Origin: Naegleria gruberi | Taxonomy: Eukaryota | DNA: 64,000 nucleotides | Strand: one strand, 5' to 3' | Assembly: GCA_000004985.1 (NCBI GenBank) | Contig: GG738861.1 | Shown: in pieces, positions 1-64,000 of the stretch | How the letters are laid out: the number at the start of each line of letters is the position of its first letter | Position numbering within the stretch: the first letter of the stretch is position 1 | Notes under the pieces: generated by a model | Told to the model about the DNA's origin: nothing | What the model saw: the letters and a program-made list of their open reading frames with translations, nothing else | Databases searched by the model: none | Position numbers and translations under genes: made by a program

Positions 1-555
1 ACCCAAACCCAAACCCAAACCCAAACCCAAACCCAAACCCAAACCCAAACCCAAACCCAAACCCAAACCCAAACCCAAACCCAAACCCAACCACCCAAAC
101 CCAAACCCAAACCCAAACCCAAACCCAAACCCAAACCCAAACCCAAACCCAAACCCAAACCCAAACCCAAACCCAAACCCAAACCCAAACCCAAACCCAA
201 ACCCAAACCCAAACACAAACCCAAACCCAAACCCAAACCCAAACCCAAACCCAAACCCAAACCCAAACCCAAACCCAAACCCAAACCCAAACCCAAACCC
301 AAACCAAAACCCAAACCCAAACCCAAACCCAAACCCAAACCCAAACCCAAACCCAAACCCAAACCCAAACACAAACCCAAACCCAAACCCAAACCCAAAC
401 CCAAACCCAAACCCAAACCCAAACCCAAACCCAAACCCAAACCCAAACCCAAACCCAAACCCAAACCCAAACCCAAACCCAAACCCAAACCCAAACCCAA
501 ACCCAAACCCAAACCCAAACCCAAACCCAAACCCAAACCCAAACCCAAACCCAAT
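1..555. repeat. Telomeric repeat array (CCCAAA)n, G-strand TTTGGG
   Basis: About 92 tandem hexamers run from the window edge, with four variant units (near 86-99 CCAACCACCC, 214 CACAAA, 304 CCAAAA, 371 CACAAA). The C-rich strand reads 5'->3' at the left edge, as expected for a genuine left chromosome end. Confidence 0.9.
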
Positions 556-1860
556 GTAACTTTCCATGCTTCGCTGGCTGGTAGTAGTAATCTTTGAGAA
601 TGCATATTTGTTAACCCTAATATTACTTGATGCTGTTAAACTAAAATCATAATCGAATTGAATCTTGAAATTACCATTTGCCTTATCAGTCCAGAAACAT
701 TTTGGCTCAGTACCAAGCAATGCCAAGTCATCACCGTGAATCAACTTGGAGCATGGAACTGTATTTGCACTGTATGAAGGTGGAGCAAATAATTTGAGGG
801 TAACTCCATCAAATAGTTCATTAATTTGAGCATAAATTTCATTGACATAGCTTGAATTGAATGATCCAAAGTATGTTGCACAGTCACCTCCAAAGTAGCC
901 ATTCATACAATCATTACAAGAAGTTCCATTCCAGTGGCCATTATCTCTATCTTGATAGCAAGAGCATTTTCCAGTAGCGTCACAATTACCATTACCATTA
1001 CAAGTTGTTTGATCATTACAATACATATCACAATTTGACCCATAGTAATTAGTCTTACACTTTTCACAAATAAATCCATCAAAATTGCCTGTACAAACAC
1101 AAGTATTGTTGCTTCCACAAGATCCACCATTCAAACAAGTTGAGTCGGTACAATATCTCTCAGTACATGTTGTACCAGTGTAGGCAGGATGACATGTATT
1201 ACAATCAGATCCATAATAATGGCCATTTATGTGATCATTAACACATGAACAAGTATTGACATCTACACATTGACCATGTCCTGAACAAACATTGGAGCTA
1301 CTCTTTGAAATAGAATTACAATCAAATTGATCACACTTTTCACCATAGTATCCTGAATCACATGCGCATTTTCCAACACCACTTGTAGAATTGATAAAAC
1401 ATTTACCATGATTTGAACAAACTCTAAAATCAGTACTTGAGTAATAATCTTCAACGCCATTATAAATACCTATACAAAGTAAGTTTTCACAAGAATCACC
1501 TGTAATCTTGACTCCATAAATTGACAAGCAGGAACACTTATCAATATCTAAACAAGTACCTCTTCCTGAACAAACTTTTGCATCCATAGAAGAAATGCCA
1601 TAACAAGTTGTGTCTTGATAATCTTGACAATCTTTACCTCCATATCTCAACTGGCATATACACGTGTCAATATCAGTACAAACACCTCTTCCTGAACAAA
1701 CACTTGGATCGAGTGAAGTTTTACCAAAACAAGTTTTAACCTGACAATCTTTATCTCCATATCCATAAGAGCATTGACAATGACCATCTTCAAAACATTT
1801 GCCCTTTCCACTGCAAACAGTTGGATCATCTTGTCTCTTTCCATTACAACTTGTGATATT
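556..1860 (-). pseudogene. Telomere-truncated fragment of an EGF-like repeat surface-protein paralog (3' end lost to the telomere)
   Basis: My own minus-strand translation is stop-free from the gap to the telomere: ...NTCHPAYTGTTCTERYCTDS...VNTCSCVNDHINGHYYGSDC...SSNVCSGHGQCVD...CMNGYFGGDCATYFGSFNSSYVNEIYAQINELFDGVTLKLFAPPSYSANTVPCSKLIHGDDLALLGTEPKCFWTDKANGNFKI...[14 protein letters not shown]. It is colinear with residues ~512-900 of the 2770..8016 protein at roughly 60% identity. The frame reads straight into the TTTGGG repeats with no stop. Confidence 0.6.
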
Positions 1861-1911
1861 ANNNNNNNNNNNNNNNNNNNNNNNNNNNNNNNNNNNNNNN
1901 NNNNNNNNNNN
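1861..1911. other. Assembly gap (51 N)
   Basis: A run of N sits immediately after a ~180-bp tract that is ~99% identical to 6301-6480. Confidence 0.95.
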
Positions 1912-2512
1912 AATTAGAAAAAAATTAAACTTTAATGGTCCACTTATTATGAAAAATATGTTGGAAGGATCAAAAGAACTCTTTGTTTCTGCAAACAACA
2001 ATATTAATATTATTTCAAAATTTCAATCAATATTTATTTATTTAAATAGTGGAAATGAAAAATTAATGGATGATTTAGGAATAATTTTAAATTTAACAAA
2101 AGACAAAGTAAAACAAAAAGGTTATGTTGGATATCTTTATCATAACTATCCAATGTTATTATTTACTAAGAGAAATATTAATTATTCTTCATTTACAAAA
2201 GAAAATTTTAAAGATGTGAAATTATTTTGTGAAAATTATTTTAAATTTAAAATTGACGAATTCGATGGTATTAATGATTGGTGGAAAACTTTGACCACTC
2301 CTGCAGAATACGATGAAGACAAAGATTTAGACGAACACTGTTTTTGTGGAAACCAATTAAATCTATCCAATAGAAGGACTTGTTGTAATTGTCTTGATGG
2401 TATTTGTGAAGGTTGTGTAATTACAAGATTTAATAATTGTATTTATTGTGAGCCAGAGTGTTTGGAAAAGGATCACTTTAATACTCAAGTAGATGAAGAT
2501 GAAAATCAATAA
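1912..2512 (+). CDS. Partial CDS (5' end in the gap): hypothetical protein with a Cys-cluster C-terminus (CFCGNQ...CCNCLDGICEGC...CIYCEPEC)
   Basis: A 200-codon open frame in very AT-rich DNA has Dictyostelium-like codon usage and a TAA stop at 2510-2512. The Cys spacing suggests a zinc-binding module. The family is not recognised. Confidence 0.35.
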
Positions 2513-2769
2513 ATGGTATTTCAAATAAAGATTGACCTTGAATTATTTGCAACATTTCAAAAGCAATTCTTTTTTAACAAGAAATTGATTGTCTAGACAC
2601 ACTGAATAACAATGAAACTGTGTGTGACTTGTTGTTTACCACCATCACATTAAATTATACAGAATATCAATCATTCATATATTAATTCAGAAGTACAATT
2701 GTTGTCCGAATATTGATTATTCCGAAAATTGCTGAATATTTGGCTAAATAATAACAATAAAGAATAACA

Positions 2770-5700
2770 TTATGATAGGTTGGCATAATAAATCACATTC
2801 GGCACTAGATTAAGCCAAAAAAAAAAACATCGGGAATATTCCTCAACAATCATAGAGTAAATTATTGCAACATATTCCGTGGTTTCCATTGTTATAAATG
2901 ATGGAATGCTGATATTAACAAGAATAGTTTTGCTTACACCTTCCATTTCTGTTGGAATGGATGAAATGACAAAGTCTGAGAGATCGGTGAAATAAATCTT
3001 GTCCACTTGGACAGATAAAGAAGAAGTTTGTAAAACAACCGGATCAGCACTCACAGTTTGTTCCTTAACAACTGAATAAGCAAGTTGTTCAGTCACATTA
3101 ACCAATTGATCGTAAATAATGAGTTGTTCAAGAGTTGATGTAATATTTTCAACAGTCTTTTGCAAATTCTCAACAATTGACAAGACAGTTTGACTTGTTT
3201 CAGTTGAAATTTGAAGATTACTCTTAAGTGCTTGGTCAATTACTTCATTCAAAATAGAAATTGACTTATCAATAACTACTGGAACAATAATTTCATCGCA
3301 CTTAATCACAGAATAAACAGCATAAACAACCATTGATAAAGTTGACTCAATTGAGGTTTCCACTCTTGTAGTTTCCACAGCACTTGTAAGTGTACTAAGA
3401 AGTTGAGTTTGAATTTTAGTAATTGTTTCAGAATCTTGATGTTGAACTTGTGGTAAACTTTGCAACAATTGACTTGTTGAAACGATTGTATTAACAGTTT
3501 GTGAAATACTTTCAATTGGATTACCATCTTGAATGATGGCTAAAATGATTTCGGTTGTTTGATTGGACACCCGTTGCCAAATCTCTTCGACTGTGTTTAC
3601 CACAACTGTTGTCACTGTAATATTTGTGAACATGATTCTTGATTCTCCAGATTGGGTATCAGTCAATTCAACGAACCATTTAACAGGTGCAGATTGTGGA
3701 GTATTTGAACAAGAGGATACCACAGCAGGGATTTTAACAGTATCCTCCTTTGAGACTGGTACTTGAATTTTGATTCCAGTGTCACTATCTACATATCCTT
3801 GGGTGATTTGGATAGTATTTCGTTCATTTTGACAATTTACACATAAAACTTTGAATTCTGTTTCCATGGAAACGCCATTAGAAGGTGTAATACTACATGG
3901 ACATTTTTGTGGTTGAGTTCCTTTTGTAATTGTTGTTGAAATTTCGGTAGAAGCAATTTCAATACCATTAACAATATTAGATTCATTTGTTTGAACATAC
4001 GAAACTTTCAATGCAATACTATTTTCAGTTCCTTCATCAAATTCCCTAGCATCAATAATAATAGCACTTTGTGTATTCTTACTCACAACTTGAACATAAC
4101 TTGAAGTTGATAACATTGTGGTTGTCAAAAAAGAATCTCTTGATTCTATTCTTATAGTTTTACTCTCAGAAACAATGGAGTTGTCAATCTTCCATTCAGT
4201 TTTAATAGAAAGTGATGAATCTGATAAATCCTGTTTTGAGTGAGAGACTTCAATGGAAAACTTCTCATCACTTTTGACAACAGATTTAAAGTCTGGAGAA
4301 ATGTCAATAATATTGAGAATCGGAGGAAAATGAACAAAATTCAAAGTAATAGAACATGAAACCTTTCTTTCTCCTTTTGTAATGCTTAGAGTAAAAGTTG
4401 GTTTCTGTAAAGTTGAAACGGAAAAGTCAGATTTGTCAACATTGAAGAGAGTTAAATGATTCTTGGAATGGAAAGACATTTTGTCAACAACACCATCTCC
4501 ACAATAACCACCAGTTTCAGAATTGACACACGACCATTGCCATAATTCAGATTCGTCTGTGTTGTTTTCTGGATCTTGATAATTGACTTGAATTGTTGAT
4601 GAATAATTACTCACTCTCTTCAATGAAAGATAAAGTGAAAGGTCAGGTTGTTCTGTGTAAATTATCACATAATCGCTCGATGATAAACTTGAATTTTGTG
4701 CAGCTGTAATTGAAATTTGGAAAACGAATTTCCACTTTCCCTTAATGAAACTGTCAATAATCAAATTATTGTAAGCGTCCCTCTTGAATGAAAGGGATGG
4801 ACCCTCAATTTGTTCCCATTCAATATTAATTGTTTCATTCTTCAAATGGTCTGGAATTGTAGTTGTCTTTTTGATATGAACCGACTTTTCAGTTGACTTT
4901 TGTCTAATAATCTTACTACCTGAAATTACCACTGAAGGAACTTGATATTCAATAATTTGGAATGTGAAAATATTAATCGAACTGAATTCATTTGTTACTG
5001 TACTTCTCACAACTAGTGTCAACTTGTAAACTCCCAGTTTTAGTAATCCCTTATCAATCTTAATGGTTGCTTGCTTGTTGGATTTTAAGAAATTTTCAAT
5101 AGTTGAATTGATAGAGTTTCCCTCAATCTTCCAAGTATACTCCAGTTCTTTCCTATCTCCAGAGAAAGAGTATGATCCACTAAATATTATATCTTCTGTT
5201 TCACTGTAAATTCTTTTTGATGACTTCACATCAGCAACTGGACTTTTGACAGTATTTGGAGGCATTAAATAAATAATAGTGTCATCTATGATGGTTCTTG
5301 TAGAAAAAGCTCCAAGTTTGTTCAATCTTCTTGTAAGTGTAGTAAATAGATTTCTGTTCACTCTAAACTGGTTTCCTATGACTGACGAAGAGTTTAGAGT
5401 AAAATCATAATCGAACTGAATCTTGAAATCACCGTTTGCCTTATTAATCCAGAAACATTTAAGTTCTGTGCCGAATAATGGTTGATCATCTATGTAAATA
5501 AGTTTTGAACATGGAACAGAGTTTGGTAAATAGGAAGGTGGAGCAAATAGCTTAAATATCACACCATCAAAGTAATCCGTAACCTGAGAATAAATTTCAT
5601 TGACATAGGTTGAGTTGAATGATTCAAAATAAGTAAAACAATCGCTTCCAAAGTAACCAGTCTGACACGAGTTGCATGAGCTACCATTCCAATAACCATT

Positions 5701-8700
5701 CTTGGAATCTGAAAAACAAATACATTGTCCATTGGATCCACATTGACCATGTCCATTACAAGTTGATTGACTATTACAATAGACATTACATTGTGATCCA
5801 TAACTATTGGATTTACAAGTTTCACAAATCAATCCAGTAAAGTTTCCAATACAATCACAGCTATTATCAGTTCCACAAGAGCCACCATTCAAGCAAGTTG
5901 AACCAGTACATGTTTTAACATTACAATTTGGACCAGCATATGCAGGATGACAAATGTTACAATCAGATCCAGAATAGAAACCATTAGCACTATCTCTAAA
6001 ACATGAGCAAGTGTTAATTCCAACACAGTTACCATGTCCTGAGCAAACATTTGAGTTATTCTTGGCAATAGAGTTGCAATTAAACATTTCACACTTATCT
6101 CCGTAATATCCCGCAACACAGGAACATCCTCTTGTTGAGCAGTTACCATGCTTTGAGCAAACTCTATAATCATTGCTTGAATAAAAATCTTCAACATTAT
6201 TGTATACTCCTTTGCAAAGTAAGTTTTCACATTCATCACCAGTAATCTTTATACTGACACCGTTTGATGAAAAACATTGACAGGTGTCAATATCAGTACA
6301 AACACCTCTTCCTGAACAAACACTTGGATCGAGTGAAGTTTTACCAAAACAAGTTTTAACCTGACAATCTTTATCTCCATATCCATAAGAGCATTGACAA
6401 TGACCATCTTCAAAACATTTGCCCTTTCCACTGCAAACAGTTGGATCATCTTGTCTCTTTCCATTACAACTTGTTATATTACATTTAGATCCAAAAAATC
6501 CAATTAAGCATTTACATAAATCATTTCCTATACATTCACCTTTTCCAGAACAAACAACTGTATCTTCAAGACTTGAAATGCCAAAGCATTCAAAAGTTTG
6601 GACTGTAACAGCCGCATTCAATGAACAGTCTGCTCCAAAGTATCCAGCTGTACAATTACACTTATTTAATGAAAGACAATCACCATGTCCACTACAGACC
6701 TGTGATGAATTATATTCAACTCCTGAACATGTGTGGAATTCACATTCCATTCCAAAATATCCGACATTACATGCACATTGATCCACTTGAGAGCAATTAC
6801 CACGGTTTAAACAAGCACCATTTAGACCTTTTCCAAAACAAATTGGTGATGAACAATCTACACCTGCCCAATTTTGATTGCACGTACAATTATTTGGAGA
6901 GTTACATTGACCATGTGAGGAACAAACCAGTGATGAGTTTGAAAGAATATTGAAACATTTTGGGAGAGCACACCAATCTCCTCCGTACATAGTGTTGCAT
7001 TGACAAATACCACCCACACAAGTGCCATTAGATGAACATACTGATGGGTCATCCTTTGAAATGCCATTACATTTGAGTAGTTGACATTGGTTTCCTTCGA
7101 AATTAGGAGAACAGGAACATGTATCAACACCAGAACATGTTCCATGTCCAGAACAAACTGATGTTTCGTTTGACAATTTTCCAAAGCAATATGGGTATTG
7201 ACATTGTGGACCTCCATAGTCTGAGTTACATTGACATGAATCCAATCCAACACATGAACCATGGGAATTGCAAATAGATGAGTCGTTTTGTAAAGTCCCA
7301 TAACATGTTGTAATTGAACAATTAGATCCATAATAATTTGAAGAACATGAACACGAATTATAATCCATACAAATACCATGCCCTGAACAAACACTGGAAT
7401 TGGTTTTTGCTACAAAGTAACAATCAAAATCTTCACAATTAGATCCATAATAATTTGAAAAACATGAACATGAATTAAATGTTGAACATGTACCATATCC
7501 TGAACAAACCTGACTTGAATTAGAAAAGACTCCATTACATGTTGTAATTGAACAATTAGATCCATAGTAATTTGAAGAACATGAACACGAATTATAATCC
7601 ATGCAAATACCATGTCCTGAACAAACACTGGAATTGGTTTTTGCTACAAAGTAACAATCAAAATATTCACAATTAGATCCATAATAATTTGAAAAACATG
7701 AACATGAATTAAATGTTGAACATGTACCATATCCTGAACAAACCTGACTTGAATTAGAAAAGATTCCATTACATGTTGTGACTGAGCAATTGGCACCATA
7801 ATAATTTGATGAGCAGCTACAGGAATTATATGCTGTACAAGTGCCTTGATTAGAACAACCAGTGGTAATAGAGTTTGAATATCCATTACATGTCCAAGAA
7901 GAACAATTTGAATTGAAATAACCAGTTGAACAGAGATTACAATAACCTCCAGCATAATTCACATCACATGCAAGGTAAATTTTTCTGAGTTCATCGATTT
8001 CTGCAATTACCATCAAATTGCTATCGCTGGCAAAAGCTAAGCCTACAAGTGTATTGAACTTGGTATTGGCCAGAGTTTCTCCATCATTAAATGTGCCAGC
8101 ACTATTGCCAGCATATGACGATATTGTGCCCGTGTTAGCATTGGCAGCAGAGGGTGTGAAAAGTTTAAGCGCACCACTGTCAGTGTAGTATACATTACCG
8201 TTGTCGTTTACAAAAAAGTCTTTGATTGATACAGAAGAGGTCTTAATTAAGTTAGTTTAAACATTTGACCCAAAACTTACAGTACAAATTGTTGTAACTG
8301 TTGAAGCTGTGAAAACTTTTAGATAAAAAGTTGAACCGATTTGTTGAAAGTAATATATCTTTCCGTCAGAAGGTCTTATATTAAAAGAAACTAAAAGAAT
8401 TAAAAGAAAATGTCCGATAACTTACATAGTGATGCAATATTTGCTGATGAAGATGCACCATCAGAAGTGGAAGCACCCCCTCCCAAAACAACTTCAATCT
8501 TGCCAGTTAAAGAGTTGATTTTGTAAATGTAACTGTCTAATGCAAAATAGACCTCACCATTGTAATATTTTACATATTTGACAGACTAGAATAAATTGGA
8601 TATTCATTTAATATTCATTCATTTCAATATTATAAAAATACTTACAATAATAGTACAAGCAGTTGGAGTGTTTCCATTAGCACATACTGGTCCAGCTGAT

Positions 8701-10271
8701 ACACCAGCTACAACCGTTACTAAACCAGTGCTTTTAGAAAGTAATTTGATATATATTCCAGTAGAATAAGAATCGACTGTTATATGAAAAATGTAACCTC
8801 TAAAATTCCATAATATAAAACTTACTCAAATAGATATCTCCAGTTGGAGTGCATGTCATAGATATAATGTTAGAATATCTAGCAGTCACATATGAACCTC
8901 CAATATTGTCAGATCCACTTGGGGCTTTGTTATTATAAGGAAGATAAAAAAATCCTGCGTAATGCTTAATTGTTGAACTTGTTAAATTGTAAAACTTAAT
9001 ACTGGTTGAGTCAGCCATATAAAATCCATCGCTGTATAAAGCAATTGCACTTGGAGCCAATTTAAGAGTTTTGGCATTTCCTTCATTCAACACGTTTCTG
9101 TAGTGCAAAAAAGAAGACAAAGTAGTTCCAACAAGTTTTCTAATGTTGTAAGAATTTTCAGCAAAGTAAAGATCACCATTTGTTGGATCAATAGTTAAGT
9201 ATTCAATGAAACCAATTATTGAAGATGGTGTAATAGTTCCATCTGCTGACTCACCTCTATATCCATTACCCAAAACTTGTTGCACAATTCCATCGGTTGT
9301 TAGTTTTCTAATGCTATAATCATATGCATTCCAATAAAGCTCATTATTGTAGCAGTCCATCTTGGTAGGATAGTTAGTTGTATCCATTAGATACGAGGTT
9401 CCAGAAATACCTGTACTTTTTGAAGCACCATTTCCAACAACTGTTGTGACATTAATAGTTCCTCCACTTTCAGTCAATTTTTGAATATAGTTTTTACTGG
9501 CAGATACATAAACATAAAGACCTCCATTACAATATTTGATTTGCATTGCAAAACCTATTAAACCAGTTTTGTAAACACTAGCTGCATTGGTTGTTCCATC
9601 AATTTTTCTAATCAGCCGATTGTCTTTTCCAATAGTCAAGGAACCTCAAACAATTAATACTTACTATAATCTGCATAATAAATGTTATCTGAAGGATCTA
9701 CAGTTATTGAGGAAGAAGAACCGGTTTGAACCAAGAGAGGATTTGAAACAGTATTGTCAGAGTTTCCAATTCCAGCACCAAAAATTACCGAAACTTGACC
9801 AGTGGATGAATCTAATTTTCTAATTCTAACTGTTCCATCAATCCAAATTAAGTCTGTTTTCCATCTTATTAAGCTTTTTGGTGTACTCATTTGAGTCGTT
9901 GTGGGATCAGTTGTGTATGTTGATCCATATGTACCACTTCCAACCTTTACATAAAATTAACCAATAAAAACTTCTAGAAAACCTACAACAGTTGAAATAA
10001 TACCTGATGAAAGAGTAATCTTTCTAATTGTTGCTGACTCGGTCGTGTACAATACTCCGGCCGTAGCATCTAAATAAATATATCCAGGAGAAACTTGATT
10101 ACTTGAGATTGGTACATTGTTCAAAGCACTAGACATTCCTCCAATTACCATGGATTTGTAGGTTCCTGTGCACGCCACATTATTATTGCTAATATTCAAA
10201 ATAATTATCAAAAAACAAAGTAATAAGGCTATGACCTCATTCTTTGATGTTGTTGAATAGAAGCACCACAT
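2770..10271 (-). CDS. Multi-exon gene: signal peptide + NHL-repeat beta-propeller + ~25 EGF-like (tenascin/laminin-type) repeats + Ser/Thr-rich region; giant secreted/surface glycoprotein
   Basis: The 1748-aa ORF 2770..8016 actually continues open upstream to ~8256 and encodes NHL motifs (KDFFVNDNGNVYYTDSGALKLF...). Further NHL exons lie at 8827..9639, 9654..9890 and 9957..10271, separated by short GTAAGT...TAG introns (for example 8778..8826 and 8586..8645 on the minus strand). The first exon starts at ATG 10271 with a signal peptide, MWCFYSTTSKNEVIALLLCFLIIILNIS. EGF units follow the CxxHGxC...C.C...YyGxxC pattern and carry many N-x-S/T sites. Confidence 0.75.
7382..7849. repeat. Near-perfect 2 x 234-bp tandem duplication inside the EGF region of the 2770..10271 gene
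   Basis: The string cctgaacaaacactggaattggtttttgc recurs at 7382 and 7616. The protein repeats the 78-aa block NG(I/V)FSNSSQVCSGYGTCSTFNSCSCFSNYYGSNCE(Y/D)FDCYFVAKTNSSVCSGHGICMDYNSCSCSSNYYGSNCS(V/I)TTC twice. Confidence 0.85.
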
Positions 10272-11599
10272 GTTATTTTTTTGTTAGAGAGGAAACTCGT
10301 ACGGTATAAATACTCCTATTTCTTCACAATCCGTTAACCAGGCTTCACCAACATCTTCATTTTGCGCCTCGTCAAAAAGATGCAACATCCAAACTCGGCA
10401 GTATTACAAGCTGAGCAGAGTACTCTGCCCGGAACACTGTTACAAATAAAGAAGTAACCGTAAATTTAGAGGAGATACTAATTGACGGGTCAAACGGGAC
10501 AAGGCAGCATTAAGATACGGAGCAAGAAAAGTGTTTCAACGAGAATTTTCCTCGCTGTAAGTCAGTCACTTTTATTAAGGATAATACGGCAACAAAGAGC
10601 CAAACCAAATACAACATTCTAAACAATCTTTTATATTTGATATCACACTTATCACTTTGTAAAATTATGCTTCCATCTCAAAGGATAGCAGAGTGTTATA
10701 CTTGGTAGTGTCCCTACTCATGTTAATCAATGTTGTGAATGTTATTTACACTACTCTATTAAGGATTCTTGTAATATTCTCGAACAGGTTAATTTGCTGT
10801 TCAAATCATTGATAAGAGAAAGTTCTCCTATTCCGCAAGTTTATTTGGCCCCAAAGTAGATTTTCATCAAAATCTTCAAAATCGGCACATCTACTTGGTC
10901 ATCACAAAAACCATCTCCAATTAATTGGAGATTGTTCACTGATCAATAGTGTGTGGGGTTGAATTTTGGAAACTTTCTTCGGGTAATTCAGCAAGGCATC
11001 TTCATCATTACTTTCTTCAATAACTATATCATTGTGGAGGTTTCACACTGGCCAGGGCACTAGGAAGATTGTCATAATTATGTGGGGGTGGGTGGGTCGT
11101 GAAAAAAGGATGTCCATAATTACGTGGTCCAGAGTGGGTCAGAAAGTAGAGCAGAGCAAAAACAAAAATTGGCAAAAGTAGAGCCGAAGGTTTATTAGCC
11201 AAGAGTGAGACAGCGTTCAAAGTATCAATTATCACTTGTTCTGCTAGCAACAAGTACTTCTGGGTTCTTGATTGTTTGTGTACCAACAACTTTGGGCAGG
11301 CATTCATCTGGATTGTTATGGTTGAATGTGCTATGGCTGATGTGGAAGGAGGCAAAGGGAGAACTCTCCTCCTGGTACTGATGTTGGTAGTTAGCAGGGT
11401 GGTGATGAAATCATGGGTAATTGTTGTTTGTTGTTTTTTTTGTTGAATATTTAACGGTCAGAACATTCAACTTTCAGCGGTAACATGTGTGAAAAAGCTC
11501 ACATGCAGTGGCCAGGATTTGTTGGGACGATCTTACAGTGAGGTTGGGTGGGTCAAAAAGTGAGGGTCGTAATTATGACAATCTTCCCTAGACCAAGAT

Positions 11600-12180
11600 A
11601 AGAATCAAAAAATATTCACCAAATGGTCCTCTATGGGCATGATGATTTTCGGAGTGGTTTTACATCATGAAACCACCAAACTTTCACATCATCATCTCAA
11701 CATGATCTATATAGTAGTAATAATAGTAATTTTTATTGGTGGATTATCATCATGAAATTGGAATTTATTTTTCATGATGGAAAATCACAATTTGGTGTTC
11801 CATCATCGGATCATTCACCAACCATCATTATTGTTTTCCATCAATATAATAATAGTATTTGTGGAAATTAATTTTTAGTAATGTAATTTTGGTGAAATGT
11901 AAAAATTTTCACTAAATTCATCATCACTGCTGGATCTACTGGACAAGTTGGAAAACTGTCAATGTAGTATTGTTCGGAATGGTCAATAGTAGGTAGGAGA
12001 ACTTTCTCTTATCAATTTTGGTCAAGTTATGATAGGGATAGGTAGATGTGAATTTTGAAAAAGTACATGGATCATAACTCAACATGTACTTCACCAACTT
12101 GAATCATGTCTTTTAGTACTACTATTTAAATAGATAATAAACATCATATTTATTATCAGATTTTCGTCATGTTGTCAATT
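11600..12180 (+). repeat. Dispersed ~0.5-kb non-coding repeat, copy 1 (second copy at 32135..32620)
   Basis: Long stretches are near-identical between the two copies (for example ttttccatcaatataataatagtatttgtggaaattaatttttagtaatgtaattttgg and cactaaatccatcatcactgctg.atctactg.acaagttggaaaactgt.aatgtagtattgttcggaat). Copy 1 carries an extra ~110 bp near 12015-12125. A 23-bp inverted match lies at 10808-10830 versus 11990-12012 (ataggagaactttctcttatcaa). Confidence 0.8.
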
Positions 12181-13197
12181 TACCAAATTCCGATATTTGA
12201 TGCTACCAGAGTTGATTCATAGCCCAATTACAAACCAAACAACAATAAAACAACCATTAATAATGTTTATTATGTTATTAAATGTATAATTTCGAGTCTT
12301 GTAGCATAATTTGTGAAAATCATGGATATCTGATATTTTCATGATTTTATTGTTTTTCTCATGATGTGGATATTGTCTTCTCACTGAAACGTCACGAATA
12401 GCATGTAATTCATCCATTCTCTACCAGATAATTATCTTTTCCTGTAATTTTCACAATTAGACATTTTACTTTTAATAATTGTGATACTTTACTATTATAT
12501 TCAATGAATAAGAGATGAGAGACATTCATTAGAAGTAGATAGATTTCCAGTGATATATTCTCTCTCTATACAATTTATTATTTCAATATCTGTTAAATTA
12601 ATTGATATAGAAGGTATTTCATCAGACAATGATCTCATATCAAAAATAGCAGGAGATGTACTAGCTTGAAAAAGAAAAATCTCTTACCGGCTACACGTTT
12701 TACACCACAAATTACTAATAGCTGGAGGGTGACCAATTAAATGATTTGTGTTTGAACTGGATATGTTTCATGAATTATTTAACAGATTGTGCGAGGAGAT
12801 ACTACATCTTCCATCCACTTTTCATCAAAACATTACACACTAGTTGAGCCTTTTTTTCATCTCGAAGAGACACAATCTCAAGAAAAGAGATTTGTTTGCC
12901 TTTTCATAGAGACGCAGTCTCACCAGCTAAGACGAACAAAAATTAAGGTTAGGTTTAATTTTCTACAGCAAATAATATATTGGTATTCAATTGTCTTTAT
13001 TAAGCTTAATTGAAAATACATTCGCACGATTCGGCAATATAGACCTTATTCATACAAAAAAATTAGCGAGCACATTGTTAAACCGCCAGGATTAATTGTA
13101 AAATGGTGATTTAAATTTTACCTATTACTAAGGTGCCCTCATTCAGCGTTTCGGAACAAAACACTTCGCTAAAGAAGCTGTTGTGTGAAGAAAAAAA

Positions 13198-16100
13198 ATG
13201 GCAATAATACAAAGAAGGACTGCAACAATTGCATCCTTGTTGATTATTGTATTATGGTATTGCTTCTGTACTCAACACAGCATTGAGGCGAGTAACCCAA
13301 AAGTAGTGGGTGTCGTATCAACTATTGGAACTGATCAAGATAATGTGAAGACTTTGTATGACTTTGGACCCGATTGGAATGAAGGTACATACGCTTACTG
13401 GGGTGTTTTCAATGGTTTTCAATCAGGAACAATCTTCTTTAATGGTGACACCACCCCATTATTGGCTGGGTTGAATCCATCCAACTATATGTGTGTGGTA
13501 ATGTATTCGTCAAACAAACCCTCAAATGAAATTGTTCAAAAGGGTTGCCTCTATTCATCAAAGCAATTAGATATATTCTCAGCGACTGCATCAGCATACG
13601 GCTTTTATGTTACTGTTAGAAATTTAGGTTCGGTAGTGATGGCTGAGCAAGAATTTCCACCAGGAACATTCATTACAAGATTAAACCTAGAAGCAATAAC
13701 AGTTGAAAATGGGGCCAAAGTTGTTCATTCCAATGCAACCAATTACGTTGCATGGAGTGGTATGGCACGTTTAGATTTCAAGGAAGCTGATTTTTTGGTT
13801 GTGGTTGGTAATGCTCAATGCTCTCTCTCAAGTCAGGATACTGACAAATTAATCTTTGAAGATTCGTCCGAGTTGACTCTTCCACATACATGCGAAATGA
13901 CTTCTTTCGCTGCTCTATACACTGCAACTTATGATTCAATGACCTTGGGAAAAAAGCAAATGATAGAACAAATTAACCAAAGAAGTACATTCATAAAGAA
14001 GGTTATCAAGTCATCTACTACTTCCTTCTGGGTATATGGTAATTTTGTTGACTATACTTTATTTGATAATGAGAGACGCTATGGAAAACAAGCTCCTTTC
14101 TTTAGTTATTATGAAATTGACCCAAGCAATACCCAACCTTTCACACGGAAACACAGTACGTATATTTCTTCGTTTCAACCAACATACTCGGCTGAAGCAA
14201 ACGATATGAAAATAATTCCAGCTGACGGACAAATTGAAATATACATTGTTGGTTATGTGGAAATACCAAGCTCATTTTTATGTTGCTTCTTGAAGATTGG
14301 TACTGCCGAGCCATATCGAGCTAGAAAGCTAGAAATTGAAGGTGATGTAGTATTTACAGGAATAGATACCAACACAAATACTCAAGAAGTAATCGTTACG
14401 GGTCACTTTGCAGGTACAATTCAAATTGGTTCCACCAAATTGACAAGTAGTGGAGGACGAGATATTGTGGTTGCTGCTTTCAAAAGAGTTACTTTAGATG
14501 CTGTTTGGGCTATTAAAGAAGGAGGCTCAAACGATGATTATTCATATGGAATTAAGAATAATAATAATGAATTCATATCAATTTTTGGCAAACTTGGCTT
14601 GAATCCAAAATTTGATGGTAAGAATGTATCTGTTTCTGTGTCAACTGCATCAAACGGATTCATTGCGCATTTATCAGATCCTAATTATTGTTATGGAATT
14701 GCTAGTAATACTGAGACTGTTTGTAATGGTCATGGTCAATGTCAAAAAGATGGCAGTTGCCTTTGTAGTTCAGGTTTTGGAGATCAGTGTGAATTCCCAA
14801 CTTGTAACGAAATACACTTTAATGAAACAAATGTTTGTAATGGGCATGGTAACTGCACTGATTATGATACTTGTTCCTGTAATGATGGATGGACTGGTGC
14901 TAATTGTAATATACCTGTTTGTTTTGGTGTTAGTGAAGGTGAAAGTTGCAGTCAACATGGTTCCTGCATTTCAAATAATACTTGTCAATGTAATAATGGA
15001 TGGTTTGGAAGTAACTGCTCAATTCATTCATGTAATGGAACAAGTTCACAAGATGAGCAAAATATTTGTAATAATGGCAATGGTATATGTGTATCTGCAG
15101 ATATGTGTTCATGTAACCAAAATTGGACAGGTCAATTCTGTGAAATTCCTAAATGTTTTGGATTGAATTCAAGTGATATTTCAGTTTGTTCAAGTCATGG
15201 GCAATGTATTAATGCTAACACTTGTAGTTGTAATAAGGGATGGTTTGGAGCTGATTGTTCAATTCATTCATGTAATGGAACAAGTTCACAAGATGAGCAA
15301 ATCGTTTGTACTAATGGCAATGGTAAATGTGTATCTACAGATATGTGTTTATGCAATCAATATTGGACTGGACAATTCTGTGAAATTCCAAAGTGTTTTG
15401 GATTACCAGCAAACGATTCAAATGTATGTGCTGGTCATGGTAAATGTCTCTCCCCTGATGTTTGTTCTTGTAATCCTAAATGGTTTGGGGCTAAGTGTAA
15501 TTTCCCATCTTGTTTTGGAATTCCATTTTACAATTCTTCAGTTTGTTCCTCCCATGGCCAATGCATAACCTTGGACACATGCAAATGTCTAGATGGATAT
15601 GATGGAGAAACTTGTTCCTCTCATTCATGCTTTGGTTTTAAATCCAATAATGACTCGAGAGCTTGTACGAATGGTCAAGGAAAATGCACAGGTGCTAATC
15701 AATGTACTTGTTTGGAATCCGAAAGTGGAAGAGCAATAGGTCCACAATGTGAAACGATTTTATGTAAGGCAGGAGTTGATATGTGGTTACCACAAAAAGA
15801 TCCAAAAGTTTGTTCTCAACATGGTATATGTAAATTCAACATGTCAACTGTTGGATGTTTTTGTGAGGAAGGTTACGAAGGGCCAATATGTCAGTATCCA
15901 ATCTGCTATGGAATTTCATCGAATTCAAAGAAAGTTTGCAATGGAGTTGGTAAATGTAATGCTCCAAATAACTGTTCATGTTTTGATAATGATATTGATG
16001 GTCACTTTGTTGGAACAAATTGTGACAAGTGTAAAATTCCATACTCTGGAATTAATTGTACTGTTATTGAAAAGTGTAATGCTACATTGAAATGCAATTC

Positions 16101-19100
16101 ACATGGTACATGTGATGACTATGGTTTCTGTACTTGTTTCCAAGACGAAACTAACGGTTATTGGAATGGAACTAATTGTAATACTTGCAATGATGGATTT
16201 TATGGAGAAGATTGCATGACTCAATTGTCCAATGTACATTTCAATAATGAAGGAAATGGATTACTTTTCCAAATGACCTCTCCAAATCATTTCACATCCT
16301 TAAATGTTGATTGTAACAATTTATTAGATTCTTCAAGTATTTCCTCATTTGGTTCAAATGTAGTTTGTAGATATTCTAATAAGACATCCAATGATTTTAT
16401 TATTGAATTGGGAACTGATAATTCTATTCAAGTTGATCAAGAAATTTTATTGAATAGAAATGTGTTTAATAGAAACAAATTAGGAAATGATTATCAATCA
16501 TTCAAAATTGGAAATGCTGAAAATCCCATTCCACCAACAATTTTAATTTCTCAAAAAACAACATATTCAAGTTGTGAAAATATTCTATTGGATGCAAGTG
16601 AAAGTTATTCCACAGATGGAAAACAAATTTCCTATAAATGGGAAATTGTATCTTCCAACATGATGACACTTCCAAACAATAATTCAAGCAAACTGTCAAT
16701 CACCTATGACAGTATAAATGCTGGAAGTCATACTTTCAAACTGACAACTACAAGCCAAAGTTTGAAAACATCCTCATCCAAGCAAATCACATTCCAAAAG
16801 TTGAATTATGCAACACCTGTCATTTCTATTGAAGGAAGTGACAGCCTTTCACTTTCAACAAGCTCATTGCCTTTGATTGTAAGAAAATTAATCACCTTAC
16901 CTTCTTGTTTACCTTCAAAATCTGAAATTATTGTAAAATGGGAATATTTGAGTGGAACTGGAATGGAATATCAAGTTGACTCTACNNNNNNNNNNNNNNN
17001 NNNNNNNNNNNNNNNNNNNNNNNNNNNNNNNNNNNGATGGTTTGGAGCTGATTGTTCAATTCATTCATGTAATGGAACAAGCTCTCAAGATTTACAAAAT
17101 GTTTGTAATGGAGGAAGAGGTCAATGTATTGACACTGATATTTGCTCATGTAATGAAACATGGACAGGTCAATTCTGTGAAATTCCTAAATGTTTTGGAT
17201 GGAATTCAAGTGATAATTCAGTTTGTTCAACTCATGGTCAATGTATTAATGCTAACACTTGTCAGTTGTAATAAGGGATGGTTTGGTAGTAACTGCTCAA
17301 TTCATTCATGTAATGGAACTAGTTCACAAGATGTGCAAAACGTTTGTAATGGAGGAAATGGTCAGTGCATTGGAACAGATTTGTGTTTGTGTAACCAAAA
17401 TTGGGCTGGTCAGTTCTGTACTATTCCTAAATGTTATGGCGTTATTTCTACAGACGCTACAGTTTGCTCTACTCATGGTAACTGTACTGATATTAATACT
17501 TGCCAATGTAATACAGGTTGGTTTGGTCCATTATGTAGTATTCACTCCTGCAATGGAACTAGTTCACAAGATTTAAAACACGTCTGCAATGGTGGTAATG
17601 GAGTATGCATTCAAATGGATAAGTGTGATTGTAAATCTGGTTGGACAGGCCAGTTCTGTGAAATTCCGAAGTGTTTTGGTTTAGCTTCAACTGATAAAAA
17701 AGTGTGTGCTGGTCATGGAGGTTGCATGAGCTCTGATAAATGCTCTTGTAATAATGGATGGTTTGGAGCTGATTGTTCAATTCATTCATGTAATGGAACA
17801 AGCTCTCAAGATTTACAAAATGTTTGTAATGGAGGAAGAGGTCAATGTATTGACACTGATATTTGCTCATGTAATGAAACATGGACAGGTCAATTCTGTG
17901 AAATTCCTAAATGTTTTGGATGGAATTCAAGTGATATTTCAGTTTGTTCAACTCATGGTCAATGTATTAATGCTAACACTTGTAGTTGTAATAAGGGATG
18001 GTTTGGAGCTGATTGTTCAATTCATTCATGTAATGGAACAAGTTCACAAGATGAGCAAATCGTTTGTACTAATGGCAATGGTAAATGTGTATCTACAGAT
18101 ATGTGTTTATGCAATCAATATTGGACTGGACAATTCTGTGAAATTCCAAAGTGTTTTGGATTACCAGCAAACGATTCAAATGTATGTGCTGGTCATGGTA
18201 AATGTCTCTCCCCTGATGTTTGTTCTTGTAATCCTAAATGGTTTGGGGCTAAGTGTAATTTCCCATCTTGTTTTGGAATTCCATTTTACAATTCTTCAGT
18301 TTGTTCCTCCCATGGCCAATGCATAACCTTGGACACATGCAAATGTCTAGATGGATATGATGGAGAAACTTGTTCCTCTCATTCATGCTTTGGTTTTAAA
18401 TCCAATAATGACTCGAGAGCTTGTACGAATGGTCAAGGAAAATGCACAGGTGCTAATCAATGTACTTGTTTGGAATCCGAAAGTGGAAGAGCAATAGGTC
18501 CACAATGTGAAACGATTTTATGTAAGGCAGGAGTTGATATGTGGTTACCACAAAAAGATCCAAAAGTTTGTTCTCAACATGGTATATGTAAATTCAACAT
18601 GTCAACTGTTGGATGTTTTTGTGAGGNNNNNNNNNNNNNNNNNNNNNNNNNNNNNNNNNNNNNNNNNNNNNNNNNNCCAAATGACAGCTAGACCACTAGT
18701 TGTTAACTTGATCCAAATTGAATCAACAATTGACCAAGTAATAATTGAGATTGAAGAAATTGATTCTGATTTGCAAACTATTCCATTCGAAAGAGAATGG
18801 TCCACCAATAATTTGAATAACAATGACAACATATTACAATATCTATCATCTATCAAGAATAATACATTAACAATTACAAAATCATTAGTGAACGGTGCTT
18901 CTCAATTCGACATTTCATTAAGGTCAAGTAAGGTTTCCAGATATTCCACTTCAACTCTCTCCATTTTATTCCCAGAATCTCCTGAACAAATTCCACCTTC
19001 AATAACACCAGCTAACTCGCCTCCATCAAAATTGAATAAGGGAACTTTATTAAGCGTACAAAGTATTGTTTCGAGTGCAAGTAACAATATTATTAGAGAA

Positions 19101-20900
19101 TGGACAATGAATGGTCAATCTATTCCTTCAGAATTGACAAGAAATATGAGAATGCAACTTTCTGAGTCTGACGAATTAATTTTGGACACATCTTCTTTGA
19201 CAGAAGGTGCAACTTATCAAATTTCTTTCAAAGTTACTAATGTTGATTCTTTGTTATCTGCTTCATTGAATCATTCATTTGTAATCAACAAATCACCAAA
19301 ACCATGTGACTGTCAAGTGTCACCTTTGAGTGGTATTGCAATGACAACAATATTTACTTTCAATTGTCCAAAATGTCAAAACGATCAGAATAGTAATACT
19401 TTTGAATATGGTTTTATTGATGACTTTTCAAAATCCAACTTTCCACTTTCTAAAACAGAAGAATTATATCAAAAACTTCCAATGCCAAATTCTGGAAACA
19501 AATTAGATCTTTATGTCAAGGTAATTGATTCATTGACAGGATCTAGCTCCATAACAACCAAACAAGTTACCATTTCTCTTCCGGTTGTCAAAAGTTTAGC
19601 AGGAATCAAAAAGTTAACAGCCTCATGGAACCAAATAGCAACATTGGCTCCTGTTGGTGATTATCAACGAAGTGTTTTCAATACTGCAACCATTTCTAGA
19701 ACAATGAATTTATTATTTAAGAGTATAAGTTCAAAGAGAGATTTTTGTAATGGAAATGGACAATTTAAAGATGGGAAATGTGTTTGCAATTCTGGATTTA
19801 CAACAAGTAATTGTAAATGGTCCACTGAAGATTTTGAATTTATTCAATCTTTAATTAGAGATTTATTGAATGATTTTATGGGTTCAAGTCAAATCATGAC
19901 AACCGCTTCAGAATCAACAAATAGAAATTACATTACAAATTTATTATTTGGATTGAATTCAATTTCACAAAATTCTGAATATCTTTCTAACCAAATGGTC
20001 AACTCTAGTTTAATTTTATTGAGAGATGCTTTGGTATCAGTTCAATCAAGTACCACCTTTGTTCTGTCTAGAGGAGATTTGGTCAACTTGCAAAATATTT
20101 TGAACTTACAAGAAAATTTAATGGATGGTGAAAAATTATTGGAAACTGTTGAATTATTAGGGCAAGTTTTATTGAGAAATGTTTTAATTGGTCAAATACC
20201 ATTTAAATTTGAAACTAACAGTTATTTGACAGTTTTAAACAAACATTTCAAGAATCAAATGAATGGAATGAAATTCGAAAGTGAGATGGTGAATATCACG
20301 TTACCATGGAACATTTCATCTCTCTTGAAAACTAATTCAATCAAGTCACCAATCAAGTACAGATGGAATATTCAAAAAAATACAGACACCATTGCAATTG
20401 CAAATCAACCTGGAAAGATAATATCAATCAATTCAGTTGTGAATAGTTTACAACTTGATCCTTCACCTCAATCTTATTCGAAATACTTATTCGACATTGA
20501 GATGAAACAATACGACAGTCAGGCAGCTTATGTTTGTGCTAACATTGGATCAGCATCATTGGAAACTGATTGTTCCATTTCTATCAAGAATAACCAAATA
20601 GCAACTTGTGAATGCTCTTCATTAGGATATAATCTTGTAATTCTTGAATACAAATCCATTGAAAATCATGTATCAACCTCCTCTTCATCAAATTCAAATA
20701 TAATTGTCAAAAAACCTCCAACGAGCAATCCATTAATGTGGTTATTATTGTTACTAGTCCTCATTCCACTTACTGCCCTACTAATTGCAGTAATTGTATG
20801 GTTTGTAGTAAAGAAACTGGGTAAAGATAAGAATAATACAAGAAATCCATACATGCAAACACAAGAAAGCAGTTCTACAATTGAATTGAAGCATGTTTAA
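13198..20900 (+). CDS. Giant type I membrane glycoprotein: signal peptide, ~430-aa N-terminal domain, more than 20 EGF-like repeats, Ser/Thr-rich stalk, TM helix and short cytoplasmic tail. One gene broken into three ORFs by two assembly gaps
   Basis: ATG at 13198 begins MAIIQRRTATIASLLIIVLWYCFC. ORFs 13198..17271, 16952..18691 and 18507..20900 share architecture and differ in frame only across the N runs at 16986-17035 and 18627-18676. The C-terminus has a TM segment, PLMWLLLLLVLIPLTALLIAVIVWFVV, followed by KKLGKDK... and a TAA stop at 20900. Confidence 0.7.
16986..17035. other. Assembly gap (50 N) inside an EGF tandem-repeat array
   Basis: An N run flanked by near-identical EGF cassettes. 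Confidence 0.95.
18627..18676. other. Assembly gap (50 N)
   Basis: An N run at the end of a ~700-bp block identical to 15170-15880. Confidence 0.95.
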
Positions 20901-21244
20901 TCTCGTTAATAATATGAAAAAGATTAGTTTGATAGGAGACGGTTATGTGATTGTGACTGAAACAACTCCGAAAGTGTCTAATTTGTGGAAATAAACACCA
21001 TTCGAGTCATTCGAGCTCGTAAACCCATGAAGTATAATTTCTGTCTATTATTATTGTATTACATTACGAATCACCACAACATTGAAAAAACACAAAAGAA
21101 TTCACTAAGAGAGCTCAAAATATCTGACATTGCGTTCCTTTCATTTTGGATTTACCTACCGGATAAGTTATAAAAATCGTTTTGGGATCACATATCATGA
21201 ATTTCGTGTCATTGTGAAAATTCTACTATCAAGTCTCATAAAAA

Positions 21245-21585
21245 ATGTTTCCACAACAAGCTCCACGGATTGTGGTAGAGATAAAACTTGGTAACACAGT
21301 TGCTCAATTGTTTCCAGATGGTAGCTTGAGTAATGGTTCAACCAGTATTACTGATTTCAGCGCAGTTGCACTAAACAAGCAAAACAAGCAAGTATGGGGG
21401 TTTGAAAATGACAAAGTTAAAATATTGTGCAATCAAAACCACGTTTGTAGTTATGGTCAAGTCAACCACTTGATAACAGGCAAGGGATTAAATAGGCTTC
21501 GTTCTCTTTACAATCTCGTAATAACAAAATATCTCCAACAACAGCCAAACATCACCGTTCCCAGAACCAATGCTGGTGACACCAN
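21245..21585 (+). CDS. 5' partial CDS of a hypothetical protein, interrupted by a 1020-N gap
   Basis: An ATG-started open frame of 113 codons runs into the gap. No recognisable domain. Confidence 0.3.
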
Positions 21586-22605
21586 NNNNNNNNNNNNNNN
21601 NNNNNNNNNNNNNNNNNNNNNNNNNNNNNNNNNNNNNNNNNNNNNNNNNNNNNNNNNNNNNNNNNNNNNNNNNNNNNNNNNNNNNNNNNNNNNNNNNNNN
21701 NNNNNNNNNNNNNNNNNNNNNNNNNNNNNNNNNNNNNNNNNNNNNNNNNNNNNNNNNNNNNNNNNNNNNNNNNNNNNNNNNNNNNNNNNNNNNNNNNNNN
21801 NNNNNNNNNNNNNNNNNNNNNNNNNNNNNNNNNNNNNNNNNNNNNNNNNNNNNNNNNNNNNNNNNNNNNNNNNNNNNNNNNNNNNNNNNNNNNNNNNNNN
21901 NNNNNNNNNNNNNNNNNNNNNNNNNNNNNNNNNNNNNNNNNNNNNNNNNNNNNNNNNNNNNNNNNNNNNNNNNNNNNNNNNNNNNNNNNNNNNNNNNNNN
22001 NNNNNNNNNNNNNNNNNNNNNNNNNNNNNNNNNNNNNNNNNNNNNNNNNNNNNNNNNNNNNNNNNNNNNNNNNNNNNNNNNNNNNNNNNNNNNNNNNNNN
22101 NNNNNNNNNNNNNNNNNNNNNNNNNNNNNNNNNNNNNNNNNNNNNNNNNNNNNNNNNNNNNNNNNNNNNNNNNNNNNNNNNNNNNNNNNNNNNNNNNNNN
22201 NNNNNNNNNNNNNNNNNNNNNNNNNNNNNNNNNNNNNNNNNNNNNNNNNNNNNNNNNNNNNNNNNNNNNNNNNNNNNNNNNNNNNNNNNNNNNNNNNNNN
22301 NNNNNNNNNNNNNNNNNNNNNNNNNNNNNNNNNNNNNNNNNNNNNNNNNNNNNNNNNNNNNNNNNNNNNNNNNNNNNNNNNNNNNNNNNNNNNNNNNNNN
22401 NNNNNNNNNNNNNNNNNNNNNNNNNNNNNNNNNNNNNNNNNNNNNNNNNNNNNNNNNNNNNNNNNNNNNNNNNNNNNNNNNNNNNNNNNNNNNNNNNNNN
22501 NNNNNNNNNNNNNNNNNNNNNNNNNNNNNNNNNNNNNNNNNNNNNNNNNNNNNNNNNNNNNNNNNNNNNNNNNNNNNNNNNNNNNNNNNNNNNNNNNNNN
22601 NNNNN
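21586..22605. other. Large assembly gap (1020 N)
   Basis: N run. The ORFs predicted across it are artefacts. Confidence 0.95.
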
Positions 22606-23571
22606 ATAAGAGATTGGAGTAAGAGGTATCCGAAGGTTTGCAATACCAAACTCATTTAATGGTTTTGTGAAATAATAAAATTATTATTATTCGGGTCTCT
22701 TCAAAAAAAAATCCTTTACAATGTTATTAGCACCAGAGCCTGCTAAACCTCAGGATGATTGGTTTATTGATGAATGTTTACTTATGAATATTGGCAATCA
22801 ACGACCGAAATATATCTTTCAAACTAAAGAGGGAGATGACATCATTTGGGAAACATTGTTCTTTAATTTCGTTGATGAGCCAAACGTTTAAATATCAAAC
22901 TCTTTCAATGATGGATACAATTACAAAAGATACACAGCAGAGGTGGTGGAAGTGGGAGACTTTGCCAAGAAAAGGGACGACTCTAATGATTGGGCTTTGT
23001 TGAGACTTGTGACTGATGATTTCACAGAAGATTTGAACAATACAGAGTACTTCATTCCTTCTCCAATTAGAACACGTCAAAGACGAAGATGATATTCCAG
23101 ATATCTACACCACGTTAATGATTGGTTTCTTTACAAGAGGTGCCTCAAAAGGAGATCTAAGAGAAACTCAAAGGGAATTGATATTGAAGATGTTTGGAAA
23201 ATTATTCCTGAAGGTATGGCAGTTTCCTTTGGTTGGACTGTACCCTATCCATAATTGTGGAAGTACAGCCAGCTGCTCTGGAGGCCCTTTACTCAAATGT
23301 AGAATCCAAATTAAAGAGCTTGTAGATATTCTGAACCAAAAACCATCTGTTCAGCCTTATTTCCTTATTCGCAAGTAGTTTCATCTCTAGAAGAATCATG
23401 GCTCTCCACAGTGGTGGTGATAACTATTACAAAATAAATAGAAATCCAAAACTTGAAATATTTAAGAGAAATTAGAGCTTGGAATTTTCCAAAAGCAAAA
23501 GCAGATAATTGATTGAAATAAGTACTATGAAATATTGAATGAAGTGTTTATATCGATATTAGTATGGATTT

Positions 23572-26500
23572 TTAAAGCATTAACAAGCACATCATGATTG
23601 AAACCAGTAAGGAAACACTGAACGAAATCATTGCAACGTTGTTGACACGAGCTGAAACCTTTGGAATAAAAGGAGCAGGAGAAGATTTTGGAGAGACAAC
23701 AGGTGTTGGAATAGCCTTTGGTTGAGCAGTTAACAAATATTTGCCAGTTGAAGAGACAGAAACAGTTACAGAGTTACTGGTCTTGGAAATGACTGAACAA
23801 CTGGTTGAGAGTTGATAATTATTGGTTGCTGAATTGTAAACTTGACAATAGACATCATATGCAGAAACCGATCTTGCCATTGTTATATCCTTTGAGGTAG
23901 AGAAGGTCAATTCGGCAATAGAACTTGAACTAGAAACGGTAACTGCAGATTTTTCAGCAAGAGAAATATCAAGAGCATCTGAAACAGAGTTGGTGACTCC
24001 GCCACTTGATGATTTTACCTTAAGAATGAGAGTCTTGTAATTAGAAACAAGATCAGAAAATTTAGCTGCCATTTTGAACTTATTTCCATTAATAATATCT
24101 TGTAAATTATTCAAAGTTGCAATATTGACCTTTCTTGAATAAGTAGTTGTTTGATTAGCAACAATATAGTTGGCTGGAAGGTCAGCAACTGTATCCTTAA
24201 CGAGAGCGCTTGATAAACTGTCATACGTAGCTTGAATATTAGTAATATCAGAATTGGAGAATGATCTCTTTGAAACACCCTTTGCTACAATAAATCTATA
24301 GAATTTATCAGCAGCTTCCTTCGCCTTTGTCAACAGTTCAGTAGCCAATTTAACTTCATCACTCGAAGCAGCATTAGCAGCAGTTTGAGCAAGATTGGTG
24401 ATCATCTTGGAAATAATGTCATCGACAATATATTCCAAACTTGAAGTACCAGAAGAAATCATTGACAATTTAGAGGAGGCAGAGTTAGTATTTTCAGAAG
24501 CAACAGATTGAGCCTTTGCTTGATTGTCCAAATAGGAAAGAATCATATTGGAAGTCAATTTTGCAATTTCAGCTTTTTGCTCAGCAGTTGCACCAGCAAT
24601 AGAGCTAACAACCTTAATGACAGCAGATACGGAAGCAAGGGTTGGTGTTTCCTTCGCAGTTGATTCAATAGAATTCACTGCTTGAGTGGTAGTTGGTTGA
24701 GTAACAGCTACAGAAATTTCAGATTCTGTAAATGCCAACTTGGAATCATAAACTGCAACTTTAAGACGGAGTTGAGAACTGCTTGAAGAAGGTAATTTGA
24801 TTCTTGTAGATCTAGTTTCAGTTCTCTCCGTCAATGCAGTCCAAGAGGATGAAATGTCATCATAATAGAAGAATTGATAGGTAAGTGGCAACTGAGAGTC
24901 TGTCCAACCATTTCCACATTTCAATTCGAATAAGGTACTGAGAGCAACACCAGATTGTGGACTAGCTTCGAAAATACCTCTTGTTGGAGGAGAGTTTACA
25001 TTAACACTTGTTGTAGCAACACCATTCTTTGAACCATCAGTAATATTCAAACTAATAGAGTATGAAGCGCCAGCACTCAACAATGATTTTGGAATCTTGA
25101 TAAAGCTGGAAGTTTGGGTGAGTGATGATAAATCAAACTTATCAGAGAACCAGAAGAAGGTTGGAGATGATAAAACTTCAAGAGAGGAATAGGTCAAATA
25201 CAAATCAGATGATGGGCTAACAAGTGAAAGATCGCTATTAGAAGTAATTGAAGCTCTAATCAAAGTATTCTTTGGAACGGACTTAGCTTTAACAATTAAA
25301 TTAGTTGATGCAGATCTTGATCCCTTAACAACAGTAGCAGTATACTTGTATTCACCAGCAGAGAGGAATGTGGAGAAGGTTCTTTGATTTAAATTTGGAG
25401 AAGAACATGACTTAATGTTGACAATATCAAAACATGTGATAGTGACAGTTTCTGAATCAGACGTACTACTTGGATCAACAACTGCAACAGAGAAATCCAA
25501 TGAATCTTGAGTTGATTGAGTAATGTCAGAAATGTTGAATTGAATAGTCAAATCTTGAGCTACAGCAGTTACCTTGAAAGGAAGAAATGCATCGTTAGCA
25601 TTGTCAGAAACAGCCCTAAGGATAAAGTAATAATCGCCTTCCTTATTAATATCAGTGAAGGATTTACCAATAGCGAATAAATTATTACTAGATTTTGGAG
25701 TTACAACTGATTTAGAGGCTGAAGAAGTATCAACAGAATAGGTATAATCAGTTTGATAATTTCCAGAATAACACTTTGGGAATTTGATGACTGGTGTCAA
25801 TACAATAGTAGATCCAATCATGTAAGTCACAGAAATACCTTCACTGAGTGATAGAGTTGGAACTGGATTGCTAACAACATTCACGGTAACACTTGATGTG
25901 GCAACTTTAGAGAATGCAGTTGTGACAGTAACTTGAATAATGAATGATCCACCAGAAATTGCACTCAATGAAGAGGAGCTGAAATCGACAATAGCGCTTG
26001 AAGTTTTAACACCACTCAAGTAAGTATTCAAAGCATTCATTTCACCAACAGTTGGACCGTTAGTGACATACCAAGAGAATAACAATGCACGACGATCTGA
26101 TGAAACTGATCCAGAAGCATCCAAATATAGAGTATCACACTTGGAAACAGAGCTCTTATCAGAAACTAGATTAACACTTGGAGGAAGTGCAACAAATGTA
26201 CCAGAAGAAACTGTAACAGACAATGTTTCAGCGCTTCCTGGGAATTTGAATAATCTCAAAGAATTACCTGGTACAATATTTGCACTGGTTCCTAATATAA
26301 TTTCCAAAGAGGAAGTTGCAGAATTCAAAATACATTTAGCATCAGAACCTATCAATGATAAATCAGAGCTAGAAATGACATCTGAACAATCTGATTGTTT
26401 CAATAAACTTGATTTGACTTCACCAATAATTGACCCACCAGTTGAAGTGAAAACAAAACTATTAGAATTAATTTGGAAATCACAATTGCTTCCAAACCAT

Positions 26501-28425
26501 CCATTCAAACACTTGGCACAATTACTGGAAGCATCAAAGTTTCCATAACAAGTACATGAGCCATCATTATTACAGTAACCTTTAGAGGAACAATTACTAA
26601 CACTATTACAAGTAATTGAGCAACTGGAACCAACAAATCCACTAGCACATTGATCACAATATGTACCAACAAAGTTACCTTCACAAACACATTTCAAATT
26701 AACACAATTACCTCTGGAATTACAAGTTTGAACTCTATCACAAACTGGAGTGTTACAATTAGCTCCTGAATAATCAAGTGAGCAGCTTGAACAAGATTTA
26801 CCATCATTGTAATTAATTGGACATGAACACTTATTAGGAGCTGAACAAATACCACGAGATGAACAAACACTAGAGCTTGACTTGTCAATTCCATAACAGC
26901 TAAACGTTTGACAAGCTGTACCATTATAACCTTCAGAACAATGACAGATATTTGGAGCAATACATGAACCCTTTCCAGAACAAACTCTATTATCGGTAGC
27001 ACTAATTTCAAAACAAACGGGAATATCACAATTATCACCAACAAAACCATCAACACATTTAGAACAAAACTTGGATGAATCAAAGTTACCATTACAAGAA
27101 CAAACATCCTTTGAAACACATGAACCTCTATACGAACATCCTCCTTGAGATTCACTCAATCCATTACAAGTAGTGTATTGACATCTATCACCAGTGTAAC
27201 CACTATTACATTCACAAGTATTTGGGGCAGTACAATTACCTTGTTTGTTACAACCAGATGTACCTGTTTGATTGTTACAAAGTGGAATAGTACAATCACT
27301 ACCAGTATATCCACTACCACAAACCATAACACTACACTGAGAACCAGTAAAACCTGGATAACAATCACATTGATCTTTTCCTATACATTTACCCTTACTT
27401 GAACAAACAGATGAAGAATTACTCAAAGTATTAAAACATCTTGTTTCAGAACAAGATGGACCTTCCCAACCACTCTTACATGAACATTGATTTAGTGATG
27501 AACAGTTACCATTAGATGAACAAACACTTGATTGATTGGCCAAAATACCAAAACATGAAGTAATTTCACACAACTTGCCATAGAATCCACTATTACATTG
27601 GCAAGTATTTGGACCAACACATTGACCATTTCTTGAACAAACAGTTTGATTGGAGTTGGTTAAACCAGAACAAGAATATGTTTGACATTCAGAACCAATG
27701 TAACCACTCTTACATAAACAGCTATCAACAGAAACACAAGTTCCTGATCCAGAACAAACAGATGAATCAGTAAAATTCTTTCCAAAACATTGATGAATCT
27801 GGCATTCTAATCCACTGTATCCATTATTACATTGACACATATCTTGAGAAATACAAGTACCTTGATTACAAGCTTCAGCTCTTGGCTTAGTGAAACATGT
27901 GATATTCTTTGAGACACAAGTATTTGGAGCAATACATGTATCGTATTGTCCACAGGATTGAGTTTCGTTAGCCAAATAATTATTGCAAATTGGCATGTTA
28001 CAAACACCAGCAGGTCCATAACCTGATTTACATTCGCACTTGTCAAAATCACTGCAGATACCTTTCGAAAAACAAACTTGAGGTGATTGAGAATCGATGC
28101 CATTACAAGTTGTAAAAGAACAATTGTCTCCGTGGTAATTTGTTGAGCAGATACAATCATCGAGACTAGAACATGAACCATGGGATGAACAAACCTTGGA
28201 ATCGTTAGCTGGAGTACCATAACAGGAAGGAATTTCACAGAATTTTCCAATAAATCCATTAACACATATACAACCGCCATCCAGACATGTTCCATTACCA
28301 TTACAGATATTTTCCAAATGAGTAGATCCACATTTAACTGGTTCTGGTTGTGGGGTTTCCGTTGTTGTTTCATTACAGAATGTTCCATTGATATTTGAGT
28401 TACAAATACAGACACCGTTCAACAA
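23572..28425 (-). CDS. C-terminal ~1600 aa of a giant surface glycoprotein: Cys-repeat and EGF-like modules, long Ser/Thr-rich region, C-terminal GPI-anchor-like hydrophobic signal
   Basis: The ORF begins inside a 43-aa repeat unit (CICNSNINGTFCNETTTETPQPEPVKCGST...), so it is not a real N-terminus. It ends ...SARVNNVAMISFSVSLLVSIMMCLLML, which is GPI-signal-like. It is contiguous with 28510..31428 except for two 1-nt homopolymer deletions. Confidence 0.7.
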   Translation of the reverse strand: MLNGVCICNSNINGTFCNETTTETPQPEPVKCGSTHLENICNGNGTCLDGGCICVNGFIGKFCEIPSCYGTPANDSKVCSSHGSCSSLDDCICSTNYHGDNCSFTTCNGIDSQSPQVCFSKGICSDFDKCECKSGYGPAGVCNMPICNNYLANETQSCGQYDTCIAPNTCVSKNITCFTKPRAEACNQGTCISQDMCQCNNGYSGLECQIHQCFGKNFTDSSVCSGSGTCVSVDSCLCKSGYIGSECQTYSCSGLTNSNQTVCSRNGQCVGPNTCQCNSGFYGKLCEITSCFGILANQSSVCSSNGNCSSLNQCSCKSGWEGPSCSETRCFNTLSNSSSVCSSKGKCIGKDQCDCYPGFTGSQCSVMVCGSGYTGSDCTIPLCNNQTGTSGCNKQGNCTAPNTCECNSGYTGDRCQYTTCNGLSESQGGCSYRGSCVSKDVCSCNGNFDSSKFCSKCVDGFVGDNCDIPVCFEISATDNRVCSGKGSCIAPNICHCSEGYNGTACQTFSCYGIDKSSSSVCSSRGICSAPNKCSCPINYNDGKSCSSCSLDYSGANCNTPVCDRVQTCNSRGNCVNLKCVCEGNFVGTYCDQCASGFVGSSCSITCNSVSNCSSKGYCNNDGSCTCYGNFDASSNCAKCLNGWFGSNCDFQINSNSFVFTSTGGSIIGEVKSSLLKQSDCSDVISSSDLSLIGSDAKCILNSATSSLEIILGTSANIVPGNSLRLFKFPGSAETLSVTVSSGTFVALPPSVNLVSDKSSVSKCDTLYLDASGSVSSDRRALLFSWYVTNGPTVGEMNALNTYLSGVKTSSAIVDFSSSSLSAISGGSFIIQVTVTTAFSKVATSSVTVNVVSNPVPTLSLSEGISVTYMIGSTIVLTPVIKFPKCYSGNYQTDYTYSVDTSSASKSVVTPKSSNNLFAIGKSFTDINKEGDYYFILRAVSDNANDAFLPFKVTAVAQDLTIQFNISDITQSTQDSLDFSVAVVDPSSTSDSETVTITCFDIVNIKSCSSPNLNQRTFSTFLSAGEYKYTATVVKGSRSASTNLIVKAKSVPKNTLIRASITSNSDLSLVSPSSDLYLTYSSLEVLSSPTFFWFSDKFDLSSLTQTSSFIKIPKSLLSAGASYSISLNITDGSKNGVATTSVNVNSPPTRGIFEASPQSGVALSTLFELKCGNGWTDSQLPLTYQFFYYDDISSSWTALTERTETRSTRIKLPSSSSSQLRLKVAVYDSKLAFTESEISVAVTQPTTTQAVNSIESTAKETPTLASVSAVIKVVSSIAGATAEQKAEIAKLTSNMILSYLDNQAKAQSVASENTNSASSKLSMISSGTSSLEYIVDDIISKMITNLAQTAANAASSDEVKLATELLTKAKEAADKFYRFIVAKGVSKRSFSNSDITNIQATYDSLSSALVKDTVADLPANYIVANQTTTYSRKVNIATLNNLQDIINGNKFKMAAKFSDLVSNYKTLILKVKSSSGGVTNSVSDALDISLAEKSAVTVSSSSSIAELTFSTSKDITMARSVSAYDVYCQVYNSATNNYQLSTSCSVISKTSNSVTVSVSSTGKYLLTAQPKAIPTPVVSPKSSPAPFIPKVSARVNNVAMISFSVSLLVSIMMCLLML

Positions 28426-28429
28426 GTTC

Positions 28430-31250
28430 CATTATAATAGCAATTATTTTCTTCAACGGTTGATCCACAGTTTAATTGGTTCAGTGGAACAGAGTATTCT
28501 GGTGTGCTTTCATTGCAAATGTTCCGTTAACGTTGTATTGCAAATACAAATACCATTTACACATGTTCCGTTACCATAACAGGCATTTTCTTCCAATGTT
28601 TCACCACATTTAATTGGTTCAGGATGTGGGATAACTGGTTCTGTATTTGTTTCATTGCAATATGTACCATTAATGTTTGAATTACAAATACAGACACCAT
28701 TAATGCAAGTACCATTTCCATAACAAATATTTTCATATTCAGTGATACCACATTTAACAACTGGTTCTGGTTGAGGTGTTGGAGTTTCAGAAGTCTCATT
28801 ACAGAAGGTTCCATTAACGTTTGTATTACAAATACAAATACCATTTACGCATGTTCCATTTCCATAACAATTATTTTCCTCAATGGTTGTTCCACATTTA
28901 ATTGGTTCAGGTTGTGGAATTATTGGTTCAACAATGGTTTCATTACAGAAAGTACCGTTTGAGCCACCTAAACATGAACAAATACCATTCAAACAAGTTC
29001 CATTTCCATAACAATTATTTTCTTCAACGGTTGATCCACATTTAATTGGTTCAGGTTGGGGAATTGGAGTTTCTGGAGTTGTTTCATTACAGAATGTTCC
29101 GTTTACATTAGAGTTGCAAATACAAATACCATTTACACATGTTCCGTTACCATAACAGGCATTTTCTTCCAATGTTTCACCACATTTAATTGGTTCAGGA
29201 TGTGGAGTAACAGGTGCTGATGTTGTTTCATTACAATATGTACCATTAATGTTTGAATTACAAATACAGACACCATTCAAACAAGTTCCATTTCCATAAC
29301 AATTATTCTCATCTTCAGTGAAACCACATTTAACAACAGGTTCTGGTTGAGGCTCATGACTTGTTTCATTACAGAAGGTTCCATTAACGTTGGTAATACA
29401 AACACAAATACCATTCATGCAAGTTCCATTTCCATAACAATTATTTTCTTCAATGGTTGATCCACATTTAACTGGTTCAGTTGGAATTTGAGGTTCTGAA
29501 GCAGTTGTTTCATTACAGTATGTTCCGTTCATACCCTCAACACAGATGCACAATCCATCAAGACATGTGCCGTTACCATAACAATTGCTTTCTTCCTGAG
29601 TTGTACCACAAATAATTGGTTCAGGTTGTGGAGAATCAGAATTTGTTTCATTGCAATATGTACCATTTACGTTTGAATTACAAGCACAGACACCATTGAT
29701 GCAAGTTCCATTTCCGTAACAGTTGTTTTCTTCCATGGTTGATCCACATTTAACTGGTTCAGGATGAGGAATTGGAGTTTCAGGAGTTGTTTCATTACAG
29801 AATGTTCCGTTTACCTTTGAATCACAAACACAAATACCATTTAAACAGGTTCCATTACCGTAACAGTTATTTTCTTCCAATGTTTCACCACATTTGACAG
29901 GTTCTGGTTCTGGAGTAACTGGTTCTGTAGTTGTTTCATTGCAGAATGTGCCATTAACATTCTCAAAACATACACACAAGCCATCAACACAAGTACCATT
30001 TCCAAAACAGTTATTTTCTTCTTCGGTCGAACCACATTTAACTACTGGTTCTGGTTGAGTTGGATCTTGAGTTGTTTCGTTACAGAATGTACCATTCACG
30101 CCAATAAAACAAATACAAACACCCTCAATGCATGTACCGTTACCATAACAAGTATTTTCTTCTATAGTTTCACCACATTTGACAGGCTCAGGAACAACTG
30201 GATCTGGAGATGTTTCGTTACAGAATGTACCATTAATATTCTCGTTGCAAACACACAAACCATCAACACATGTTCCATTTCCGTAGCAGCTATTTTCTTC
30301 TGTTGTTTCGCCACATTTAATTGGTTGAGTTGGAACTTGAGGTTCAGTAGGATTAGTTTCGTTACAGAATGTACCATTAACATCTTGATTACAAACACAG
30401 AATCCATTTACACAACTTCCATTGTTGTAGCAATTATTCTCTTCCAAAGTTTCACCACATTGTAAAGGTTGTGGAATTTCAGGTTCTATATTTGATTCAT
30501 TACAGAATGTACCATTTGCGCCTTCTTTGCAAATACAGGAGCCACCAATACAAGTGCCATTACCATAGCAGTTATTTTCATCTTCTGTAAAACCACATTT
30601 AACTGGCTCTGGTTGAGTTGGGATTTCAGGAGCTGTTTCGTTACAGAAAGTACCATTAGCGCCTTCAATACAAACACACAGTCCATCAAGACATGTTCCA
30701 TTACCATAACAATTACTTTCTTCCTGAGTTGTACCACAAATAATTGGTTCAGGTTGGCTGGGAACTGGACTGGTTTCGTTACAGAATGTACCATTACTAC
30801 CTTCATTGCAAGTACAAAAACCATTCTCACACGTACCATTGCCATAACAATTATTCTCTTCTTCTGTAGTACCACATTTAACCAATTCTGGTTGTGGTTC
30901 CATGCTGAAGGTTTCATTACAAAATGTACCATTAACATTCTCGTTACAAATACACAAACCATCGACACATGTACCATTACCATAACAAATATTTTCATCT
31001 TCTGTGAAACCACAGTTAACTGGTTGAGTAGGGACTTGTGGTTCTTGAGTTGTTTCATTACAGAATGTACCATTCACACCTTCAATACATATGCAGAAAC
31101 CATCGACACATGTACCATTACCATAACAATTTTGTTCTTCCAATGTTTCACCACAAGTGGTAATGGTATCATTACAGAATAAACCAATGAAACCTTCTGA
31201 ACATTGACAAACACCACGAGTACAATTACCATTAGAATAGCAAGATTGTT
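28430..31250. repeat. Tandem array of about 24 x 129-bp coding repeats (43-aa Cys module)
   Basis: The periodicity is visible in both the nucleotide and the protein sequence. Units are roughly 70-95% identical. Confidence 0.85.
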
Positions 31251-31428
31251 CATCTAATGTTTCACCACAGAAAACATCCTGACATTCCATTGTACCCAAG
31301 AGGTCACATGTCTGGGACAATAAACATTCAGTGTCTGAACTGCATGTTGCTGATACGAGACCAACAGCAGCAATTACAGAAAGTACAATTAAAAGTATTG
31401 TTGTTTTGAACAGCAAGTTACTTGCCAT
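28510..31428 (-). CDS. N-terminal part of the same giant gene: signal peptide plus about 22 tandem 43-aa six-Cys repeats, VKCG.T.EEN.CYGNGTC..G.C.C....NGT(F/Y)CNET, with Pro/Thr/Glu linkers
   Basis: ATG at 31428 begins MASNLLFKTTILLIVLSVIAAVGLVSA, a signal peptide. The repeats are highly regular, about 129 nt each, with three N-glycosylation sequons per unit. Confidence 0.75.
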   Translation of the reverse strand: MASNLLFKTTILLIVLSVIAAVGLVSATCSSDTECLLSQTCDLLGTMECQDVFCGETLDEQSCYSNGNCTRGVCQCSEGFIGLFCNDTITTCGETLEEQNCYGNGTCVDGFCICIEGVNGTFCNETTQEPQVPTQPVNCGFTEDENICYGNGTCVDGLCICNENVNGTFCNETFSMEPQPELVKCGTTEEENNCYGNGTCENGFCTCNEGSNGTFCNETSPVPSQPEPIICGTTQEESNCYGNGTCLDGLCVCIEGANGTFCNETAPEIPTQPEPVKCGFTEDENNCYGNGTCIGGSCICKEGANGTFCNESNIEPEIPQPLQCGETLEENNCYNNGSCVNGFCVCNQDVNGTFCNETNPTEPQVPTQPIKCGETTEENSCYGNGTCVDGLCVCNENINGTFCNETSPDPVVPEPVKCGETIEENTCYGNGTCIEGVCICFIGVNGTFCNETTQDPTQPEPVVKCGSTEEENNCFGNGTCVDGLCVCFENVNGTFCNETTTEPVTPEPEPVKCGETLEENNCYGNGTCLNGICVCDSKVNGTFCNETTPETPIPHPEPVKCGSTMEENNCYGNGTCINGVCACNSNVNGTYCNETNSDSPQPEPIICGTTQEESNCYGNGTCLDGLCICVEGMNGTYCNETTASEPQIPTEPVKCGSTIEENNCYGNGTCMNGICVCITNVNGTFCNETSHEPQPEPVVKCGFTEDENNCYGNGTCLNGVCICNSNINGTYCNETTSAPVTPHPEPIKCGETLEENACYGNGTCVNGICICNSNVNGTFCNETTPETPIPQPEPIKCGSTVEENNCYGNGTCLNGICSCLGGSNGTFCNETIVEPIIPQPEPIKCGTTIEENNCYGNGTCVNGICICNTNVNGTFCNETSETPTPQPEPVVKCGITEYENICYGNGTCINGVCICNSNINGTYCNETNTEPVIPHPEPIKCGETLEENACYGNGTCVNGICICNTTLTEHLQ

Positions 31429-32134
31429 ATTTTTTTCAATTCGAATAGTTTTAGCATGGTAGCTAATAAGATTTTAATGGCAAGGGAATTGTTGTGTGAA
31501 ATGAGCCAACAAGTCACGTTACAATTTCATAGGATATTTGTTGAACAGTGCATTTGCCAAGTACCAACAAGATTAAATTGCTTAAATAAGCCAACAACAT
31601 GTCAACAATCCTCGTCACGGAATTTTCACAATTACGAATTCGTCTTGCATCATCATTCAAGTTGCAATTCCTCACTAAATCACGGGAAACACAGTTTCCT
31701 CTTCTTGCCATAAAGTGACCACATCTTTCACACCTTCTAACATTGGCATTTCCACTTCTGTCCTCACTAAACGAACAAAAGGAAGTTTCCAATGTTTGTG
31801 GATGTAAAATTTCGATGGAGCAAAATTAACTTCCTATTAAGAGTCGTTTTAAATCATGATGAACTTGTCTCATTTCATGTTCAGTATTCATTAGCAACAT
31901 TCAATTCCGAAACGTGATAAAAACTGTAAACTTTTCATCTACAGTTTCTTACTTACTTTCCGAGCCAAATTTTCTCATCAATTCTCCTGGTTAAAGAGGG
32001 GTGGCCGAAGAATTATTGAGGCAACACCATATTTCATCCAACAAACGACAACTACAGTACGGCTCAAACAACAATTATTGGCTGGAAAGAAAGCACCCCT
32101 CAAGATTTAAATGAATTTCAAAGCCGAAAAGATG

Positions 32135-32620
32135 AAAAAAAAAATATTCAACAAATAATCCGTTGTGACTTGCTGATTTTCAGAGTGATTTCACATCATG
32201 AAAGCACCAAACTTTCACATCAGCATCTCAACATCATCCGAATAGTAATAACAATCATTGTTTTTTATTAGTGGATTATTATCAGCAAATAGGAATTTAT
32301 TTTTAAAGTTGGAAAAATACCAGTTGGTGAACCATCATATGAGCACTCACCAACCATCATCATTATTGTTTTCCATCAATATAATAATAGTATTTGTGGA
32401 AATTAATTTTTAGTAATGTAATTTTGGTTGAAGAGCCAAAATTTTCACTAAATCCATCATCACTGCTGAATCTACTGAACAAGTTGGAAAACTGTGAATG
32501 TAGTATTGTTCGGAATTGTCAATAGGAGGCAGGAGAACTTTCTCTGATTCTACTACTATTTAAAATAGATAATAAACATCATATTTATTATCAGATTTTC
32601 ATCATGTTCTATTGCCCTAT
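32135..32620 (+). repeat. Dispersed ~0.5-kb non-coding repeat, copy 2
   Basis: See copy 1. It has the same orientation and also lies in a 5'-flanking/intergenic position. Confidence 0.8.
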
Positions 32621-32739
32621 CATCATTGCAATAATATAATTAATGAAAGACTTCCAATACGGCCCAAACCATTTGCACCACCCAAACAATCAAGTTTGCG
32701 ATTGAAAGATTTTCAAGTTTGCGATTGACTCTTCAACAC

Positions 32740-34310
32740 ATAAAGTAAAGTATTCAGATTGATTTTAATTTTACATAATAGTTTTATTACAAACAAGTTT
32801 TTGTTGTTTGTTTGGGAGAATTGAATTGTTTCAAAATCAATAGATTTAGAAACACTTTCTGTGGACAATACCTGGACCGGCATCCTCATATTCTTCCTTG
32901 GTGATCCACATTTGTTGGAAAGTGGACAATGAAGCCAAGATGGAACCACCAATCCAGACAGAGTACTTTCTTTCAGGTGGAGCAACAACCTTAATCTTCA
33001 TGGAAGCTGGAGCCATAGCAGTCAATTCCTTGGTCATTCTTTCAGCAATACCTTCGAACATAGTAGTACCACCAGACAAGACAACGTTACCGTACAAGTC
33101 CTTTCTGATATCAATATCACATTTACCAATAGAGTTGAAAGTAGTTTCATGAACACCAGCAGCTTCCATACCAATGAAGTTTGGTTGGAACAAAACTTCT
33201 GGACATCTGAATCTTTCATTACCAACAGTGATAACATTACCGTCTGGCAATTCGTATGACTTTTCAACAGATGATGATTCAGCAGCAACCTTCATTTCAG
33301 CTTCGAAATCCAAAGCAATATAACAGAGCTTTTCCTTAATATCTCTGACGATTTCTCTTTCAGCAGTAGTATTGAATGAGTAACCTCTTTCCATCAAAAT
33401 CTTCATCAAGTAATCAGTCAAATCACGGCCAGCCAAATCCAATCTCAAAATGGCGTGTGGCAAAGCATAACCTTCATAAATTGGAACAGTGTGGGAAACA
33501 CCATCACCAGAGTCCAAAACAATACCAGTGGTTCTACCAGAAGCATACAAGGACAAGACAGCTTGAATAGCGACATACATAGCTGGAACTGAGAAGGTTT
33601 CAAACATAATTTGAGTCATCTTTTCTCTGTTTGCCTTTGGATTCAAAGGAGCTTCAGTCAACAAGACTGGGTGTTCTTCTGGAGCAACTCTCAATTCATT
33701 GTAGAAAGTGTGATGCCAGATCTTTTCCATATCGTCCCAATTGGTAACAATACCGTGTTCAATTGGATACTTCAAAGTCAAAATACCTCTCTTTGATTGA
33801 GCTTCATCACCAACATAGGCATCCTTATTACCCATACCAACCATAATGGACTTTTGCTTTGGTCTACCAATAATTGAAGGGAAGACAGCTCTTGGAGCAT
33901 CATCACCAGCAAAACCAGCTTTACACATACCAGAACCGTTATCGACAACGAGGGCTTGAACGTCTTCACAGAATGACATTTTATAGATTATTTGAATGGA
34001 TTTGTTTTTTTTGATTTTTAATTGATGATTTGTGTGTTAAAAAAATATTTAAATGAAAAATTAATGAAAGAATGATTGATGTGATTGATGGCAAGTCAAA
34101 TTGAAGTTTTAAAAAACTATTTTAGAGGTCATTTTTTAAATGTGGAAAGTCAAGTGAAGAAGAACAACTTTACAATATGACTTTTCATTCTTTTCATTCA
34201 ACACATCATCAAAATTACTAGCAATCAACTGTAAAATTTAACACATCAAACATTGCTTTGTCAACTTACTGTAATTTTCAACGTGGAAAAAATTCATCAA
34301 GTTTGAATGA
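32740..34310. repeat. Left arm (~1.57 kb) of an inverted duplication containing an actin gene
   Basis: This arm is the reverse complement of 40160..41730. The flanks match (for example ctattttagaggtcattttttaaatgtggaaagtcaagtgaagaagaac) and the 3' flank matches for ~100 bp past the stop. Confidence 0.85.
32846..33979 (-). CDS. act: Actin (377 aa, intronless)
   Basis: Sequence begins [41 protein letters not shown]...IVHRKCF. It is a canonical conventional actin, closest to amoebozoan actins. Confidence 0.95.
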
Positions 34311-35072
34311 AACCAACTTCGTCATCATGGAGGAACTAACAGCAACCAGGAATTAATTTATTGTTAGGATTGTGGTCAAGAGACGAAATTAACAAAATTG
34401 TCTCACCCTATATATTCATTGATGCATCAGTGATTCGCATTCTTGTTGTGGTGAGTCCTCTATGGACTTTGATTGGATTGATACTTGGTAATCGGATTCT
34501 CCTTCTTAATACCTCACAAATGGGAATAAGTTTTCTTCTGATTTTCAATTCCCAAGACTAGTATTTATTGTGGTCAGTCTTTTTGGCCTTACACTTGATA
34601 AGTGTGATCTACTGGATTTGGCCAAAATCATCAATAACACTGCCTCGTATCTGCTTGTTGGAATGCCAATTTTTTTAAGTTGGAAGTGCTTGTTGTTATT
34701 AAGAGAGTAATCCAAACAATAATCATTCCTCAATGGTTGTGATATTTTTGATATTTTAGACACAAAGTGGAATTTAATTTGGCTTCAGGTAGGCCTAATT
34801 GCTCTTTTTCCCAACATGAAGATTGTTGGAAACAATACTATGGAGAAAGAATAATAGATTTGGAATTGACCTATTTGGTCCTAATTGCTTGTGGATATTA
34901 TGAGTTTTTTATTGTTTTCTTAAAATTTGAGTTTCACCAATATTTGGATATTTTATTTATTACAAAGCCATACTACGGGGCAAAACATCAATCAACAAGT
35001 GAATGTTCAAGTAATTTCAATAATTGAGCAAAGTTCATCCATCACAATAAATTATTTACAATTCATAAAAAA

Positions 35073-35975
35073 ATGTCTCAAACAACAGTAAAGAATCGTT
35101 GCCCTCACAGAGTTTGGTATCGATTGTATGAATCCGATGATGTAAACTTTACAGGAAAAGACATTGCATCAGGTGAACAGCAAACTGTGGAGGGTGAATT
35201 TAAATCAGTGAAGGGATTCAAGTGGGAGAGAGGAGAGGATGAAGTTTGGGAACCAACTTTTAAAAGTCTATTAGAACCACAAGATGCTTGGAATTATCAC
35301 GTTGATTTGACTTCATTGTTTGGATGTAGACCTGCTAGCTCAATCAAAGTGTTCATGGCATGTTTGGCTGGTCCAGCAGATCCAATGACAAGGAATGACA
35401 TTATTCTCATCGATAAATTACATAAAGAGATTGGTGTACCAAGGGAGAATATTTGGATGTTTTTGGAGAGACAATGTACACCAAATGCAATTTATGAATC
35501 ATTGAAGGTGGCTGCCGAAATTTGTAATGATGAAAATGATATCCTATTTGTTTATTTGGGAGGACATGGAAGCAGAAAACAAAGTGAAGTTTATCAAGAA
35601 AGTGGAAACAAGTTTGAATATAATTTGGGAACTTGGGGAGGATCTACTCCTAGCTCACTTGTTTTGAAAGCAATTCAAAATGTAAAGTGTCCTGTTTTTA
35701 TGGTAGTGGACTCGTGTTATAGTGGCCAAATGATTGATGATGCAAAGAGTTATTTCCTTCATGCACCTCTTGCTCATGAGTTGTATGTTTTAACTTCAAC
35801 TCAGAATGACAAGTCAGCTCAAACTGGCTGGAGACTAATTCAAATGTTGATTGATATCATGATTGAAAGATCAAAGAGTATTACAATTACTCCTACTCTG
35901 ATAGGAAAGACAATTTCAGAAAATTTGAGAACCCCCTATGAAGAACAACGATCTCAATTCCAAATTATTGAATAA
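35073..35975 (+). CDS. Caspase-family (C14) peptidase, metacaspase-type catalytic dyad, with an uncharacterised N-terminal ~150 aa
   Basis: The catalytic His lies in ILFVYLGGHGSRKQ and the catalytic Cys in PVFMVVDSCYSGQMIDD. A p10-like STQNDKSAQ matches the metacaspase SGCQDNQTSAD region. Single exon with a real ATG at 35073. Confidence 0.6.
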   Translation: MSQTTVKNRCPHRVWYRLYESDDVNFTGKDIASGEQQTVEGEFKSVKGFKWERGEDEVWEPTFKSLLEPQDAWNYHVDLTSLFGCRPASSIKVFMACLAGPADPMTRNDIILIDKLHKEIGVPRENIWMFLERQCTPNAIYESLKVAAEICNDENDILFVYLGGHGSRKQSEVYQESGNKFEYNLGTWGGSTPSSLVLKAIQNVKCPVFMVVDSCYSGQMIDDAKSYFLHAPLAHELYVLTSTQNDKSAQTGWRLIQMLIDIMIERSKSITITPTLIGKTISENLRTPYEEQRSQFQIIE

Positions 35976-36366
35976 GTAACTGGCCCACAACAAATCTCCC
36001 AAAATCATATTCGAATGATGAACGAGATCTACAAAATGAGAAATAAACATTAGTCTCCATTATGTCTGTAAACTGTCCCATTCAAGGAAGGGTTCAGAAA
36101 GATATGGAAAATTTGTCAAACAGTCAAACTGCATTATTGCAATGTATTTCAAGCAATTTATTTCATGTTCATTTCTTGAGATATTTGGTAGTAATGTAAA
36201 ATGTGTTTCCAATTATTAAATATCTATGTAACATTATAATTATGAACGAAATCACTTCAGTTAAATTTTGACGATGAAAACAATTCTGAAAATAGCATAA
36301 CTTTAAAAAACATAAATTTTTGCCATCAACTTTTAATGTCCAACCATCAAATCAACATAAAAAAAA

Positions 36367-37116
36367 ATGCAACCCATTCAACCACCAAACAAACAATCAT
36401 CATCAGCAACACCTTCTTTCCTTAATTCTCAGCAACGGAACCAACATGATGAAAAACAACCTGTGAATGATAATGAAGAACAAGATGAACTAAATTTATC
36501 AATTTATGAAGAGGATAATATCAGCACAGATGATGAATGTCATGATAATGGAATTTCCAATTTATCTTTGCATTCCAATCATCAAGAAGATGAAACAGAG
36601 GATGCATCTCCACTTGAGGAATTGAACAAATTCGTCTTCAACATTCATGCTTTCAGAGGTGAATTGTTAATGAATGAGACAAGTAATAATGCCACTATTC
36701 AAGTTTACAAAAATACAAATTATAGCTGTAGAAATTCAAATTTCAAGTTACATGATATTCCCTTGATATTCTTGGATGGTTGTAAAGATAATGTATTTTA
36801 TTGTAAGAAACATTGTGAGAAAGTGTATTCACATTCGAATCTCCATACCACAATTGACAGATTAGGTGGATCCACAACAAGAATTACAGCATTTGGACTT
36901 TCTTTATTGAAGAAGGCAATGGTGCTGATAAACAAGGAATCGAATAGTTTTGATACACTGCTATCTAATCATGCTCAACAGCTGGCTTTGGTTTCGTATA
37001 CAGGATTGATGCTAATGGCTAATAAGAAGAAGAATCAACCTGAATGGGACGAAACTGAATTATCTTCCTTTTACAAGCACAAGTTTATTATTGTATTGAA
37101 GGGAATTACTTTATAA
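36367..37116 (+). CDS. Hypothetical protein (249 aa) with an acidic/Ser-rich N-terminus
   Basis: ATG-started ORF with coding-like codon usage. No recognisable domain. Confidence 0.45.
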   Translation: MQPIQPPNKQSSSATPSFLNSQQRNQHDEKQPVNDNEEQDELNLSIYEEDNISTDDECHDNGISNLSLHSNHQEDETEDASPLEELNKFVFNIHAFRGELLMNETSNNATIQVYKNTNYSCRNSNFKLHDIPLIFLDGCKDNVFYCKKHCEKVYSHSNLHTTIDRLGGSTTRITAFGLSLLKKAMVLINKESNSFDTLLSNHAQQLALVSYTGLMLMANKKKNQPEWDETELSSFYKHKFIIVLKGITL

Positions 37117-37153
37117 CTCAAATTGTTGTAATCATAAATTCGAATATTAAAAA

Positions 37154-37513
37154 ATGTCATATCTTCAACTCCCCACAGAGATGCACCACCAGATTCTATC
37201 CTATTTATCACCTTTTTGTGAATTATTCCACAATCAAATTGGTGGAAAACACTTGGATCCATTTATAAAGTTCATTCCGATAATATTGAACTTTCGATTG
37301 ATTCATCCAAATTATTCGAAATTAATTTCAAAATATGTAGATGAATTTTGTTGGAGTTTATTTGGAAATATGATGGATACTTATTCGATAGAACCCAAAG
37401 AAATTGATTTATTGAAAATTAAATTCACCAAAATTGGAATTGTGAAAAGTTTTGGTTCCTTTATTCATCTGATTCGAACAAGAGAAAAACAAATCCGATT
37501 CATCAGAAATTAA
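37154..37513 (+). CDS. F-box-like N-terminus (LPTEMHHQILSYLSP); a small protein, or the N-terminal part of a fusion with the downstream GTPase domain
   Basis: The ATG at 37154 is real. The LP.E....ILSYL.P match to the F-box consensus is moderate. The downstream frame opens at 37473, before this ORF's stop. Confidence 0.4.
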   Translation: MSYLQLPTEMHHQILSYLSPFCELFHNQIGGKHLDPFIKFIPIILNFRLIHPNYSKLISKYVDEFCWSLFGNMMDTYSIEPKEIDLLKIKFTKIGIVKSFGSFIHLIRTREKQIRFIRN

Positions 37514-38180
37514 ACTCTTTCTACTGGGAAGTGTGTACAGTGGCAAAACCTCAATTATTAAGAGATTTGTTTATAATCAGTTCACACAAGGTTATGAATC
37601 ACCTTCCTGTTTTTATGAAGAATTCAAACAAACAATTTCTATAGATCAAAGAGAAGAATCCATACTCTTAATAGATTCATTTGGGATCCTTAGTCGTTTC
37701 CTTCCATTTGAAGAACGTTATTATTGTAAAAAGATTAATTTCAATGTTTTGGTAATTGTTTGCTCAATGACGGAATATGAAAGTTTGCATGATTTGAAAC
37801 AAATATTGAGGAGATTTGTGGATGATAAGGGATTGAATGCTCCTTGTGTTGTGGCCATTAATAAGTGTGATCTTTTTCATCATTGTGTGGTTGATATAAG
37901 GGAGGTTAATGAAATTGTGGAAAATTTTGGATTGACTGATTATAAAATTATGGAGACGAGTGCAAAAACAGGAAAGAATATTGAAGAATTAGTGGAAGAA
38001 TGTGTTAGAAAGTTTAGAGAACGATTGAGAGATGTAAAAAGTGTTGTAGAACAAGTTCTGTTATTGGATCAAGAGGAGAAAGATGACAGAATGAGTATTT
38101 ACAAGATGGTGTTTATACCTCTTTGCTTTCTTTGGAATTTGATACTAAACTCGATTTTTCTCTGGAAGCTTAATGAATAG
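37473..38180 (+). CDS. Ras-superfamily small GTPase domain (G1 GSVYSGKTS, G4 NKCD, G5 ETSAK) with degenerate switch II (DSFG, no Gln) and no ATG in this frame
   Basis: The frame is open from 37473 (FEQEKNKSDSSEIKLFLLGSVYSGKTSIIKRF...). The ORF-track start at 37533 is a GTG. The domain is probably joined to the 37154 ORF by a frameshift or intron. Confidence 0.5.
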   Translation, partial: FEQEKNKSDSSEIKLFLLGSVYSGKTSIIKRFVYNQFTQGYESPSCFYEEFKQTISIDQREESILLIDSFGILSRFLPFEERYYCKKINFNVLVIVCSMTEYESLHDLKQILRRFVDDKGLNAPCVVAINKCDLFHHCVVDIREVNEIVENFGLTDYKIMETSAKTGKNIEELVEECVRKFRERLRDVKSVVEQVLLLDQEEKDDRMSIYKMVFIPLCFLWNLILNSIFLWKLNE

Positions 38181-38949
38181 AATCTCACCGACACGGAATT
38201 CACTAGACAAGTTTTCATTATTTTATGAAACAGAAAGGATAACCTTCTTAATGTTTCAAAAGATGCTAATCAAATAATTGGAAATGTTATAATCTATCAA
38301 CATTTCATTCTGTGGATCATCTTCTGAAATTCTGAATTGAATAGCAATGGAGCTTTGTTTAAAAGATAACTTGATAAGATTTGTTAATTAATTATAATTT
38401 ACAATTTTTCATGACTAACGTAATTCTCAACAATAACATACCAATTTGAAATTTGGTAAAACTGCAAATAGAATATTTTATTGGAAAGAAAAATAAAGGA
38501 GTCTAACCTTTGACTATTTTCTCGATGGAATTAGGAGATAAGGTTTTGAAAATTGGCAGATATGTTGATTACATACCAGTCTTCATATTATGAAAAAAAT
38601 TTTAAATTAAATAGTGAAGATAAAGTTAAAAATTAATCTCGAGTGCCGGGAATTGAATTTCCTAATTTGGAAGATGACTTCAACAACCAAATAACAATAA
38701 TAAATTGGGTTATTAAATTAATGTTTATTAAATAGTGACCGTTAGGTCACTGATTGTTAATTAATTATTGATGATGATTTGTTGTTGAACAGATACTAAC
38801 CACCACCGATTGTTGTCATAATATTAAACACAGAGTAATCACCGTGTCGCCAAATTCCTTGATAATTATTCATAACTGTAACTTCTTGATCAAAAGGCAC
38901 TCGAGCAATAAACAATTTGATTTCACACAGCCAAAACTCTCGTTCATAC

Positions 38950-39092
38950 TTTGGGTACCGGGAATGAAATTTCCAAATAAGGAATGACCGATATCATTCA
39001 ACTATTACTAACTCATACTCACACTAACAAAACAAATTGAACCCGGGTCGCCAGAGTGACAGTCTGGAATGCTACCACTATACCACACCCGA
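38950..39092 (-). tRNA. tRNA-Asp(GUC) gene interrupted in the T-loop by a 66-bp insertion (probably non-functional)
   Basis: The 5' part at 39092..39035 reads TCGGGTG TG GTATAGTGGTA GCAT T CCAGA CTGTCAC TCTGG CGAC CCGGG TTCAATT. After the insertion, 38968..38950 supplies TTCATT CCCGG TACCCAA A. The acceptor stem pairs 6 of 7. Confidence 0.6.
38969..39034 (-). mobile_element. 66-bp insertion in the tRNA-Asp T-loop; a short member of the family that also interrupts tRNA-Gly
   Basis: The insert is TGTTTTGTTAGTGTGAGTATGAGTTAGTAATAGTTGAATGATATCGGTCATTCCTTATTTGGAAAT. Its first ~40 nt and its GGAAAT 3' end match the ends of the 1334-bp Gly insertion. Confidence 0.5.
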
Positions 39093-40159
39093 TTTCATAT
39101 TAAGTGATAAATATTATTGAATATATAGACGTATTTTCAACAATTTTAAATAATTCTACCAACACCAATCCTGTGGTGAGATCCAGTTTCAAACCCTTTT
39201 AAAGGCATCCATTGCCCATCAGTAATTATAAACGAGTTGATCTCACAATAGTTCCTCGGACAATATTCCAATTTCCTTCAACACGTATTCTTCTTCCAAT
39301 CTCTCAAGCCTTTCCATAAATTGCAATACAATAATGATTCAGAAGTATGAATAAATTCAATAGTATCACATTTACATATAGTACATTTAGAACATGATCA
39401 GCACAGCCATTAGTTTCCCAAATTCCACTCTCTGAAAATCTTAAAGATTCAGTACTATCAGTCTCGTGTAGAAATTAACAAGAATACTGTGATAATTCAT
39501 TCACTCACAGAATTCAATTCAGTAGGTGAAAAGACAGGAAAGTTAATTTGATCTACCTTAAAATTGGTTTCCATCTTTGTCTAGAATATCACCTTAATTC
39601 ATTGAACAAGGGAATTTTCTAGAATATACATGTTAACTTTGCAAGAGCTTATTTCAAAAGATCAACTCTTGACACAAGTGGAAAATTAATCAACTCAAAT
39701 TAACAATGCTGTTCAATCACTGATGTCAAATATTAAAGGGTTCATCCCTATCCCCAATTACTATTCTCTTAAAATCACATAACTTTATCCAAAATGATTT
39801 CCAGTGTTTTCCCTTCTTCATTCCAGAATTAACTGAAGAAATATCATCCACTCAACTAATCATCTCAATAATACATGTGTTTATCTCAAATTATAATGTA
39901 AATATATCCACAGCACACAATGTTGCAACTTGAATTGATTGGAAGAGTAGAGTCACTTTGGGATGATTAAATTTGTTGTAGCCTCTCCACTAAATGTTAA
40001 ACCAACAACAACAATAATACCATCCAATGATAATCAACAATTGACGGCCCTCCAACTAGAAAGGGACAAGAAATAACGATGTGATATTACTATCAATATG
40101 TATGTGGTGGGAATTGTGTGAGCAGATGCAAGAATATTGTAGATGAAGGTTTTCTATTT

Positions 40160-41730
40160 TTTATCAAACTTGATGAATTTTTTCCATGTTGAAAATTACA
40201 GTAAGTTGTTAATTGCAATGTTTGCTGATTGTTTGCTCGTAATGTTTGATGATGTGTTGAATGAAAATAATGAAAAGTCATATTGTAAAGTTGTTCTTCT
40301 TCACTTGACTTTCCACATTTAAAAAATGACCTCTAAAATAGTTTTTTAAACTTCAATTTGACTTGCCATCAATCACATCAATCATTCTATCATTAATTTT
40401 TCATTTAAATATTTTTTTAACACACAAATCATCAATTAAAAATCAAAAAAAAACAAATCCATTCAAATTCTATAAAAATGTCATTCTGTGAAGACGTTCA
40501 AGCCCTCGTTGTCGATAACGGTTCTGGTATGTGTAAAGCTGGTTTTGCTGGTGATGATGCTCCAAGAGCTGTCTTCCCTTCAATTATTGGTAGACCAAAG
40601 CAAAAGTCCATTATGGTTGGTATGGGTAATAAGGATGCCTATGTTGGTGATGAAGCTCAATCCAAGAGAGGTATTTTAACTTTGAAGTATCCAATTGAAC
40701 ACGGTATTGTTACCAATTGGGATGATATGGAAAAGATCTGGCATCACACTTTCTACAATGAATTGAGAGTTGCTCCAGAAGAACATCCAGTCTTGTTGAC
40801 TGAAGCTCCTTTGAATCCAAAGGCCAATAGAGAAAAGATGACTCAAATTATGTTTGAAACTTTCTCAGTTCCAGCTATGTACGTCGCTATTCAAGCTGTC
40901 TTGTCCTTGTATGCTTCTGGTAGAACTACTGGTATTGTTTTGGACTCTGGTGATGGTGTTTCCCACACTGTTCCTATCTATGAAGGTTATGCTTTGCCAC
41001 ACGCCATCTTGAGATTGGATTTGGCTGGTCGTGATTTGACTGATTATTTGATGAAGATTTTGATGGAAAGAGGTTATTCATTCAATACTACTGCTGAAAG
41101 AGAAATTGTCAGAGATATTAAGGAAAAGCTCTGTTATATTGCTTTGGATTTCGAAGCTGAAATGAAGGTTGCTGCTGAATCATCATCAGTTGAAAAGTCA
41201 TACGAATTGCCAGATGGTAATGTTATCACTGTTGGTAACGAAAGATTCAGATGTCCAGAAGTCTTGTTCCAACCAAACTTCATTGGTATGGAAGCTGCTG
41301 GTGTTCATGAAACTACTTTCAACTCCATTGGTAAATGTGATATTGACATCAGAAAGGACTTGTACGGTAACGTTGTCTTGTCTGGTGGTACTACTATGTT
41401 CGAAGGTATTGCTGAAAGAATGACCAAGGAATTGACTGCTATGGCTCCTGCTTCAATGAAGATTAAGGTTGTTGCTCCACCTGAAAGAAAGTACTCTGTC
41501 TGGATTGGTGGTTCCATCTTGGCTTCATTGTCCACTTTCCAACAAATGTGGATCACAAAGGAAGAATATGAGGATGCCGGTCCAGGTATTGTTCACAGAA
41601 AGTGTTTCTAAATCTATTGATTTTGAAACAATTCAATTCTCCCAAACAAACAACAAAAACTTGTTTGTAATAAAACTATTATGTAAAATTAAAATCAATC
41701 TGAATACTTTTTGTGTTGCGAAAGAGAAAT
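40160..41730. repeat. Right arm of the actin-containing inverted duplication
   Basis: Reverse complement of 32740..34310. Confidence 0.85.
40478..41611 (+). CDS. act: Actin (377 aa), second copy, protein identical to the 32846..33979 copy
   Basis: The protein is identical. Off-frame ORFs differ at a few residues, so the nucleotide differences are synonymous. Confidence 0.95.
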
Positions 41731-42004
41731 TGAAATCTTTAACAAACTTCGAATAGGTTCAAAGTTATTATAGACAAAACTTGGAAATGAACTAAATTAA
41801 TCTTCCCTTAAATCAAAAAGATTCTCATTTACTCTCAAGCCCTTAAATAGTCATCATCAACATGTTGACTCTCTCTCGAATATTCGTCATCACCAACAGC
41901 ACGGAAGTTTAGGATGACGCACAAAAAGATATTATTCGTAAATAATGTACTTATGAATAAAATATATTTGGATCTATTCAAAAGGATCTAAAATAGAAAA
42001 AAAA

Positions 42005-44138
42005 ATGAGCAAACAAGAATTGCAGGAAACCATTGAAAAATCAACTAGCAAGACTGCTGCTGATGAGAGCAGTTTTGAAGAGGAAGAACATGAGGATATC
42101 ACTGCAGATGAACAAGTATTGCAAGATTTTTACAAGAAGGAAGCTCAGATTAAACAAGCTACTAAACCAAAGGAAGAAAAGCCGGTTGCTGCTTCTACTT
42201 ATGAAGATCAGGGAGAAGGTGCACATATGATTGAAATGCCATTAGATAAAACTAAGCTTTCCAAGACTGATATTAGGTCATTGCACAAAGATGAAGTAAA
42301 ACAAGCTAGAAAGGAATTGGACAAGCTTCCGAAGCCTCAAACTTTCCCAAATCATGCTGAAATTAGTTTCTTTGGTGCTTCAGGTACTGTTACTGGTAGT
42401 AAGCACATGATTACTTATGGATCTTTGAATGCTTTGATTGATTGCGGAATGTATCAAGGTTTGAAGGAACTTAGGTATGTTTTTTAATTCTTTCATTTGT
42501 TTTAATTAGATTAATTATCAAAGAGAGAGAAACTGGAAATTAATTTCATCATCAAAACCTGTTGAAACAATGTGTGATGCCATCATTATTACTCACTCTC
42601 ACTTGGATCACACTGGTTATCTTCCAAGGTATGTTTTTTATACAATGTTTTGATACAAATGAAAATTAAAACTATCAAAAATCATCAATCGGAATGAATA
42701 ATTTAATCTTCAATCATCATAATAATATCAAAATAGAATGGTTGCTCTTGGATTTACTGGACCAATCTACATGACAGAACAAACATTTAATTTGACCAAA
42801 CTAATCTTGTTGGATTCTGCTCGTTTACAAGAAGAAGATGCTCACTATGCCAATCACAAAGAAACTACTAAACATGAGGTTGCCCTTCCACTCTATTCCG
42901 AAGAAGATGTTCTCAACTGTTTCAAGTTGGTGAGAACTGTCAAGTATGGAGAAAAAATTGTTGTTAAAAGTAGATTGGATGAAGACAAATTCAGCTTTAA
43001 ATACTTTAATGCAGGACACTTGTTGGGATCATCGTTTGTTGAAATTACTCTTGACACAAAGGAAAAGATTATCTTTTCAGGAGATTTGGGAACTTTCCAC
43101 ACCTCCACTCCAATGCAACAACAACCTCAATTACCAATGGGAGCTGATTATGTTATTTGTGAAGCTACTTATGGTGGCAAGTCACACATTGATTTTGCAA
43201 CTGGTAGAGCTGCTGAGGATCAAGATTACATTATTGAAACTAAGGTTAAACCAGCGTTGAAACAAGCTGTTGAACATATTGTGGAAAATGATGGTGTAAT
43301 TCTTATTCCAGCTTTTGCCATTGGTCGTTCTCAAACTATTGCTTATCACTTGTTAAAGATGATGAGAGAGAAGGAAATTCCAACACTTCCTGTCCACATG
43401 AACTCTCCAATGTCAGTTGAAGCTCTTGATTTTTATCAACAATATTTATTGGACGAACATCAAAAGGATGCACACGAAATTTTGAGAGATGTCATTTGCC
43501 ATAATAGTGCTAAGGAATCTAAGGAACTTCACAAAAAGCTCAAGGATGGTTATTCTAAATGTGTCATTATCAGTAGTAGTGGTATGATGACAGGTGGTCG
43601 TTGTTTATTCCACTTTGAAGAATTGGCTCCTCATGAAAAGAACGTTCTCTTATTGAGTGGTTTCCAAGCTGAAGGTACAAGAGGTAGAGACTTGCTTAAT
43701 GGTGTCAGAGATATCAAATTATTGGGCAAGACTGTCAATGTTAAATGCCAAGTCATGCAAGTCCAAGGTTTGTCTGCTCACGGTGATACTGATGATGTTA
43801 TTAAATGGATTGAGGCTGCCAAAAATCCAAAACCAAAGATGGTTTTCGTTGTCCACGGAGAACCAACCTCACTCCGTAGTATGGCTAGAGAAATTTGTGT
43901 TGAATTGGATGTTAATGCTCTCGTTCCAAAGAGAGGTACAACATTCCACATGAGAACTGAACTCTCCTTCAGTCACAGTAGAAGAGCTAGTGTTGTTTCA
44001 ACCAATAACAGTTTACAAGATGTCATTTCAAGCAATATGCCTGATATTCCAAAACTTGGAAAGACCAATATGGTTCACGTGATGTATGCTGGTATTATTT
44101 TAATTGCCTTTATTGCCTTCCTTTTAAGATTCTTTTAA
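42005..44138 (+). CDS. Metallo-beta-lactamase fold / beta-CASP family hydrolase (RNA-processing nuclease-like) with a K/E-rich N-terminus and a C-terminal TM anchor; 3 exons
   Basis: Exons are 42005..42475, 42510..42628 and 42736..44138, separated by GTATGT...TAG introns that I traced by hand. Motifs are GASGTVTGS, HSHLDHTGYLPR (HxHxDH), FSGDLG, CEATYGG and VVHGE. The sequence ends MVHVMYAGIILIAFIAFLLRFF, a tail-anchor-like segment. Confidence 0.7.
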
Positions 44139-44403
44139 ATTATTTGTAAATATATTTGACTTGTAAATTTCATTTGAATAATAATAAATTAAGTTATCCA
44201 CAACAATAAATAGGATGCTTCTCATTATTCTCTCTGCAGAGAGTTTCATCATCCATTGCACAATTCTTACTTTTTGTTCAACGGTAATGATACAAGTCAC
44301 AATCCACGCACTGATGATGACAAACACAAAAAAATTCCCTCTAACCTAATACAACGTGCTTTCATCACAACAAATAGAGAGGAAATTTTCATCATCAAAT
44401 AAT

Positions 44404-45781
44404 ATGGTCTCTAAATTATCATCAACAAGGAGTCTGTCGTCCTTTGCGATTGTACTCACCATTTTGTTCTCCATACTCGTATTGTGTAGTGCCGCAGATG
44501 AGAAGAAAACAGTTACCAGACAAACAAAAACCAACTCTGTCTATGAAACTCATGATGTTATCGATTTAGTGGTTGAAAAGTTGTGGTCTAAATACAACCC
44601 ATCAGAAACTTATAGTTATAAACAATTACCATTTTGCGATGCTAAAGGATCAACAGATACTTCATTGGGTGAAGAACTTACTGGTAGTGCTGATTCTGTC
44701 ATTTCAAATTATGATATTAGATTTGAAGGTTTGTTATTGCTTGTGTTAATTCAATCCCACTTACTATTAATTCTTTTCAACAATTTACTTTGATTGTATT
44801 ATTTTCTTTCTAATAATAATAATACCTAACAACAATAATACAATAATTAACATTAATAATGATAATGATAATAATAATTGATAATGTAAAATTCTAGTCG
44901 ATGTTCCTGCCGAGACTGAACTTTGCTCCAAGTCATTGAACAAGGAAGATTTGTCACTTTTACGTTCCTCAATCAAGGAAGATTATCTCATGCTCATGTA
45001 TTATGATGGTATTCCAATGATTGTTCACATTGGTTATTATGACACTGTTGAACACAAGTATTATCTTTACAATAGCTACAAATTCTCTTTGACTTACAAT
45101 GGTAATCATGTTATTACTGCTGTTGCTCAACCTTCTTCCAAGGTTGATATTTCTTCCGATGATGTTACTCTCATCAAGTTTAAATATTCAGCTGAATGGC
45201 AACAAACAGCCAAACAATACGTTACACGTGTTAATTACTTTATTGGTATGAACTTTAATAGTGATGAATTGGAAATCCAATGGTTCTCAATTATTAACAG
45301 CTTGATCTTTATCCTTGTTTTGACATCATTCTTGACATTTATCATTATTCGTATGCTCAGAAAGGATTATGATGCTATGGATTTGGTAATACACTATATT
45401 GAACTCCATTATTTGTATTTGAGTATGTGGGGTCAATATGGTCACGTTCCATTCCCAATTGTTTTGATGGTTGTCTTGATTTTGATTGCTGTCACTAGTT
45501 GCATTACCATTTCTCTCATTTATTTGACTCTCTCACAAGAAAACCACAATTGGTGGTGGAGAAGTATCAAGTTTGGTGGTACTAGCAGTATTTTCGTTTT
45601 TGGTTATTCCCTCTATTACTACATTATGGAAAGTGGCATGTCAGGCACTCTCCAAACAACCTTCTTTGTTGGTTACAACTTGGTTATTGCCTTTGCTGTT
45701 TTCTTAATGATGAGTACTGTTGGTTTCCTCTCTAGTTTGACCTTTGTCAAGAATATTTATAGTTCTATTAAGTGTGAATAA
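44404..45781 (+). CDS. TM9SF/nonaspanin (Phg1)-like membrane protein, unusually short (~400 aa); 2 exons
   Basis: The signal peptide is MVSKLSSTRSLSSFAIVLTILFSILVLCSA. Exon 1 (44404..44728) has YKQLPFCDAKG. A 169-bp AT-rich intron (44729..44897) follows. Exon 2 begins DVPAETELCSKSLNKEDL...MLMYYDGIPM and ends KNIYSSIKCE, resembling the TM9SF C-terminus ...KIYSxxKxD. Confidence 0.55.
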
Positions 45782-46007
45782 ATTTGATAATTTTTGTAAA
45801 ATTCAATTAGTTTTATTCATTAATGAACGGAGCAATCTCTGTTGTTGTCAATTAGGTTGATAAGTTTGACCTTGCTCTCATTGTAAAGGAAAAAAAGATT
45901 TGAAAAAGATTGTGGAATTTCCAACATTCATCAGATAACATTCTCCGTACAACCAACTGGTGTTGATGTTTTAATAATCACACGATAAAAAACCAGCACA
46001 CACACAA

Positions 46008-48755
46008 GATGACATCACGGGGGATCAGCAAATTGTCATCCTCATCATCGTGCTCTTTCCTTTTATTTGTATTGCTATTATCATTGGCATTACTCTTAAT
46101 TAATTGTCATGCTGTTATCGGAGGTGAGTAAAATTATCATCATTATCATATCTTTACCAAATCTAAATATTGTACATTATCAATGACACAATACAATTTC
46201 ATCATCATAATCTTCTAATAGCCACTTACAAATTCCAGAGTGAATTGAAACAAATTGAAAACGGCAAAATTGTTGGTTTAGCTCAAGTGGAATATTCCTT
46301 TGAGAAATCACAACTTTTAATCAAGACTTCCTATTCATCAGAAGAAGAAGATATCGATGAAGAAGAAGCAGATAATTTATTGAAATATCAACTAGTACAT
46401 TCCAATTCATTATATTTAAATTATACCAAGTCGTTGATTGGTATTGAGGAAACCAATGATGAACCATTGAAGAATTATACACTTCCGATTGTAATTGAAT
46501 TGGGAAATTCAATTGATGGTTCAATAATAGTTGTAAATAATACGAATTATTATGTGAAAATTCCAGATTTGTTCAAGGGAAAATATGCTTTGCAAATTGT
46601 GAATCATTCTCGTGGTGGTGTTGCTTTTGGAATTTTACAAAATACTTGTGGATCTTTATCTCCAATTCAGGATTATTCAATTACTAGTTGGAAATTGTGG
46701 TTTGTTTTGGTAACTGTTTTGGGAATGTTGATTGGTTTGATTTTTGACTTGTACAGACCTTATTTTGTAATTTTTATGGCTCTTGTTTTCTTTTTATTGA
46801 GTGGAGTTTTGACATTGAAGGAGGCATTGAATGGGTTCTCAAATGATGGATTGTTGGCTATTGCATTTCTCTTCCCAGTTGTCCAACCTCTTTCTACCAA
46901 TCCAATTTTGTTGAAATTGTCAAGTATCATGTTTGGAAAACCTTGGCTTACTCCAAGATTATCCTATTTGAGAATGTTTCTCCCAATTGCCATCTTGTCC
47001 TCAATTTTGAACAATACTCCAATTGTTGTCTTGTTTTTACCAATTATTAAGGATTGGTGCAGAGCTAATGGGTTATCTCCTTCCAAGTTTTTAATTCCAT
47101 TGAGTTATTTCACTGTTGCTGGTGGTTTGTGTACATTGATTGGTACTAGTACTAATCTGGTGGTTTCAGGATTGATGGTCAATTATGGATATAGATCCTT
47201 CTCATTCTTTGAATTTATTTATATTGGTGGAATTTTACTCGTGGCTACCTTTATTTACATGATGACATTCGGATATAGTTTATTACCTAATAAGAAGGGT
47301 GGTTTATTCAAGTATGCAACTGAGAGGGCTGAAAATTTCCTTTCCCAATTGACTGTTACGGATCCACAATCTCCTCTCTTGAGAAAGAACAAGACTAAAT
47401 TATTGGAACATTTACATTTACCTAAATTGGAAATTATTGAAGTGATTCGTCCACAAGGTCGTTTTGAAGAAAGCGCCGAATCTTTGGATGATAACATGAC
47501 GGAAAAGATTGTTCCAGTTCCAGATGATTATATTGTTCAGTTGGGAGATAAGATTTTCTTCAAGGGAAGTCCAAAGGATATTATGGCCTTGCACTCAGTT
47601 ACTGGACTTTCTGATAAATTTAAGGATACTAGTATTTTCAAAGTGATTGGTACTGAAGAATTGAGAAAATCTTTGGATGAAACTACAGTCAATTTGGATC
47701 AAAATGAAGTCACTGAGGAAAATGCTCAAGAAGAAGGATCTCAACCGCAAGCAGGTGAAAATTCCCTCACTAGATTCCCAGTTCCAAAGAGTCAATTGAA
47801 ACAAGCTTTAGGTCAAGAAGAATCAGAGCCATCCAATGATCCAGAATATTTTGAAATTGTTGTAGGAACCAGTAATCCATGTTGTGGACAGACCTACAGT
47901 GAATTCTCTCAATTCTATCAAGTTGCATTATTCGCAGTGAGACATCGTGAGTCAATTATCAAATCAACCACTGATGCCAGTGACTTTTCTGAACTCAAAG
48001 TTCAAGTTGGTGATACAGTTCTCGTTTTATGCAAGGCAGATTTCTATGAGAAACATAGAGAAAGTCTCGAATTTTTCAGCATTTCTAGATGTAGTGTCAA
48101 TCCAAAAATCGATCACAGACCATTCATTGTGAAATTTAGAGGAAGAGAGTTTAACTTGTGGTGGTGGGAATATTTAATCTTTCCAATCTTTATGGCCATG
48201 ATTATTGGAGCTAGTGCTGGAATTCCAATGGTCATTTGTGCAATGGTTGCATTTGGATTGATGGTCATTTTGAAATTGCTCTCACCAACCAAAGCTATAG
48301 CCTCTGTCGATTGGGAATTAATCATTCTGGTAGCATGTTCTTTAGGTGTTGGTACTGGTATTAGAAATTCAGGCATTTCTGAAGCATTTTCTGAACTCAT
48401 CAATGCCATGAATATTCCGGATATTATTTTGCCAGCCATCATGTTCTTCATTACTCAAACCATCACTCAGGTCATTACCAATAACAGTGCAGCAGCCACA
48501 ACTCTCCCACTCGCTCTAGCATTGGCTCAATCAAGAAATTTAAACTCTCAAATGTTTGGAATTATTGTTGCTGTTGCCTCCTCCAGTGAATTTGCAACTC
48601 CAATCGGATATCAATGCAATTTAATTATTCAAGGACCTGGTGGATATGGATTTTTGGATTATGTAAAGGTGGGTCTTCCTCTCAATATGATTTACTTTGT
48701 GCTGTGTAGTGTGTTTATTCCATTAATTTGGGGATTGAGAGAACCAAACTTTTAA
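46008..48755 (+). CDS. Ion-transporter-superfamily permease (SLC13/DASS-like two-half fold) with two central TrkA_C (RCK_C)-like domains, a signal peptide and an N-terminal luminal domain; 2 exons
   Basis: Exon 1 (46008..46113) is MTSRGISKLSSSSSCSFLLFVLLLSLALLLINCHAVIG. A GTGAGT...ATAG intron spans 46114..46221. Exon 2 (46222..48755) has TM blocks flanking a soluble ~300-aa insert. The ORF-track start at 46170 lies inside the intron. Confidence 0.55.
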
Positions 48756-48813
48756 TAAATCCTTAAATAATATCGTTAACAAGTTTGAAATTTAATTAAA
48801 TCTCATATTCTCT

Positions 48814-50001
48814 TTAAGGTTGAAAACAATCGAAAAATCGTTTCTTTCTCTGCAATGCTTCACATCCATATTCCTCATAATCCGCCATAGCAACAGCCAT
48901 TTCTGCGAAGGACTCAAGGGAACCAGCAATACTTCCTCCAATCCATGATGAGTAACGTCTCTCAGGAGCTGCCACCACACTTAATCTCAATGATTTTGGT
49001 ATTAATTGTGCCAAATCATGTCTAATTCTGTCTGCCAGTCCAGGAAGGAGCGAAACTCCTCCCGAAATGATAATATTATTGTAGAGACCGTAGCGAGTGT
49101 CAATGTTTGATGCTTGCATGCTGTCTTGAATAATATCAACAATTCCTGGATATTCAGAATTAATTATTTGAGGATTGAAGAGAATTTCATTACATGTGAA
49201 ATGTTCATGAGATAGATTTAACACTTGACCATCAGGTAGCTCATACTGTTGATGTCCTTCACTAGACATTCGACTATTTTCATATTCTCTATCATAATCC
49301 TCTGCAACACGACCAATTTTCCTAATCATTTGATCCACAATTGACCTATTCCCTTCCAAACAAATTCCATGATTTTCACTCAACATTTTAATCATGTAAT
49401 CTGTAACATTGGCTCCTCCAAAATTAATCCTCCTCGTTGTATTATTATCTACAAATCCCCAATAACATGGCACTATCTGAATCACACCCTCTCCCAAGCA
49501 TAAACTCAGTGCCGTCGTTGTTCCACATGCATAGACAGACATGAGAGGTTGTGGAGAGCAGGCAAACGATCCAAATCCATACTTTTCAAAGAATAATTGC
49601 ATTAAATGATTCTTCTGTGAGGAGGGTTGTAAAATTGAATCAATGAATAGTATTGATCTCGATTCATTGTCTGAAATTTCACATTCAGAATTTTGAGTAT
49701 TTTTTGAGAGAATTTCTTGAAAGGTATAATCAAGTAAAATTTCCATCAAATCCCAATTTTTAATAATTCCATTTCGGATGGGATAGTTTAGATTGAGAAT
49801 TCCTTCTCGTTTAATTGCCTGATCACCAATATAACCTGATTTCATAGTGCAATCACTAATCATGATGGGTGAATATTTAGGTGTTCCGATACAGGAAGGA
49901 AAGACACAGCTGGGTGCATCTTCTCCTGCTATGCCTGCATAGAATGTGCTTGAACCGCAATCTAAAACGAATACTTCTGGCCACTCATCACTGAATGACA
50001 T
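48814..50001 (-). CDS. Divergent actin-related / actin-like protein (395 aa)
   Basis: The actin fold is recognisable (VLDCGSSTFYAGIAGEDAPSCVFPSCIG, LPDGQV, ISGG, SSWIGGSI) but it has insertions and is only ~30% identical to actin. Confidence 0.7.
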   Translation of the reverse strand: MSFSDEWPEVFVLDCGSSTFYAGIAGEDAPSCVFPSCIGTPKYSPIMISDCTMKSGYIGDQAIKREGILNLNYPIRNGIIKNWDLMEILLDYTFQEILSKNTQNSECEISDNESRSILFIDSILQPSSQKNHLMQLFFEKYGFGSFACSPQPLMSVYACGTTTALSLCLGEGVIQIVPCYWGFVDNNTTRRINFGGANVTDYMIKMLSENHGICLEGNRSIVDQMIRKIGRVAEDYDREYENSRMSSEGHQQYELPDGQVLNLSHEHFTCNEILFNPQIINSEYPGIVDIIQDSMQASNIDTRYGLYNNIIISGGVSLLPGLADRIRHDLAQLIPKSLRLSVVAAPERRYSSWIGGSIAGSLESFAEMAVAMADYEEYGCEALQRKKRFFDCFQP

Positions 50002-50093
50002 TTTTTTTAAATTATTCTCTTATTGGAGAGATTACAAAAAAGGTATTACAAAATCAAAATATCAATGTGAATAGTTGTGTTGTTAAAATATAT

Positions 50094-51242
50094 TTACAAT
50101 TTTTGATACAAGACTACTTGAACTAATTCCTTTCCATCATTGGCATTGGAAATTTCAATAACCTTAATTAAAGATGAATAGGAATTGAGCCACAACTTGA
50201 CCTTTTCAGTGAGTGAAAGTAAAGAGCTAATTTTTTGACTCTTTGAAGTATATGGAACTGTGAATGCCTTTGAAGCAAAGAAACCAGATGGAAGACTATT
50301 GACGTATTGATAATCGGAATAGGCAGTAATGCTCAATCTAACACCCAATTTACCGACATGTTCTCTCAATTGTTGATCCTTGAATAAATCGAATGAATAC
50401 ATTGGTTGTTGTTGTTGTTCGGTGCCTGTCTTTAAAAAGTCAGCCAAAGTAAAACATGGTGAATAAGCAATAGCAGTCTTTTGGACATCCAAAAGGTTAA
50501 CCTTGGTCTTTTTCACAATAACATAAATAAAAAAGTTGTGCAATGATTTTTGTGGATCAGAATTGACAAGAGCTTCAATTCTCTCAGTGAAGGTGGATAC
50601 CTTATCTAAGGCAGTAATGTGAACCTTCAAGTCAGGTCTATAAGTGGCACTTCCTCCAATTTCATTCTTGTTAATCTTTTGAGAAATATTTGGAATTGTC
50701 TTGTGTTGGATGATCATTTCAAAAGTAATTCTTGAACTGACTTGACCCAATGCAGTTGGATGAACCAATTGGCAATCCAAAAATCCAGAATCAATAGTAT
50801 ATTCATATAAAGTTTGAGGATTTTCAATATTGCCAATTGGATTATACTTTGGTTGGAGATAGGTATTATTTCTAGTGGTTGAATTTGTGGTTGGTGTGGA
50901 GGAAATGGACATGCTATTTACAAGACTACTCAATGAATCATTAACCGTCTCGATAATACCACGGGATGGTGGTGCCTGATTGTTAGTATTATTATTATTA
51001 TCATTGGTCATAATGGTTGATTCAACTAATGGTTGTTGTTGAGAAGGGGATGATCCGACGACAACTGGTGGTAATTGTTGTTGTTGATACATTGGTTGTT
51101 GTGGCTGTTGTTGGTTATATACAGATCCACTCATGGTAGTATCAATGGATGAATACATCAGACCATTACTTTGATCATGATCATCCAACTTGACGTAGTG
51201 TTCAGTGCTTTGTGGAGGCAAGTTATTATTGTTATTGGACAT
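50094..51242 (-). CDS. Hypothetical protein with a poly-N/Q N-terminus and a conserved-looking ~250-aa C-terminal domain
   Basis: ATG-started 382-aa ORF. The low-complexity N/Q tracts are typical of dictyostelid proteins. Confidence 0.5.
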   Translation of the reverse strand: MSNNNNNLPPQSTEHYVKLDDHDQSNGLMYSSIDTTMSGSVYNQQQPQQPMYQQQQLPPVVVGSSPSQQQPLVESTIMTNDNNNNTNNQAPPSRGIIETVNDSLSSLVNSMSISSTPTTNSTTRNNTYLQPKYNPIGNIENPQTLYEYTIDSGFLDCQLVHPTALGQVSSRITFEMIIQHKTIPNISQKINKNEIGGSATYRPDLKVHITALDKVSTFTERIEALVNSDPQKSLHNFFIYVIVKKTKVNLLDVQKTAIAYSPCFTLADFLKTGTEQQQQPMYSFDLFKDQQLREHVGKLGVRLSITAYSDYQYVNSLPSGFFASKAFTVPYTSKSQKISSLLSLTEKVKLWLNSYSSLIKVIEISNANDGKELVQVVLYQKL

Positions 51243-52233
51243 TGAGCGGGAAAGATTTTGAGATATTTTTTAAGAGTTTTGATTTTGAATAGAGATTGGA
51301 AAAGGCTCAAAATAAAGTTTGCTTGAATTTGAAGGGAATTGGAAAGAAGATAAGGATGGAAGGTTTTGTTAAGTGAAAAGGAAGAGGAATCCAAAATGAT
51401 GATAATTGCAAATATGGATTAAGGGTGTTTGACACGTGTAAATTACATATTTTAATATTTCTTAATGATGATGATGAACATTATTGAATTTTTGTGAAAC
51501 TTTCTGATGAATTAAAATTCCTTCAAGCGTATGTATGGACAATGTATTAGAATACCACATCTCTGTAATGTGATTGGAATTGTACAATGAAACAATCAAT
51601 CTATGGAATATTCCAAACCCTACCCAGAATCCTTAATCGTCATACTGTTATTCTAACTGTATTCAGTTTATATAACTACTGGATAGGAAGACTTAATCCT
51701 AACAAACTCAAAGACCTTTATATCTCTCAATGAGCGTGCAACTTGACGATATTGATGGATGTAAAAATCGATTGATAATCAAAAATACTACAGAAATTTC
51801 CTAACTGTGTGCATTCTCACCTGTTGAAAGAGATAAAACAGTGACCTCTGCTTTATATAATTGTTATAAACATCTGTGCCGATCAATCTCTCTTGATGAT
51901 TTTAAGGATAATTCACAGGATTGATGTATAGCAGCACAATATTAGCAGAGTTTACAAAAGTATTAGTGTGAAAGGAATATTCTCCATAGCCACTGTTGTT
52001 GATAATTTCTTCAAATAGTGGTTTTTTGGCCAAAATAAAACATCTTTATATTCTTCTCAAATTATAGATTCATCCAAAAAAGTCAAAAAGACGAAAACGC
52101 GATTTTATTTGGTATCCAAAACTCATTTTTAGGCAATTTTATACTGTACTATATTTGAAAGACTCGCTATGCACTTTGTGTTCTCTCTCCAAACACATAC
52201 AAAGGCTACCCATGAAAAAAAAGCCTAAACATC

Positions 52234-53748
52234 ATGTTGGCGGCAAATTATCAAAACAACAATAGCAAGCTGAACATTTCGAAGGCTTCGTTTTCGTCTT
52301 GTGAACCAAACAAGGAAGAAGTAAGCAGCATGCTTGAACAACAACAGCAACAACAACAATCATTGAATGATTCATTGGGTGTTCTCTTGTTTCATTCCTC
52401 ATCATCAACAGCACCTCCTCCTCATACAAACAATAATTCTTCTTCACCATCCACTCCAACAAGGAGACAACCATCTGCAAGAAAACAACAACAAATTACT
52501 GAATATGAAGATGACATTGTATTCGGAAAGGCTTTGGAAGTGTTGGATCTCAAACAAGGAGTTAACAAGTCAATTGTATCATCTGCTTCTGGTTCTGTTC
52601 ATTCACCTTTTAGTGTTGTTCAACAACAACAACAGAATAAGGAATGTTTTGGAGTAAATACAAGTTCTCAATTGAATGGTGGTGGTGATCCATCAAGGAG
52701 GGCAGAGTTTAATTCACCACTTCCTTCACTCTCTCCAAAGCCATTTACTAAATTAACGAGTCAGCTCTCTTCGTCATCATCCAATTCGTCATCTTCGAAT
52801 GGATCAGAAGAGACGTTATCTTCCAATTCGAATGAGGATGGAAACTGTCTGTATGGCAGTCCAAAGAAACCAAAGACACCCACCAAAAAGACATTTGCAA
52901 CCTATGATGGTTATTTGACATCTCAATCTTTCAATTCTTGCAATTCTTCAATGAATTCAATTAGTACGGGTGGTAGCAGAATTTATGATCCATCAACTTC
53001 ACCATCCATTGTTGAAAGGAGAAGGAGTAGAACACTTGCCTCGTGTGATGCCTATCAAAAGACAATAGATGACTATCTCCATATTCAATGTATTGAGAAT
53101 TATATTCCAACCATTACTAATAATTCAACGAAATGTATACAGGTCACTTTGAAAATTGATTCCTACATTAAGGGATTCGAGAGTGAGGTACTGACTGATT
53201 GTCATCCATTAGAGCACGAATGTGTTTCTCCAACATTAAGCAAGACAAAGAAGAAGGAAAAGCCACAATTTGCGAGTGTGGTTGTTTACAAAAAGAATTG
53301 TAAAAATAAGAAACATTTAGAAACAATGTTCAAGACTATGATTCTTCCACCCAACTCTACCATCAATCTTACTCCAAACAGTTGTCAAGATACAATGTCT
53401 TTGACTGACGACTGTCATAGCCCAGACTGTGTAAAGAATGTAAAAAAGCACTATAGTTACGAGATTATATCCAAAGGATTTGTCAAGGGAAATTCGAGCC
53501 CTTCCCAATCAGATTTATTTATTCCATCACCATCTAGCAATACATACGAACAAGCAGATGGCATGATGACTAGTAGCTCTTCAGAGAGCTCGTCCACCTC
53601 CTCACCAACACAATCATTCTTTGGCAGTAGCCATTCCCTGAATAGAAACCTCTCTGTAAATGAAGAAACAAGACAATGCACCACACCACCTCCAGGTTGG
53701 AATCTAGAAAGATTGAAATTCCTGTCAATAGCAGACCACGTCGATTGA
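52234..53748 (+). CDS. Ser/Gln-rich low-complexity protein; possibly the N-terminal part of a single gene with the overlapping 53676..54782 ORF
   Basis: The ATG at 52234 is real. A 504-aa ORF overlaps the next ORF by 73 nt in a different frame. Confidence 0.45.
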   Translation: MLAANYQNNNSKLNISKASFSSCEPNKEEVSSMLEQQQQQQQSLNDSLGVLLFHSSSSTAPPPHTNNNSSSPSTPTRRQPSARKQQQITEYEDDIVFGKALEVLDLKQGVNKSIVSSASGSVHSPFSVVQQQQQNKECFGVNTSSQLNGGGDPSRRAEFNSPLPSLSPKPFTKLTSQLSSSSSNSSSSNGSEETLSSNSNEDGNCLYGSPKKPKTPTKKTFATYDGYLTSQSFNSCNSSMNSISTGGSRIYDPSTSPSIVERRRSRTLASCDAYQKTIDDYLHIQCIENYIPTITNNSTKCIQVTLKIDSYIKGFESEVLTDCHPLEHECVSPTLSKTKKKEKPQFASVVVYKKNCKNKKHLETMFKTMILPPNSTINLTPNSCQDTMSLTDDCHSPDCVKNVKKHYSYEIISKGFVKGNSSPSQSDLFIPSPSSNTYEQADGMMTSSSSESSSTSSPTQSFFGSSHSLNRNLSVNEETRQCTTPPPGWNLERLKFLSIADHVD

Positions 53749-54782
53749 CCATTGGAAGTGTTCATTATGCTGGAGAGCCTTACATACCACCTGTCATTCA
53801 TCAAATTATTCTCACCATGAAGCAACGAAGAAATATCAGAGACTTGATTAATATCATTGATAACAATATTAGAAATGATTCATTCTCAATAGAAGGTGAT
53901 TGGAGACAACGATTGGATTTTCTAATCTATTCTCCAGACTCCTTCGTGTTGATTAGAGATCAAGAATTTTTACACATGATTGGAGAAGAATTTGTTGGTT
54001 TTAGCTGTTTCACTTATGCTGCCAAGAAGAGAAGAATTGACATTCTGAAAATGCTCTGTAAGGCACAACCAAGCAAGGTATATGAAAATATTCTCCTTGA
54101 TATTGAGCAATTAGAAAAGATTATAGAACTGAAAGACAATGATGTGATTAAAATCTTGATCACTGCCCTCCAGTTCCACATTGAAAATGAAAGAAATCAA
54201 AATCTCAAATTGGAAGAAGAGGGTCAAAAGAAGAAGAAACCATCCCTTTCAATCTTATTGAAAAGACCACATCACCACCACGAAGATGATGGTATTGAAA
54301 CTGAGGCATTCATTAGAAAATATGTTGCCAGAAATTTCATTTTCATTGACAATTTGAACGCAGTGAAGGTTATTTTGGAAATGAATTTAGTCACAGTCCA
54401 AATGGCAGCAAAAATTGCTGCAACCATGTCCAAGGTTAACACTTTAAGATTCCTTCTCTCTAGAGAATACATCAAGCCATGTGATTACTTTGAGGGAGGT
54501 AATGTACTCCACTGGAGCGTTCTCAATAGAGCTTCAGATGTCATACAACTAGTTTGTGGAATGAGAGCTACCAAGAAGGGCCACCGTGTTAATGTGAAAC
54601 GAGGTAGCTCCAGTCGACTTCAACCATTCAATGGCATGACAGCATTCGAAATTGCCAAGACAGTCTATGATCAAAACAAATTGTCGGATGAGGAAAAACT
54701 GATTTATGAACATTTACAACCAACCAAAGCAGAGCTTATTAAGGGTGTTGTAGAAATTGTTGTACATAAAGTTATTCATTAA
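53676..54782 (+). CDS. Ankyrin-repeat-like protein (368 aa)
   Basis: ANK-like segments are present (GFSCFTYAAKKRRIDILKMLC and GNVLHWSVLNRASDVIQLVCGM). Real ATG at 53676. Confidence 0.5.
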   Translation: MHHTTSRLESRKIEIPVNSRPRRLTIGSVHYAGEPYIPPVIHQIILTMKQRRNIRDLINIIDNNIRNDSFSIEGDWRQRLDFLIYSPDSFVLIRDQEFLHMIGEEFVGFSCFTYAAKKRRIDILKMLCKAQPSKVYENILLDIEQLEKIIELKDNDVIKILITALQFHIENERNQNLKLEEEGQKKKKPSLSILLKRPHHHHEDDGIETEAFIRKYVARNFIFIDNLNAVKVILEMNLVTVQMAAKIAATMSKVNTLRFLLSREYIKPCDYFEGGNVLHWSVLNRASDVIQLVCGMRATKKGHRVNVKRGSSSRLQPFNGMTAFEIAKTVYDQNKLSDEEKLIYEHLQPTKAELIKGVVEIVVHKVIH

Positions 54783-55251
54783 TTTATTGTCAATTTAACT
54801 CCAACATGTCCATATTCGCAATTCAAAATTCAAATGAGGTGAATGTGAGCCAAATTGGGGTAACAATTAATATTCATCTTTTTTGATCATTACTTAACTA
54901 TATTTGTACATAATAACCTGGGTTTAGAACTATGAGAATTGCGGAAGAGGTCCTCTTCATTGCTTGTACGATTATGTACAGTAATTGAGTTTGGGTACTG
55001 TCTTGTCCTTAATTAATTGATAAATTTTGCAAACAAATAAAATCGAATTCCAATTCTATTCTGGGTAGCCAAACTCACGCTGCATTACCCCAACTCTAAT
55101 ACTAATTGGTTTAAAAAAAATTAAAAATGACCCATTCTCAAAAAGAATTGGGATTAGAGGTAGTAATATTTGGATGGAAGATAGTAATTAATGTCTGGTT
55201 TTAGTGATAATCAAACAAAATGTAAAAGGAGGCTAAGAAAAGTAACTGGTT

Positions 55252-56663
55252 TGCGTCGACCGGGAATTGAAATTTCCTTTTTTGGAATTCATTTAACTTT
55301 TAATTTTATGATGAAATTATGAATTATTTATTTTAATATTATTCATGATGTGAAACATCATGTTGAATTCTGTTCATTATTTTTAATTCATGATGTGAAA
55401 CATCATGTTGAATTATTAACAAATGTTGTTCTTCAATTTTTCATTGAATGTTGTTCTTTCAATGAATGTTGGAATAAGTGTCCAGTATATGATAGAATTG
55501 TTAATACAAGTAAGTTTTCTATTATTTTATATTTATTAATTGACTCACGGGTAATGGAATTTCCTTTTTTGTAAATCATCATGATTGATGATGATTGATG
55601 ATGATTAAATAATAATAATTTATTATTTTATAGATGATGGTACAATTAGATTTGTTAGTACATATCCTAATTGTATTTTAAAGAAAGAAAATTCACCAAC
55701 TAAAATTGAAGATATTATTCGTGAATATGAAGATGTAAAAGTTGTTTTAAATGAATTAGGTAAATCAACAACAAAAATTTATTCATCAGATACAACAAAA
55801 CATATGAATTTCCTAAAAGTTTTATTTATTTATGTAATGGTAATATTAAATATGATCAATCATTAAATATATCACAAGGAATTTATACAATTAAAATTCA
55901 AGATGATGAACATGATCACAAATATTATTATTTATTCGGAAGAGGTTTATTATTTCTATCAATTACATTACAAATGATTCCAACATTTAGTTTAAACAAG
56001 TATTATTATGAAATTGTATTGAATGATTTAAGTAACACATATTTTGATAAGAATGAAATTATTCAATATAAAATTGAAATTTTGCCATCAAATATTATTC
56101 AACAATATTCTAAACGAAAGTTTCTTGTTAGAAAAGATAGTCAAAAGAACTCAAGATTTATTACATATCAACCTGACGCTCAATCACCATCAAAGAAAAC
56201 AAAGAAGAATAACATTATTGAAAGTGATATTGAAGATTTCGATTGCAATATTAAAGATATTGATGATTGGGTATAGGGAAACGGAATTTCCTAATTGGGA
56301 ATGTCATCACACAATAAATTAAATTTATTATTTATTCATTGATGTTCACAAACTGTGAATTAACACATTACATGATGAAACAATTCAAACATTTACTCAA
56401 ACTTTAAACATTAACCATCGGGTAACGGATTTTAATACATGTACTAGTATGTTTATTAATTGGTCGACGCACATAAATTTAAATAAACAAAATTAACAAG
56501 ATTTTAAACAAAATCCTACATAGAGTTGGAGAACGGGAAATGAAATTCCCAAATTGAAATTGAGAAACAACTATTCATTTCACAATAATTCATACTATCA
56601 AAATGAATTGAACCCGGGTCACGGCGATGGCAACGCCGTATTCTACCACTAAACCATCGACGC
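55252..56663 (-). tRNA. tRNA-Gly(GCC) gene split by a 1334-bp insertion in the T-loop
   Basis: The 5' part at 56663..56606 reads GCGTCGA TG GTTT AGTGGTAG AATA C GGCG TTGCCAT CGCCG TGAC CCGGG TTCAATT. The 3' part at 55271..55252 reads TTCAATT CCCGG TCGACGC A. T-stem and acceptor are perfectly complementary, and TTCAATT is present at both junctions. Confidence 0.8.
55272..56605 (-). mobile_element. 1334-bp insertion in the tRNA-Gly T-loop, probably composite. Contains AT-rich ORFs and several internal 'GGAAAT + tRNA 3'-end-like' junction motifs
   Basis: It starts CATTTTGATAGTATGAATTATTGTGAAATGAATAGTTG..., similar to the Asp insert start, and ends ...CCAAAAAAGGAAAT next to the duplicated TTCAATT. 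There are no terminal inverted repeats. It carries a 100-aa ORF (55974..56276) and palindromic tcatgatgtgaaacatcatg direct repeats at 55343 and 55389. Confidence 0.55.
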
Positions 56664-56969
56664 TTCTTGTTAAGATATTAAGGTTCCTTAATTTAATATA
56701 AGGAATATCCAAAATGCTTAAAGTACAACACAACAAGAATTGAGTATTCGTTTGAACATGCTGTAAAATATTTCAAATTATGCTAAGATCATTTGATGTA
56801 TTTAATGCCATAGGGCATTGAGAGCCATCATTTGAAGATTCAAATAGTATGTTCTTGATTTTATCTGATAAAGCACAAGAATAACATTTCATCCACTAAA
56901 TTTTATAAATGTTGACTGTGTTACATAATAGTATTTAATTATTATTGAAATGAGGATAACAATAAATTA

Positions 56970-58640
56970 TTAGAAACCATCTCTCATTACATAATACTTT
57001 GAAGATGAAGAGTCCATCATGGCAATTGAAGGATTATTAATATGAGCTGCCTGTCTCTTCATTCTCCACTTTGAAACAAGTACAAAAACAATGGTAATGA
57101 CAGCTGCCAACAATAAACCACCAAACACAACTCCAATTGACACATAAAGCCATGTGAAATCTCTTTTTTCAGAGATTATATTTCCATCATTACTACTTGG
57201 ACTTCCAATAGTTGGATTACTGTAAGAGGGAGAAATAGGCATCATGAAAGCTGACACGTCAATATAATTAATGGCATTCTGATTTGCAAATAATTGAAAG
57301 TATGCTGTACGAGCCAATGTTTCATTATTGGAAATTGTAATACTTTTCATAGTTTTTGAAATTTCTACAACATTCTCATAATTTTGACTATTTGGAGTTT
57401 CAGATTTGAATGATTGATAGATTGTAAAGGTGGATGCATCCTTTCCAAATATTCTTGGAATTTTCAAAATAACTTGTTGACCAGCAGGTAAGGAAATTTG
57501 ATATAAATGTGAAATTCCATTAGAAATTGGTTCCAAATAGAGTTTTGAATTGTTTCTCAATGTAACTCCATGGGCAGTGTCCTCTCTCTCGTGATGTGGA
57601 GGTGGTGGAGTATTGTCAATGACACCACAAATTGTGACAAGTCTGCCAGAAATCACACTACTTGTCAGTTCACAAGTTTGTTCATTACAAACTAATTTTT
57701 GATCAGGTATCCAATAATCATTGACCCAAGTTGCAATACTCAAGGTATCTTCTTTGATATTAAATGACTTTCCATTTGTGGCATTGTAAAATGTGAAATT
57801 TGAATTGAAAGAAAAGACAACATTAAAAAAGCTTGGATCTGATGTGTTGGTTTTTGTTGAAAATAAATAGAGTGGTACATAATCATCATAATCCAACTTA
57901 ATTTTTGAATATTCCCCTTGCCTATTTTGTAAATTAACCGAATATGGAAAGTTAAAAATATCTTTAAATTCCATTTTTAGATTTTCATCCATTGGCGAAT
58001 ATTGTTGACGAAAATTCAAACTTCTCTTAAACTCAATCGTGTAAGGAACATCAAAATCAGCTCTAACATTCTCAAATGTCTTTCCCACCAATCCAAACAT
58101 GAGTGTCTTATTATTTCCAATATAATCTCTTTCCAAATTTAGAACAGTAAATGTAAATTCATTTCCTTTTTGAGAAAGAGCTTTAACTGGCACCACCGTT
58201 TGACTATCCTTAAATACGACACATCTATAACTTTTTGGATCCGTGTCCATCACATCCGTTCCTACAATTGCCATTGTAATATCAAGTGTTGGAATAGTTG
58301 CCATTTCTGGTATAAAACTTTTCGATAAATCCAATTGAAAAACATTGTAAATATTCATGGTATCATATGGTAGAAAGGGTAAATTTGAAACAACTCGTGG
58401 GAAGGAATTTGACACCAACTCGAGATTGTTAATTTTTGCCATTCCGCTCATGTTTGTAAATTTCACAATCATACTCGAGTCAACGCCAATTCCTGTTAAT
58501 GTAAATGAAGTAAATGATGTTTTTCTGATGGTAAAATATTCATCGAATGAGAAACCACAAACGGCGGACGCGAGAAGTGTCAAAATGAGAAGGTGTTTGA
58601 GTAGTGACATTTTTTTAAATAACATTAAAAGGGGTTTCAT
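56970..58640 (-). CDS. Type I membrane glycoprotein, hypothetical (signal peptide, ~490-aa ectodomain, one TM, short tail)
   Basis: The first real ATG is at 58640 (MKPLLMLFKKMSLLKHLLILTLLASAVCG). The ORF-track start at 58682 is a TTG. The TM segment is WLYVSIGVVFGGLLLAAVITIVFVLV, followed by SKWRMKRQ. Confidence 0.55.
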   Translation of the reverse strand: MKPLLMLFKKMSLLKHLLILTLLASAVCGFSFDEYFTIRKTSFTSFTLTGIGVDSSMIVKFTNMSGMAKINNLELVSNSFPRVVSNLPFLPYDTMNIYNVFQLDLSKSFIPEMATIPTLDITMAIVGTDVMDTDPKSYRCVVFKDSQTVVPVKALSQKGNEFTFTVLNLERDYIGNNKTLMFGLVGKTFENVRADFDVPYTIEFKRSLNFRQQYSPMDENLKMEFKDIFNFPYSVNLQNRQGEYSKIKLDYDDYVPLYLFSTKTNTSDPSFFNVVFSFNSNFTFYNATNGKSFNIKEDTLSIATWVNDYWIPDQKLVCNEQTCELTSSVISGRLVTICGVIDNTPPPPHHEREDTAHGVTLRNNSKLYLEPISNGISHLYQISLPAGQQVILKIPRIFGKDASTFTIYQSFKSETPNSQNYENVVEISKTMKSITISNNETLARTAYFQLFANQNAINYIDVSAFMMPISPSYSNPTIGSPSSNDGNIISEKRDFTWLYVSIGVVFGGLLLAAVITIVFVLVSKWRMKRQAAHINNPSIAMMDSSSSKYYVMRDGF

Positions 58641-58697
58641 AAAATCTTTGTAAAGCCAATAAGAAGGTTTAATTGGCAACAAGATCGATAATTGGAA

Positions 58698-61491
58698 ATG
58701 TTACACGGAGTTTCGGCTAGAATAGTTTCGGTGAAACACGCAAAAAAAATGAAAAGAAACAGTTCACCCACATGGCTCACAGCAGCATGCTTGTTGATTT
58801 TCTCATTGTTTGGCAGCTTCTGTTTAGTTTCTGCCACAGCAGTGAACGAAGGAATCTTTAAAAGCGAAACTAATATTCAGTTTCTTTCAGAATATTTTCA
58901 TGTGGAAACTAAACTTGCAGCAACAGGTAGAAGAAATGGCATGTATAATTTATTTACACAAAATGAGAAGAGAAGAGATATGAATAGGTTTCTTCATGAA
59001 TCTAATCCATTTCTTTTGAATGAACCTTTACTTTCGTCTACTTTAAATCATCAACGAAATATTCAACAAGAAGACGAAACTCAATTTTTCAGTGTCTTGT
59101 TGAAAGTGAAAGATATCCAAAAGTTTAAAAAGGAAAACACTAACTTGAATATCCAACCAATGGCCAAAAATGTAATTTCCACAAGAATGGACATGGATTC
59201 AATTCAATCCTTATTAGGAAAAGATTACATTGAATGGATTGGACAAATTGACCCAATTTTCAAGTTTGATATTCAAGATTTCATGGAAAATAAGCAAGAA
59301 ACAGTTGAATTGTTAATTCAGTTTGCAAGTGGCATTTCTAATGAAATGAAACGAATGATGGAAATATTCGAAACTCAATTTGGCGTTTCACTTTTAAGAA
59401 TTGAAAAGCAAAATCTCATGTTATTGACAGTGCCTAGAAGATATGCCCTCGGAGTTTCGTATGAAATTTCCAAAGATTCTTCAGTAATTTGGATCGAACC
59501 AAAACAAGAAATTTCACTCACCAACAAATTTTCCAAAAGTATCATTGATGATGGAAGTGAGAGAATTCAAGAACGTGTGAATTTTGGTGGATTGACAGGT
59601 GAAGGTGAAACAGTAACAGTGGTCGATGGATCTTTTGATGTCACTTCATGTTTCTTTGCTGATCCAAATGTTCCTGTCACTCAATTTAAAACCTACAAGG
59701 AAGGAATGAAGTTGACTTCACAACAAGTCAATTCACACAGAAAAATCAAAGCTTACTATGCATTTGTAGATAATAGAACAAGAGATAGTGATCATGGTTC
59801 ACATGTGGCTGGAAGTGTTGCAGGAAATTCCATTTATAGTAATAGTATTGGTGATACGTTAGTTTCTGATTATAATGGAATAGCTCCAGATTCAAAAATG
59901 GTATTTATTCAACTTGGATGTACATCACCAGTATGTATTTCAGAAAATGGTGAGAAATTTACTTCAAGTCCTGGTTCACTTTTTCCACCTTCTGATCCAT
60001 ATAATTTCTTTTCCTTCTCCAAGGAGATTGCCAATAGTAGAGTGCAAACGAATAGTTGGGGAGGAGGTAGTTCCTATAATTATTATGCCTCCTCTACGGA
60101 TGAGTACATTTTTAATAATAAGGATATGGTTACCTTGTTTGCAGCTGGTAATTCTGGAAGAAGTGGTTTTAAAACTATTGGAGGTCAAGCGCACGCCAAG
60201 AATGTTATCACTGTTGGAGCTAGTCATAATTCCTTTGGAGCACGTACAGTTCAGTATGCCAACTTGACATCCTCAACAAATTCAGTTGTGAGAGAGTATA
60301 TTGTGGCAGTTTTACAATGTTCTCCATATTCTACCAAGTACATTAATCAATGTACATATTTCAATGATTTGAACAATATTGTGGATGCATGTGATGAGAG
60401 TGGATATTGTGCTAAAGGAACTATGTCCGTTTCGACTGGATCTTGTGGATGTGCCATTGGAGGAGTTGGACAATTGTATTGTGGAAGATGTGTCTATCCG
60501 AGTCTTGCTGTTAAGGATATTCAACCTGATTCAGTGACCTCTTTCAGTAGTAGAGGACCAACTATGGATGGAAGAATTAAGCCAGATATTATGGCTCCAG
60601 GTGATCAAATTATTAGTGTGAGATCTTATCCGACTCTGGATGATGTTGGAACTCAATGTTCTCAAAGAAAAAACCTAATTGACCATGTTACTGCTAAACG
60701 GGGAACAAGCATGGCAACACCAACTTTAGGTAAGTTTAATTCACCATTCATATTTACATTATTCTATGATTTGTAAAGCTGGCTTGACTGCGATCGTTAG
60801 ACAATATTTCAGAGATGGATACTATGTGGATGGTGTGAAGAATGCAAAGATTGCATTTAATCCATCAGCATCACTTGTAAAAGCTACAATGATTAATTCT
60901 GCTGTTGATTTGGCATCTCTTTCTGAGGATACTCAATTTTTGGAAAAGCTAGCACCAAGAAATTGGAATTCCACTCGTTATCAAGGATTTGGTAAAGTTC
61001 AAATTGATAATGTGTTCCAATTTGGTAAAAGTGAAAGAAAATTGTGGATTGGAAGAACTGAAAACATTCAAAACATTGCACAATTATCAAATGTTGAGAC
61101 TGAATTTGGTGATCCAGTTCTTTCAAGTGTCGAGGATGAACATGTTTATTACATTGCTCCTACTAATGCTAATTTGCCAATGAAGAATGTTAAAATTACA
61201 CTAGTCTGGTCAGATTACCCTTCAAATCCTCTTAGTCGTCTCAATATTGTCAATAATCTTGACTTGGAGGTGAATGTTTTTAGAGATGTGATTTTTGGAA
61301 ATTCTCAATTGTATGGTCTTTCACAAGATAACATGGCCAGGGATACTTTGAATAATGTTGAACAAGTTTGGCTCGATAGTACTGATCACGGAGTGGTAAT
61401 TAGAGTTTATGCAGAGTATTTGTTTGTTCCACAAAGTTATTCACTCGTAGTTTCTGGAGATAATGTTTCCATGCACTTACTGAAAGAGTAA
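58698..61491 (+). CDS. Subtilisin-like serine protease (peptidase S8) with a signal peptide; 2 exons
   Basis: The catalytic triad motifs are VTVVDGSFD (Asp), DSDHGSHVAGSVAG (His), NVITVGASHN (Asn) and GTSMATPTL|AGLTAIVRQYF (Ser). The Ser motif is split by the intron 60731..60778 (GTAAGT...AAAG). The ORF-track starts at 58692 and 60766 are artefacts. Confidence 0.7.
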
Positions 61492-61540
61492 CTTGTAATT
61501 ATATCAATACACCATTTTGAACATTTAATCTAGATGAGTC

Positions 61541-63049
61541 TTATATAATTCTCTTTTTATTGAGCAATACATCTTCAGATGATTCAGTTCTTCCTCTCTT
61601 CAGGCTGCTGTTGCTGCAATGAGATTGGAGGAAGGTATCAAAACTGCTAATGGAAGGCAAAATTTGTTGTGAGGAGGAATGATATTGTACAGGGGAGGTT
61701 GTTGGCTTTTCATCAAAGAAGGTTGAAATATTTGGAAGAGATTGATGAGCTGATTGTGATCCAACATGGTGGCAGCAATTGGATGCTGAATGTTTTTGCT
61801 GAGAATAAGCCAAACCAGAAGAACCTGTAGGTTGTTGAGCTGGATAATATTGAACTTCACACTTTGCTTGATAGGAATAAGTATTTGCCAAATGATTCTG
61901 TTGAACTGTTTGATTGTAAGCTTGGAAAGCTCCCTTTGGTTGTGACTTATTCTTTGGACTTCCCATTAGAGTGGAATTTTGTTGCACATTGAATGAAATA
62001 TTGCTTGCTGTGGATGGGCTTGATAGGCTACATATGGAGCCATTATTCGGAGACAAGCATGCTGGATTCTTCTCGACGTTTCCTGTAATCTTGACAATTT
62101 TGTTTGGTTTCTTGTTTGGCTTATTGGTAGCCAATGGTGATGATTGCTGCTGCTGACCAACACAATTCGAATTATCCACAATGACCATTGAATTGCTGTG
62201 TGGCTGTGGTGTTGATCTGAACTTTTTCCTTTGTTGTGGTGGATAGCAGGTTAGTGGTGGACAACCCGTCTCAATAACAGAACACAACTGTTCAAAGTGA
62301 GAAGTAACTGTATTGAATTGGGTAACCTTCTTGGCATTGGTTTTTGGCCACCTGGACACACCCAATACATTCAAACGTTCCTTCAAATCCCTCCATGAAA
62401 CCTTCAGAGCAGTACAAGCATCTTGTCTCGTCAAGTGGTAATGTCTAGATATTTCCTCGAGTGTGAGTGAGGCAGCAATGTTTCTATAGCTCTCAGATGG
62501 ACATGGTCTCTTATACTTTTCCTTTGTGAGGCCATTGATATTGGTTGGACTTGGAGAGGAATCATCTGAGGAGGAGTTTGTGCAATACACTGTTTGATTG
62601 TAAGAATTAATTGTATTGTTATTGTTATTATTTTGAGTAGTATTAGTATTAATATTGGAAGTTGTTCTTGATGGAGAGGAGGTTGATTGTGAGTGATTAT
62701 TGTTATTATTATTATTATTATTGTTAACCATCTTTGTATGAATGACCATAGGACGAGCCTTAGTCGATGATGAATTAAAGTAATTATTATGAAGTGTATG
62801 AAAGGAAGCTTGAACTGAAGGTGTATTATTATTCACAACAACAGAATTAGTAGAAGGAGCCAACACTCCTTCAGCAGATTCAGAGCAGCACTGATTAGAA
62901 GAATTTACAGGACATGTAGAGTCATGGGAGGATGGTTGCTTAGTAGTATTGGTCTGTATTGGAATGACGGTATATTCTGGTCGATGAGAATGGTATTGCT
63001 GATTATAATTGTGGGCGAAGTGCAGCTGTTGTTGTGGATTGTTATTCAT
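61541..63049 (-). CDS. RWP-RK domain protein (putative transcription factor) with poly-N/Q low-complexity regions
   Basis: The sequence LTLEEISRHYHLTRQDACTALKVSWRDLKERLNVLGVSRWPKTNAKK matches the RWP-RK consensus L..yF.l....AA..LgVs.T.LKk.CR.lGI.RWP.RK. It also has a poly-N run (NNNNNNNNNNH). Confidence 0.55.
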   Translation of the reverse strand: MNNNPQQQLHFAHNYNQQYHSHRPEYTVIPIQTNTTKQPSSHDSTCPVNSSNQCCSESAEGVLAPSTNSVVVNNNTPSVQASFHTLHNNYFNSSSTKARPMVIHTKMVNNNNNNNNNNHSQSTSSPSRTTSNINTNTTQNNNNNNTINSYNQTVYCTNSSSDDSSPSPTNINGLTKEKYKRPCPSESYRNIAASLTLEEISRHYHLTRQDACTALKVSWRDLKERLNVLGVSRWPKTNAKKVTQFNTVTSHFEQLCSVIETGCPPLTCYPPQQRKKFRSTPQPHSNSMVIVDNSNCVGQQQQSSPLATNKPNKKPNKIVKITGNVEKNPACLSPNNGSICSLSSPSTASNISFNVQQNSTLMGSPKNKSQPKGAFQAYNQTVQQNHLANTYSYQAKCEVQYYPAQQPTGSSGLAYSQQKHSASNCCHHVGSQSAHQSLPNISTFFDEKPTTSPVQYHSSSQQILPSISSFDTFLQSHCSNSSLKRGRTESSEDVLLNKKRII

Positions 63050-64000
63050 CTTGTATTGATGATGAGTATTATTAGGTTTATAATAATTATTGATTGGATG
63101 ATTGGATGGATGGTATTACTTATTAATTGAATAGGATCTTCTTAATAGTAGTTATATTCAAGCTGCTTATTGATCAGAGAATATCGAAATAATTAAGGTA
63201 GAGTTATCAATACAGAGAAGGTTCTATATATAATGTATCTTCTTCTTCTTGTTGTGTTGTGGTTGTTTTTTGTTGTGCGTGAGAGTACTTTACTTTATAG
63301 AGTGATGGGTAAACACAACAAAAGCAAAAACAAGCAGCCTTATTCAGATAAACAAGCAATGGTCTCTGCACTTAATAAATATCATCACCGCACCCGCCCT
63401 TTTTTGGGAACACACACACCACAAATACAAACACCCAAGGGAAAGCAAACATTTGCACAAGAAAGCAAAAGGAAAACAGTTTGAAAAACAAGGCAGCAGA
63501 AATAAGGGTAAAATAAAGTGGTTGGTTTTTGTTGATAAATATTACATGGATCGGATGATTAACAAATTTGAGAATGCAAACACATTTTGAGGAATATGTT
63601 ATTGAATACAAGATTCGATCAAGTCACCACTTGTATTGCCTTGATTTGATTTGGTTTTTTATTAAGGAATAATAATCAAATTTGTTGAAGAGAAGAATCG
63701 ATTCTTGAATAATCAAATAATGTTGGTTAGAATGCTCTTCTAGTAATGAGATTTGAAAGATTTCACATTAAAGAACTGACAGAATAAAGACAAGTATGTA
63801 TCGAATCATCCTCAAAAGCGTCTTTCCCACCATTAATAGTAAACAACCAACATTTACAATTGATAAACTTATTCGCCTTTAATGCTTTCTGAATATGGAA
63901 CACGTACAAGCTTTACATTAATACCCAAAATACGATTCACAAATATGAGAAAGTAATCCATTTTTGAACAATAGATACCTTAATATATAATTTGAATAAC

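Follow-up and report, generated by a model that had tools for sequence, protein, structure and literature searches.

The palindromes P1–P8 of the human Y chromosome and the FLNA/EMD inverted repeats at Xq28 undergo gene conversion from arm to arm, and large inverted repeats invert their spacers in organelle genomes, in the yeast 2-micron plasmid and at human Xq28. A second line of comparison comes from gene families that encode one protein many times over. Naegleria gruberi possesses over 20 actin genes and Dictyostelium 17 identical actins (PMC7594500), while the alpha-tubulin of N. gruberi is specified by about eight near-identical intronless genes that encode a single protein (PMC2115128).

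Here we describe two actin genes of N. gruberi that lie on the arms of an inverted repeat. A literature search for an inverted arrangement of adjacent actin genes found no description of one. The locus was analysed within a window of 64 kb, the complete stretch of 64,000 nucleotides taken from contig GG738861.1. We regard it as likely that the two genes are a real and ordinary pair of paralogues from a large actin family, kept identical in protein sequence by purifying selection, and that no special genetic device is at work.

The Inverted Repeat

The actin arms form the sole large inverted repeat in the window and were detected by two methods. The repeat lies about 33–42 kb from a (TTTGGG)n telomere and contains no assembly gap, the closest run of N being at 21585-22605. 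Its parts are as follows.

32683-32746, no strand: residual inverted similarity outside the left arm, about 60 bp and weak (~70%), partner of 41711-41770
32747-34306, minus strand: left arm, 1560 bp; it extends from the actin coding sequence 99 bp into the 3' flank and 327 bp into the 5' flank
32846-33979, minus strand: left actin gene, intronless, 377 aa, protein identical to N. gruberi actin records
34307-40163, no strand: unique spacer of 5857 bp between the arms
40164-41710, plus strand: right arm, 1547 bp, inverted partner of the left arm
40478-41611, plus strand: right actin gene, intronless, 377 aa, identical protein, probably EFC45736
41711-41770, no strand: residual inverted similarity past the right arm, partner of 32683-32746

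These measurements agree with the first-pass annotation of this DNA, which had placed inverted arms with about 330 bp of 5' flank and about 100 bp of 3' flank around a spacer of 5.9 kb. Its description of the genes as head-to-head also stands, the left coding sequence being on the minus strand and the right one on the plus strand, so that the genes are divergent and both start codons face the spacer.

Counting gaps, the arms are 96.4% identical (1509 identical positions, 40 substitutions and about 10 small indels, the indels mostly at A/T runs in the 5' flank), and they match without interruption over at most 184 bp. There are eight substitutions plus indels in the 327 bp of 5' flank inside the arms and no differences at all in the 99 bp of 3' flank. 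The arm alignment that had been proposed as a check points to a conversion-like signal only at the start of the coding sequence, over its first ~185 nt. At the outer boundary, identity is 100% over 117 bp and then falls abruptly to ~70%; the score of the residual similarity beyond this point was reached by 2 of 2000 shuffles. The abrupt step could mark the edge of a conversion tract. A comparison of the two ends of the spacer past the arm boundary found no similarity.

The scaffold is a gapped draft, and one arm might be a spurious duplicate or an allele put in the wrong place. We consider such an artefact very improbable. The 40 substitutions and ~10 indels make reads assignable to a single arm, unique sequence stands on both sides of each arm with no gap nearby, and a metagenome contig obtained independently from a related strain (L002, 95–98% identity) also contains the junction between left arm and spacer. 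The numbering of the NEG-M annotation would likewise fit two actin models at the locus. The runs of N and the exact protein matches suggest, however, that the window is the NEG-M draft scaffold itself, so we do not treat this fit as independent confirmation. The NEG-M protein records that existed before this analysis cover the right actin and two of the spacer genes.

The Actin Genes and Their Divergence

The 377-aa protein matches the Pfam Actin family (PF00022) over residues 5–377 with E=1e-147 and 492 bits (cut-off 27), and is identical to four GenBank records (EFC36529, EFC37355, EFC38601 and EFC45736). All 26 coding differences between the arms are synonymous and fall in third positions (dS 0.115, dN 0), an outcome with a probability of about 4e-18 under random substitution; neutrality would predict about 95 non-synonymous differences, and none is observed. 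The first-pass reading of identical proteins with purely synonymous divergence was correct, and the counts support strong purifying selection acting on both copies.

This identity of the protein is not particular to the arm pair, because a third, dispersed actin locus (transcript L001), with unrelated UTRs, encodes the same 377 amino acids. The arms differ from L001 at 35 and 40 silent sites, again with no non-synonymous change, and the dS of either arm against the third copy is 0.16–0.19. At least three loci (left, right and L001) encode one identical protein and differ from one another at silent sites only. Judged from these comparisons, the identity of the actin protein is a family-wide outcome of purifying selection. 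L001, from the third locus, is the only actin transcript that was recovered.

Single-copy genes next to the repeat provide a yardstick for the age of the pair, as they differ between this genome and that of a second strain, strain X, by a pS of 0.03–0.05. The dS between the arms is two to three times this between-strain silent divergence. This suggests that the arms have been diverging freely for longer than the strains have, and that most of the actin gene has not been homogenised recently. Of the two possibilities named in the first-pass annotation, selection on both copies or homogenisation, the former is borne out by the 26 synonymous and zero non-synonymous differences, whereas homogenisation is unneeded or weakly supported, given a dS of 0.115.

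Silent sites of the arms are about five times more diverged than their flanks (0.107 versus 0.02), and this excess had led us to consider ectopic conversion by dispersed paralogues. We dropped this idea as unnecessary, because between strains the single-copy neighbours, too, are three- to fivefold more diverged at silent sites than in intergenic DNA (0.03–0.05 versus 0.008–0.018).

The start of the coding sequence behaves differently from the remainder. Its first 184 nt are identical between the arms, where about four silent differences would be expected (P ~0.01). Over the first 151 nt the left and right copies agree everywhere, and strain X differs from them at nine sites. In the 5' flank, the left arm is more similar to strain X than to the right arm; about two events there unite left and right to the exclusion of X, and 10–13 distinguish left from right (strain X being represented by 478 bp of one arm). 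The flank and the start of the coding sequence group the copies in opposite ways (Fisher p=2e-4), and these opposite patterns suggest that some gene conversion took place in one lineage or the other. Within the coding sequence, this hint of conversion is confined to the first ~185 nt.

One might take these observations further and view the locus as an old palindrome in which recurrent gene conversion between the arms, and not recency, keeps them about 97% alike. The identical start of the coding sequence, the opposite tree from the adjacent flank and the sharp outer step from 100% to ~70%, with ~60 bp of residual similarity beyond it, are all in keeping with this explanation. However, the 26 silent differences show an even distribution from coding position 186 to 1116, their dS exceeds the level between strains, and each arm is only modestly more similar to its partner than to the dispersed third copy. 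Furthermore, the strain X signal comes from the last 151 nt of a metagenome contig, and it would be explained equally well if another paralogue had converted the X copy. Taken together, these data make sustained conversion between the arms an unlikely explanation for their similarity.

The Sequence Between the Arms

The first-pass annotation had listed a caspase-like peptidase, two small ORFs, a GTPase domain and an interrupted tRNA in the spacer, and each of these is present.

35073-35975, plus strand: caspase-fold (clan CD-like) protein, 300 aa, identical to EFC45734
36367-37116, plus strand: predicted protein with no function assigned, 249 aa, identical to EFC45735, pN/pS 0.37 against strain X
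37154-37513, plus strand: ORF of 119 aa, 96% amino-acid identity in strain X, no Pfam match
37533-38180, plus strand: Ras-family small GTPase domain (PF00071, E=4e-18)
38641-39093, minus strand: tRNA-Asp(GTC) interrupted in its T loop by 384 bp of inserted sequence with TTCAATT on either side

The matches of the caspase-like gene to the Pfam C14 and C13 families remain under the curated cut-offs; 13 members of its family do match. His165 and Cys215 hardly vary among 21 homologues. For the AlphaFold model, which has a pLDDT of 92.6, the 27 best matches in the PDB are all caspases or MALT1 (E 5e-5 to 1e-3). The fold and the catalytic His and Cys support the prediction of a clan CD caspase-like peptidase. 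With a pN/pS of 0.06 against strain X, the gene is under purifying selection. The P-loop of the GTPase is cut at the start of its ORF, so an upstream exon is likely; the ORF at 37154-37513 probably provides the first exon of this gene.

Removing the 384 bp between the two copies of TTCAATT restores a canonical tRNA-Asp(GTC), which agrees with the earlier reading of an interrupted tRNA. The acceptor stem of this gene carries a G-U variant. As it stands, 38641-39093 does not form the contiguous cloverleaf of a functional tRNA, and neither ARAGORN, with introns allowed or not, nor Rfam called a tRNA in the spacer. Nothing on atypical tRNA introns in Naegleria emerged from a search of the literature. 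The predicted RNA fold of this region was uninformative.

Inverted ends around a unique core would also suit a mobile element, with actin genes lying by chance in its long terminal inverted repeats and the spacer genes as its cargo. Beyond the geometry, the observations run against this idea. None of the spacer ORFs encodes a transposase or integrase domain, and the window holds no further copy of the spacer. Nor is there a target-site duplication: the two outer flanks (left ...caacacataaagt, right ttgtgttg...) do not repeat each other in direct orientation, and the sequence outside the arms continues the inverted similarity with indels. The spacer genes evolve like ordinary host genes. A mobile element is therefore extremely improbable, and cargo, the term used for the spacer in the first-pass annotation, is a misnomer for ordinary chromosomal genes that come without recombinase, transposase or target-site duplication.

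The geometry, with 1.5-kb inverted arms 5.9 kb apart, would also permit homologous recombination between the arms to invert the spacer, in which case two orientations would coexist in populations or cultures. We consider this quite improbable. The order and strands of the NEG-M annotation match the orientation of the window, although both may be products of one assembly. Divergence between the arms is 3–4%, with no perfect stretch longer than 184 bp, and in yeast a divergence of this size strongly suppresses mitotic crossovers. A search of all spacer ORFs and reading-frame segments for recombinase domains, including those of site-specific recombinases, found none, and an inversion would have no evident regulatory effect, as the promoter of each actin gene lies inside its arm.

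In N. fowleri there is no actin beside the beta-CASP orthologue, and neither an actin nor a homologue of P0004 was found near a 59% homologue of the caspase-like gene; the absence of actin from both neighbourhoods suggests that the pair is lineage-specific. In the search for the right arm or its junction in another strain, two contigs with beta-CASP homologues (L003 and L004) end before reaching the arm, and a contig of 936 bp with a GTPase homologue (L008) diverges at 38144. Exact-protein look-ups with the spacer proteins found no NCBI contig, and a 21-mer conserved in the arm, run against JGI metagenomes, gave only a chance match (L009).

Discussion

The history that we favour for this ordinary paralogue pair would begin with the duplication, in inverted orientation, of one actin gene together with its own promoter region and 3' UTR. 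The event would be older than the split of the two sampled strains and would have enclosed 5.9 kb of ordinary chromosomal DNA between the arms. The pair belongs to a family of more than 20 actin genes and lies in a subtelomeric part of the chromosome. Both copies are intact and intronless and are putatively functional. Actin is an invariant cytoskeletal protein that is expressed at a high level, and purifying selection on it would purge every amino-acid change while silent sites drift. The two copies may add dosage, and their near-identical 5' flanks may allow them to be co-regulated.

If this history is correct, at least one of the many actin genes of N. gruberi arose through a local inverted duplication that carried promoter and UTR along. 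The pair provides a clean example of complete purifying selection, with 26 silent and no replacement differences, and the 26 diagnostic silent sites would allow RNA-seq to tell the expression of the two copies apart. The significance of the locus goes little beyond annotation, and current understanding is not challenged by it.

A more dynamic interpretation is that the pair constitutes a small, recombinationally active palindrome in which occasional exchange between the arms and with other actin paralogues shuffles silent variants at the 5' end of the gene, the same crossovers invert the spacer and orientation is polymorphic in N. gruberi populations. We think this rather unlikely. If true, it would make the locus a small, naturally occurring tool with which recombination, mitotic or meiotic, could be measured in an amoeba for which, to our knowledge, no sexual cycle has ever been observed. 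The inverted geometry lends itself to a simple PCR assay of recombination in Naegleria.

With the human Y palindromes P1–P8 and the FLNA/EMD repeats at Xq28 the locus shares gene-containing inverted arms around a unique spacer and a hint of conversion, here at the 5' end of the actin coding sequence. The Naegleria arms, however, are short (1.5 kb) and only 96–97% identical, and their silent divergence exceeds the level between strains; sustained homogenisation, the hallmark of such palindromes, is not seen. The flip-flop repeats of chloroplasts and of the yeast 2-micron plasmid likewise flank a unique segment with large inverted repeats, but the Naegleria locus is chromosomal and subtelomeric, its arms have diverged, and no dedicated recombinase was found. 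In terms of protein coding, the locus resembles the 17 actins of Dictyostelium and the approximately eight flagellar alpha-tubulin genes of N. gruberi itself, in which several intronless loci encode one exact protein and differences are confined to silent sites and flanks. Unlike those genes, the Naegleria actin pair is adjacent and inverted and still shares ~330 bp upstream and ~100 bp downstream of the coding sequence, and this shared flank suggests that the pair is a younger, local duplicate within the actin family.

Structure of the inverted repeat

The limits of one inverted repeat, whose arms enclose a unique spacer, came out alike in two repeat searches and in a gapped alignment; no other large inverted repeat was found in the 64-kb window.

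Features of the repeat and its spacer
32747-34306, left arm (1560 bp)
32846-33979 (-), left actin ORF, 377 codons, intronless
34307-40163, spacer (5857 bp)
35073-35975, predicted caspase-fold protein, EFC45734 (motifs, homologues, structure model)
36367-37116, predicted protein, EFC45735
37533-38180 (+), Ras-family GTPase domain
38641-39093 (-), tRNA-Asp(GTC) broken in the T loop
40164-41710, right arm (1547 bp)
40478-41611 (+), right actin ORF, 377 codons, intronless

The divergent arrangement described in the first-pass annotation is confirmed, with the start codons of both actin genes pointing to the spacer; the flanks, put there at about 330 and 100 bp, measure 327 bp (5') and 99 bp (3') in each arm. 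An alignment of the arms, the check suggested in that annotation, gives 1509 identical positions, 40 substitutions and about ten short indels, mostly in A/T runs 5' of the start codon, and one conversion-like stretch, the first 184 coding nt. The inner arm boundary is sharp, with no similarity further in. At the outer boundary identity is 100% over 117 bp and then about 70% for a further 60 bp, a drop that could mark either the edge of a conversion tract or the point where a constrained 3' UTR stops.

As a draft scaffold the window contains gaps, with N runs at 1862-1911, 16986-17035, 18627-18676 and 21585-22605 (50, 50, 50 and 1021 bp; listed ORFs within 21.2-22.7 kb are artefacts of the N gap), and the inverted repeat is located in gap-free sequence away from all of them. 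An assembly artefact is a very remote possibility: the two arms can be told apart, and unique DNA borders each of them on either side.

Both actin ORFs encode the same protein, which has a full-length Pfam Actin match (E=1e-147) and occurs unchanged in four GenBank records of N. gruberi. The two spacer proteins with EFC accessions exactly match those of N. gruberi strain NEG-M, and further exact matches assign the entire window to a single NEG-M scaffold of 507,294 bp. The NEG-M accession numbers climb along the window in two series, one for each strand. EFC45736, an actin, is next in number after these two plus-strand genes, and the minus-strand numbers 45848 and 45849, which were not seen, fit the Cys-rich repeat gene described below and the left actin. 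The scaffold gaps and exact protein matches suggest that the window is probably the NEG-M assembly itself, and the NEG-M annotation is therefore not independent evidence. An actin-related protein gene (48814-50001, -; EFC45850), 36% identical to actin, lies 7 kb to the right of the inverted repeat.

Selection and gene conversion

The 26 coding differences between the arms are all third-position and synonymous (19 transitions, 7 transversions; dS 0.115, dN 0), in keeping with the earlier claim of identical proteins with only synonymous differences. For 888 non-synonymous against 243 synonymous sites, about 95 replacement changes would be expected under neutrality, and none is seen; strong purifying selection has therefore acted on both copies ever since they separated, and neither is a pseudogene. 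Of the two forces proposed earlier, selection stands (dN 0), whereas recent homogenisation of most of the gene does not (dS 0.115). A transcript contig from a third actin locus specifies the identical protein; it departs from the two arms by 35 and 40 silent differences and has unrelated UTRs. The protein identity is thus not peculiar to the inverted pair.

The silent differences are evenly distributed across coding positions 186-1116. The yardstick is a related strain (strain X), represented by a metagenome contig that aligns to window 33829-37492 at 95-98%. Measured against strain X, the single-copy genes of the spacer show pS 0.03-0.05, with intergenic differences of 0.8-1.8%; between the arms, pS is 0.107 and the flanks differ by about 2%. 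The divergence of the arms is therefore two to three times that of the strains, which makes sustained arm-to-arm gene conversion unlikely as the main force. Conversion confined to the coding sequence, first suggested by the silent/flank ratio, is unneeded, since the single-copy control shows an equal silent-to-non-coding ratio.

Along the 5' flank, the left arm agrees in more states with strain X than with the right arm, which fits a duplication that preceded the separation of the strains. The start of the coding sequence shows the reverse pattern (Fisher p=2e-4): over coding nt 1-184 the arms are identical, and strain X is unlike both at nine sites. This reversal relative to the adjoining flank, read from 151 coding nt at the tip of the strain X contig, points to at least one probable gene-conversion event in one lineage.

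We therefore regard the observation as confirmed and its interpretation as supported in part. An ordinary inverted segmental duplication is the likely explanation: one actin gene would have been duplicated in inverted orientation along with its regulatory flanks, both copies would have been retained for dosage, and selection would keep the protein constant in both.

Contents of the spacer

The caspase-like peptidase, GTPase domain and interrupted tRNA reported earlier in the spacer were all recovered. In the first, Pfam C14 and C13 matches are below threshold and the top PDB sequence match is metacaspase-4; the motifs LGGHG and DSCYSG hold His165 and Cys215, nearly invariant in 21 homologues, and the structure model (pLDDT 92.6) has caspases or MALT1 as all 27 of its best PDB matches, which argues for a caspase-fold protein. 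Pfam recognises no domain in 36367-37116.

The GTPase domain is of the Ras family (E=4e-18). Its ORF begins within the P-loop, and the 119-aa ORF immediately upstream is therefore probably the first exon. No NCBI match to the resulting gene (37154-38180, +) was found, and the consecutive EFC45735 and EFC45736 leave no number for it; it appears to be without a NEG-M protein model. Conservation of the gene reaches 98% in a related strain, where a 1-nt indel near 37686 breaks the ORF. Contig L008 of that strain matches the window to 38144, where the match gives way to about 300 bp (L008:632-936) that are unrelated and encode the motif …KIARLIRVETLFSLPTIRKYMENQEKSKPGRPRYSGK, which by eye looks like a helix-turn-helix or transposase. 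The strains thus differ structurally within the spacer.

The tRNA finders call no tRNA at 38641-39093 as the sequence stands; excising in silico the 384 bp that a pair of TTCAATT copies enclose restores a canonical cloverleaf tRNA-Asp(GTC), called by ARAGORN. Within the insert, at ~38952-38974, is another fragment that looks like the 3' end of a tRNA (GGAAATTTCATTCCCGGTACCCA). The duplicated 7 bp have the look of a target-site duplication, so the gene was most likely killed by insertion; a long T-loop intron of an atypical kind is only a remote possibility. ARAGORN also calls a tRNA-Gly(GCC) at 56593-56664 (-), despite which Rfam, scanned across the whole window at the gathering threshold, gave no family at all; the tools disagree, a caution for any conclusion drawn from the Rfam scan.

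No recombinase or transposase was found in the spacer, whose remaining ORFs and reading-frame segments are without any Pfam match. The geometry of the repeat permits flip-flop of the spacer; however, the arms are 3-4% diverged, their longest perfect stretch is 184 bp and no enzyme for inversion is encoded, making this quite improbable. A transposon, lacking both a transposase and a target-site duplication at the arms, is extremely improbable.

Setting and distribution

The window opens with about 555 bp of (CCCAAA)n (1-555), a TTTGGG-type telomere tract, which places the actin locus 33-42 kb from the chromosome end. Subtelomeric direct repeats pair 636-1646 with 5394-6383 (71%) and 1660-1861 with 6280-6481 (99%). 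A further 420-bp direct repeat (11595-12012 and 32129-32548, 85% identity), without a convincing ORF, has one copy that stops about 200 bp left of the left arm. The gene at 28510-31428 (-) encodes a secreted-looking protein of 972 aa with some 20 Cys-rich (EGF-like) units in tandem, each 46-48 aa long, over DNA repeats with periods of 138-144 bp that are 60-87% identical.

Directly right of the right arm lies a beta-CASP/metallo-beta-lactamase gene (42005-44138, +). After Naegleria and Willaertia, its nearest homologues are all bacterial (Acidobacteriota and others, 35-40% identity), and the gene was possibly acquired from bacteria; the homologue search found no NEG-M protein model, and the gene may lack annotation in the reference. 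Its N. fowleri orthologue has no actin within 10 kb upstream, and in another amoeba none lies within 5.7 kb of a 59% homologue of the caspase-like gene. This suggests that the arrangement is limited to the N. gruberi lineage, where it appears to be present in at least one other strain (contig covering window 33829-37492).

The inverted actin pair is an unremarkable example of a known phenomenon. N. gruberi has more than 20 actins and Dictyostelium 17 identical ones (PMC7594500), and the alpha-tubulin of N. gruberi is encoded by about eight near-identical genes which, like the actin genes here, are intronless and specify one protein (PMC2115128).

Follow-up and report, generated by a model that had tools for sequence, protein, structure and literature searches.

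A probable caspase-fold cysteine peptidase of Naegleria gruberi from a small family related to metacaspases

The window, the whole 64,000-nucleotide stretch of Naegleria gruberi DNA analysed here, contains a complete, intronless gene (Table 1) for a protein of about 34 kDa. This protein is identical in 300 of 300 residues to N. gruberi XP_002678478.1 (also EFC45734.1 and D2VB52; NAEGRDRAFT_66093), which is publicly annotated as "predicted protein". The DNA thus belongs to an amoeboflagellate, which displaces the dictyostelid origin proposed in an earlier sequence-only reading. The G+C content of Dictyostelium discoideum is roughly 22%, and the window value of about 0.34 is far higher. That reading had also drawn novelty from the single paracaspase of D. 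discoideum, an argument that is irrelevant given the organism; with it goes the surprise that had been proposed, namely that a dictyostelid would have a metacaspase.

The open reading frame is a real, conserved gene, far beyond a chance reading frame, as indicated by its full-length homologs and its high-confidence predicted fold. Colinear homologs reach E values down to 1e-112, with 35-60% identity over 97-100% of the length, and the AF2 model of the 300-residue protein has a pLDDT of 92.6 and a pTM of 0.91. The translation contains the strings YLGGHG, VVDSCYSG and STQNDKSAQ (residues 242-250), on which the identification as a peptidase had initially been based. No hydrophobic segment was found in the protein (maximum KD19 1.27), so that the product is probably soluble and cytosolic; a signal peptide or secretory features were likewise not found. 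Literature searches by accession, within the library covered, returned no paper, and searches for Naegleria together with metacaspase returned nothing specific to this protein. The sequence is already public, carries no functional annotation and probably encodes a protease.

Table 1. The peptidase gene, its domains and motifs, and the flanking features (positions in the window)
Feature	Position	Strand	Remarks
Left arm of inverted duplication	32747-34213	-	Actin gene 32846-33979 (-) plus ~230 bp upstream
Peptidase open reading frame	35073-35975	+	Uninterrupted from ATG to TAA; 300 codons plus TAA; intronless, complete gene
N-terminal accessory domain (aa 1-81)	35073-35315	+	Seven-stranded beta-sandwich, AF2 model
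Caspase-hemoglobinase-fold catalytic domain (aa 83-300)	35319-35972	+	AF2 model
R107-N108-D109 motif after b1	35391-35399	+	R 21/21, N 20/21, D 21/21 members
Y161-L-G-G-H165-G166	35553-35570	+	Predicted catalytic His, end of b3; His codon 35565-35567
D213-S-C215-Y-S-G218	35709-35726	+	Predicted catalytic Cys, end of b4; Cys codon 35715-35717
S242-TQNDKSAQ-T251-G252-W253 loop after b5	35796-35831	+	Assessed by column counts
Ras-family GTPase open reading frame	37533-38180		In the 6-kb spacer
Right arm of inverted duplication	40245-41710	+	Actin gene 40478-41611 (+) plus ~230 bp upstream

A word-indexed search yielded 23 homologs, and approximately 45 family members or fragments were recovered when the profile was run exhaustively against 1.84 billion representatives. 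Beyond the family, scores drop from 123 bits (E ~1e-30) to about 100 bits for the first of some 6000 proteins that match in the core only, the nearest 95 of which were taken as the outgroup. In a bootstrapped NJ tree the family is monophyletic, with 100% bootstrap against this outgroup, and it has invariant motifs of its own (FG.R, ACLAGPADP, LERQ and TGW). The two groups are homologous at the profile level, with hhalign aligning family and outgroup over 195 columns at 99.9% probability (E 1.6e-35). Many outgroup proteins carry C-terminal Agenet or Tudor-knot modules. In databases, the outgroup proteins are all named "hypothetical" or are unnamed, and a 2012 survey of prokaryotic caspase homologs makes no mention of Agenet or Tudor fusions.

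The protein had been credited with a novel N-terminal domain of 150 residues. An extra domain is indeed present; it is a generic beta-sandwich of about 80 residues, as the conserved catalytic domain begins at around residue 83-89. In the alignment, family conservation runs from F83-G84-x-R86 through to the C-terminus, and the profile-profile alignment with the outgroup spans residues ~89-300 of the Naegleria protein. Conserved motifs of the N-domain are N-x-C...W-[YF]-R, G..W-E and W-x-P-x-F. This domain is swappable: two Cys-rich C-x-G-x-H-P-V-x-G-x-x-G-C repeats replace it in one subclade (93% bootstrap), which includes the protein of the fungus Hyaloraphidium curvatum. In the model, the sandwich of residues 1-81 packs confidently (pTM 0.91) against the compact catalytic domain of residues 83-300, and it may serve substrate recognition or autoinhibition.

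DSSP assignment of the AF2 model gives six core strands in the catalytic domain (b1 91-97, b2 127-131, b3 157-163, b4 208-213, b5 237-241 and b6 295-299), with a small beta-hairpin region after the predicted catalytic His (residues 166-193). The model, an alpha/beta/alpha sandwich, is superimposable on solved clan-CD peptidases. Structure-comparison values are 17.1 for AtMC9, 16.1 for AtMC4, 15.7 for legumain, 14.8 for caspase-9, 14.6 for MALT1, 14.4 for GSU0716, 14.0 for both GPI8 and Yca1, 13.4 for Raptor and 12.1 for gingipain. On these values the caspase-hemoglobinase (MEROPS clan CD) fold predicted for the Naegleria protein is secure. Foldseek places uncleaved caspases and MALT1 ahead of metacaspases (E 5e-5 to 1e-3), and the modelled structure by itself does not single out a subfamily.

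Within this fold, the residues expected of a clan-CD peptidase occupy their canonical positions, with G164-H165-G166 after b3 and S214-C215 after b4. The His165 column holds His in 20 of 21 members and its flanking Gly in all 21, and aligns with the GHG of AtMC4, AtMC9 and GSU0716. Around Cys215, which is present in 20/21, the Asp, Ser and Gly of D213-S-C215..G218 are each found in 21/21, and the stretch aligns with the AtMC4 DSCHSG. The proposal of a C14-like peptidase with a His/Cys dyad is therefore borne out by both model and alignment. Two aspartates stand out. D109, in an ND pair (N108-D109) that aligns with N24-D25 of AtMC4, is the equivalent of the TbMCA2 S1-pocket residue Asp95 (GCxND motif), and the invariant D213 that of Asp211; this mapping is a transitive sequence alignment of TbMCA2 through the outgroup profile rather than a structural superposition, with the PDB chain index equal to native numbering plus 20. 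R107, also invariant, aligns with TbMCA2 Cys93 and has no metacaspase counterpart.

A different view of these conserved residues is that the caspase fold serves here as a scaffold or pseudo-protease without catalysis, as in Raptor and cFLIP, with His and Cys retained for binding. This would fit the conservation of several relatives that lack the dyad, but we consider it unlikely. In N. gruberi and in 20 of 21 aligned members, the His, the Cys, the flanking Gly and both S1 Asp are intact. Moreover, all variants observed have lost His and Cys together: neither is present in P0014, P0030 or P0037, nor in one of the two halves of each tandem protein (P0026 and P0033). This is the pattern expected if both residues act as a unit in a working dyad.

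The gene lies in a 6-kb spacer between two actin genes arranged head to head, whose arms are 98-99% complementary (inverted repeats I1-I3), in agreement with the actin inverted repeat originally described around it. Besides the peptidase gene, the spacer holds the Ras-family GTPase reading frame and unannotated reading frames. An adjoining interrupted tRNA had also been described, yet neither ARAGORN (introns on or off) nor Rfam at E<=0.1 found a tRNA in positions 28000-44000; only a relaxed threshold yields calls, and these are implausible, with "introns" of 233-956 nt. No peptidase paralogs were found in the window by tblastn, and a search for literature on Naegleria telomere repeats found nothing.

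Named members of the family come from N. gruberi, the diplonemid Namystynia karyoxenos, H. curvatum and one Verrucomicrobia MAG, which is the sole locus among 185,579 prokaryotic species genomes (GTDB). Other members lie on AT-rich eukaryotic metagenome contigs together with intron-split Patatin and IP3/ryanodine-receptor genes, RCC1, CTLH and kinases, while contigs L001 and L008, which carry the Cys-rich subclade, are bacterial and have OmpA, sigma-70 and resolvase genes nearby. The family is mainly protist, with a rare bacterial clade of Verrucomicrobia type, and its patchy spread would fit horizontal transfers of an older date. Searches of IMG/VR viral contigs gave 77 pattern matches, none of which was confirmed, and no giant-virus link was found. 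One homolog, P0008, has an N-terminus resembling a signal peptide.

Given this distribution across Heterolobosea, a diplonemid, a fungus, other protists and a single prokaryotic species, and the position of the gene between inverted actin arms of 98% identity, it could be asked whether Naegleria gained the gene recently from a foreign source, within a mobile element that the actin copies bound and whose cargo the gene would be. Synteny is absent with the contig of the closest homolog, and none beyond the gene itself was found with the homolog contigs L002, L003 and L005. Such an origin, which the sequence-only reading had raised as a lineage-specific acquisition, is nevertheless very unlikely. 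The gene resembles its neighbours in composition (GC 0.367, GC3 0.272), ordinary host genes, among them the Ras-family GTPase, share the spacer with it, and searches for a transposase, a tRNA or terminal features came up empty. In the tree, the Naegleria protein joins P0002 (59% identity) with 100% bootstrap; it lies among the eukaryote-type sequences and not with the bacterial clade, and viral relatives were not found. There is no sign of recent acquisition in Naegleria.

Curated domain models recognise the protein only weakly. Pfam Peptidase_C14 (PF00656) scores 19.2 bits (E 0.001) against a gathering score of 21.4, and C13 (PF01650) scores 16.8 bits (E 0.005) against 22.8. Across the 21 family members, weak matches are found to C14 in seven (E<=0.01, best 1.9e-4) and to C13 in six (best 2.7e-7), and neither of these curated models covers the family. 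The NCBIfam model "caspase, EACC1-associated type" gives a sub-threshold 33 bits against a cutoff of 140 bits. PADLOC returns a weak generic "caspase" match for the window protein (E 5.6e-4) and the MAG protein (8e-8), with no defence-system assignment for either from its defence models. A check against PF00656 thus falls short of the threshold when made directly, and succeeds through profile-level homology to C14-positive proteins, as 72 of the 95 outgroup proteins match Pfam C14 (best 1.4e-38).

Profile matches to proteins in the PDB point in the same direction. The best is AtMC4, with E values of 1.6e-9 for the family and 7.5e-19 for the outgroup, followed by AtMC9 (2.5e-4 and 1e-11), GSU0716 (7e-4 and 6e-12) and TbMCA2 (0.04 and 9e-15). 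Yca1 is not listed for the family and reaches 1.8e-11 for the outgroup, GPI8 gives 0.63 and 8e-6, and MALT1 has no match at E<=1 for the family and 4e-4 for the outgroup. On these sequence comparisons, the family is best described as a small, distinct sister group of metacaspase-like or orthocaspase-type C14 proteins. The preference for metacaspases or orthocaspases over paracaspases, argued at the outset from motif context, is upheld by the contrast between AtMC4 and MALT1. No D. discoideum ortholog is among the homologs, which include no named dictyostelid protein. Neither a paracaspase assignment with such an ortholog nor a failure of the C14 fold was observed.

The same profiles bear on whether the protein might instead be a C13-type enzyme, that is, an asparaginyl endopeptidase or transamidase like legumain or GPI8. 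Apart from the weak Pfam C13 matches, this idea draws on the invariant Arg107 near S1, which recalls the mixed-charge S1 pocket of legumain. It is hardly likely, as profile affinity to C13 is far weaker than to C14B: metacaspases match the bridging outgroup 10^6- to 10^13-fold better than GPI8, and only 22 of its 95 proteins match C13. In addition, the active-site DSC[HY]SG is of metacaspase and not legumain type, and the Naegleria protein lacks the secretory signal.

Comparison with metacaspases (C14B: AtMC4 and AtMC9, TbMCA2, Yca1), with defining features taken from McLuskey & Mottram 2015 (PMC4357240) and Klemencic & Funk 2017 (PMC5756287), reveals both shared and missing elements. The G-H-G and D-S-C-[HY]-S-G motifs are common to both, and the acidic S1 pair of TbMCA2 (Asp95 and Asp211; PMC4357240) is kept in the alignment as D109 and D213 in 21/21 members, with R107 adjoining. 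In contrast, the four-Asp Ca2+ site of TbMCA2 (D173, D189, D190 and D220; PMC4357240) is absent. The positions of D173, D189 and D190 have no conserved acidic columns, S194/S195 of N. gruberi stand in the region of the acidic cluster, the segment from His to b4 is only about 33 residues long, and the equivalent of D220, D222, is acidic in 11/21 members. Metacaspases have an eight-stranded sheet, whereas the prediction here is of six core strands, with one helix and no additional strand separating b4 from b5, a comparison of strand counts in the AF2 prediction rather than of three-dimensional topology. The two extra strands of the metacaspase sheet block the dimer interface and keep metacaspases monomeric.

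No similarity to the metacaspase p10 region or 280-loop is detectable, and HMM alignments with AtMC4 and AtMC9 stop at about residues 221-226, just past the Cys helix. The STQNDKSAQ string, previously regarded as p10-like, forms part of the b5 loop; only its S242 and A249 are conserved, and conservation in the loop is otherwise limited to T251, G252 and W253, a motif that also appears in the outgroup consensus as S....ST..W. The Naegleria protein has no Pfam match to a Pro-rich or zinc-finger prodomain, and a long linker is absent. The least probable account is accordingly a canonical type I-like metacaspase (Ca2+-dependent, monomeric and Arg/Lys-specific) that is merely too divergent for Pfam and whose N-terminal region is a removable prodomain: it has in its favour the shared motifs, the S1 aspartates and the ordered region that TbMCA2 likewise has before b1 (PMC4357240), but it is contradicted by the missing Ca2+ site, extra strands, p10 similarity and prodomain, and by the Foldseek preference for caspases and MALT1. 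The Naegleria protein is related to metacaspases and is not a metacaspase proper. Of the original "metacaspase-type" label, the sequence affinity stands, while canonical status fails on the C14 gathering score, the Ca2+ site and the strand count.

The protein has a p20-type core with an HC dyad, lacks the metacaspase p10 and carries an optional accessory domain, which matches the definition in PMC5756287. There, following the nomenclature of Choi & Berges 2013, "metacaspase-like protease" or orthocaspase denotes C14 homologs restricted to the p20-type core. "Metacaspase-like protease" is therefore the most suitable name for the protein, and the bacterial members would be "orthocaspases" under the usage of PMC5756287. 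Like these groups, the family has a compact single HC-dyad domain with variable accessory domains, and dyad-less variants exist in both. Its nearest sequence neighbours are C14-positive proteins fused to the Agenet or Tudor-knot modules. What sets the family apart is that it forms its own clade with its own invariant motifs, and that its accessory domain sits at the N-terminus, where eukaryotic members have a beta-sandwich and bacterial members have Cys-rich repeats.

Some features are instead reminiscent of caspases and paracaspases (C14A, including MALT1). The compact six-stranded core is common to both, in keeping with the top Foldseek matches; the beta-sandwich, set right beside the protease domain, calls to mind the MALT1 Ig domains; and the fusions of intact and degenerate tandem halves in relatives recall pairing of the caspase-8/cFLIP type. 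Unlike caspases and paracaspases, the Naegleria protein has no death-fold domain or QACRG-type motif, and the family profile has no significant match to MALT1 or caspases. Its S1 residues are acidic as in metacaspases, whereas caspases have Arg/Gln/Arg. The marks of a type I, MALT1-like paracaspase, namely a death domain and Ig domains around the caspase domain, sequence affinity to MALT1 and a D. discoideum-type ortholog, were not found.

Taken together, the protein is best explained, with a probability of roughly 70%, as an active clan-CD cysteine endopeptidase of a distinct metacaspase-sister family under Ca2+-independent control. Judging from the conserved residues, it is most likely catalytically active, with His165 and Cys215 as the predicted dyad. 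At P1 it would probably prefer a basic residue (Arg/Lys), since both aspartates of the metacaspase pocket are kept (D109 and D213). R107, lying beside the pocket, could neutralise an Asp and alter specificity, leaving the P1 preference uncertain. With neither the four-Asp Ca2+ site nor the pair of extra strands, control would be independent of Ca2+ and may act through the N-domain, through caspase/paracaspase-style dimerisation across the free b6 edge, or both. Dimerisation or pseudo-dimerisation is plausible given this free edge and the tandem relatives that combine an intact with a degenerate half. The suggestions regarding dimerisation and the N-domain derive from secondary-structure counts, pTM and the tandem fusions.

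A more far-reaching interpretation, which we regard as speculative and rather improbable, is that the family represents an unrecognised clan-CD lineage combining a metacaspase-type acidic S1 with a dimerising, Ca2+-independent, six-stranded core of caspase/paracaspase type. The N-terminal sandwich and, in certain species, the pairing of active and degenerate halves (P0026 and P0033) would regulate its activity, and transfer would have carried it between Verrucomicrobia-type bacteria and several protist and fungal lineages that are unrelated to one another. If true, such a lineage would stand between metacaspases and caspases/paracaspases in both structure and function.

Caspase-fold proteases of protists are raw material for arguments on the origin of regulated cell death, and a compact family that appears to join a metacaspase-like S1 to a caspase-like six-stranded core provides a data point on the divergence of C14 subfamilies. 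Microbes are already known to harbour a wide diversity of clan-CD proteins. Nothing is overturned here, and the family is a modest addition to a well-known superfamily that will not surprise a specialist. Flagging an unannotated Naegleria gene as a probable protease is nevertheless useful for annotation and for caspase-fold surveys. Surveys based on Pfam PF00656, of which PMC5982838 is an example that included N. gruberi, would miss this protein because its score lies below the threshold. Among its relatives, the dyad-less members indicate that the scaffold can function without catalysis.

The actin inverted duplication provides the immediate setting of the caspase-like gene, which lies in the spacer between its arms. 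Each arm carries a complete intronless actin gene with ~230 bp of upstream sequence, and their identity of 98-99% indicates either a recent duplication or gene conversion that is still under way. Sub-threshold Rfam mir-3533 matches (32-33 bits vs a gathering score of 104) fall within the coding regions of both actin genes, and are almost certainly a spurious likeness to actin-derived sequence.

The near-perfect tandem array at the left end of the window looks like a telomeric C-strand repeat marking a left chromosome end. A strong GC skew (-0.50) is also seen across positions 1-2000. A literature search on the telomere repeat of Naegleria gave no result. If the array is telomeric, both the caspase-like gene and the inverted actin duplication would be subtelomeric, ~33-41 kb from a chromosome end. 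Elsewhere in the window, the very large ORFs contain ~20 tandem units of 138-144 nt each, which code for EGF repeats of teneurin/integrin-like type (Pfam EGF_Teneurin, E 3.7e-66).

Features of the window surrounding the caspase-like gene
Feature	Position (nt)	Strand	Remark
Tandem array (ACCCAA)x92	1-554		98% matches
Very large ORFs of 1617 and 972 aa	23572-31428	-	
Tandem EGF-like units	28222-31269		within the large ORFs
Inverted duplication arms	32747-34213 and 40245-41710		head-to-head, ~6 kb apart
mir-3533 matches (almost certainly spurious)	33089-33172 and 41285-41368		
Ras-family small GTPase ORF	37533-38180	+	within actin spacer
Beta-CASP/RMMBL (CPSF73-like) ORF	42738-44138	+	immediately outside actin spacer
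tRNA-Gly(GCC)	56593-56664	-	sole tRNA in window

Among relatives of the caspase-like protein, one fungal sequence stands within a bacterial group. P0023, from Hyaloraphidium curvatum (KAI9007604.1), has a Cys-rich N-terminus of the bacterial type and is nested with 100% bootstrap within the clade of P0019-P0022 (contigs L001 and L008), whose other members are located on bacterial contigs. The combination of this N-terminus and this placement suggests either transfer from a bacterium to the fungus or contamination of the assembly.

Beyond the family, the outgroup (P0050-P0167) holds a large set of unnamed C14-positive caspase-like proteins that are fused at the C-terminus to modules of Agenet, Tudor-knot, MBT or chromo-like type. 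Agenet is found in 39 of the 95 nearest core-only matches and Tudor-knot in 36. Such an architecture goes unmentioned in a survey of caspase homologs in prokaryotes from 2012 (PMC3501461).

Family domains also occur in pairs. In P0026 (539 aa) and P0033 (414 aa), two domains are fused in tandem, with His and Cys kept in one copy and both lost in the other (GGCG/DSAFSG and GGTG/STSFSG), an intact-plus-degenerate layout reminiscent of caspase-8/cFLIP or separase pseudo-dimers. Tandem duplication of a family gene is likewise seen on an AT-rich eukaryotic metagenome contig (L003, GC 0.245; copies at 3-407 and 740-1600), where the upstream copy is partial and lies at the contig end.

Follow-up and report, generated by a model that had tools for sequence, protein, structure and literature searches.

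Among described mobile elements, the Dada superfamily is the closest known analogue of the sequences analysed here, a likeness that does not imply membership. Dada elements insert at fixed sites in tRNA and snRNA genes, generate 6–7-bp duplications, lack terminal inverted repeats, and have subterminal ones that are also found in the target (Kojima & Jurka, 2013; PMC3706591); our comparison also draws on Kojima (2022; PMC8869645). The 64-kb stretch of Naegleria gruberi DNA studied here (the window) has only two tRNA genes, tRNA-Asp(GTC) and tRNA-Gly(GCC), both interrupted in the 7-nt T-loop (B box). Judging from two loci and one partial allele, it is probable that one family of short, non-coding, site-specific mobile elements interrupts both genes at this position.

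Both split genes lie on the minus strand. The 5′ part of tRNA-Asp, from position 1 to the T-loop, occupies 39035–39092 and ends in TTCAATT (39041 to 39035), and the true 3′ part (TCAATT CCCGG CACTCGA G) lies at 38638–38656. The corresponding parts of tRNA-Gly are found at 56606–56663, again ending in the T-loop TTCAATT, and at 55252–55271 (TTCAATT CCCGG TCGACGC A). The insertions measure 378 bp in tRNA-Asp and 1334 bp in tRNA-Gly, and the T-loop sequence TTCAATT(C) directly flanks each of them on both sides. Deleting the insertion together with one TTCAATT copy restores a perfect 71-nt cloverleaf for both tRNAs (ARAGORN; for Asp, the 5′ part joined to 38638–38650), in support of the earlier proposal that an element end became joined to tRNA 3′ sequence through insertion into tRNA genes. 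The duplication is the same at both loci (7 bp in Asp, 7–8 bp in Gly) and looks like either a 7–8-bp target-site duplication or the overlap region of a site-specific recombination. No intact tRNA was detected in the window: ARAGORN reports a single gene, in which sequence from the insertion completes the Gly 5′ part, and an Rfam search returned no tRNA even at E ≤ 5. The junctions are therefore not ex-B boxes downstream of intact tRNA genes, the scenario that had been named as a refutation, since neither tRNA gene is intact. The loci do resemble TRE5, TRE3, DGLT-A, Skipper-2, Ty3, and the Dictyostelium ex-B boxes in that tRNA genes, or TFIIIC bound to the B box, serve as landmarks within a compact protist genome. 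However, the dictyostelid and yeast tRNA-targeting retrotransposons integrate some way up- or downstream of the tRNA gene, which stays intact (PMC5006619), whereas the Naegleria gene itself is split within the B box.

An alternative without mobile DNA would treat the interruptions as normal T-loop introns, or as split tRNA genes whose halves are joined as RNA. Cyanidioschyzon and Nanoarchaeum provide examples of non-canonical and permuted tRNA genes, the same nucleotide positions are split in both tRNA genes of the window, and a 29-nt, 76%-complementary inverted repeat (pair I2) lies just after the Gly 5′ half and about 25 nt before the 3′ half. Nevertheless, we consider this extremely improbable, given the sizes of the insertions, the ORF fragment and repeated junctions among their contents, the T4 terminators directly after the 5′ halves, the Asp locus without comparable complementarity, a structure that differs between 98%-identical strains, and the duplicated T-loop, which is a signature of DNA insertion.

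The junction motif GGAAATTYMDTTNCCCG (≤ 2 mismatches) has six matches in the window versus 0.29 expected, a number reached in 0 of 100 shuffles, and all six fall on the minus strand of two loci of this N. gruberi NEG-M scaffold. Together with a degenerate seventh site, J6, which has TAAAAT in place of GGAAAT, these matches bear out the recurrence reported in the preliminary description, whose positions (38647, 55545, 56281, 56414, and 56534) are correct. An extended right-end motif, TTCC-N5-7-GGRAAT, is confined to the Asp and Gly loci, except for a chance match within an ORF at 26300. The window itself is N. gruberi nuclear DNA, with exact protein matches to NEG-M EFC45734–EFC45853.

Only two of the seven sites contain genuine tRNA 3′ halves: J1 (38645–38662), in which the tRNA-Asp 3′ half meets the element end at 38657–38662, and J3 (55259–55277), its tRNA-Gly counterpart with the element end at 55272–55277, both on the minus strand. 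The composite of GGAAAT, T-loop, T-stem, and acceptor is the right terminus of the element abutting its target. Position 38647, previously listed as a site beyond the split tRNAs, belongs to J1, the true 3′ half of tRNA-Asp with 7/7 acceptor pairs (one G.U); the pseudo-site of the Asp locus is instead J2 (GGAAAT TTCATT CCCGG TAC(CCAA); 38957–38974). The other four pseudo-sites, J4–J7, are nested inside the tRNA-Gly insertion, as had been recognized. They comprise J4 (GGAAAT TCCATTA CCCGT G(AGTCAA); 55546–55564) and J7 (GGGAAT TTCATTT CCCGT T(CTCCAA); 56532–56550), identified like J2 by motif match and alignment; J5 (GGAAAT TCCGTTT CCCTA T(ACCCAA); 56273–56291), which overlaps the stop codon of a plus-strand ORF fragment; and J6 (TAAAAT CCGTTA CCCG ATGG(TTAA); 56417–56434), placed by alignment and homologous to the J4 side (repeat family D6). 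All five lie on the minus strand and align with each other over ~40 nt, the supposed acceptor included, with the consensus TTCC-N6-GGAAAT / TYCRTTW / CCCG-N5-yAA. The aligned consensus reads T.C.AA.T.GGAAATT.CATT.CCCG.....CAA, in which CAA is retained in at least 5/7 sites. The A58 of both true T-loops is a T or a gap in 5/5 pseudo-sites.

These features bear on the earlier suggestion that each junction reads like the 3′ end of a distinct tRNA with its own acceptor, possibly arising by insertion into several tRNA genes whose 3′ fragments were transduced or recombined. Every pseudo-site indeed has a T-loop-like heptamer, CCC(G), and about eight more bases; a T4 run follows within 13–20 nt in J2 and J7, as in a tRNA trailer; transitions and a single deletion are all that separate J2 from the Asp 3′ half; and Dada-tL copies flanked by different tRNA gene fragments are documented. 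This origin is still very unlikely, because the shared consensus runs through the acceptor and closes with AA at all five pseudo-sites (TAA in J6, CAA in the other four), which would require tRNAs with an atypical UU start (UUG in four). Moreover, the acceptors are not all different, as J2 and J5 share the heptamer TACCCAA, and J5 lies within coding sequence, its “acceptor” being the last codons and stop of the ORF on the opposite strand. Pairing with the local 5′ acceptor strands is poor (J2 with Asp, five Watson–Crick and one G.U pairs only; J7 with Gly, 3/7 pairs only). The proposed search for cognate tRNA 5′ halves, run on the window, found none: no pseudo-site has a complementary 5′ acceptor strand with an A box anywhere in the 64 kb, which hold just two B-box-bearing tRNA 5′ halves. 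The sequences do not show repeated capture from several different tRNA genes. We read the pseudo-sites as probable copies of a T-arm-like junction sequence of a non-coding, site-specific element family, nested and rearranged here; transduction of one ancestral tRNA-like 3′ fragment may have been their source.

At the Asp and Gly loci alike, the tRNA 5′ part is followed by the T-loop, Y, the pseudo-site, Z, M′, the body, GGAAAT, the T-loop again, and the tRNA 3′ part; the element's right terminus is conserved as TTCC-N6-GGAAAT. On the minus strand, the 66-nt unit Y(Asp) (38969–39034; starting TGTTTTGTTAG and ending TTCCTTATTTGGAAAT), bounded by TTCAATT and TTCATT, is homologous to the 61-nt Y(Gly) (56545–56605; starting CATTTTGATAGTATGAATTATT and ending TTTGGGAAT). 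Segment Z(Asp), of about 57 nt (38906–38962; CCCGGTACCCAA...TTGTTTATTG), has a T-stem/acceptor-like start and a T4 run, and aligns with Z(Gly) (56472–56537; CCCGTTCTCCAA...AAATTTATG). Taken together, the left regions (38907–39111 and 56491–56681) are homologous at 64% identity (E 1e-11). The 239-nt body X(Asp) (38657–38895) starts (C)TTTTGATCAAG..TATGAATAATT, like Y(Gly), and ends TTCCAAATTAGGAAAT; it holds a short ORF tail and a hairpin (CAGTGACC..GGTCACT). The outermost unit of the Gly insertion (55272–55542) starts CAATTAATAAATATA, the same 15-mer as after M′, ends TTCCAAAAAAGGAAAT, and contains a 45-bp tandem hairpin repeat. The left end is inconsistently defined (YRTTTTGWT for Y and X, CCCG..CAA for the other units), and similarity between units is weak beyond the ~40-nt core, with some alignments not significant. 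Antisense to the tRNA and enclosed by J4 and J5, the plus strand carries a frameshifted orphan ORF fragment (about 215 codons, one frameshift; 55609–56276); it has no Pfam match, and among 1.84 billion representatives it matched only itself and a 44-aa ORF of the related strain. We found no transposase, reverse transcriptase, or recombinase ORF in the window; thus, the copies here are non-autonomous. Neither terminal inverted repeats nor an autonomous copy was found in the two loci and one partial allele.

Each insertion also contains, 130–150 nt from one end, a 10-mer (M′) that is the exact reverse complement of positions 64–73 of its own host tRNA: CTCGAGTGCC in Asp (38896–38905) and TGCGTCGACC in Gly (56462–56471), both on the minus strand. 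The Asp repeat ctcgagtgcc/ggcactcgag, noted before, is real (38638–38647 and 38896–38905, 100% complementary); its Gly equivalent had gone unseen. M′(Asp) is the only other copy in the window even with one mismatch allowed, and M′ is unique for both hosts in the 128 kb searched. The chance expectation of M′ within the insertion is 4.8e-5 for Asp and 1.7e-4 for Gly. Its sequence tracks the host tRNA and so is not the same in the Gly and Asp elements, it ends exactly opposite N73 and G64 at both loci, and 5/5 pseudo-sites lack such an inverted partner in the window. The M′:M helix appears in the minimum-energy folds of both loci, with M′(Gly) pairing to 55252–55261 across 1.2 kb. The proposed mimicry of an acceptor stem is supported by the RNA fold, a 10-bp helix beside a GGAA/UUCC hairpin (z = −4.3). 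M′ is far beyond chance and is explained by none of the models tested. We infer that it acts through pairing to the tRNA 3′ strand, whether to select or hold the target or to provide a tRNA-like end on the element transcript.

The latter possibility leads to a retroelement with a tRNA-like end, whose mobile RNA would begin at M′ and finish at N73, the discriminator base in the 3′ half of the host tRNA. The helix of M′ with positions 64–73, along with the GGAA/UUCC hairpin, would mimic an acceptor/T-arm half, so that RNase P and RNase Z would excise the unit from a read-through transcript, with CCA added afterward; the 3′ 20 nt of the RNA (the tRNA 3′ half) would then anneal to the nicked cognate T-loop and prime reverse transcription. 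R2 elements, which this scheme resembles, use co-transcribed 28S sequence. Consistent with it are the exact ends of M′ opposite N73 and G64, its fit to the host in both subfamilies, the fold described above, and the observed plus-strand order, which matches the predicted rc(3′ half), rc(body), M. A C→T change in the M′ of the related strain would keep a G.U pair in RNA. The ~25–40-nt 3′ end is all that the units share, and SINE families may share only the tail recognized by the reverse transcriptase of their partner LINE. In addition, all pseudo-sites deviate from the true T-loops at A58, and m1A58 is a position where reverse transcriptases misread. Nonetheless, we regard a retroelement as unlikely. 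The window lacks a reverse transcriptase, no copy is followed by CCA, and RNA polymerase III would stop at the T4 runs that open Y and X. The predicted order is tRNA 5′ part, T-loop, M′, but Y, pseudo-site, and Z intervene; in Gly, the TTCC..GGAA hairpin lies beside the helix and is not a T-arm mimic, and 1.2 kb separates M′ from M. Like R2 and other site-specific non-LTR retrotransposons, the elements occupy a single fixed site in a conserved RNA gene, and host-gene co-transcription, host sequence at RNA ends annealing to the target, and shared 3′ ends are further parallels; unlike them, they have no reverse transcriptase/endonuclease ORF and no A-rich or repeat tail, are not 5′-truncated forms of one master, and show the same TTCAATT duplication at both loci.

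Under the favored interpretation, a single family of site-specific elements, the right terminus would abut the T-loop target, with J1 and J3 as the primary junctions to real tRNA 3′ halves. At the other five sites, the same terminus would abut T-arm-like sequence (TYCRTTW CCCG-N5-yAA), forming a junction-like core that would belong to the element family and not to five different tRNAs. This core could be the T-stem-mimicking left end of a neighboring unit or an internal target mimic, and rearrangement together with nested or tandem insertion would have raised its copy number. Against this reading, a simple duplication-type insertion leaves M′ unexplained, both its place 130–150 nt inside the insertion and its end exactly opposite N73, and does not account for the altered A58 in the T-loop copy between Y and Z at both loci. 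The enzymology may involve a DDE transposase, a tyrosine recombinase, or retrotransposition. Our best guess, a tentative one made by analogy, is a trans-acting DDE transposase working like that of Dada elements.

The parallels with Dada are one fixed position in multicopy small-RNA genes (Dada hosts include tRNA genes of the protist Perkinsus), duplications of similar length (6–7 bp versus TTCAATT, 7–8 bp) without terminal inverted repeats, a short subterminal sequence inverted relative to target sequence beside the insertion site, tandem or nested insertions with copies flanked by mismatched tRNA fragments, and tRNA targets specific to a family. In contrast, the reported Dada tRNA sites are the A box/D-loop (TAGCTC) and the anticodon loop, the latter assigned by us from the GCGTTCA duplication in tRNA-Leu, and none is in the T-loop. 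Dada repeats lie at both ends, equidistant from the duplication, whereas the 10-mer here is 130–150 nt from one end and has its partner only in the target. Dada elements span 4.7–11 kb and encode a DDE transposase, whereas only non-coding units of 60–400 bp occur here, and Dada is unreported from Heterolobosea. A profile of five Dada transposases retrieved 44 proteins, none from Naegleria, in a search of limited sensitivity that scored 8000 word-sharing candidates.

A related strain with ~98% identity in the flanking genes is organized differently at the Gly locus: ~98 bp with another junction-like site stand in place of ~700 bp, and J5 occurs in both direct and extra inverted copies. Such changes would also suit cassettes moved by a tyrosine (or serine) recombinase, with attB formed by the T-arm CCGGG-TTCAATT-CCCGG, whose inverted repeats enclose a 7-nt spacer, and attP by a palindromic core, GGRAAT-N3-4-ATTYCC. 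In that case, the duplicated T-loop would mark the crossover overlap in place of a target-site duplication, the internal pseudo-sites would be attP-like joints where circles had integrated in tandem, and the strain differences would stem from deletions and inversions between pseudo-sites. Prokaryotic integrases that target tRNA genes reportedly cross over, in the classic case, at a 7-nt loop between symmetric stems (attributed to Williams, 2002). Each of the seven junctions forms an imperfect palindrome (GGRAAT..ATTYCC/TTTCCC), and the strain shows junction-like arrays, the inverted J5 copy, and segment replacement. A few degenerate retroelements of the tyrosine-recombinase type have been reported from N. 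gruberi (PMC3266345). Phage and ICE tyrosine integrases likewise use a 7-nt T-loop (or anticodon loop) crossover between symmetric stems, with loop sequence at both junctions, tandem arrays at one site, and a displaced tRNA 3′ fragment at the far end. However, prokaryotic elements carry a faithful tRNA 3′ copy that keeps the gene intact, whereas the sequence following the 5′ half here cannot pair (Gly 3/7) and no integrase gene lies nearby in this eukaryotic nuclear genome. The scheme predicts a hybrid left junction (tRNA, overlap, CCCG..CAA), which is not what the loci show unless Y inserted later in both. The pseudo-site overlaps TCCGTTT, TCCATTA, and TTCATTT differ from the T-loop, and such mismatches are poorly tolerated by tyrosine recombinases. 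A recombinase yields inversions but not inverted duplications, the window contains no gene for one, and M′ stays unexplained. Recombination cassettes are therefore quite unlikely. The differing Gly-locus structure at ~98% flanking identity indicates that rearrangement took place after the strains diverged.

Two tRNA genes, tRNA-Asp(GTC) and tRNA-Gly(GCC), are interrupted site-specifically at the T-loop by insertions with common termini, and the 7-8-nt loop is duplicated. The 5' part of the tRNA-Gly gene (56663->56606, minus strand) ends at the T-loop end, TTCAATT, and its 3' part (55271->55252, minus strand) reads TTCAATT-CCCGG-TCGACGC-A; the 5' and 3' parts of the tRNA-Asp gene lie on the same strand at 39092->39035 and 38656->38638, the latter reading TCAATT-CCCGG-CACTCGA-G. 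Removal of 1334 bp (Gly) or 378 bp (Asp) together with one T-loop copy restores two perfect 71-nt cloverleaves; the point of interruption, inside the B box, is thus identical in the two genes. The insertions are flanked on both sides by TTCAATT in Asp (7 bp) and by TTCAATT(C) in Gly (7-8 bp), and their true right junctions are the sites J1 (Asp) and J3 (Gly). ARAGORN reports a single gene, a tRNA-Gly(GCC) of 72 nt at 56593-56664, in which the 5' acceptor strand is matched with insertion sequence. This call is a split-gene artefact; the genuine 3' half is 1.3 kb distant. Rfam detects no tRNA in the window, whether the gathering score or E<=5 is taken as the cutoff, and for group I or other known RNA families the E<=5 search returned only spurious miRNA/snoRNA matches. 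The mir-3533 matches at 41285-41368 and 33089-33172 are false positives located inside actin coding regions (33 bits versus a gathering score of 104).

The homology between the two loci (38907-39111 versus 56491-56681; 64% identity, E 1e-11) extends from the tRNA 5' part to ~190 nt downstream. In tRNA orientation, both follow the order tRNA 5' part, T-loop, Y, TTCATT(T), Z, M', body, T-loop, tRNA 3' part, where Y and Z are insertion segments to the left of the 10-nt sequence M' and the body extends from M' to the right terminus. Y (61-66 nt) starts with YRTTTTGWTAG and ends with TTGGRAAT, after which TTCATT(T) follows; Z starts with CCCG.T..CCAA, carries a T4 run and ends with TTTAT(T)G; and the body ends with TTCC-N6-GGAAAT in both loci. 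The 239-nt Asp body starts with (C)TTTTGATCAAG...TATGAATAATT, similar to the start of Y in Gly. In Gly, the 15-mer CAATTAATAAAYATA comes after both M' and the junction-like site J4. The ~900 bp that separate its two copies, with the sites J6, J5 and J4 and an orphan ORF fragment bearing a frameshift, seem to have been added later; if they are subtracted, the Gly and Asp insertions are of roughly equal size. The ORF fragment (55609-56276, plus strand; ~215 codons, one frameshift) has no Pfam domain, and a homologue search among 1.84 billion representative proteins retrieved, apart from the fragment, only one ORF of 44 aa, which belongs to a related strain. The copies are non-coding and non-autonomous, and no transposase, reverse transcriptase or recombinase ORF was found within the 64-kb window.

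Tandem duplication of the whole split-gene unit does not account for this architecture, since the alignment of the two Asp units is significant through the junction core alone; nor does a 20-bp duplication of tRNA positions 54-73, which fits loosely in Asp (15/20, by eye) and at 13/20 in Gly, where the acceptor is unrelated. No significant sense-strand tRNA-like fragments were found within the bodies, and a scan of JGI metagenomes for a tRNA T-loop followed by Y and a junction gave 33 matches, all by chance. Separately, the outermost Gly unit contains a perfect 45-bp tandem duplication (55341-55414), in which the hairpin CATGATGTGAAACATCATG is present twice.

The junction core has been multiplied. 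With up to two mismatches, GGAAATTYMDTTNCCCG matches six times, versus 0.29 expected, and always on the minus strand (38646-38662, 38958-38974, 55261-55277, 55548-55564, 56275-56291 and 56534-56550). A degenerate seventh site, J6 (56417-56434), has TAAAAT where the others have GGAAAT; the seven are numbered J1 to J7 by coordinate. J1, J2, J3 and J5 also carry the longer right-end motif TTCC-N5-7-GGRAAT, which recurs elsewhere only once, within an ORF. The motif count lies so far above expectation that the recurring junction noted in the preliminary description is real, well beyond chance; the interpretation offered there was only partly right. The site J2 had apparently been taken as the Asp 3' half, but the true one is J1, which forms 7/7 pairs with the 5' strand (one G.U), compared with five Watson-Crick pairs, one G.U and one mismatch for J2, whose loop has 6 nt.

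The five further sites (J2, J4, J5, J6 and J7), previously read as 3' ends of distinct tRNAs, instead share one consensus with J1 and J3 (minus strand, T.C.AA.T.GGAAATT.CATT.CCCG.....CAA) and are variants of one sequence in the acceptor-like region. Their acceptor-like regions read TACCCAA in J2 and J5, TCTCCAA in J7, GAGTCAA in J4 and TGGTTAA in J6. All five end in AA (CAA in four, TAA in J6) and would therefore need tRNAs starting with UU (UUG in four); moreover, A58 of both true T-loops is replaced in every one of them by T or a gap. In J5, the acceptor-like bases are the final codons and stop codon of the opposite-strand ORF. A search of the window for cognate tRNA 5' halves, combining a complementary acceptor strand with an A box, found none, and the B-box-bearing 5' halves in the window are those of Asp and Gly only. 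We conclude that these pseudo-sites derive by copying from a single T-arm-like junction core carried by the element and are not the 3' ends of five tRNAs. In annotation, therefore, pseudogenes of differing tRNA families should not be assigned to five of the seven 'tRNA 3' ends'. Ex-B boxes, raised earlier as a possible ordinary source of the motif, are B-box copies that in Dictyostelium lie tens of nucleotides downstream of an intact tRNA gene. We reject this origin because both tRNA genes are split and none in the window is intact; the motifs fall between the halves of the split genes.

Each insertion also carries a decamer complementary to its host. M' of Gly (56471->56462, minus strand; TGCGTCGACC) and M' of Asp (38905->38896, minus strand; CTCGAGTGCC) are exact reverse complements of positions 64-73 of tRNA-Gly and tRNA-Asp, respectively. 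Each is the sole other copy on both strands of the window, even at one mismatch, and base composition predicts 1.7e-4 (Gly) and 4.8e-5 (Asp) copies inside the insertions. The pseudo-sites have no M'-like partner in the window. The stretch that M' matches begins 3 nt beyond the T-loop duplication; M' itself lies 130-150 nt from the left end of the insertion, and a second copy at the other element end is absent.

Several simpler origins of M' were rejected. Were M' left over from a tRNA 5' end, the bases on either side of its 7-nt acceptor complement should match positions -1 and 8-9 of the tRNA itself; they pair instead with N73 and G64/G65. In addition, T69 faces A in the Asp M' but G in the real 5' strand. 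The 5' acceptor strand of a tandem second tRNA gene is likewise excluded, as positions -1, 8 and 9 match the 3'-strand partners in both loci (chance ~2e-4). A hairpin (P-nucleotide) footprint would not place its arms 240 bp and 1.2 kb apart, ending at fixed tRNA positions in both loci. Reading Z-M' as an LTR followed by a primer-binding site fails as well: the complement covers 64-73 only, is preceded by TG and not TGG, and comes with neither a CCA complement nor a second LTR.

In RNA folds of both loci, M' forms a helix with its tRNA counterpart M, which in Asp adjoins a GGAA-AUUCAA-UUCC hairpin (z = -4.3). Since the difference between the two M' sequences exactly mirrors that between their hosts, we infer that M' acts through base pairing. 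M' could be a 10-nt guide, changing with the host tRNA family, that lets the element choose or exploit its target by pairing with the 3' strand of the acceptor/T-stem, in the tRNA gene or in its transcript; we consider this reading rather unlikely. Such pairing might steer insertion into the neighbouring T-loop; alternatively, it might rebuild a tRNA-like acceptor/T-arm domain, from which host RNase P, RNase Z and the CCA-adding enzyme would excise and finish the element RNA. If true, this would be a programmable, tRNA-gene-specific eukaryotic mobile element without a described counterpart. Of all parts of the finding, M' is both the least understood and the most interesting: if it co-varies with the acceptor stem over many tRNA families, this would show guide-like recognition or tRNA mimicry, both experimentally tractable.

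The insertions are polymorphic between strains. A strain ~98% identical to the window in the flanking genes is represented in the metagenome assembly ERZ929261 (ENA), and one of its contigs (L038, 559 bp) spans part of the Gly locus. Instead of window 55475-56179, it has ~98 bp with a junction-like site, GGTAAT TCCATAA CCCG; the ORF fragment is reduced to its final ~32 codons, an additional, inverted copy of the J5 unit directly follows M', and M' itself reads TGTGTCGACC. Such differences between very close strains show that the Gly locus has been remodelled since they separated, which points to recent rearrangement. A second contig (L039) is collinear with the window to 38144 (98%) and diverges at 38145, ~500 bp short of the 3' half of tRNA-Asp, which hints at another insertion or a rearrangement there. 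Its positions 632-936 are unrelated sequence, whose translation by eye includes ...KPGRPRYSGK. In split or permuted tRNA genes and those with non-canonical introns, halves or introns are processed at the RNA level via a bulge-helix-bulge that complementary flanks form, and the structure is conserved between strains. In the present loci, one 29-nt inverted repeat (76%) links the insertion flanks in Gly only, T4 runs directly follow the tRNA 5' halves, and the insertion structure differs between NEG-M and the related strain.

Three putative mechanisms of insertion each fit part of the data. Ranked first, and still only a tentative choice, is a trans-acting DDE transposase that inserts the element by cut-and-paste, which would be the simplest account of the duplication and has a close precedent in Dada elements. 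These occupy fixed sites inside tRNA and snRNA genes, generate 6-7-bp duplications, lack terminal inverted repeats and carry a short subterminal repeat common to the target; tandem insertions and copies with mismatched tRNA flanks are also known (PMC3706591). Similarly, the insertions described here use one fixed position inside a multicopy small-RNA gene, with the same T-loop nucleotides in both tRNAs. The duplications of 7 bp (Asp) and 7-8 bp (Gly) also agree with the 6-7 bp of Dada, a likeness that a recombination overlap would share. For the subterminal repeat, the comparison is ambiguous: terminal inverted repeats are absent and a 10-nt sequence is complementary to the target, but this 10-mer is not equidistant from the duplication and has no second end copy. 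Autonomous Dada copies encode a DDE transposase (DDE plus C/DxxH motifs, zinc fingers); no such ORF lies in the window, and a profile of five Dada transposases, scored against word-sharing candidates only, retrieved 44 proteins, mostly fungal and none from Naegleria. Membership in Dada is not established, although the fixed intragenic site and the duplication length agree.

A retroelement with the 3' half of the host tRNA at the end of its RNA, ranked second and less probable, would account for M' ending exactly at N73 and for the plus-strand order rc(3' half) - rc(body) - M. Neither LTR/TRIM elements nor tRNA-derived SINEs match. LTR/TRIM elements, including the tRNA-containing Helenus, have direct LTRs (TG..CA), a polypurine tract, a 4-6-bp duplication and a primer-binding site complementary to the tRNA 3' end including CCA (PMC10886601), whereas here the terminal direct repeat pair is absent and the duplication is 7-8 bp. 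In tRNA-derived SINEs, a tRNA-related head provides the A and B boxes, the tail is related to a LINE, and copies are dispersed, with variable duplications; the tRNA 5' parts here are halves of real genes with exact 3' halves downstream, and neither a common body nor an A-rich tail is present.

The third mechanism, a tyrosine recombinase with the T-arm as core site, seems improbable. With this mechanism, too, a copy of the loop would remain at either side, the palindromic junction arrays would be explained, and crossover in a 7-nt loop between symmetric stems fits the position. Integrative elements of this kind bring a replacement tRNA 3' end and an adjoining integrase gene; here, the sequence after the 5' half restores no tRNA (3/7 acceptor pairs in Gly, with Y between) and the window has no recombinase ORF; in these defining features, a prokaryote-type element does not match. 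Every model leaves gaps, chiefly the Y - pseudo-site - Z block left of M'.

To our knowledge, elements that insert at one fixed nucleotide position within eukaryotic tRNA genes are rare. In the searched literature, Dada was the sole DNA-transposon example with a fixed site inside tRNA genes, and no T-loop- or B-box-specific element, nor any such element in Naegleria or other Heterolobosea, was found. The insertions are best described as a new T-loop-specific variant of the target-specific elements living in small-RNA genes, represented here only by non-autonomous, nested copies. If confirmed genome-wide, the family would extend such elements to a new target site and into a new lineage, account for tRNA genes missed or mis-called by predictors (a forced Gly call by ARAGORN, none by Rfam) and offer a natural test of tRNA-gene recognition by a mobile element.

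The surroundings are ordinary host sequence, with a GC content of about 33%. Six of eight ORF translations are identical to Naegleria gruberi NEG-M proteins (EFC45734-EFC45736, EFC45850, EFC45851 and EFC45853), all from a scaffold of 507,294 bp. A yeast or dictyostelid source, suspected from GC and gene content, was rejected on the strength of these identities. Exact-sequence look-ups of 10 small ORFs and P0012, and a homologue search with a 570-aa neighbouring gene, gave nothing useful. The host genes encode EGF/REJ giants, actins, an actin-related protein, a beta-CASP nuclease, a citrate-type transporter, an EMP70 protein, a subtilase and an RWP-RK protein. An inverted duplication of 1.56 kb (32747-34306 and 40164-41710; 96.5% identity) holds an actin gene in each arm, with an identical 377-aa protein in both, and the split tRNA-Asp gene sits in the ~5.9-kb segment separating the arms. 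At 2770-8016, 13198-20900 and 23572-31428 lies a cluster of very large genes whose products have REJ domains and EGF repeats of the teneurin type; repeats are extensive both within and between these genes (e.g. 14989-15868 versus 17747-18626, 96%). Between 20000 and 24000, GC falls to 25-26%, and long ORFs without a Pfam match overlap on both strands (21245-22655); this stretch is probably low-complexity sequence.

Follow-up and report, generated by a model that had tools for sequence, protein, structure and literature searches.

To our knowledge, few insertions in eukaryotes are strictly specific for a site within tRNA genes; those on record come mainly from the Dada transposons, none of which is known to target the T loop. 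Dada elements are eukaryotic transposons, found in protists such as Perkinsus, which occupy a fixed site in multicopy small-RNA genes including those for tRNAs (Kojima and Jurka, 2013, PMC3706591; Kojima, 2022, PMC8869645). They generate target duplications of 6–7 bp, lack terminal inverted repeats and carry short internal repeats with further copies in the target gene; derivatives with internal deletions have just the ends in common, and flanks from other tRNA genes have been seen (PMC3706591; PMC8869645). Transposons specific for small-RNA genes persist where the target genes are many (PMC3706591), and the roughly 924 tRNA genes of Naegleria gruberi (PMC2888827) provide such an abundance of targets. 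Attachment within the T loop (class II sublocation) is described for mycobacteriophage Ms6 (PMC1762012), for elements in the Islander database (PMC4383910) and for the Sulfolobus SSV viruses, which use tRNA-Asp(GUC) (PMC4090602). These prokaryotic and archaeal integrative elements bring their own copy of the tRNA 3' end, the displaced 3' fragment marks their far end, and serial integrations leave arrays of partial 3' ends.

In the 64-kb window analyzed here, a stretch of subtelomeric nuclear DNA of N. gruberi, a tRNA-Asp(GUC) gene and a tRNA-Gly(GCC) gene are each interrupted in the T loop by related sequences. Literature searches returned no description of T-loop insertions in Naegleria. What parts the two halves of the Asp gene looks like an undescribed mobile element specific for tRNA genes rather than a 66-base intron. 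We see about an even chance that both genes hold non-autonomous, composite copies of a mobile family that targets the T loop.

Anatomy of the Interrupted tRNA Genes

The break in the tRNA-Asp gene lies after CCGGG-TTCAATT, as a first-pass annotation of the sequence had proposed, with nucleotides 1–60 of the tRNA running from 39092 to 39035 on the minus strand (Table 1). The same annotation took TTCATT-CCCGG-TACCCAA-A for the 3' end of the gene and delimited the gene as 38950–39092. Its end at 39092 is correct, whereas 38950 is the end of a pseudo 3' half: the segment has a C2·A71 mismatch, places A73 where tRNA-Asp has G73 and retains a loop remnant of 6 nt, and it is a mimic internal to the family, as TACCCAA is found again in the Gly pseudo-half p2 and Gly p1 can be aligned with the whole segment. 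The true 3' part of the Asp gene lies at 38657..38638, and the insertion (39034..38658) is therefore 377 bp long, not 66 bp, in addition to the duplicated 7-nt T loop. The 66-nt stretch is the left unit, U1, of this composite. The notion of a 66-bp minimal element survives in part: a unit U of 61–66 nt recurs as a module with a conserved start and an R-unit end, and a minimal element may exist in this form, although U alone is not what separates the Asp halves.

When the outer halves are joined, the Asp gene regains seven of seven acceptor pairs (one of them G·U) and G73 and is called as tRNA-Asp by ARAGORN, while the Gly halves yield a valid tRNA-Gly with A73. The sole flaw of the outer halves at the two loci is an A12·C23 mismatch in the Asp D stem. 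On the window itself, ARAGORN found one "tRNA-Gly" (56593..56664); this call was rejected, as its false 3' end is borrowed from the insertion. The outer halves are thus near flawless and the internal pseudo-halves decayed, a pattern which fits either an insertion of recent date or selection acting on a split gene that works.

Table 1. Features of the two interrupted tRNA genes (positions in the 64-kb window).
Feature	Position	Strand	Sequence, basis or remark
tRNA-Asp(GUC) 5' part, tRNA positions 1–60	39035..39092	-	Direct reading; last 7 nt (39041..39035) are the left T-loop copy TTCAATT
Asp unit U1, 66 nt	38969..39034	-	Homologue of Gly U1 (61 nt)
Asp pseudo 3' half p1	38950..38968	-	TTCATT CCCGG TACCCAA A; mispair, A73, homology to Gly pseudo-halves
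Terminator-like TTTT, 14 nt past Asp p1	38933..38936	-	Placed as behind a real tRNA gene; same distance at Gly p1
Asp host-matched block	38896..38906	-	G+CTCGAGTGCC; TTTT run directly after
Asp variable interior ("cargo")	38682..38895	-	No ORF of note; perfect 7-bp hairpin at 38751..38734
Asp terminal R-unit	38658..38681	-	GAAGTCATCTTCC-AAATTA-GGAAA; right end of a second, degenerate U
tRNA-Asp true 3' part	38638..38657	-	Right T-loop copy TTCAATT, CCCGG CACTCGA, G73; read from sequence, ARAGORN on joined sequence
TTTTT, likely RNA polymerase III terminator of the Asp gene	38628..38632	-	Read from sequence
tRNA-Gly(GCC) 5' part, tRNA positions 1–60	56606..56663	-	Ends CCGGG TTCAATT; sequence and joined tRNA call
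Gly insertion, 1334 bp	55272..56605	-	Sequence reading and profiles
Gly unit U1, 61 nt	56605..56545	-	
Gly pseudo 3' half p1	56544..56525	-	
Gly host-matched block	56472..56462	-	G+TGCGTCGACC
Gly R-unit plus p2	56305..56266	-	
Gly R-unit plus p3	55572..55539	-	
Gly terminal R-unit	ends at 55272	-	
tRNA-Gly true 3' part	55252..55271	-	TTCAATT CCCGG TCGACGC A; TTTT runs downstream
ORF-like stretch in Gly insertion, antisense to the tRNA	55634..56276	+	One frameshift, no start codon

Target Site and Shared Modules

The 20-nt T arm GACCCGGG-TTCAATT-CCCGG is identical in the two tRNA genes, and its 7-base loop TTCAATT stands at both junctions of both insertions. The presence of this heptamer at both junctions of two tRNA genes argues for site-specific insertion by recognition of the T arm, in agreement with the earlier proposal that related sequences breaking two tRNA genes at the same nucleotide point to site specificity. 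The start motif YRTTTTGWTAGTRTGA occurs without mismatch at two places in the 64 kb, each directly after the GGTTCAATT of a tRNA 5' part; when up to two mismatches are allowed, about 1.7 matches are expected in 64 kb, and the weak matches seen elsewhere (4718, 5559, 16617, 16728, 36543 and others) lie within coding sequence and were dismissed as chance. Likewise, a profile built on the left module common to both insertions matches nowhere in the 64 kb but at the two junctions (E about 1e-32 and 3e-30). The left modules of the Asp and Gly insertions are only about 65% identical (BLAST) and hence do not descend recently from a single master element.

The Asp U1 starts with TGTTTTGTTAGTGTGA, contains AATAGTTG and ends with TTTGGAAAT; it bears TTTT at insertion positions 3–6, and its end is the first R-unit (TCATTCC-TTATTT-GGAAAT). 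Six R-units are present in the window, all within the two loci and in one orientation, and each is followed by a T-loop-like heptamer and a CCCGG-like pentamer resembling a tRNA 3' half. The R-unit profile also matches Asp p1. Modules composed of a T-loop relic, U, a T loop and a 3' half number two in the Asp and four in the Gly locus. In front of the right-hand U, a remnant of the T loop and of the 5' strand of the T stem scores z = 3.9 in Gly (1 of 300 shuffles) and is weak in Asp (z = 1.7). Together with its trailer, p1 aligns between the two loci, and TTTT follows it at 13–14 nt in both. Asp p1 departs from the true Asp 3' strand by no more than four transitions and one deleted base; p1 retains six of seven acceptor pairs with Asp and three of seven with Gly, and its discriminator base is wrong. 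Sense-strand runs of four or more T number three in the Asp and 14 in the Gly insertion, the first beginning at insert position 3; the terminators of the genes themselves are runs of T5 and T4. At the Asp right end, the GGAA of the terminal R-unit can pair with U59, U60, C61 and C62 of the following exon, and the junction hairpin of this locus is held only through G·U pairs on the sense strand.

The ORF-like stretch of the Gly insertion looks like an orphan pseudogene, with no Pfam family and no homologue among the 5.8 billion proteins searched. A candidate upstream exon for it lies at about 55350..55509. No sizeable ORF of the Gly insert matches a Pfam family, no homologues and no integrase gene were found in it, and the window contains no transposase, integrase or reverse transcriptase, nor any empty site or autonomous copy. 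A neighboring 546-aa protein has a database match only to itself. Terminal inverted repeats are absent from the insertions, searches of the inserts for direct or inverted copies of the tRNA 5' parts gave chance-level 8-mers only, and no complements of the pseudo 3' halves were found. Rfam, including its group I and group II intron and ribozyme models, returned no match for either locus at the gathering score or at E values up to 5, and the conserved fold of the left module is negligible (-3.8 kcal/mol). A metagenome scan with the left-end pattern gave 32 matches, none of them preceded by a tRNA 5' part, and a viral-contig scan with the right junction gave seven unrelated matches without tRNAs.

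A Block Complementary to the Host tRNA

The most interesting part of the insertions is a host-matched block, which simple cut-and-paste insertion does not predict. At insertion position 130 in Asp and 135 in Gly, lies a 10-mer in perfect reverse complementarity to positions 64–73 of its own host tRNA (GGCACTCGAG in tRNA-Asp), and the G in front of the block would pair with C74 of the added CCA. Shuffled sequences reached 10 nt in 7 of 3000 cases for Asp and 9 of 3000 for Gly, and controls in which the block was slid were 20–35% paired. Between the two loci, six of the ten pairs are changed on both sides. The closing helix formed by the block is present in the minimum-energy folds of both loci. 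The block was also considered as a relic of a 5' acceptor strand. This origin was rejected, as bases complementary to G64, G65 and the discriminator border the block in both loci and the Asp block has A rather than G at position 4. We infer that the block would act at the nucleic-acid level, either in the choice of target or in end processing of the element's transcript.

Comparison With Described Systems and Proposed Mechanism

With the Dada transposons, the Naegleria insertions share a fixed site in a small-RNA gene, a 7-bp duplication (TTCAATT) and the lack of inverted repeats; the internal repeats, deleted derivatives and foreign tRNA flanks of Dada elements are further points of likeness. 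However, the Dada sites in tRNA genes are positions 8–13 or the anticodon arm (CTGCG/TAGCTC-type), whereas the Naegleria site is the T loop, positions 54–60. Furthermore, the published Dada-tA termini AAGGAAGGGGCG...GATGCTGCAG are unrelated to those described here, Naegleria is absent from the published host list, and the window holds no Dada transposase. The T-loop integrative elements exchange strands within the 7-bp T loop flanked by the symmetric T stem and, like the Naegleria insertions, have the loop at both ends; the arrangement CCGGG-TTCAATT...TTCAATT-CCCGG found at both loci is the one by which crossovers of the T-loop class are recognized (PMC1762012). They differ in that the Naegleria host is a eukaryotic nucleus and that the 3'-half mimic p1, parted from the 5' part by U1, fails to restore the gene. 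In addition, the mimic mismatches the host acceptor strand, and the inverted, host-matched block has no counterpart among them.

Similar inserts at non-canonical positions of different tRNA genes, the T arm included, are also known as transposed bulge-helix-bulge introns in Thermoproteales (Fujishima et al., 2010, as cited in PMC4090602), and as ectopic introns in Cyanidioschyzon merolae (PMC3728597; PMC9602550). Similar introns in different tRNA genes imply spread between the genes at the DNA level. These introns are short and possess a proper bulge-helix-bulge, whereas the Naegleria inserts are 377–1334 nt long, lack a canonical motif and contain many TTTT runs. The Dictyostelium elements TRE5, TRE3 and DGLT-A and the yeast elements Ty1 and Ty3 likewise use tRNA genes as safe landing sites in gene-dense genomes; in contrast to the Naegleria insertions, they land tens of bases up- or downstream through the RNA polymerase III machinery and never at a fixed nucleotide inside the gene (PMC5006619; PMC5911963).

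For a T-loop-specific mobile family, the target would be the symmetric T arm CCGGG-TTCAATT-CCCGG, with the 7-bp loop duplicated upon insertion, either by a 7-bp staggered cut or by strand exchange within a 7-bp overlap as carried out by tyrosine recombinases. The putative building block is the unit U of about 61–66 bp, with YRTTTTGWTAGTRTGA as its start and the R-unit TCATTCC-N6-GGAAAT as its end. Each of the two insertions consists, in order, of U1, the relic 3' half of a tRNA together with a TTTT terminator (p1), variable DNA and a second U, as would be expected if two copies of U, or a bypassed right end, had taken with them the 3' half and flanking DNA of a former host gene. The block of 10–11 nt, about 130 nt from the left end, would pair with host tRNA positions 64–73(74) and, together with the GGAA of the R-unit, could fold the right part of the element and the displaced 3' exon into a minihelix resembling the acceptor stem and T arm. 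The anatomy, the loop duplication, the homology and the complementarity are observed; mobility, the class of enzyme and the role of the block are inferred from them. After only two bases of the insertion, RNA polymerase III would run into TTTT, and the interrupted Asp and Gly genes are most likely dead as tRNA genes. The lack of a canonical bulge-helix-bulge and the frequent sense-strand TTTT runs make ordinary tRNA-intron splicing unlikely at both loci.

Alternative Explanations

As a special case of such a family, the target may be chosen by base pairing, with an element RNA or DNA strand that carries the block pairing to the 3' acceptor/T-stem strand of one tRNA species and the T-loop mimic either marking the core or pairing with it. 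The choice of tRNA gene would thus be programmed by a 10-nt guide, with the T loop as common 7-bp exchange site, which would make the element a nuclear equivalent of the prokaryotic elements that depend on a guide; or else the pairing would make a working split tRNA gene. We consider this proposal unlikely. It accounts for the match of the block to its host at the same place of the element and the same tRNA positions in both loci, with the six differing positions always in step with the host. It would also suit the fact that the T arms are identical and the acceptor strand alone distinguishes Asp from Gly genes, and a divergence of about 35% between left modules is expected of old, separately specialized lineages, in which copies of the Asp type would be confined to Asp genes and those of the Gly type to Gly genes. 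Nevertheless, two loci only speak for it, these being the only copies known here, no enzyme is seen in the window, and the complementarity could equally act in cis after insertion. We know of no enzyme for base-pair-guided insertion of this kind into tRNA genes. Known guide systems (IS605/IS110, group II introns) pair next to the cut, whereas here the pairing begins 3 nt past the duplicated heptamer. Functional split or intron-containing genes, whose halves the tRNA splicing endonuclease and ligase would join at the RNA level, either in cis within a transcript that spans a very long T-loop intron or in trans between two separate transcripts, seem to us still less likely. Here, the conserved insert ends and the block would keep the halves together, and the sequence separating the outer halves is decayed throughout, whereas these halves themselves are intact and complement each other. 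The duplicated TTCAATT, in which AATT is self-complementary, lies beside the T stem and allows a helix, a 3-nt bulge, a 4-bp helix and a second 3-nt bulge to be drawn, the UUUU of the insert start lies opposite the GAAA of its end, and the Asp junction hairpin is kept only through G·U pairs, which form on the sense strand. Moreover, the 5' part with its TTTT would make a self-contained RNA polymerase III unit, and ectopic introns, T-arm ones included, are recorded in Cyanidioschyzon (PMC9602550; PMC3728597). In a canonical bulge-helix-bulge, however, the bulge of either strand is found on the 3' side of the 4-bp helix (PMC4090602), while the AAUU/AAUU version has its bulges 5' of the helix, a mirror topology; with the T stem as outer helix, only an intron at 59/60 fits, and U54–A57 (UUCA) would have to pair with UUCA. 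Cofolding of the junctions gave other, weak pairings. The inserts, at 377 and 1334 nt, contrast with the 11–129 nt of archaeal tRNA introns (PMC4090602), runs of T4 or longer are not depleted, a promoter for a separate 3' half is not evident, and the block pairs with the very strand needed for the acceptor stem, offering 10 bp against 7.

Decayed tandem arrays of tRNA genes, each with a U insertion, would require no recent movement, the intact 5' and 3' parts stemming from different copies after decay of the first copy's 3' half and the last copy's 5' half. The module repeats in one orientation at both loci, the close similarity of Asp p1 to the true Asp 3' strand and the subtelomeric position are in keeping with such arrays, yet we judge them improbable: neutral decay should strike all halves, whereas the outermost parts are perfect and matching; the inner units have no recognizable 5' halves in front; p1 and trailer of Asp align with Gly; and such arrays do not account for a host-matched block that stands at one and the same offset in the two loci. 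Least probable of all, in our estimate, are relics of tRNA-primed retroelements, in which the block would be a primer-binding site rewritten from the primer tRNA in each cycle. Complementary DNA with tRNA-derived ends would undergo recombination with the gene that encodes this tRNA, and the break in the T loop would reflect a stop of reverse transcriptase at m1A58. The block is indeed an antisense copy of the tRNA 3' strand, and its Asp version, with A opposite U69 where the tRNA 5' strand has G4, was thus copied from that 3' strand; in both loci the preceding G fits C74 of CCA and not the genomic trailer. Retroelements place their primer-binding site just downstream of the left module, as is the case for the block and the 130-nt left module here. 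In a comparison with 5'-TGG..., however, the bases in front of the block are TTG in Asp and ATG in Gly, of which only that opposite C74 would pair; C75 and A76 stay outside the complementarity, which leaves the primer 3' end unpaired, and the pairing stops at 64, not at 59. There are no long terminal repeats, as the right end repeats the R-unit only and not the 130-nt module, no reverse transcriptase remnant was detected, and the 7-bp duplication is identical in both loci.

Implications

If the T-loop-specific family is real and numerous in Naegleria, it would place a new target-specific element on record, and it would explain tRNA genes that are missed or mis-called by standard finders, as by ARAGORN here. 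The 10-nt block would in that case offer a testable instance of base-pair-guided target choice, or of tRNA mimicry at the RNA level, in a eukaryotic nucleus. The insertions also touch upon a long-standing idea, by which introns in tRNA genes, and split tRNA genes as well, arise from, or serve to defend against, elements which integrate into tRNA genes.

Boundaries of the split tRNA genes

The first-pass annotation had described a 66-bp element interrupting the tRNA-Asp(GUC) gene, and the sequence behind the 5′ part, TGTTTTGTTAGTGTGA...AATAGTTG...TTTGGAAAT (66 nt) and then TTCATT CCCGG TACCCAA A, matches that description exactly. Read as the 3′ end of tRNA-Asp, however, TTCATT-CCCGG-TACCCAA-A gives a C2·A71 mismatch, a discriminator A and a loop one base short. 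The heptamer TACCCAA is found again in p2, one of the tRNA-3′-half-like sequences (pseudo-halves p1–p3) inside the Gly insertion, and the Asp segment aligns with the p1 of that insertion. When the sequence was searched for what should pair with the Asp 5′ strand, the true 3′ strand was located further downstream, with GGAAA-TTCAATT ahead of it and G and TTTTT behind it; the 5′ part and this distal 3′ part together form a tRNA-Asp with seven of seven acceptor pairs (one G·U) and G73. The tRNA-Gly(GCC) gene is split in the same way. Since the true 3′ parts are the distal complements, the insertions measure 377 bp (Asp) and 1334 bp (Gly). The earlier observation is thus real, with its boundaries misread: the 66-nt stretch holds as a module of the family, but it is one part of a larger composite and not the whole insertion.

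The sole ARAGORN call in the window, “tRNA-Gly 56593..56664”, has a spurious 3′ end: the last 13 bases of this apparently complete tRNA-Gly(GCC) come from the insertion. Automatic annotation would therefore mask the split Gly gene.

Coordinates of the split tRNA genes, their insertions and associated features
Feature	Coordinates	Strand	Sequence or remark
tRNA-Asp(GUC) 5′ part	39092..39035	minus	TCGGGTGTGGTATAGTGGTAGCATTCCAGACTGTCACTCTGGCGACCCGGGTTCAATT; position 1 to T-loop end, read from sequence
Asp insertion, 377 bp	39034..38658	minus	TTCAATT at each junction
Asp host-matched block	38905..38896	minus	CTCGAGTGCC; insert position 130
tRNA-Asp true 3′ strand	38650..38639		CCCGGCACTCGA
tRNA-Gly(GCC) 5′ part	56663..56606	minus	same end CCGGGTTCAATT as Asp, then CATTTTGATAGTATGA...AATAGTTG
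Gly insertion, 1334 bp	56605..55272	minus	TTCAATT at each junction
Gly host-matched block	56471..56462	minus	TGCGTCGACC; insert position 135
Exact complement of Gly 5′ strand	55264..55253		CCCGGTCGACGC
Telomere-type repeat	1-554		very start of window; 92 tandem ACCCAA copies (98% matches), G strand TTGGGT

Genomic setting

Judged from its sequence content, the window is subtelomeric nuclear DNA of N. gruberi, since it encodes an actin identical to four N. gruberi entries (EFC36529 and others) and a neighbouring 546-aa protein with 100% identity to NAEGRDRAFT_79278, and starts with an ACCCAA array. As this telomere-type repeat opens the window, the split tRNA genes lie 39 and 56 kb from the chromosome end. 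The G+C content of the region is ~33%. No transposase, integrase or reverse transcriptase was found among the surrounding ORFs of the window, all of which are ordinary host genes.

Three ORFs of actin size or family lie within 17 kb (32846-33979, minus; 40478-41611, plus; 48814-50001, minus); that at 40478-41611 is the actin gene, accompanied by a second 377-aa actin-size ORF and one actin-family ORF. Rfam mir-3533 matches at 33089-33172 and 41285-41368 are false positives located within the two 377-aa ORFs. Between 20000 and 24000, G+C drops to just 25–26%, with long overlapping ORFs on both strands (21245-22655) without a Pfam family; this stretch may be low-complexity coding sequence or non-genic. 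Furthermore, long degenerate tandem repeats (28289-31155, 17036-18161, 14989-15447 and 7298-7830; periods of 138–426, 240 and 234 nt) lie within very large ORFs, which probably encode cysteine-rich repeat-domain surface proteins.

Shared architecture of the insertions

The Asp and Gly inserts resemble each other far beyond chance: their first 115–128 nt align with 65% identity, and the 16-nt start motif occurs without mismatch at these two junctions only in the window searched. A left-module profile built from both gave no further match in the window, and all statements about the family rest on these two loci. Each insert opens with a unit U (66 nt in Asp, 61 nt in Gly) that starts with YRTTTTGWTAGTRTGA and ends in the R-unit TCATTCC-N6-GGAAAT. 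The six R-units of the window all lie within the two loci in a single orientation, and behind each come a T-loop-like heptamer, a CCCGG-like pentamer and 7–8 more bases; these followers comprise the two true 3′ parts and four pseudo-halves, one p1 per locus plus the p2 and p3 of Gly. In both loci a TTTT run lies 13–14 nt past p1, placed where a genuine tRNA gene would have it. The R-unit on the right-hand side appears to close a second, degenerate U. In Gly, a relic of the 5′ strand of the T stem and of the loop lies ahead of it (z = 3.9); the signal in Asp is weak (z = 1.7). The insert interiors are AT-rich and variable; an antisense ORF-like stretch in Gly has a frameshift, lacks a start codon and yielded neither a family nor a homologue in Pfam and protein homology searches.

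A 29-nt exact direct repeat with a 45-nt period (55341-55414) overlaps the relic in Gly, and each copy forms the perfect hairpin ATGATGT-TTC-ACATCAT. One ACCCAA unit each occurs on the minus strand in Asp p1 (GGTACCCAAAG, 38950-38962) and Gly p2 (TATACCCAATC, 56266-56280); this identity with the telomere hexamer may be chance or a clue to origin. At the left junctions (minus strand, 39035-39022 in Asp, 56612-56590 in Gly), the T-loop AATT and first insert bases can form a hairpin with TRTGA of the start motif, with seven perfect pairs in Gly; four pairs survive in Asp only as G·U, which hints at RNA-level constraint on the sense strand.

A block matched to the host tRNA

Each insertion contains a 10-nt block that is the perfect reverse complement of positions 64–73 of its own host tRNA (G64, G65, the 3′ acceptor strand and the discriminator base), so that both blocks cover the same tRNA positions from the same place within the element. 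Each 10-mer is unique in the window, the tRNA 3′ part itself excepted, and a 10-nt match arose in 7 of 3000 (Asp) and 9 of 3000 (Gly) dinucleotide shuffles. Between the loci, six of the ten pairs are changed on both sides; slid controls gave 20–35% pairing. The Asp block carries A opposite U69, where the tRNA 5′ strand has G, and is bordered by the complements of G64, G65 and G73; it therefore represents the complement of the 3′ strand, and a stray 5′ strand is ruled out. No complementary partner block was found for the pseudo-halves of either locus. The base ahead of the block is G in both loci; it would find a partner in C74 of an added CCA but none in the genomic trailer. With a chance of about 1 in 16, this is weak evidence. 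Folding of the RNA between block and tRNA 3′ end predicts, at minimum energy, an 11-bp closing helix in both loci and, in Asp, pairing of the R-unit GGAA with U59 U60 C61 C62 into a T-arm-like hairpin beside it.

The block is not derivable from any simple transposition model, and several roles are conceivable. It could guide target choice, each lineage residing in the gene that its block specifies. Another option is pairing in cis, which would fold the right part of the element and the displaced 3′ exon into a mimic of the tRNA top half, on which RNase P, RNase Z or CCA addition could act. A degenerate primer-binding site is a further option, weakened because C75 and A76 would stay unpaired and terminal repeats are absent. 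The block could also be a component of a mechanism that joins split genes.

Splicing or site-specific insertion

Ordinary cis-splicing of the inserts appears unlikely on the strength of their structure, length, T runs and Rfam results. In the canonical bulge-helix-bulge (PMC4090602), the helix is 4 bp long and each strand carries a 3-nt bulge on the 3′ side of it. With the T stem as outer helix, the geometry permits a 59/60 intron only, in which UUCA must pair with UUCA. The duplicated loop can be drawn as helix-bulge-helix-bulge (CCGGG/UUC/AAUU against AAUU/CCCGG with UUC), but in this AAUU/AAUU drawing the bulges sit on the side of the helix opposite to the canonical one, and other weak pairings are preferred in cofolding. 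The inserts are 3 to 10 times as long as any archaeal tRNA intron, and sense-strand runs of T4 or longer are as frequent as A runs, the first beginning after just two insert bases. Runs of this kind, T5 and T4, also serve as the terminators of the genes themselves. An Rfam search of the loci found no group I or II intron or ribozyme. A trans-spliced split tRNA gene, less probable than insertion, would account for the intactness of exactly the outer halves.

Site-specific insertion at the DNA level, giving a composite of first U, p1, variable DNA and second U, has in our estimate about an even chance of being correct. It is suggested by interruption at one shared heptamer in two tRNA species whose T arms are identical, by the 7-bp duplication, by common ends that lack inverted repeats and by internal tRNA-3′-half relics with terminators. 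The interpretation of the first-pass annotation as site-specific insertion is supported. The order of first U, p1 with terminator, variable DNA and second U would be the expected product of two U copies; alternatively, a right end may have been bypassed, so that the 3′ half of an earlier host was carried along with its flank.

In its layout, with 5-bp arms and a 7-bp loop, the T arm corresponds to the classical core site of tyrosine recombinases, in which inverted arms surround the crossover. Prokaryotic class II integrases exchange strands in the T loop and supply their own tRNA 3′ end (PMC1762012, PMC4383910). Of the eukaryotic elements, Dada transposons share with these insertions a 6–7-bp duplication, the lack of inverted termini and specificity for small-RNA genes, but differ in target sites and termini (PMC3706591, PMC8869645). 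Scans of metagenomes and viral contigs gave chance matches only, and no description of such T-loop insertions in Naegleria was found in the literature searched. With ~924 tRNA genes (PMC2888827), N. gruberi offers ample space for such a parasite. The family appears to represent a new form of target-specific mobile DNA, in which the host-matched block is the one feature that could be new in kind.

Follow-up and report, generated by a model that had tools for sequence, protein, structure and literature searches.

How a tRNA-Gly(GCC) gene of Naegleria gruberi came to be split within its T-loop, and what kind of DNA now lies between the halves, is the question raised by this locus. The gene is part of a window of 64,000 nucleotides (the whole stretch of DNA analysed here), which starts with a 92-copy ACCCAA telomere-like repeat. 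An earlier note had proposed that a once-intact gene was hit in its T-loop, where the B box lies, by an insertion that left a 7-bp duplication. Our analysis agrees: fused through a single TTCAATT, the two halves give 71 nt that ARAGORN folds into a perfect tRNA-Gly(gcc) cloverleaf, with a 7-bp acceptor stem (GCGTCGA/TCGACGC) and a 5-bp T-stem (CCGGG/CCCGG), and TTCAATT (AATTGAA on the plus strand) is present at both junctions (56612..56606 and 55271..55265). The A box is retained in the 5′ part, as is most of the B box, and a TTTT run of the kind that terminates RNA polymerase III transcription stands 11 nt downstream of the 3′ part. Exact string searches with half-gene patterns gave no other occurrence in the 64 kb and none in 100 shuffles; Rfam reported a tRNA neither at the gathering score nor at E<=5. 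The 'intact' tRNA that ARAGORN calls at 56593-56664 is a forced fold that borrows from the insert; its T-stem has two pairs and its acceptor stem is mismatched.

A tRNA-Asp(GTC) gene 17 kb from tRNA-Gly is interrupted at the identical T-loop nucleotide, and provides a second example of the same architecture (Table 1). It too rejoins, after one TTCAATT copy is dropped, into a 71-nt canonical cloverleaf (tRNA-Asp(gtc)), and a TTTTT run lies 6 nt downstream of its 3′ part. In both genes the insertion point follows T58, and the 7-bp TTCAATT is found at 4/4 junctions of the two inserts, called A (in tRNA-Gly) and B (in tRNA-Asp) below; the search for this duplication at another copy, which had been suggested before, finds it in tRNA-Asp(GTC). 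The two tRNAs have 20 nt around the insertion site in common (GACCCGGGTTCAATTCCCGG). Because the second gene is split in exactly the same way, a chance origin of the tRNA-Gly split is excluded; because the outer flanks of the two split genes are unrelated to each other, A and B are separate insertion events. The acceptor stems of the two genes differ, and each is completed by the 3′ part of its own gene, which contradicts the idea that this part is an independent tRNA-like SINE end. The insertion in tRNA-Gly is very probably that of a site-specific mobile element.

Table 1 Features of the two interrupted tRNA genes and their inserts (positions in the window)
Feature	Position	Strand	Details
tRNA-Gly(GCC) 5′ part, nt 1-58	56606..56663	-	From reading of the sequence and exact string search; acceptor 5′ strand, D arm, anticodon arm, T-stem 5′ strand, T-loop TTCAATT
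tRNA-Gly(GCC) 3′ part, nt 52-71	55252..55271	-	Second TTCAATT, CCCGG, TCGACGC, discriminator A
Insert A, 1334 bp, 23% G+C	55272..56605	-	5′-CATTTTGATAGTATGA...CCAAAAAAGGAAAT-3′ in tRNA sense
Core unit of insert A, 320 bp	56286..56605	-	Homologous and colinear with whole element B
S1 of A	56531..56550	-	GGGAAT-TTCATTT-CCCGTTC; element's own 3′ end + T-loop + T-stem 3′ strand
S2 of A	56462..56471	+	GGTCGACGCA; exact inverted copy of tRNA-Gly nt 62-71
S3 of A	56419..56428	-	CCGTTACCCG; direct copy of tRNA-Gly nt 40-49 (CCGTGACCCG), one mismatch
Decayed orphan ORF	55323..56276	+	Antisense to tRNA
Two perfect 29-nt direct repeats	55341..55414	+	ATTCATGATGTGAAACATCATGTTGAATT, 45 nt apart, each with hairpin; upstream of ORF
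Internal copy of left-junction motif	55548..55579	+	CGGGnAAnGGAATTTCCTTTTTTG; inside intron; 84% identity to junction at 55261-55292
tRNA-Asp(GTC) 5′ part, nt 1-58	39035..39092	-	TTCAATT at end
tRNA-Asp(GTC) 3′ part, nt 52-71	38638..38657	-	TTCAATT CCCGG CACTCGA G
Insert B, 377 bp	38658..39034	-	Second family member; orientation and 7-bp duplication as in insert A
S1 of B	38955..38974	-	GGAAAT-TTCATT-CCCGGTAC; right-junction-like
S2 of B	38896..38905	+	GGCACTCGAG; exact inverted copy of tRNA-Asp nt 62-71
S3 of B	38842..38852	-	TGGCGACACGG; direct copy of tRNA-Asp nt 40-50 (TGGCGACCCGG), one mismatch

The two inserts are homologous. Alignment of the A core with B gives z = 6.7 against shuffles (an unrelated control gives z = 0.2). 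A consists of a core of ~320 bp and a further stretch of about 1 kb in which the decayed orphan ORF lies, and B (5′-TGTTTTGTTAGTGTGA...CCAAATTAGGAAA-3′ in the tRNA sense) is the bare core. The ends are common to both, with YRTTTTGWTAGTRTGA adjoining the 5′ half and TTCCAAAWWAGGAAA(T) adjoining the 3′ part. A TTTT is conserved two nt into the element on the side of the 5′ half (CATTTTG), with many further T runs beyond. The A-rich end of insert A was correctly described before, as was the lack of TIRs and LTRs, the best candidate being a weak 29-nt subterminal inverted repeat with 76% complementarity. Besides the copy of the left-junction motif inside the intron, a further copy lies at 56275-56306. 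This interior (the core homologous to the tRNA-Asp element, the decayed ORF and the segments matched to the host tRNA that are described below) had gone unremarked in the earlier note.

A third copy of the family, internally deleted, is carried by the ENA metagenome contig L002, with blockwise identity of 88-96%. Searches of the 64-kb window by blastn, tblastn and nhmmer profile turned up no copies beyond A and B, and no further copy came from scans of JGI metagenomes with junction patterns or from scans of IMG/VR. Only two copies with junctions (A and B) were available. Look-ups of exact proteins from neighbouring and junction-spanning ORFs led to no genomic contig, and P0002 alone reached the related contig L002. 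For an actin gene, the sole match was a Logan contig of 1.2 kb.

The orphan ORF begins with an ATG-less exon-like stretch to 55509, followed by a GTAAGT...ATAG intron (55510-55633) and by exon 2 from 55634. It carries a frame shift between 55752 and 55866 and stops at a TAG (56274-56276). Its last 100 codons are identical to an annotated N. gruberi 'predicted protein' (XP_002678484.1/EFC45740.1). No match was found in Pfam, PHROGs, NCBIfam or PDB sequences, and searches of 5.8 billion clustered proteins and 1.84 billion representatives returned only the ORF itself and the L002 fragment; an AlphaFold2 model of the ORF has a pLDDT of 30. Neither insert encodes a transposase or any other recognisable enzyme gene, insert B having no ORF.

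Both elements contain three internal segments that resemble tRNA sequence, here termed S1, S2 and S3. Two of them, S2 (at 135/130 in tRNA-sense coordinates) and S3 (at 178/183), are positioned homologously in A and B and match the tRNA of their own host gene only; comparison with the other tRNA yields just the shared T-arm, and the differences between A and B in these segments are exactly those between tRNA-Gly and tRNA-Asp. From base composition, the probability that B's specific 10-mer would fall within +/-10 nt of A's position by chance is about 3e-6. S2 of A is located 134 nt from the 5′-half junction and its next base is C, like C74 of CCA, where the flank of the gene has A; S2 of B is located 129 nt from the junction and is also followed by C. 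In the tRNA sense, a G precedes S2 in A, B and L002, complementary to C74 and not to the gene's flanking A. In L002, S2 has one mismatch to tRNA-Gly. S3 of A is directly followed by a T-loop-like GGTTAAT, and S1 of A, as that of B, resembles the right junction.

Several other sources of these segments were considered. Polymerase-theta filler DNA and hairpin P-nucleotides were rejected as the source of the inverted 10-mer, since it occurs at homologous sites, 130 nt in, in two diverged elements. Gene conversion from real junctions could explain S1 and perhaps S3. It fails for S2, which complements the 3′ strand even at the G4-U69 wobble of tRNA-Asp. Two 8-mers, one a direct match to tRNA-Gly nt 5-12 and the other inverted (at 56082), were treated as chance, about 2-3 such 8-mers being expected.

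The family is specific for the T-arm CCGGG-TTCAATT-CCCGG of tRNA genes, the loop of which is duplicated. We consider it likely that A and B represent a non-autonomous mobile DNA family of N. gruberi that integrates into the T-loop in one orientation, and we infer mobilisation in trans, possibly of the Dada type. DNA transposons typically give rise to internally deleted derivatives. The elements would be moved by a transposase that cuts the loop with a 7-bp stagger, as Dada-type DDE transposases do in small-RNA genes, and the internal host-matched segments may be sequences that a lineage-specific enzyme reads in element and target alike. Each insertion would inactivate its tRNA gene, and the TTTT two nt into the element probably halts RNA polymerase III just past the retained A and B boxes.

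Dada transposons, a precedent for transposons inside tRNA genes that the earlier note had missed (PMC3706591, PMC8869645), are the closest known kind, with membership unproven. They insert at fixed sites inside multicopy small-RNA genes, tRNA-Gly and tRNA-Asp included, with a 6-7-bp duplication and without terminal inverted repeats, and family-specific short repeats within the element recur in the target gene (PMC3706591, PMC8869645). A and B share with them the fixed site in a multicopy small-RNA gene, the 7-bp duplication, the absence of TIRs, internally deleted derivatives at the same site and an orientation to the target gene that is fixed within the family; internal segments that recur in the target gene are present as well, though placed differently. 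However, insertion is at nt 8-13 in known Dada families that target tRNA genes (PMC3706591, PMC8869645) and the published tRNA-Leu duplication lies, in our reading, in the anticodon arm, whereas the target of A and B is the T-loop (nt 52-58) rather than any of these or the snRNA sites. At 10-14 nt, the target-matched segments of A and B are also longer; they sit 60-190 nt in from one end instead of at the 3-nt distance of the target, and include direct and inverted copies of both flanks. The heterolobosean host appears in neither paper (PMC3706591, PMC8869645).

The Dada transposase is characterised by a Pfam DUF6729 N-terminal region with CCCC and CCHC zinc fingers, which a non-autonomous derivative need not encode; no autonomous partner of A and B came to light. 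Whereas the core of Dada-U6_DR matches PF20499 (1.5e-88), the insert A ORF gives no match, the DUF6729/DDE transposase is absent from both A and B, and none of the 10 long window ORFs scanned is of the Dada-transposase type. A search with a Dada query gave 586 matches; all named ones among the 120 listed are animal, and none is named Naegleria. That the mobilising enzyme is itself Dada-like is a tentative proposal, to which we give somewhat less than an even chance.

A first alternative is integration by a tyrosine recombinase. Here, a circular element would undergo conservative site-specific recombination catalysed in trans by a Crypton-like or bacterial-integrase-like enzyme, with TTCAATT as a 7-bp crossover that element and tRNA have in common instead of a duplication made by repair. 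The 7 nt repeated at the junctions coincide exactly with the loop that separates the inverted T-stem arms CCGGG and CCCGG, as a tyrosine-recombinase crossover would also give, which is a point against a Dada-type reading; a loop between inverted arms is the classic core geometry of these enzymes and the reason why bacterial islands use T-loops. An asymmetric core would naturally fix the orientation, which is the same in A and B (2/2, p = 0.5 by chance), and the internal junction-like motifs (element end, 7-mer and CCCG) could be secondary binding sites. A and B resemble bacterial T-loop islands and prophages and Cryptons in having a junction repeat that is the 7-nt loop between symmetric arms, a fixed orientation and no TIRs. 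Yet they differ in that no recombinase gene is present (the insert A ORF has no Pfam match and B has no ORF), the tRNA 3′ end is not restored by the element so that the gene is destroyed, B is very small at 377 bp, and the element arms (GGAAAT / CATTTTG) are unlike the tRNA arms (CCCGGG), where a single core-binding domain would normally need likeness. We regard this route as unlikely. Slightly less likely still is integration guided by nucleic acid, in which a transcript or single strand of the element 5′ region would pair with the matching tRNA gene in the manner of an IS110 bridge RNA or of IS608. S2 could pair with the tRNA-sense strand at nt 62-71, whereas S1 and S3 are identical to that strand at nt 52-65 and 40-50 and complementary to the other, so that the segments, acting as a guide or splint, could hold the T-loop from both sides, with a specificity that would shift as the segments change. 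S2 and S3 do vary with the host tRNA at homologous positions of A and B, and the two would each pair with a different strand, one on either side of the core, which is the geometry of a bridge RNA. In IS110 and IS200/IS605 (IS608) elements too, short sequences of the element match the DNA flanking the integration core and vary with the target. However, those systems are prokaryotic only and their enzymes (a DEDD/Ser recombinase and an HUH Y1 transposase) are absent from A and B, which contain no IS110-type or TnpB/Fanzor-type gene. A 7-bp duplication is foreign to IS110 and IS608, the 5′ region has no conserved secondary structure on either strand (consensus energies of -2.4 and -1.5 kcal/mol, with almost no covariation), and S2 of L002 mismatches tRNA-Gly once. 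Separate lineage-specific transposases explain the segment matching equally well, there being only two lineages.

A retroelement, integrated by target-primed reverse transcription or by an integrase, is improbable. S2 would then be a primer-binding site for the mature tRNA 3′ end, and the purine-rich 3′ end a polypurine tract or A-rich tail. The G before S2 indeed pairs with C74 of the post-transcriptional CCA in A, B and L002, the element ends in the A/G-rich AAAAAAGGAAAT, and from the 5′ half, with its A and B boxes, polymerase III could in principle read into the element. But the pairing misses C75 and A76, which a primer needs, and the TTTT 2 nt into the element and the later T runs would stop the polymerase. 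Similarity to RT, gag and integrase is absent from the element, the ORF is antisense with a spliceosomal-type intron, and the conservation of both ends around a deleted interior is the opposite of non-LTR 5′ truncation; compared with a SINE or non-LTR element, there is no 5′ truncation and no RT, and AAAAAAGGAAAT is all there is of a tail. With neither LTRs nor terminal direct repeats present, an LTR or TRIM retroelement was rejected. A Helitron was rejected as well, since no rotation of the duplicated 7-mer yields 5′-TC...CTRR-3′ ends. The dictyostelid elements TRE5, TRE3 and DGLT-A, with which the locus had been contrasted, are beside the point, the host being Naegleria gruberi (Heterolobosea). 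They share an association with tRNA genes in a compact protist genome, but are RT-bearing retrotransposons that integrate at a distance through contacts with polymerase III transcription factors and leave the tRNA intact. TRE5, TRE3 and DGLT-A integrate some 50 bp upstream of tRNA genes or some 100 bp downstream of them, whereas A and B lie inside the gene and have no RT; for these and Skipper-2, only flanking integration windows are reported (PMC5006619). Least credible of all, to the point of being negligible, is that no mobile element is involved and that the locus arose in assembly, resembles a split gene by chance, or is a working tRNA gene that is naturally split or has an intron. The apparently intact tRNA at 56593-56664 and the interruption of both window tRNA genes could hint at normal gene structure, but the former is the forced fold described above. 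Moreover, two loci with different tRNAs and flanks but the same junctions, together with the independent metagenome copy, exclude chance and the mis-assembly that had been raised earlier. The position is not canonical for a tRNA intron, loop duplication is no intron feature, and the AT-rich inserts of 0.38-1.3 kb start with a polymerase III terminator-like TTTT.

A non-autonomous DNA family that integrates into the T-loop, perhaps mobilised by a Dada-like enzyme, is the reading that we favour. To our knowledge, Dada, mainly of fish and Perkinsus, is the only group of transposons described at a fixed nucleotide inside tRNA genes, and never in the T-loop; in the literature on Naegleria tRNA-targeted elements and on DUF6729, we found no report of such a T-loop family. 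The family described here would be one specific for the most conserved tRNA loop, in a heterolobosean and with copies down to 377 bp. As ARAGORN counts the broken tRNA-Gly as intact, Naegleria tRNA gene counts may be inflated. Segments that mirror an element's own target tRNA on both sides provide a direct handle on how elements specific for small-RNA genes find their sites. If the segments worked by pairing rather than through a protein, a eukaryote would have an integration system that can be programmed.

The tRNA-Gly(GCC) gene is divided within its T-loop by insert A, an element of 1334 bp. TTCAATT forms both the last 7 nt of the 5′ part and the first 7 nt of the 3′ part, and the halves rejoined through a single TTCAATT yield 71 nt with a flawless cloverleaf; a TTTT run lies 3′ of the 3′ part. 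The earlier note had described this T-loop cut and 7-bp duplication, and exact searches and refolding bear out every detail. Its comparison with the dictyostelid elements TRE5, TRE3 and DGLT-A is inapplicable, as the host is N. gruberi and these elements integrate beside tRNA genes (PMC5006619), whereas the insertion here is inside one.

A motif scan derived from a repeat within insert A led to a second locus at 38.6-39.1 kb, where a tRNA-Asp(GTC) gene is interrupted at the same nucleotide by the 377-bp insert B. When rejoined, its halves give 71 nt that fold as a tRNA-Asp(gtc) cloverleaf, with TTTTT downstream. TTCAATT is present at both junctions, so the duplication that the earlier note had proposed to look for at other copies does recur. 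The two genes share GACCCGGGTTCAATTCCCGG around the insertion site, and their outer flanks are unrelated DNA. The inserts lie in one and the same orientation, and their ends are homologous (CATTTTGATAGTATGA in A and TGTTTTGTTAGTGTGA in B adjoining the tRNA 5′ half; CCAAAAAAGGAAAT and CCAAATTAGGAAA adjoining the 3′ part). Insert B is colinear with the 320-bp stretch that closes insert A in plus-strand order (the A core, 56286-56605), with an alignment score 6.7 s.d. over shuffles (unrelated control, 0.2). No further copies were found within the 64-kb window, and both tRNA genes detected there are broken. Insertion into the T-loop is precise, site-specific, so far orientation-specific, and accompanied by a 7-bp repeat.

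Features of the two split tRNA genes and their inserts (window coordinates; S1-S3 in tRNA sense, counted from the element end adjoining the tRNA 5′ half)
Feature	Position	Strand	Remarks
tRNA-Gly(GCC) 5′ part, nt 1-58	56663..56606	minus	sequence reading of 55000-57000 and exact searches
tRNA-Gly(GCC) 3′ part, nt 52-71	55271..55252	minus	sequence reading of 55000-57000 and exact searches
Insert A, 1334 bp	55272-56605		separates tRNA-Gly halves
Insert A left end (plus-strand order)			ATTTCCTTTTTTGGAA
29-nt direct repeat, two perfect copies bearing hairpins	55341-55414
Exon-like ORF stretch	after direct repeats, before intron		no ATG
Intron	55510-55633		GTAAGT...ATAG
Second exon	closes at TAG 56274-56276		frameshift within 55752-55866
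320-bp core	last part of insert A (plus-strand order)
~30-nt motif copies, A	55261, 55548, 56275, 56534; 56419		55261 real junction; 56419 weaker
Single ARAGORN tRNA call	56593-56664	minus	72-nt "intact" tRNA-Gly(gcc)
tRNA-Asp(GTC) 5′ part	39092..39035	minus
tRNA-Asp(GTC) 3′ part	38657..38638	minus
Insert B, 377 bp	38658-39034		TTCAATT at both junctions
~30-nt motif copies, B	38647, 38959		38647 real junction
S1	A core 56-75; B 61-80		copy of element's own 3′ end, continuing into T-loop and 3′ strand of T-stem
S2	A core 135-144, TGCGTCGACC; B 130-139, CTCGAGTGCC		own tRNA nt 62-71, exact inverted copy
S3	A core 178-187, CCGTTACCCG; B 183-193, TGGCGACACGG		own tRNA nt 40-49/50, direct copy, one mismatch each

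A motif of ~30 nt, CGGGnAAnGrA|ATTTCCTwwTTkGrAA, is repeated in direct orientation in both inserts; its first half resembles the tRNA side of the junction and its second half is the element end. The last 100 codons of the insert A ORF are identical to the N. gruberi 'predicted protein' XP_002678484.1/EFC45740.1. The conceptual 236-aa protein has no match to any family, solved structure or other protein, and its AlphaFold model is uninformative (pLDDT 30). Near the 3′ end (tRNA sense), at homologous positions, the inserts carry hairpins of differing sequence (A, TTCAC-AAACT-GTGAA, 56345-56359; B, AGTGACC-GTTA-GGTCACT, 38734-38751), a structure that may be conserved.

Apart from the ORF itself, an exhaustive HMMER search with the insert A ORF gave a single match, a 44-aa fragment (P0002) encoded on L002, a 559-bp ENA metagenome contig. 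L002 is related to insert A, with blocks 88-96% identical, and has undergone internal deletion and rearrangement. The family therefore exists beyond the insert A locus, its members differing by internal deletions. L002 also contains an inverted duplication (219-290 and 430-495) of the segment GATTGGGTATAGGGAAACGGAATTTCCTAATTGGGAA...AATAAAT, comprising the ORF end and a junction-like motif; the family therefore undergoes inversions or duplications as well. One pair of the L002 hairpin is broken. Across the 99 nt of ORF common to insert A (55797-56276) and L002 (121-219), three of the five substitutions are synonymous and two conservative (E/D); there is a faint hint that this orphan ORF may once have been under selection.

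Three short internal segments, S1-S3, resemble the junction or the host tRNA and are equally placed in A and B. S2 of B matches the tRNA-Asp 3′ strand at the G4-U69 wobble, so the 5′ acceptor strand is not its source. The G preceding S2 in either insert is complementary to C74 of the added CCA but not to the base in the gene flank. Each element matches the other element's tRNA only in the shared T-arm. A 10-mer match to any part of a tRNA occurs in 2-4% of shuffles; estimated from base composition, the chance of S2 of B falling at the same tRNA and element positions is ~3e-6, and that of the seven Asp-specific bases of S3 ~1e-5. The S2 and S3 columns coincide in a MAFFT alignment of A and B, and in L002 S3 is unchanged and S2 has one substitution.

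The elements form a diverged family whose own enzyme gene is absent; inserts A and B contain no transposase. Judging from two junction-bearing copies and one fragment, they would most likely be mobilized in trans by a transposase cutting with a 7-bp stagger. Integration of a circular element by a tyrosine recombinase would fit a repeated 7 nt that is a loop flanked by inverted arms, but no recombinase gene is present, the element arms are unlike the target arms and the tRNA is not restored by the element, making this route unlikely. Slightly less probable still is nucleic-acid guidance of target choice: S2 would target one strand and S1/S3 the other, across the two sides of the core, a geometry like that of bridge RNAs. 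However, the segment region has no conserved fold, a bridge-RNA-type enzyme is absent and n = 2. A retroelement, tRNA-primed or target-primed, is suggested by the resemblance of S2 to a primer-binding site and by the purine-rich tail, yet LTRs and RT are absent, the terminal CA would be left unpaired, there are frequent T runs and the antisense ORF contains an intron; we consider this origin quite improbable. An artefact or a functional split gene is excluded by the duplicated loop and by the occurrence at two loci and in one outside copy.

For the preferred reading, a transposase acting in trans, Dada DNA transposons (Pfam DUF6729) are to our knowledge the only described elements that behave in this way. 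Dada sit inside U6, U1, 5S and tRNA genes, generate 6-7-bp duplications, lack TIRs and carry short family-specific repeats also found in the target gene (PMC3706591, PMC8869645). The published target of their tRNA families is nt 8-13 (PMC3706591, PMC8869645), and that of the tRNA-Leu family, by our own reading of the published duplication, the anticodon arm, whereas here it is the T-loop; the placement of target-like segments also differs. A protein search with a Dada query gave 586 hits; among those listed, at least 120 carry a name, all of them animal and none Naegleria. Assignment to Dada cannot be made without the enzyme. If different autonomous lineages serve A and B, a protein reading sequence common to element and target would explain S2 and S3. 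Literature searches on Naegleria, covering tRNA, transposons, the T-loop and Dada, yielded no description of such elements. The elements belong to a known kind, transposons with small-RNA genes as their specific targets; the T-loop target, the host lineage and the unexplained host-matched segments are new.

The window (G+C ~33%) opens with 92 tandem, telomere-like ACCCAA copies (1-554, 98% matches), and therefore probably comes from the end of an N. gruberi chromosome and is subtelomeric; both split genes lie 38-57 kb from this end. Two divergent 377-aa actin ORFs flank the tRNA-Asp region (32846-33979, minus; 40478-41611, plus), and weak Rfam mir-3533 matches inside them (33089-33172 and 41285-41368) are almost certainly spurious. 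Both strands of 2770-31428 hold a cluster of very large ORFs (1748, 1357, 579, 797, 1617 and 972 aa) that include teneurin-type EGF repeats as well as REJ domains; long tandem repeats, with periods of 117-426 nt, run through their interior. Three of these ORFs, at 13198-20900, overlap end to end and may therefore belong to a single gene, either as its exons or through a frameshift. The overlapping 350-454-aa ORFs on both strands of the extremely AT-rich 21001-23000 (G+C falling from 21% to 14%) are probably low-complexity sequence, not genes.

In each tRNA 5′ part the A box is retained and the B box is almost complete (GGTTCAATT), and a conserved TTTT lies two nt beyond that part; polymerase III would probably yield a truncated, useless transcript. 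Rfam reports no tRNA in the window, at gathering score or E<=5, and ARAGORN misses the split tRNA-Asp entirely. Its tRNA-Gly call is a forced fold, with T-stem and acceptor stem built from insert sequence. Such false genes may inflate automated tRNA counts in the N. gruberi genome.
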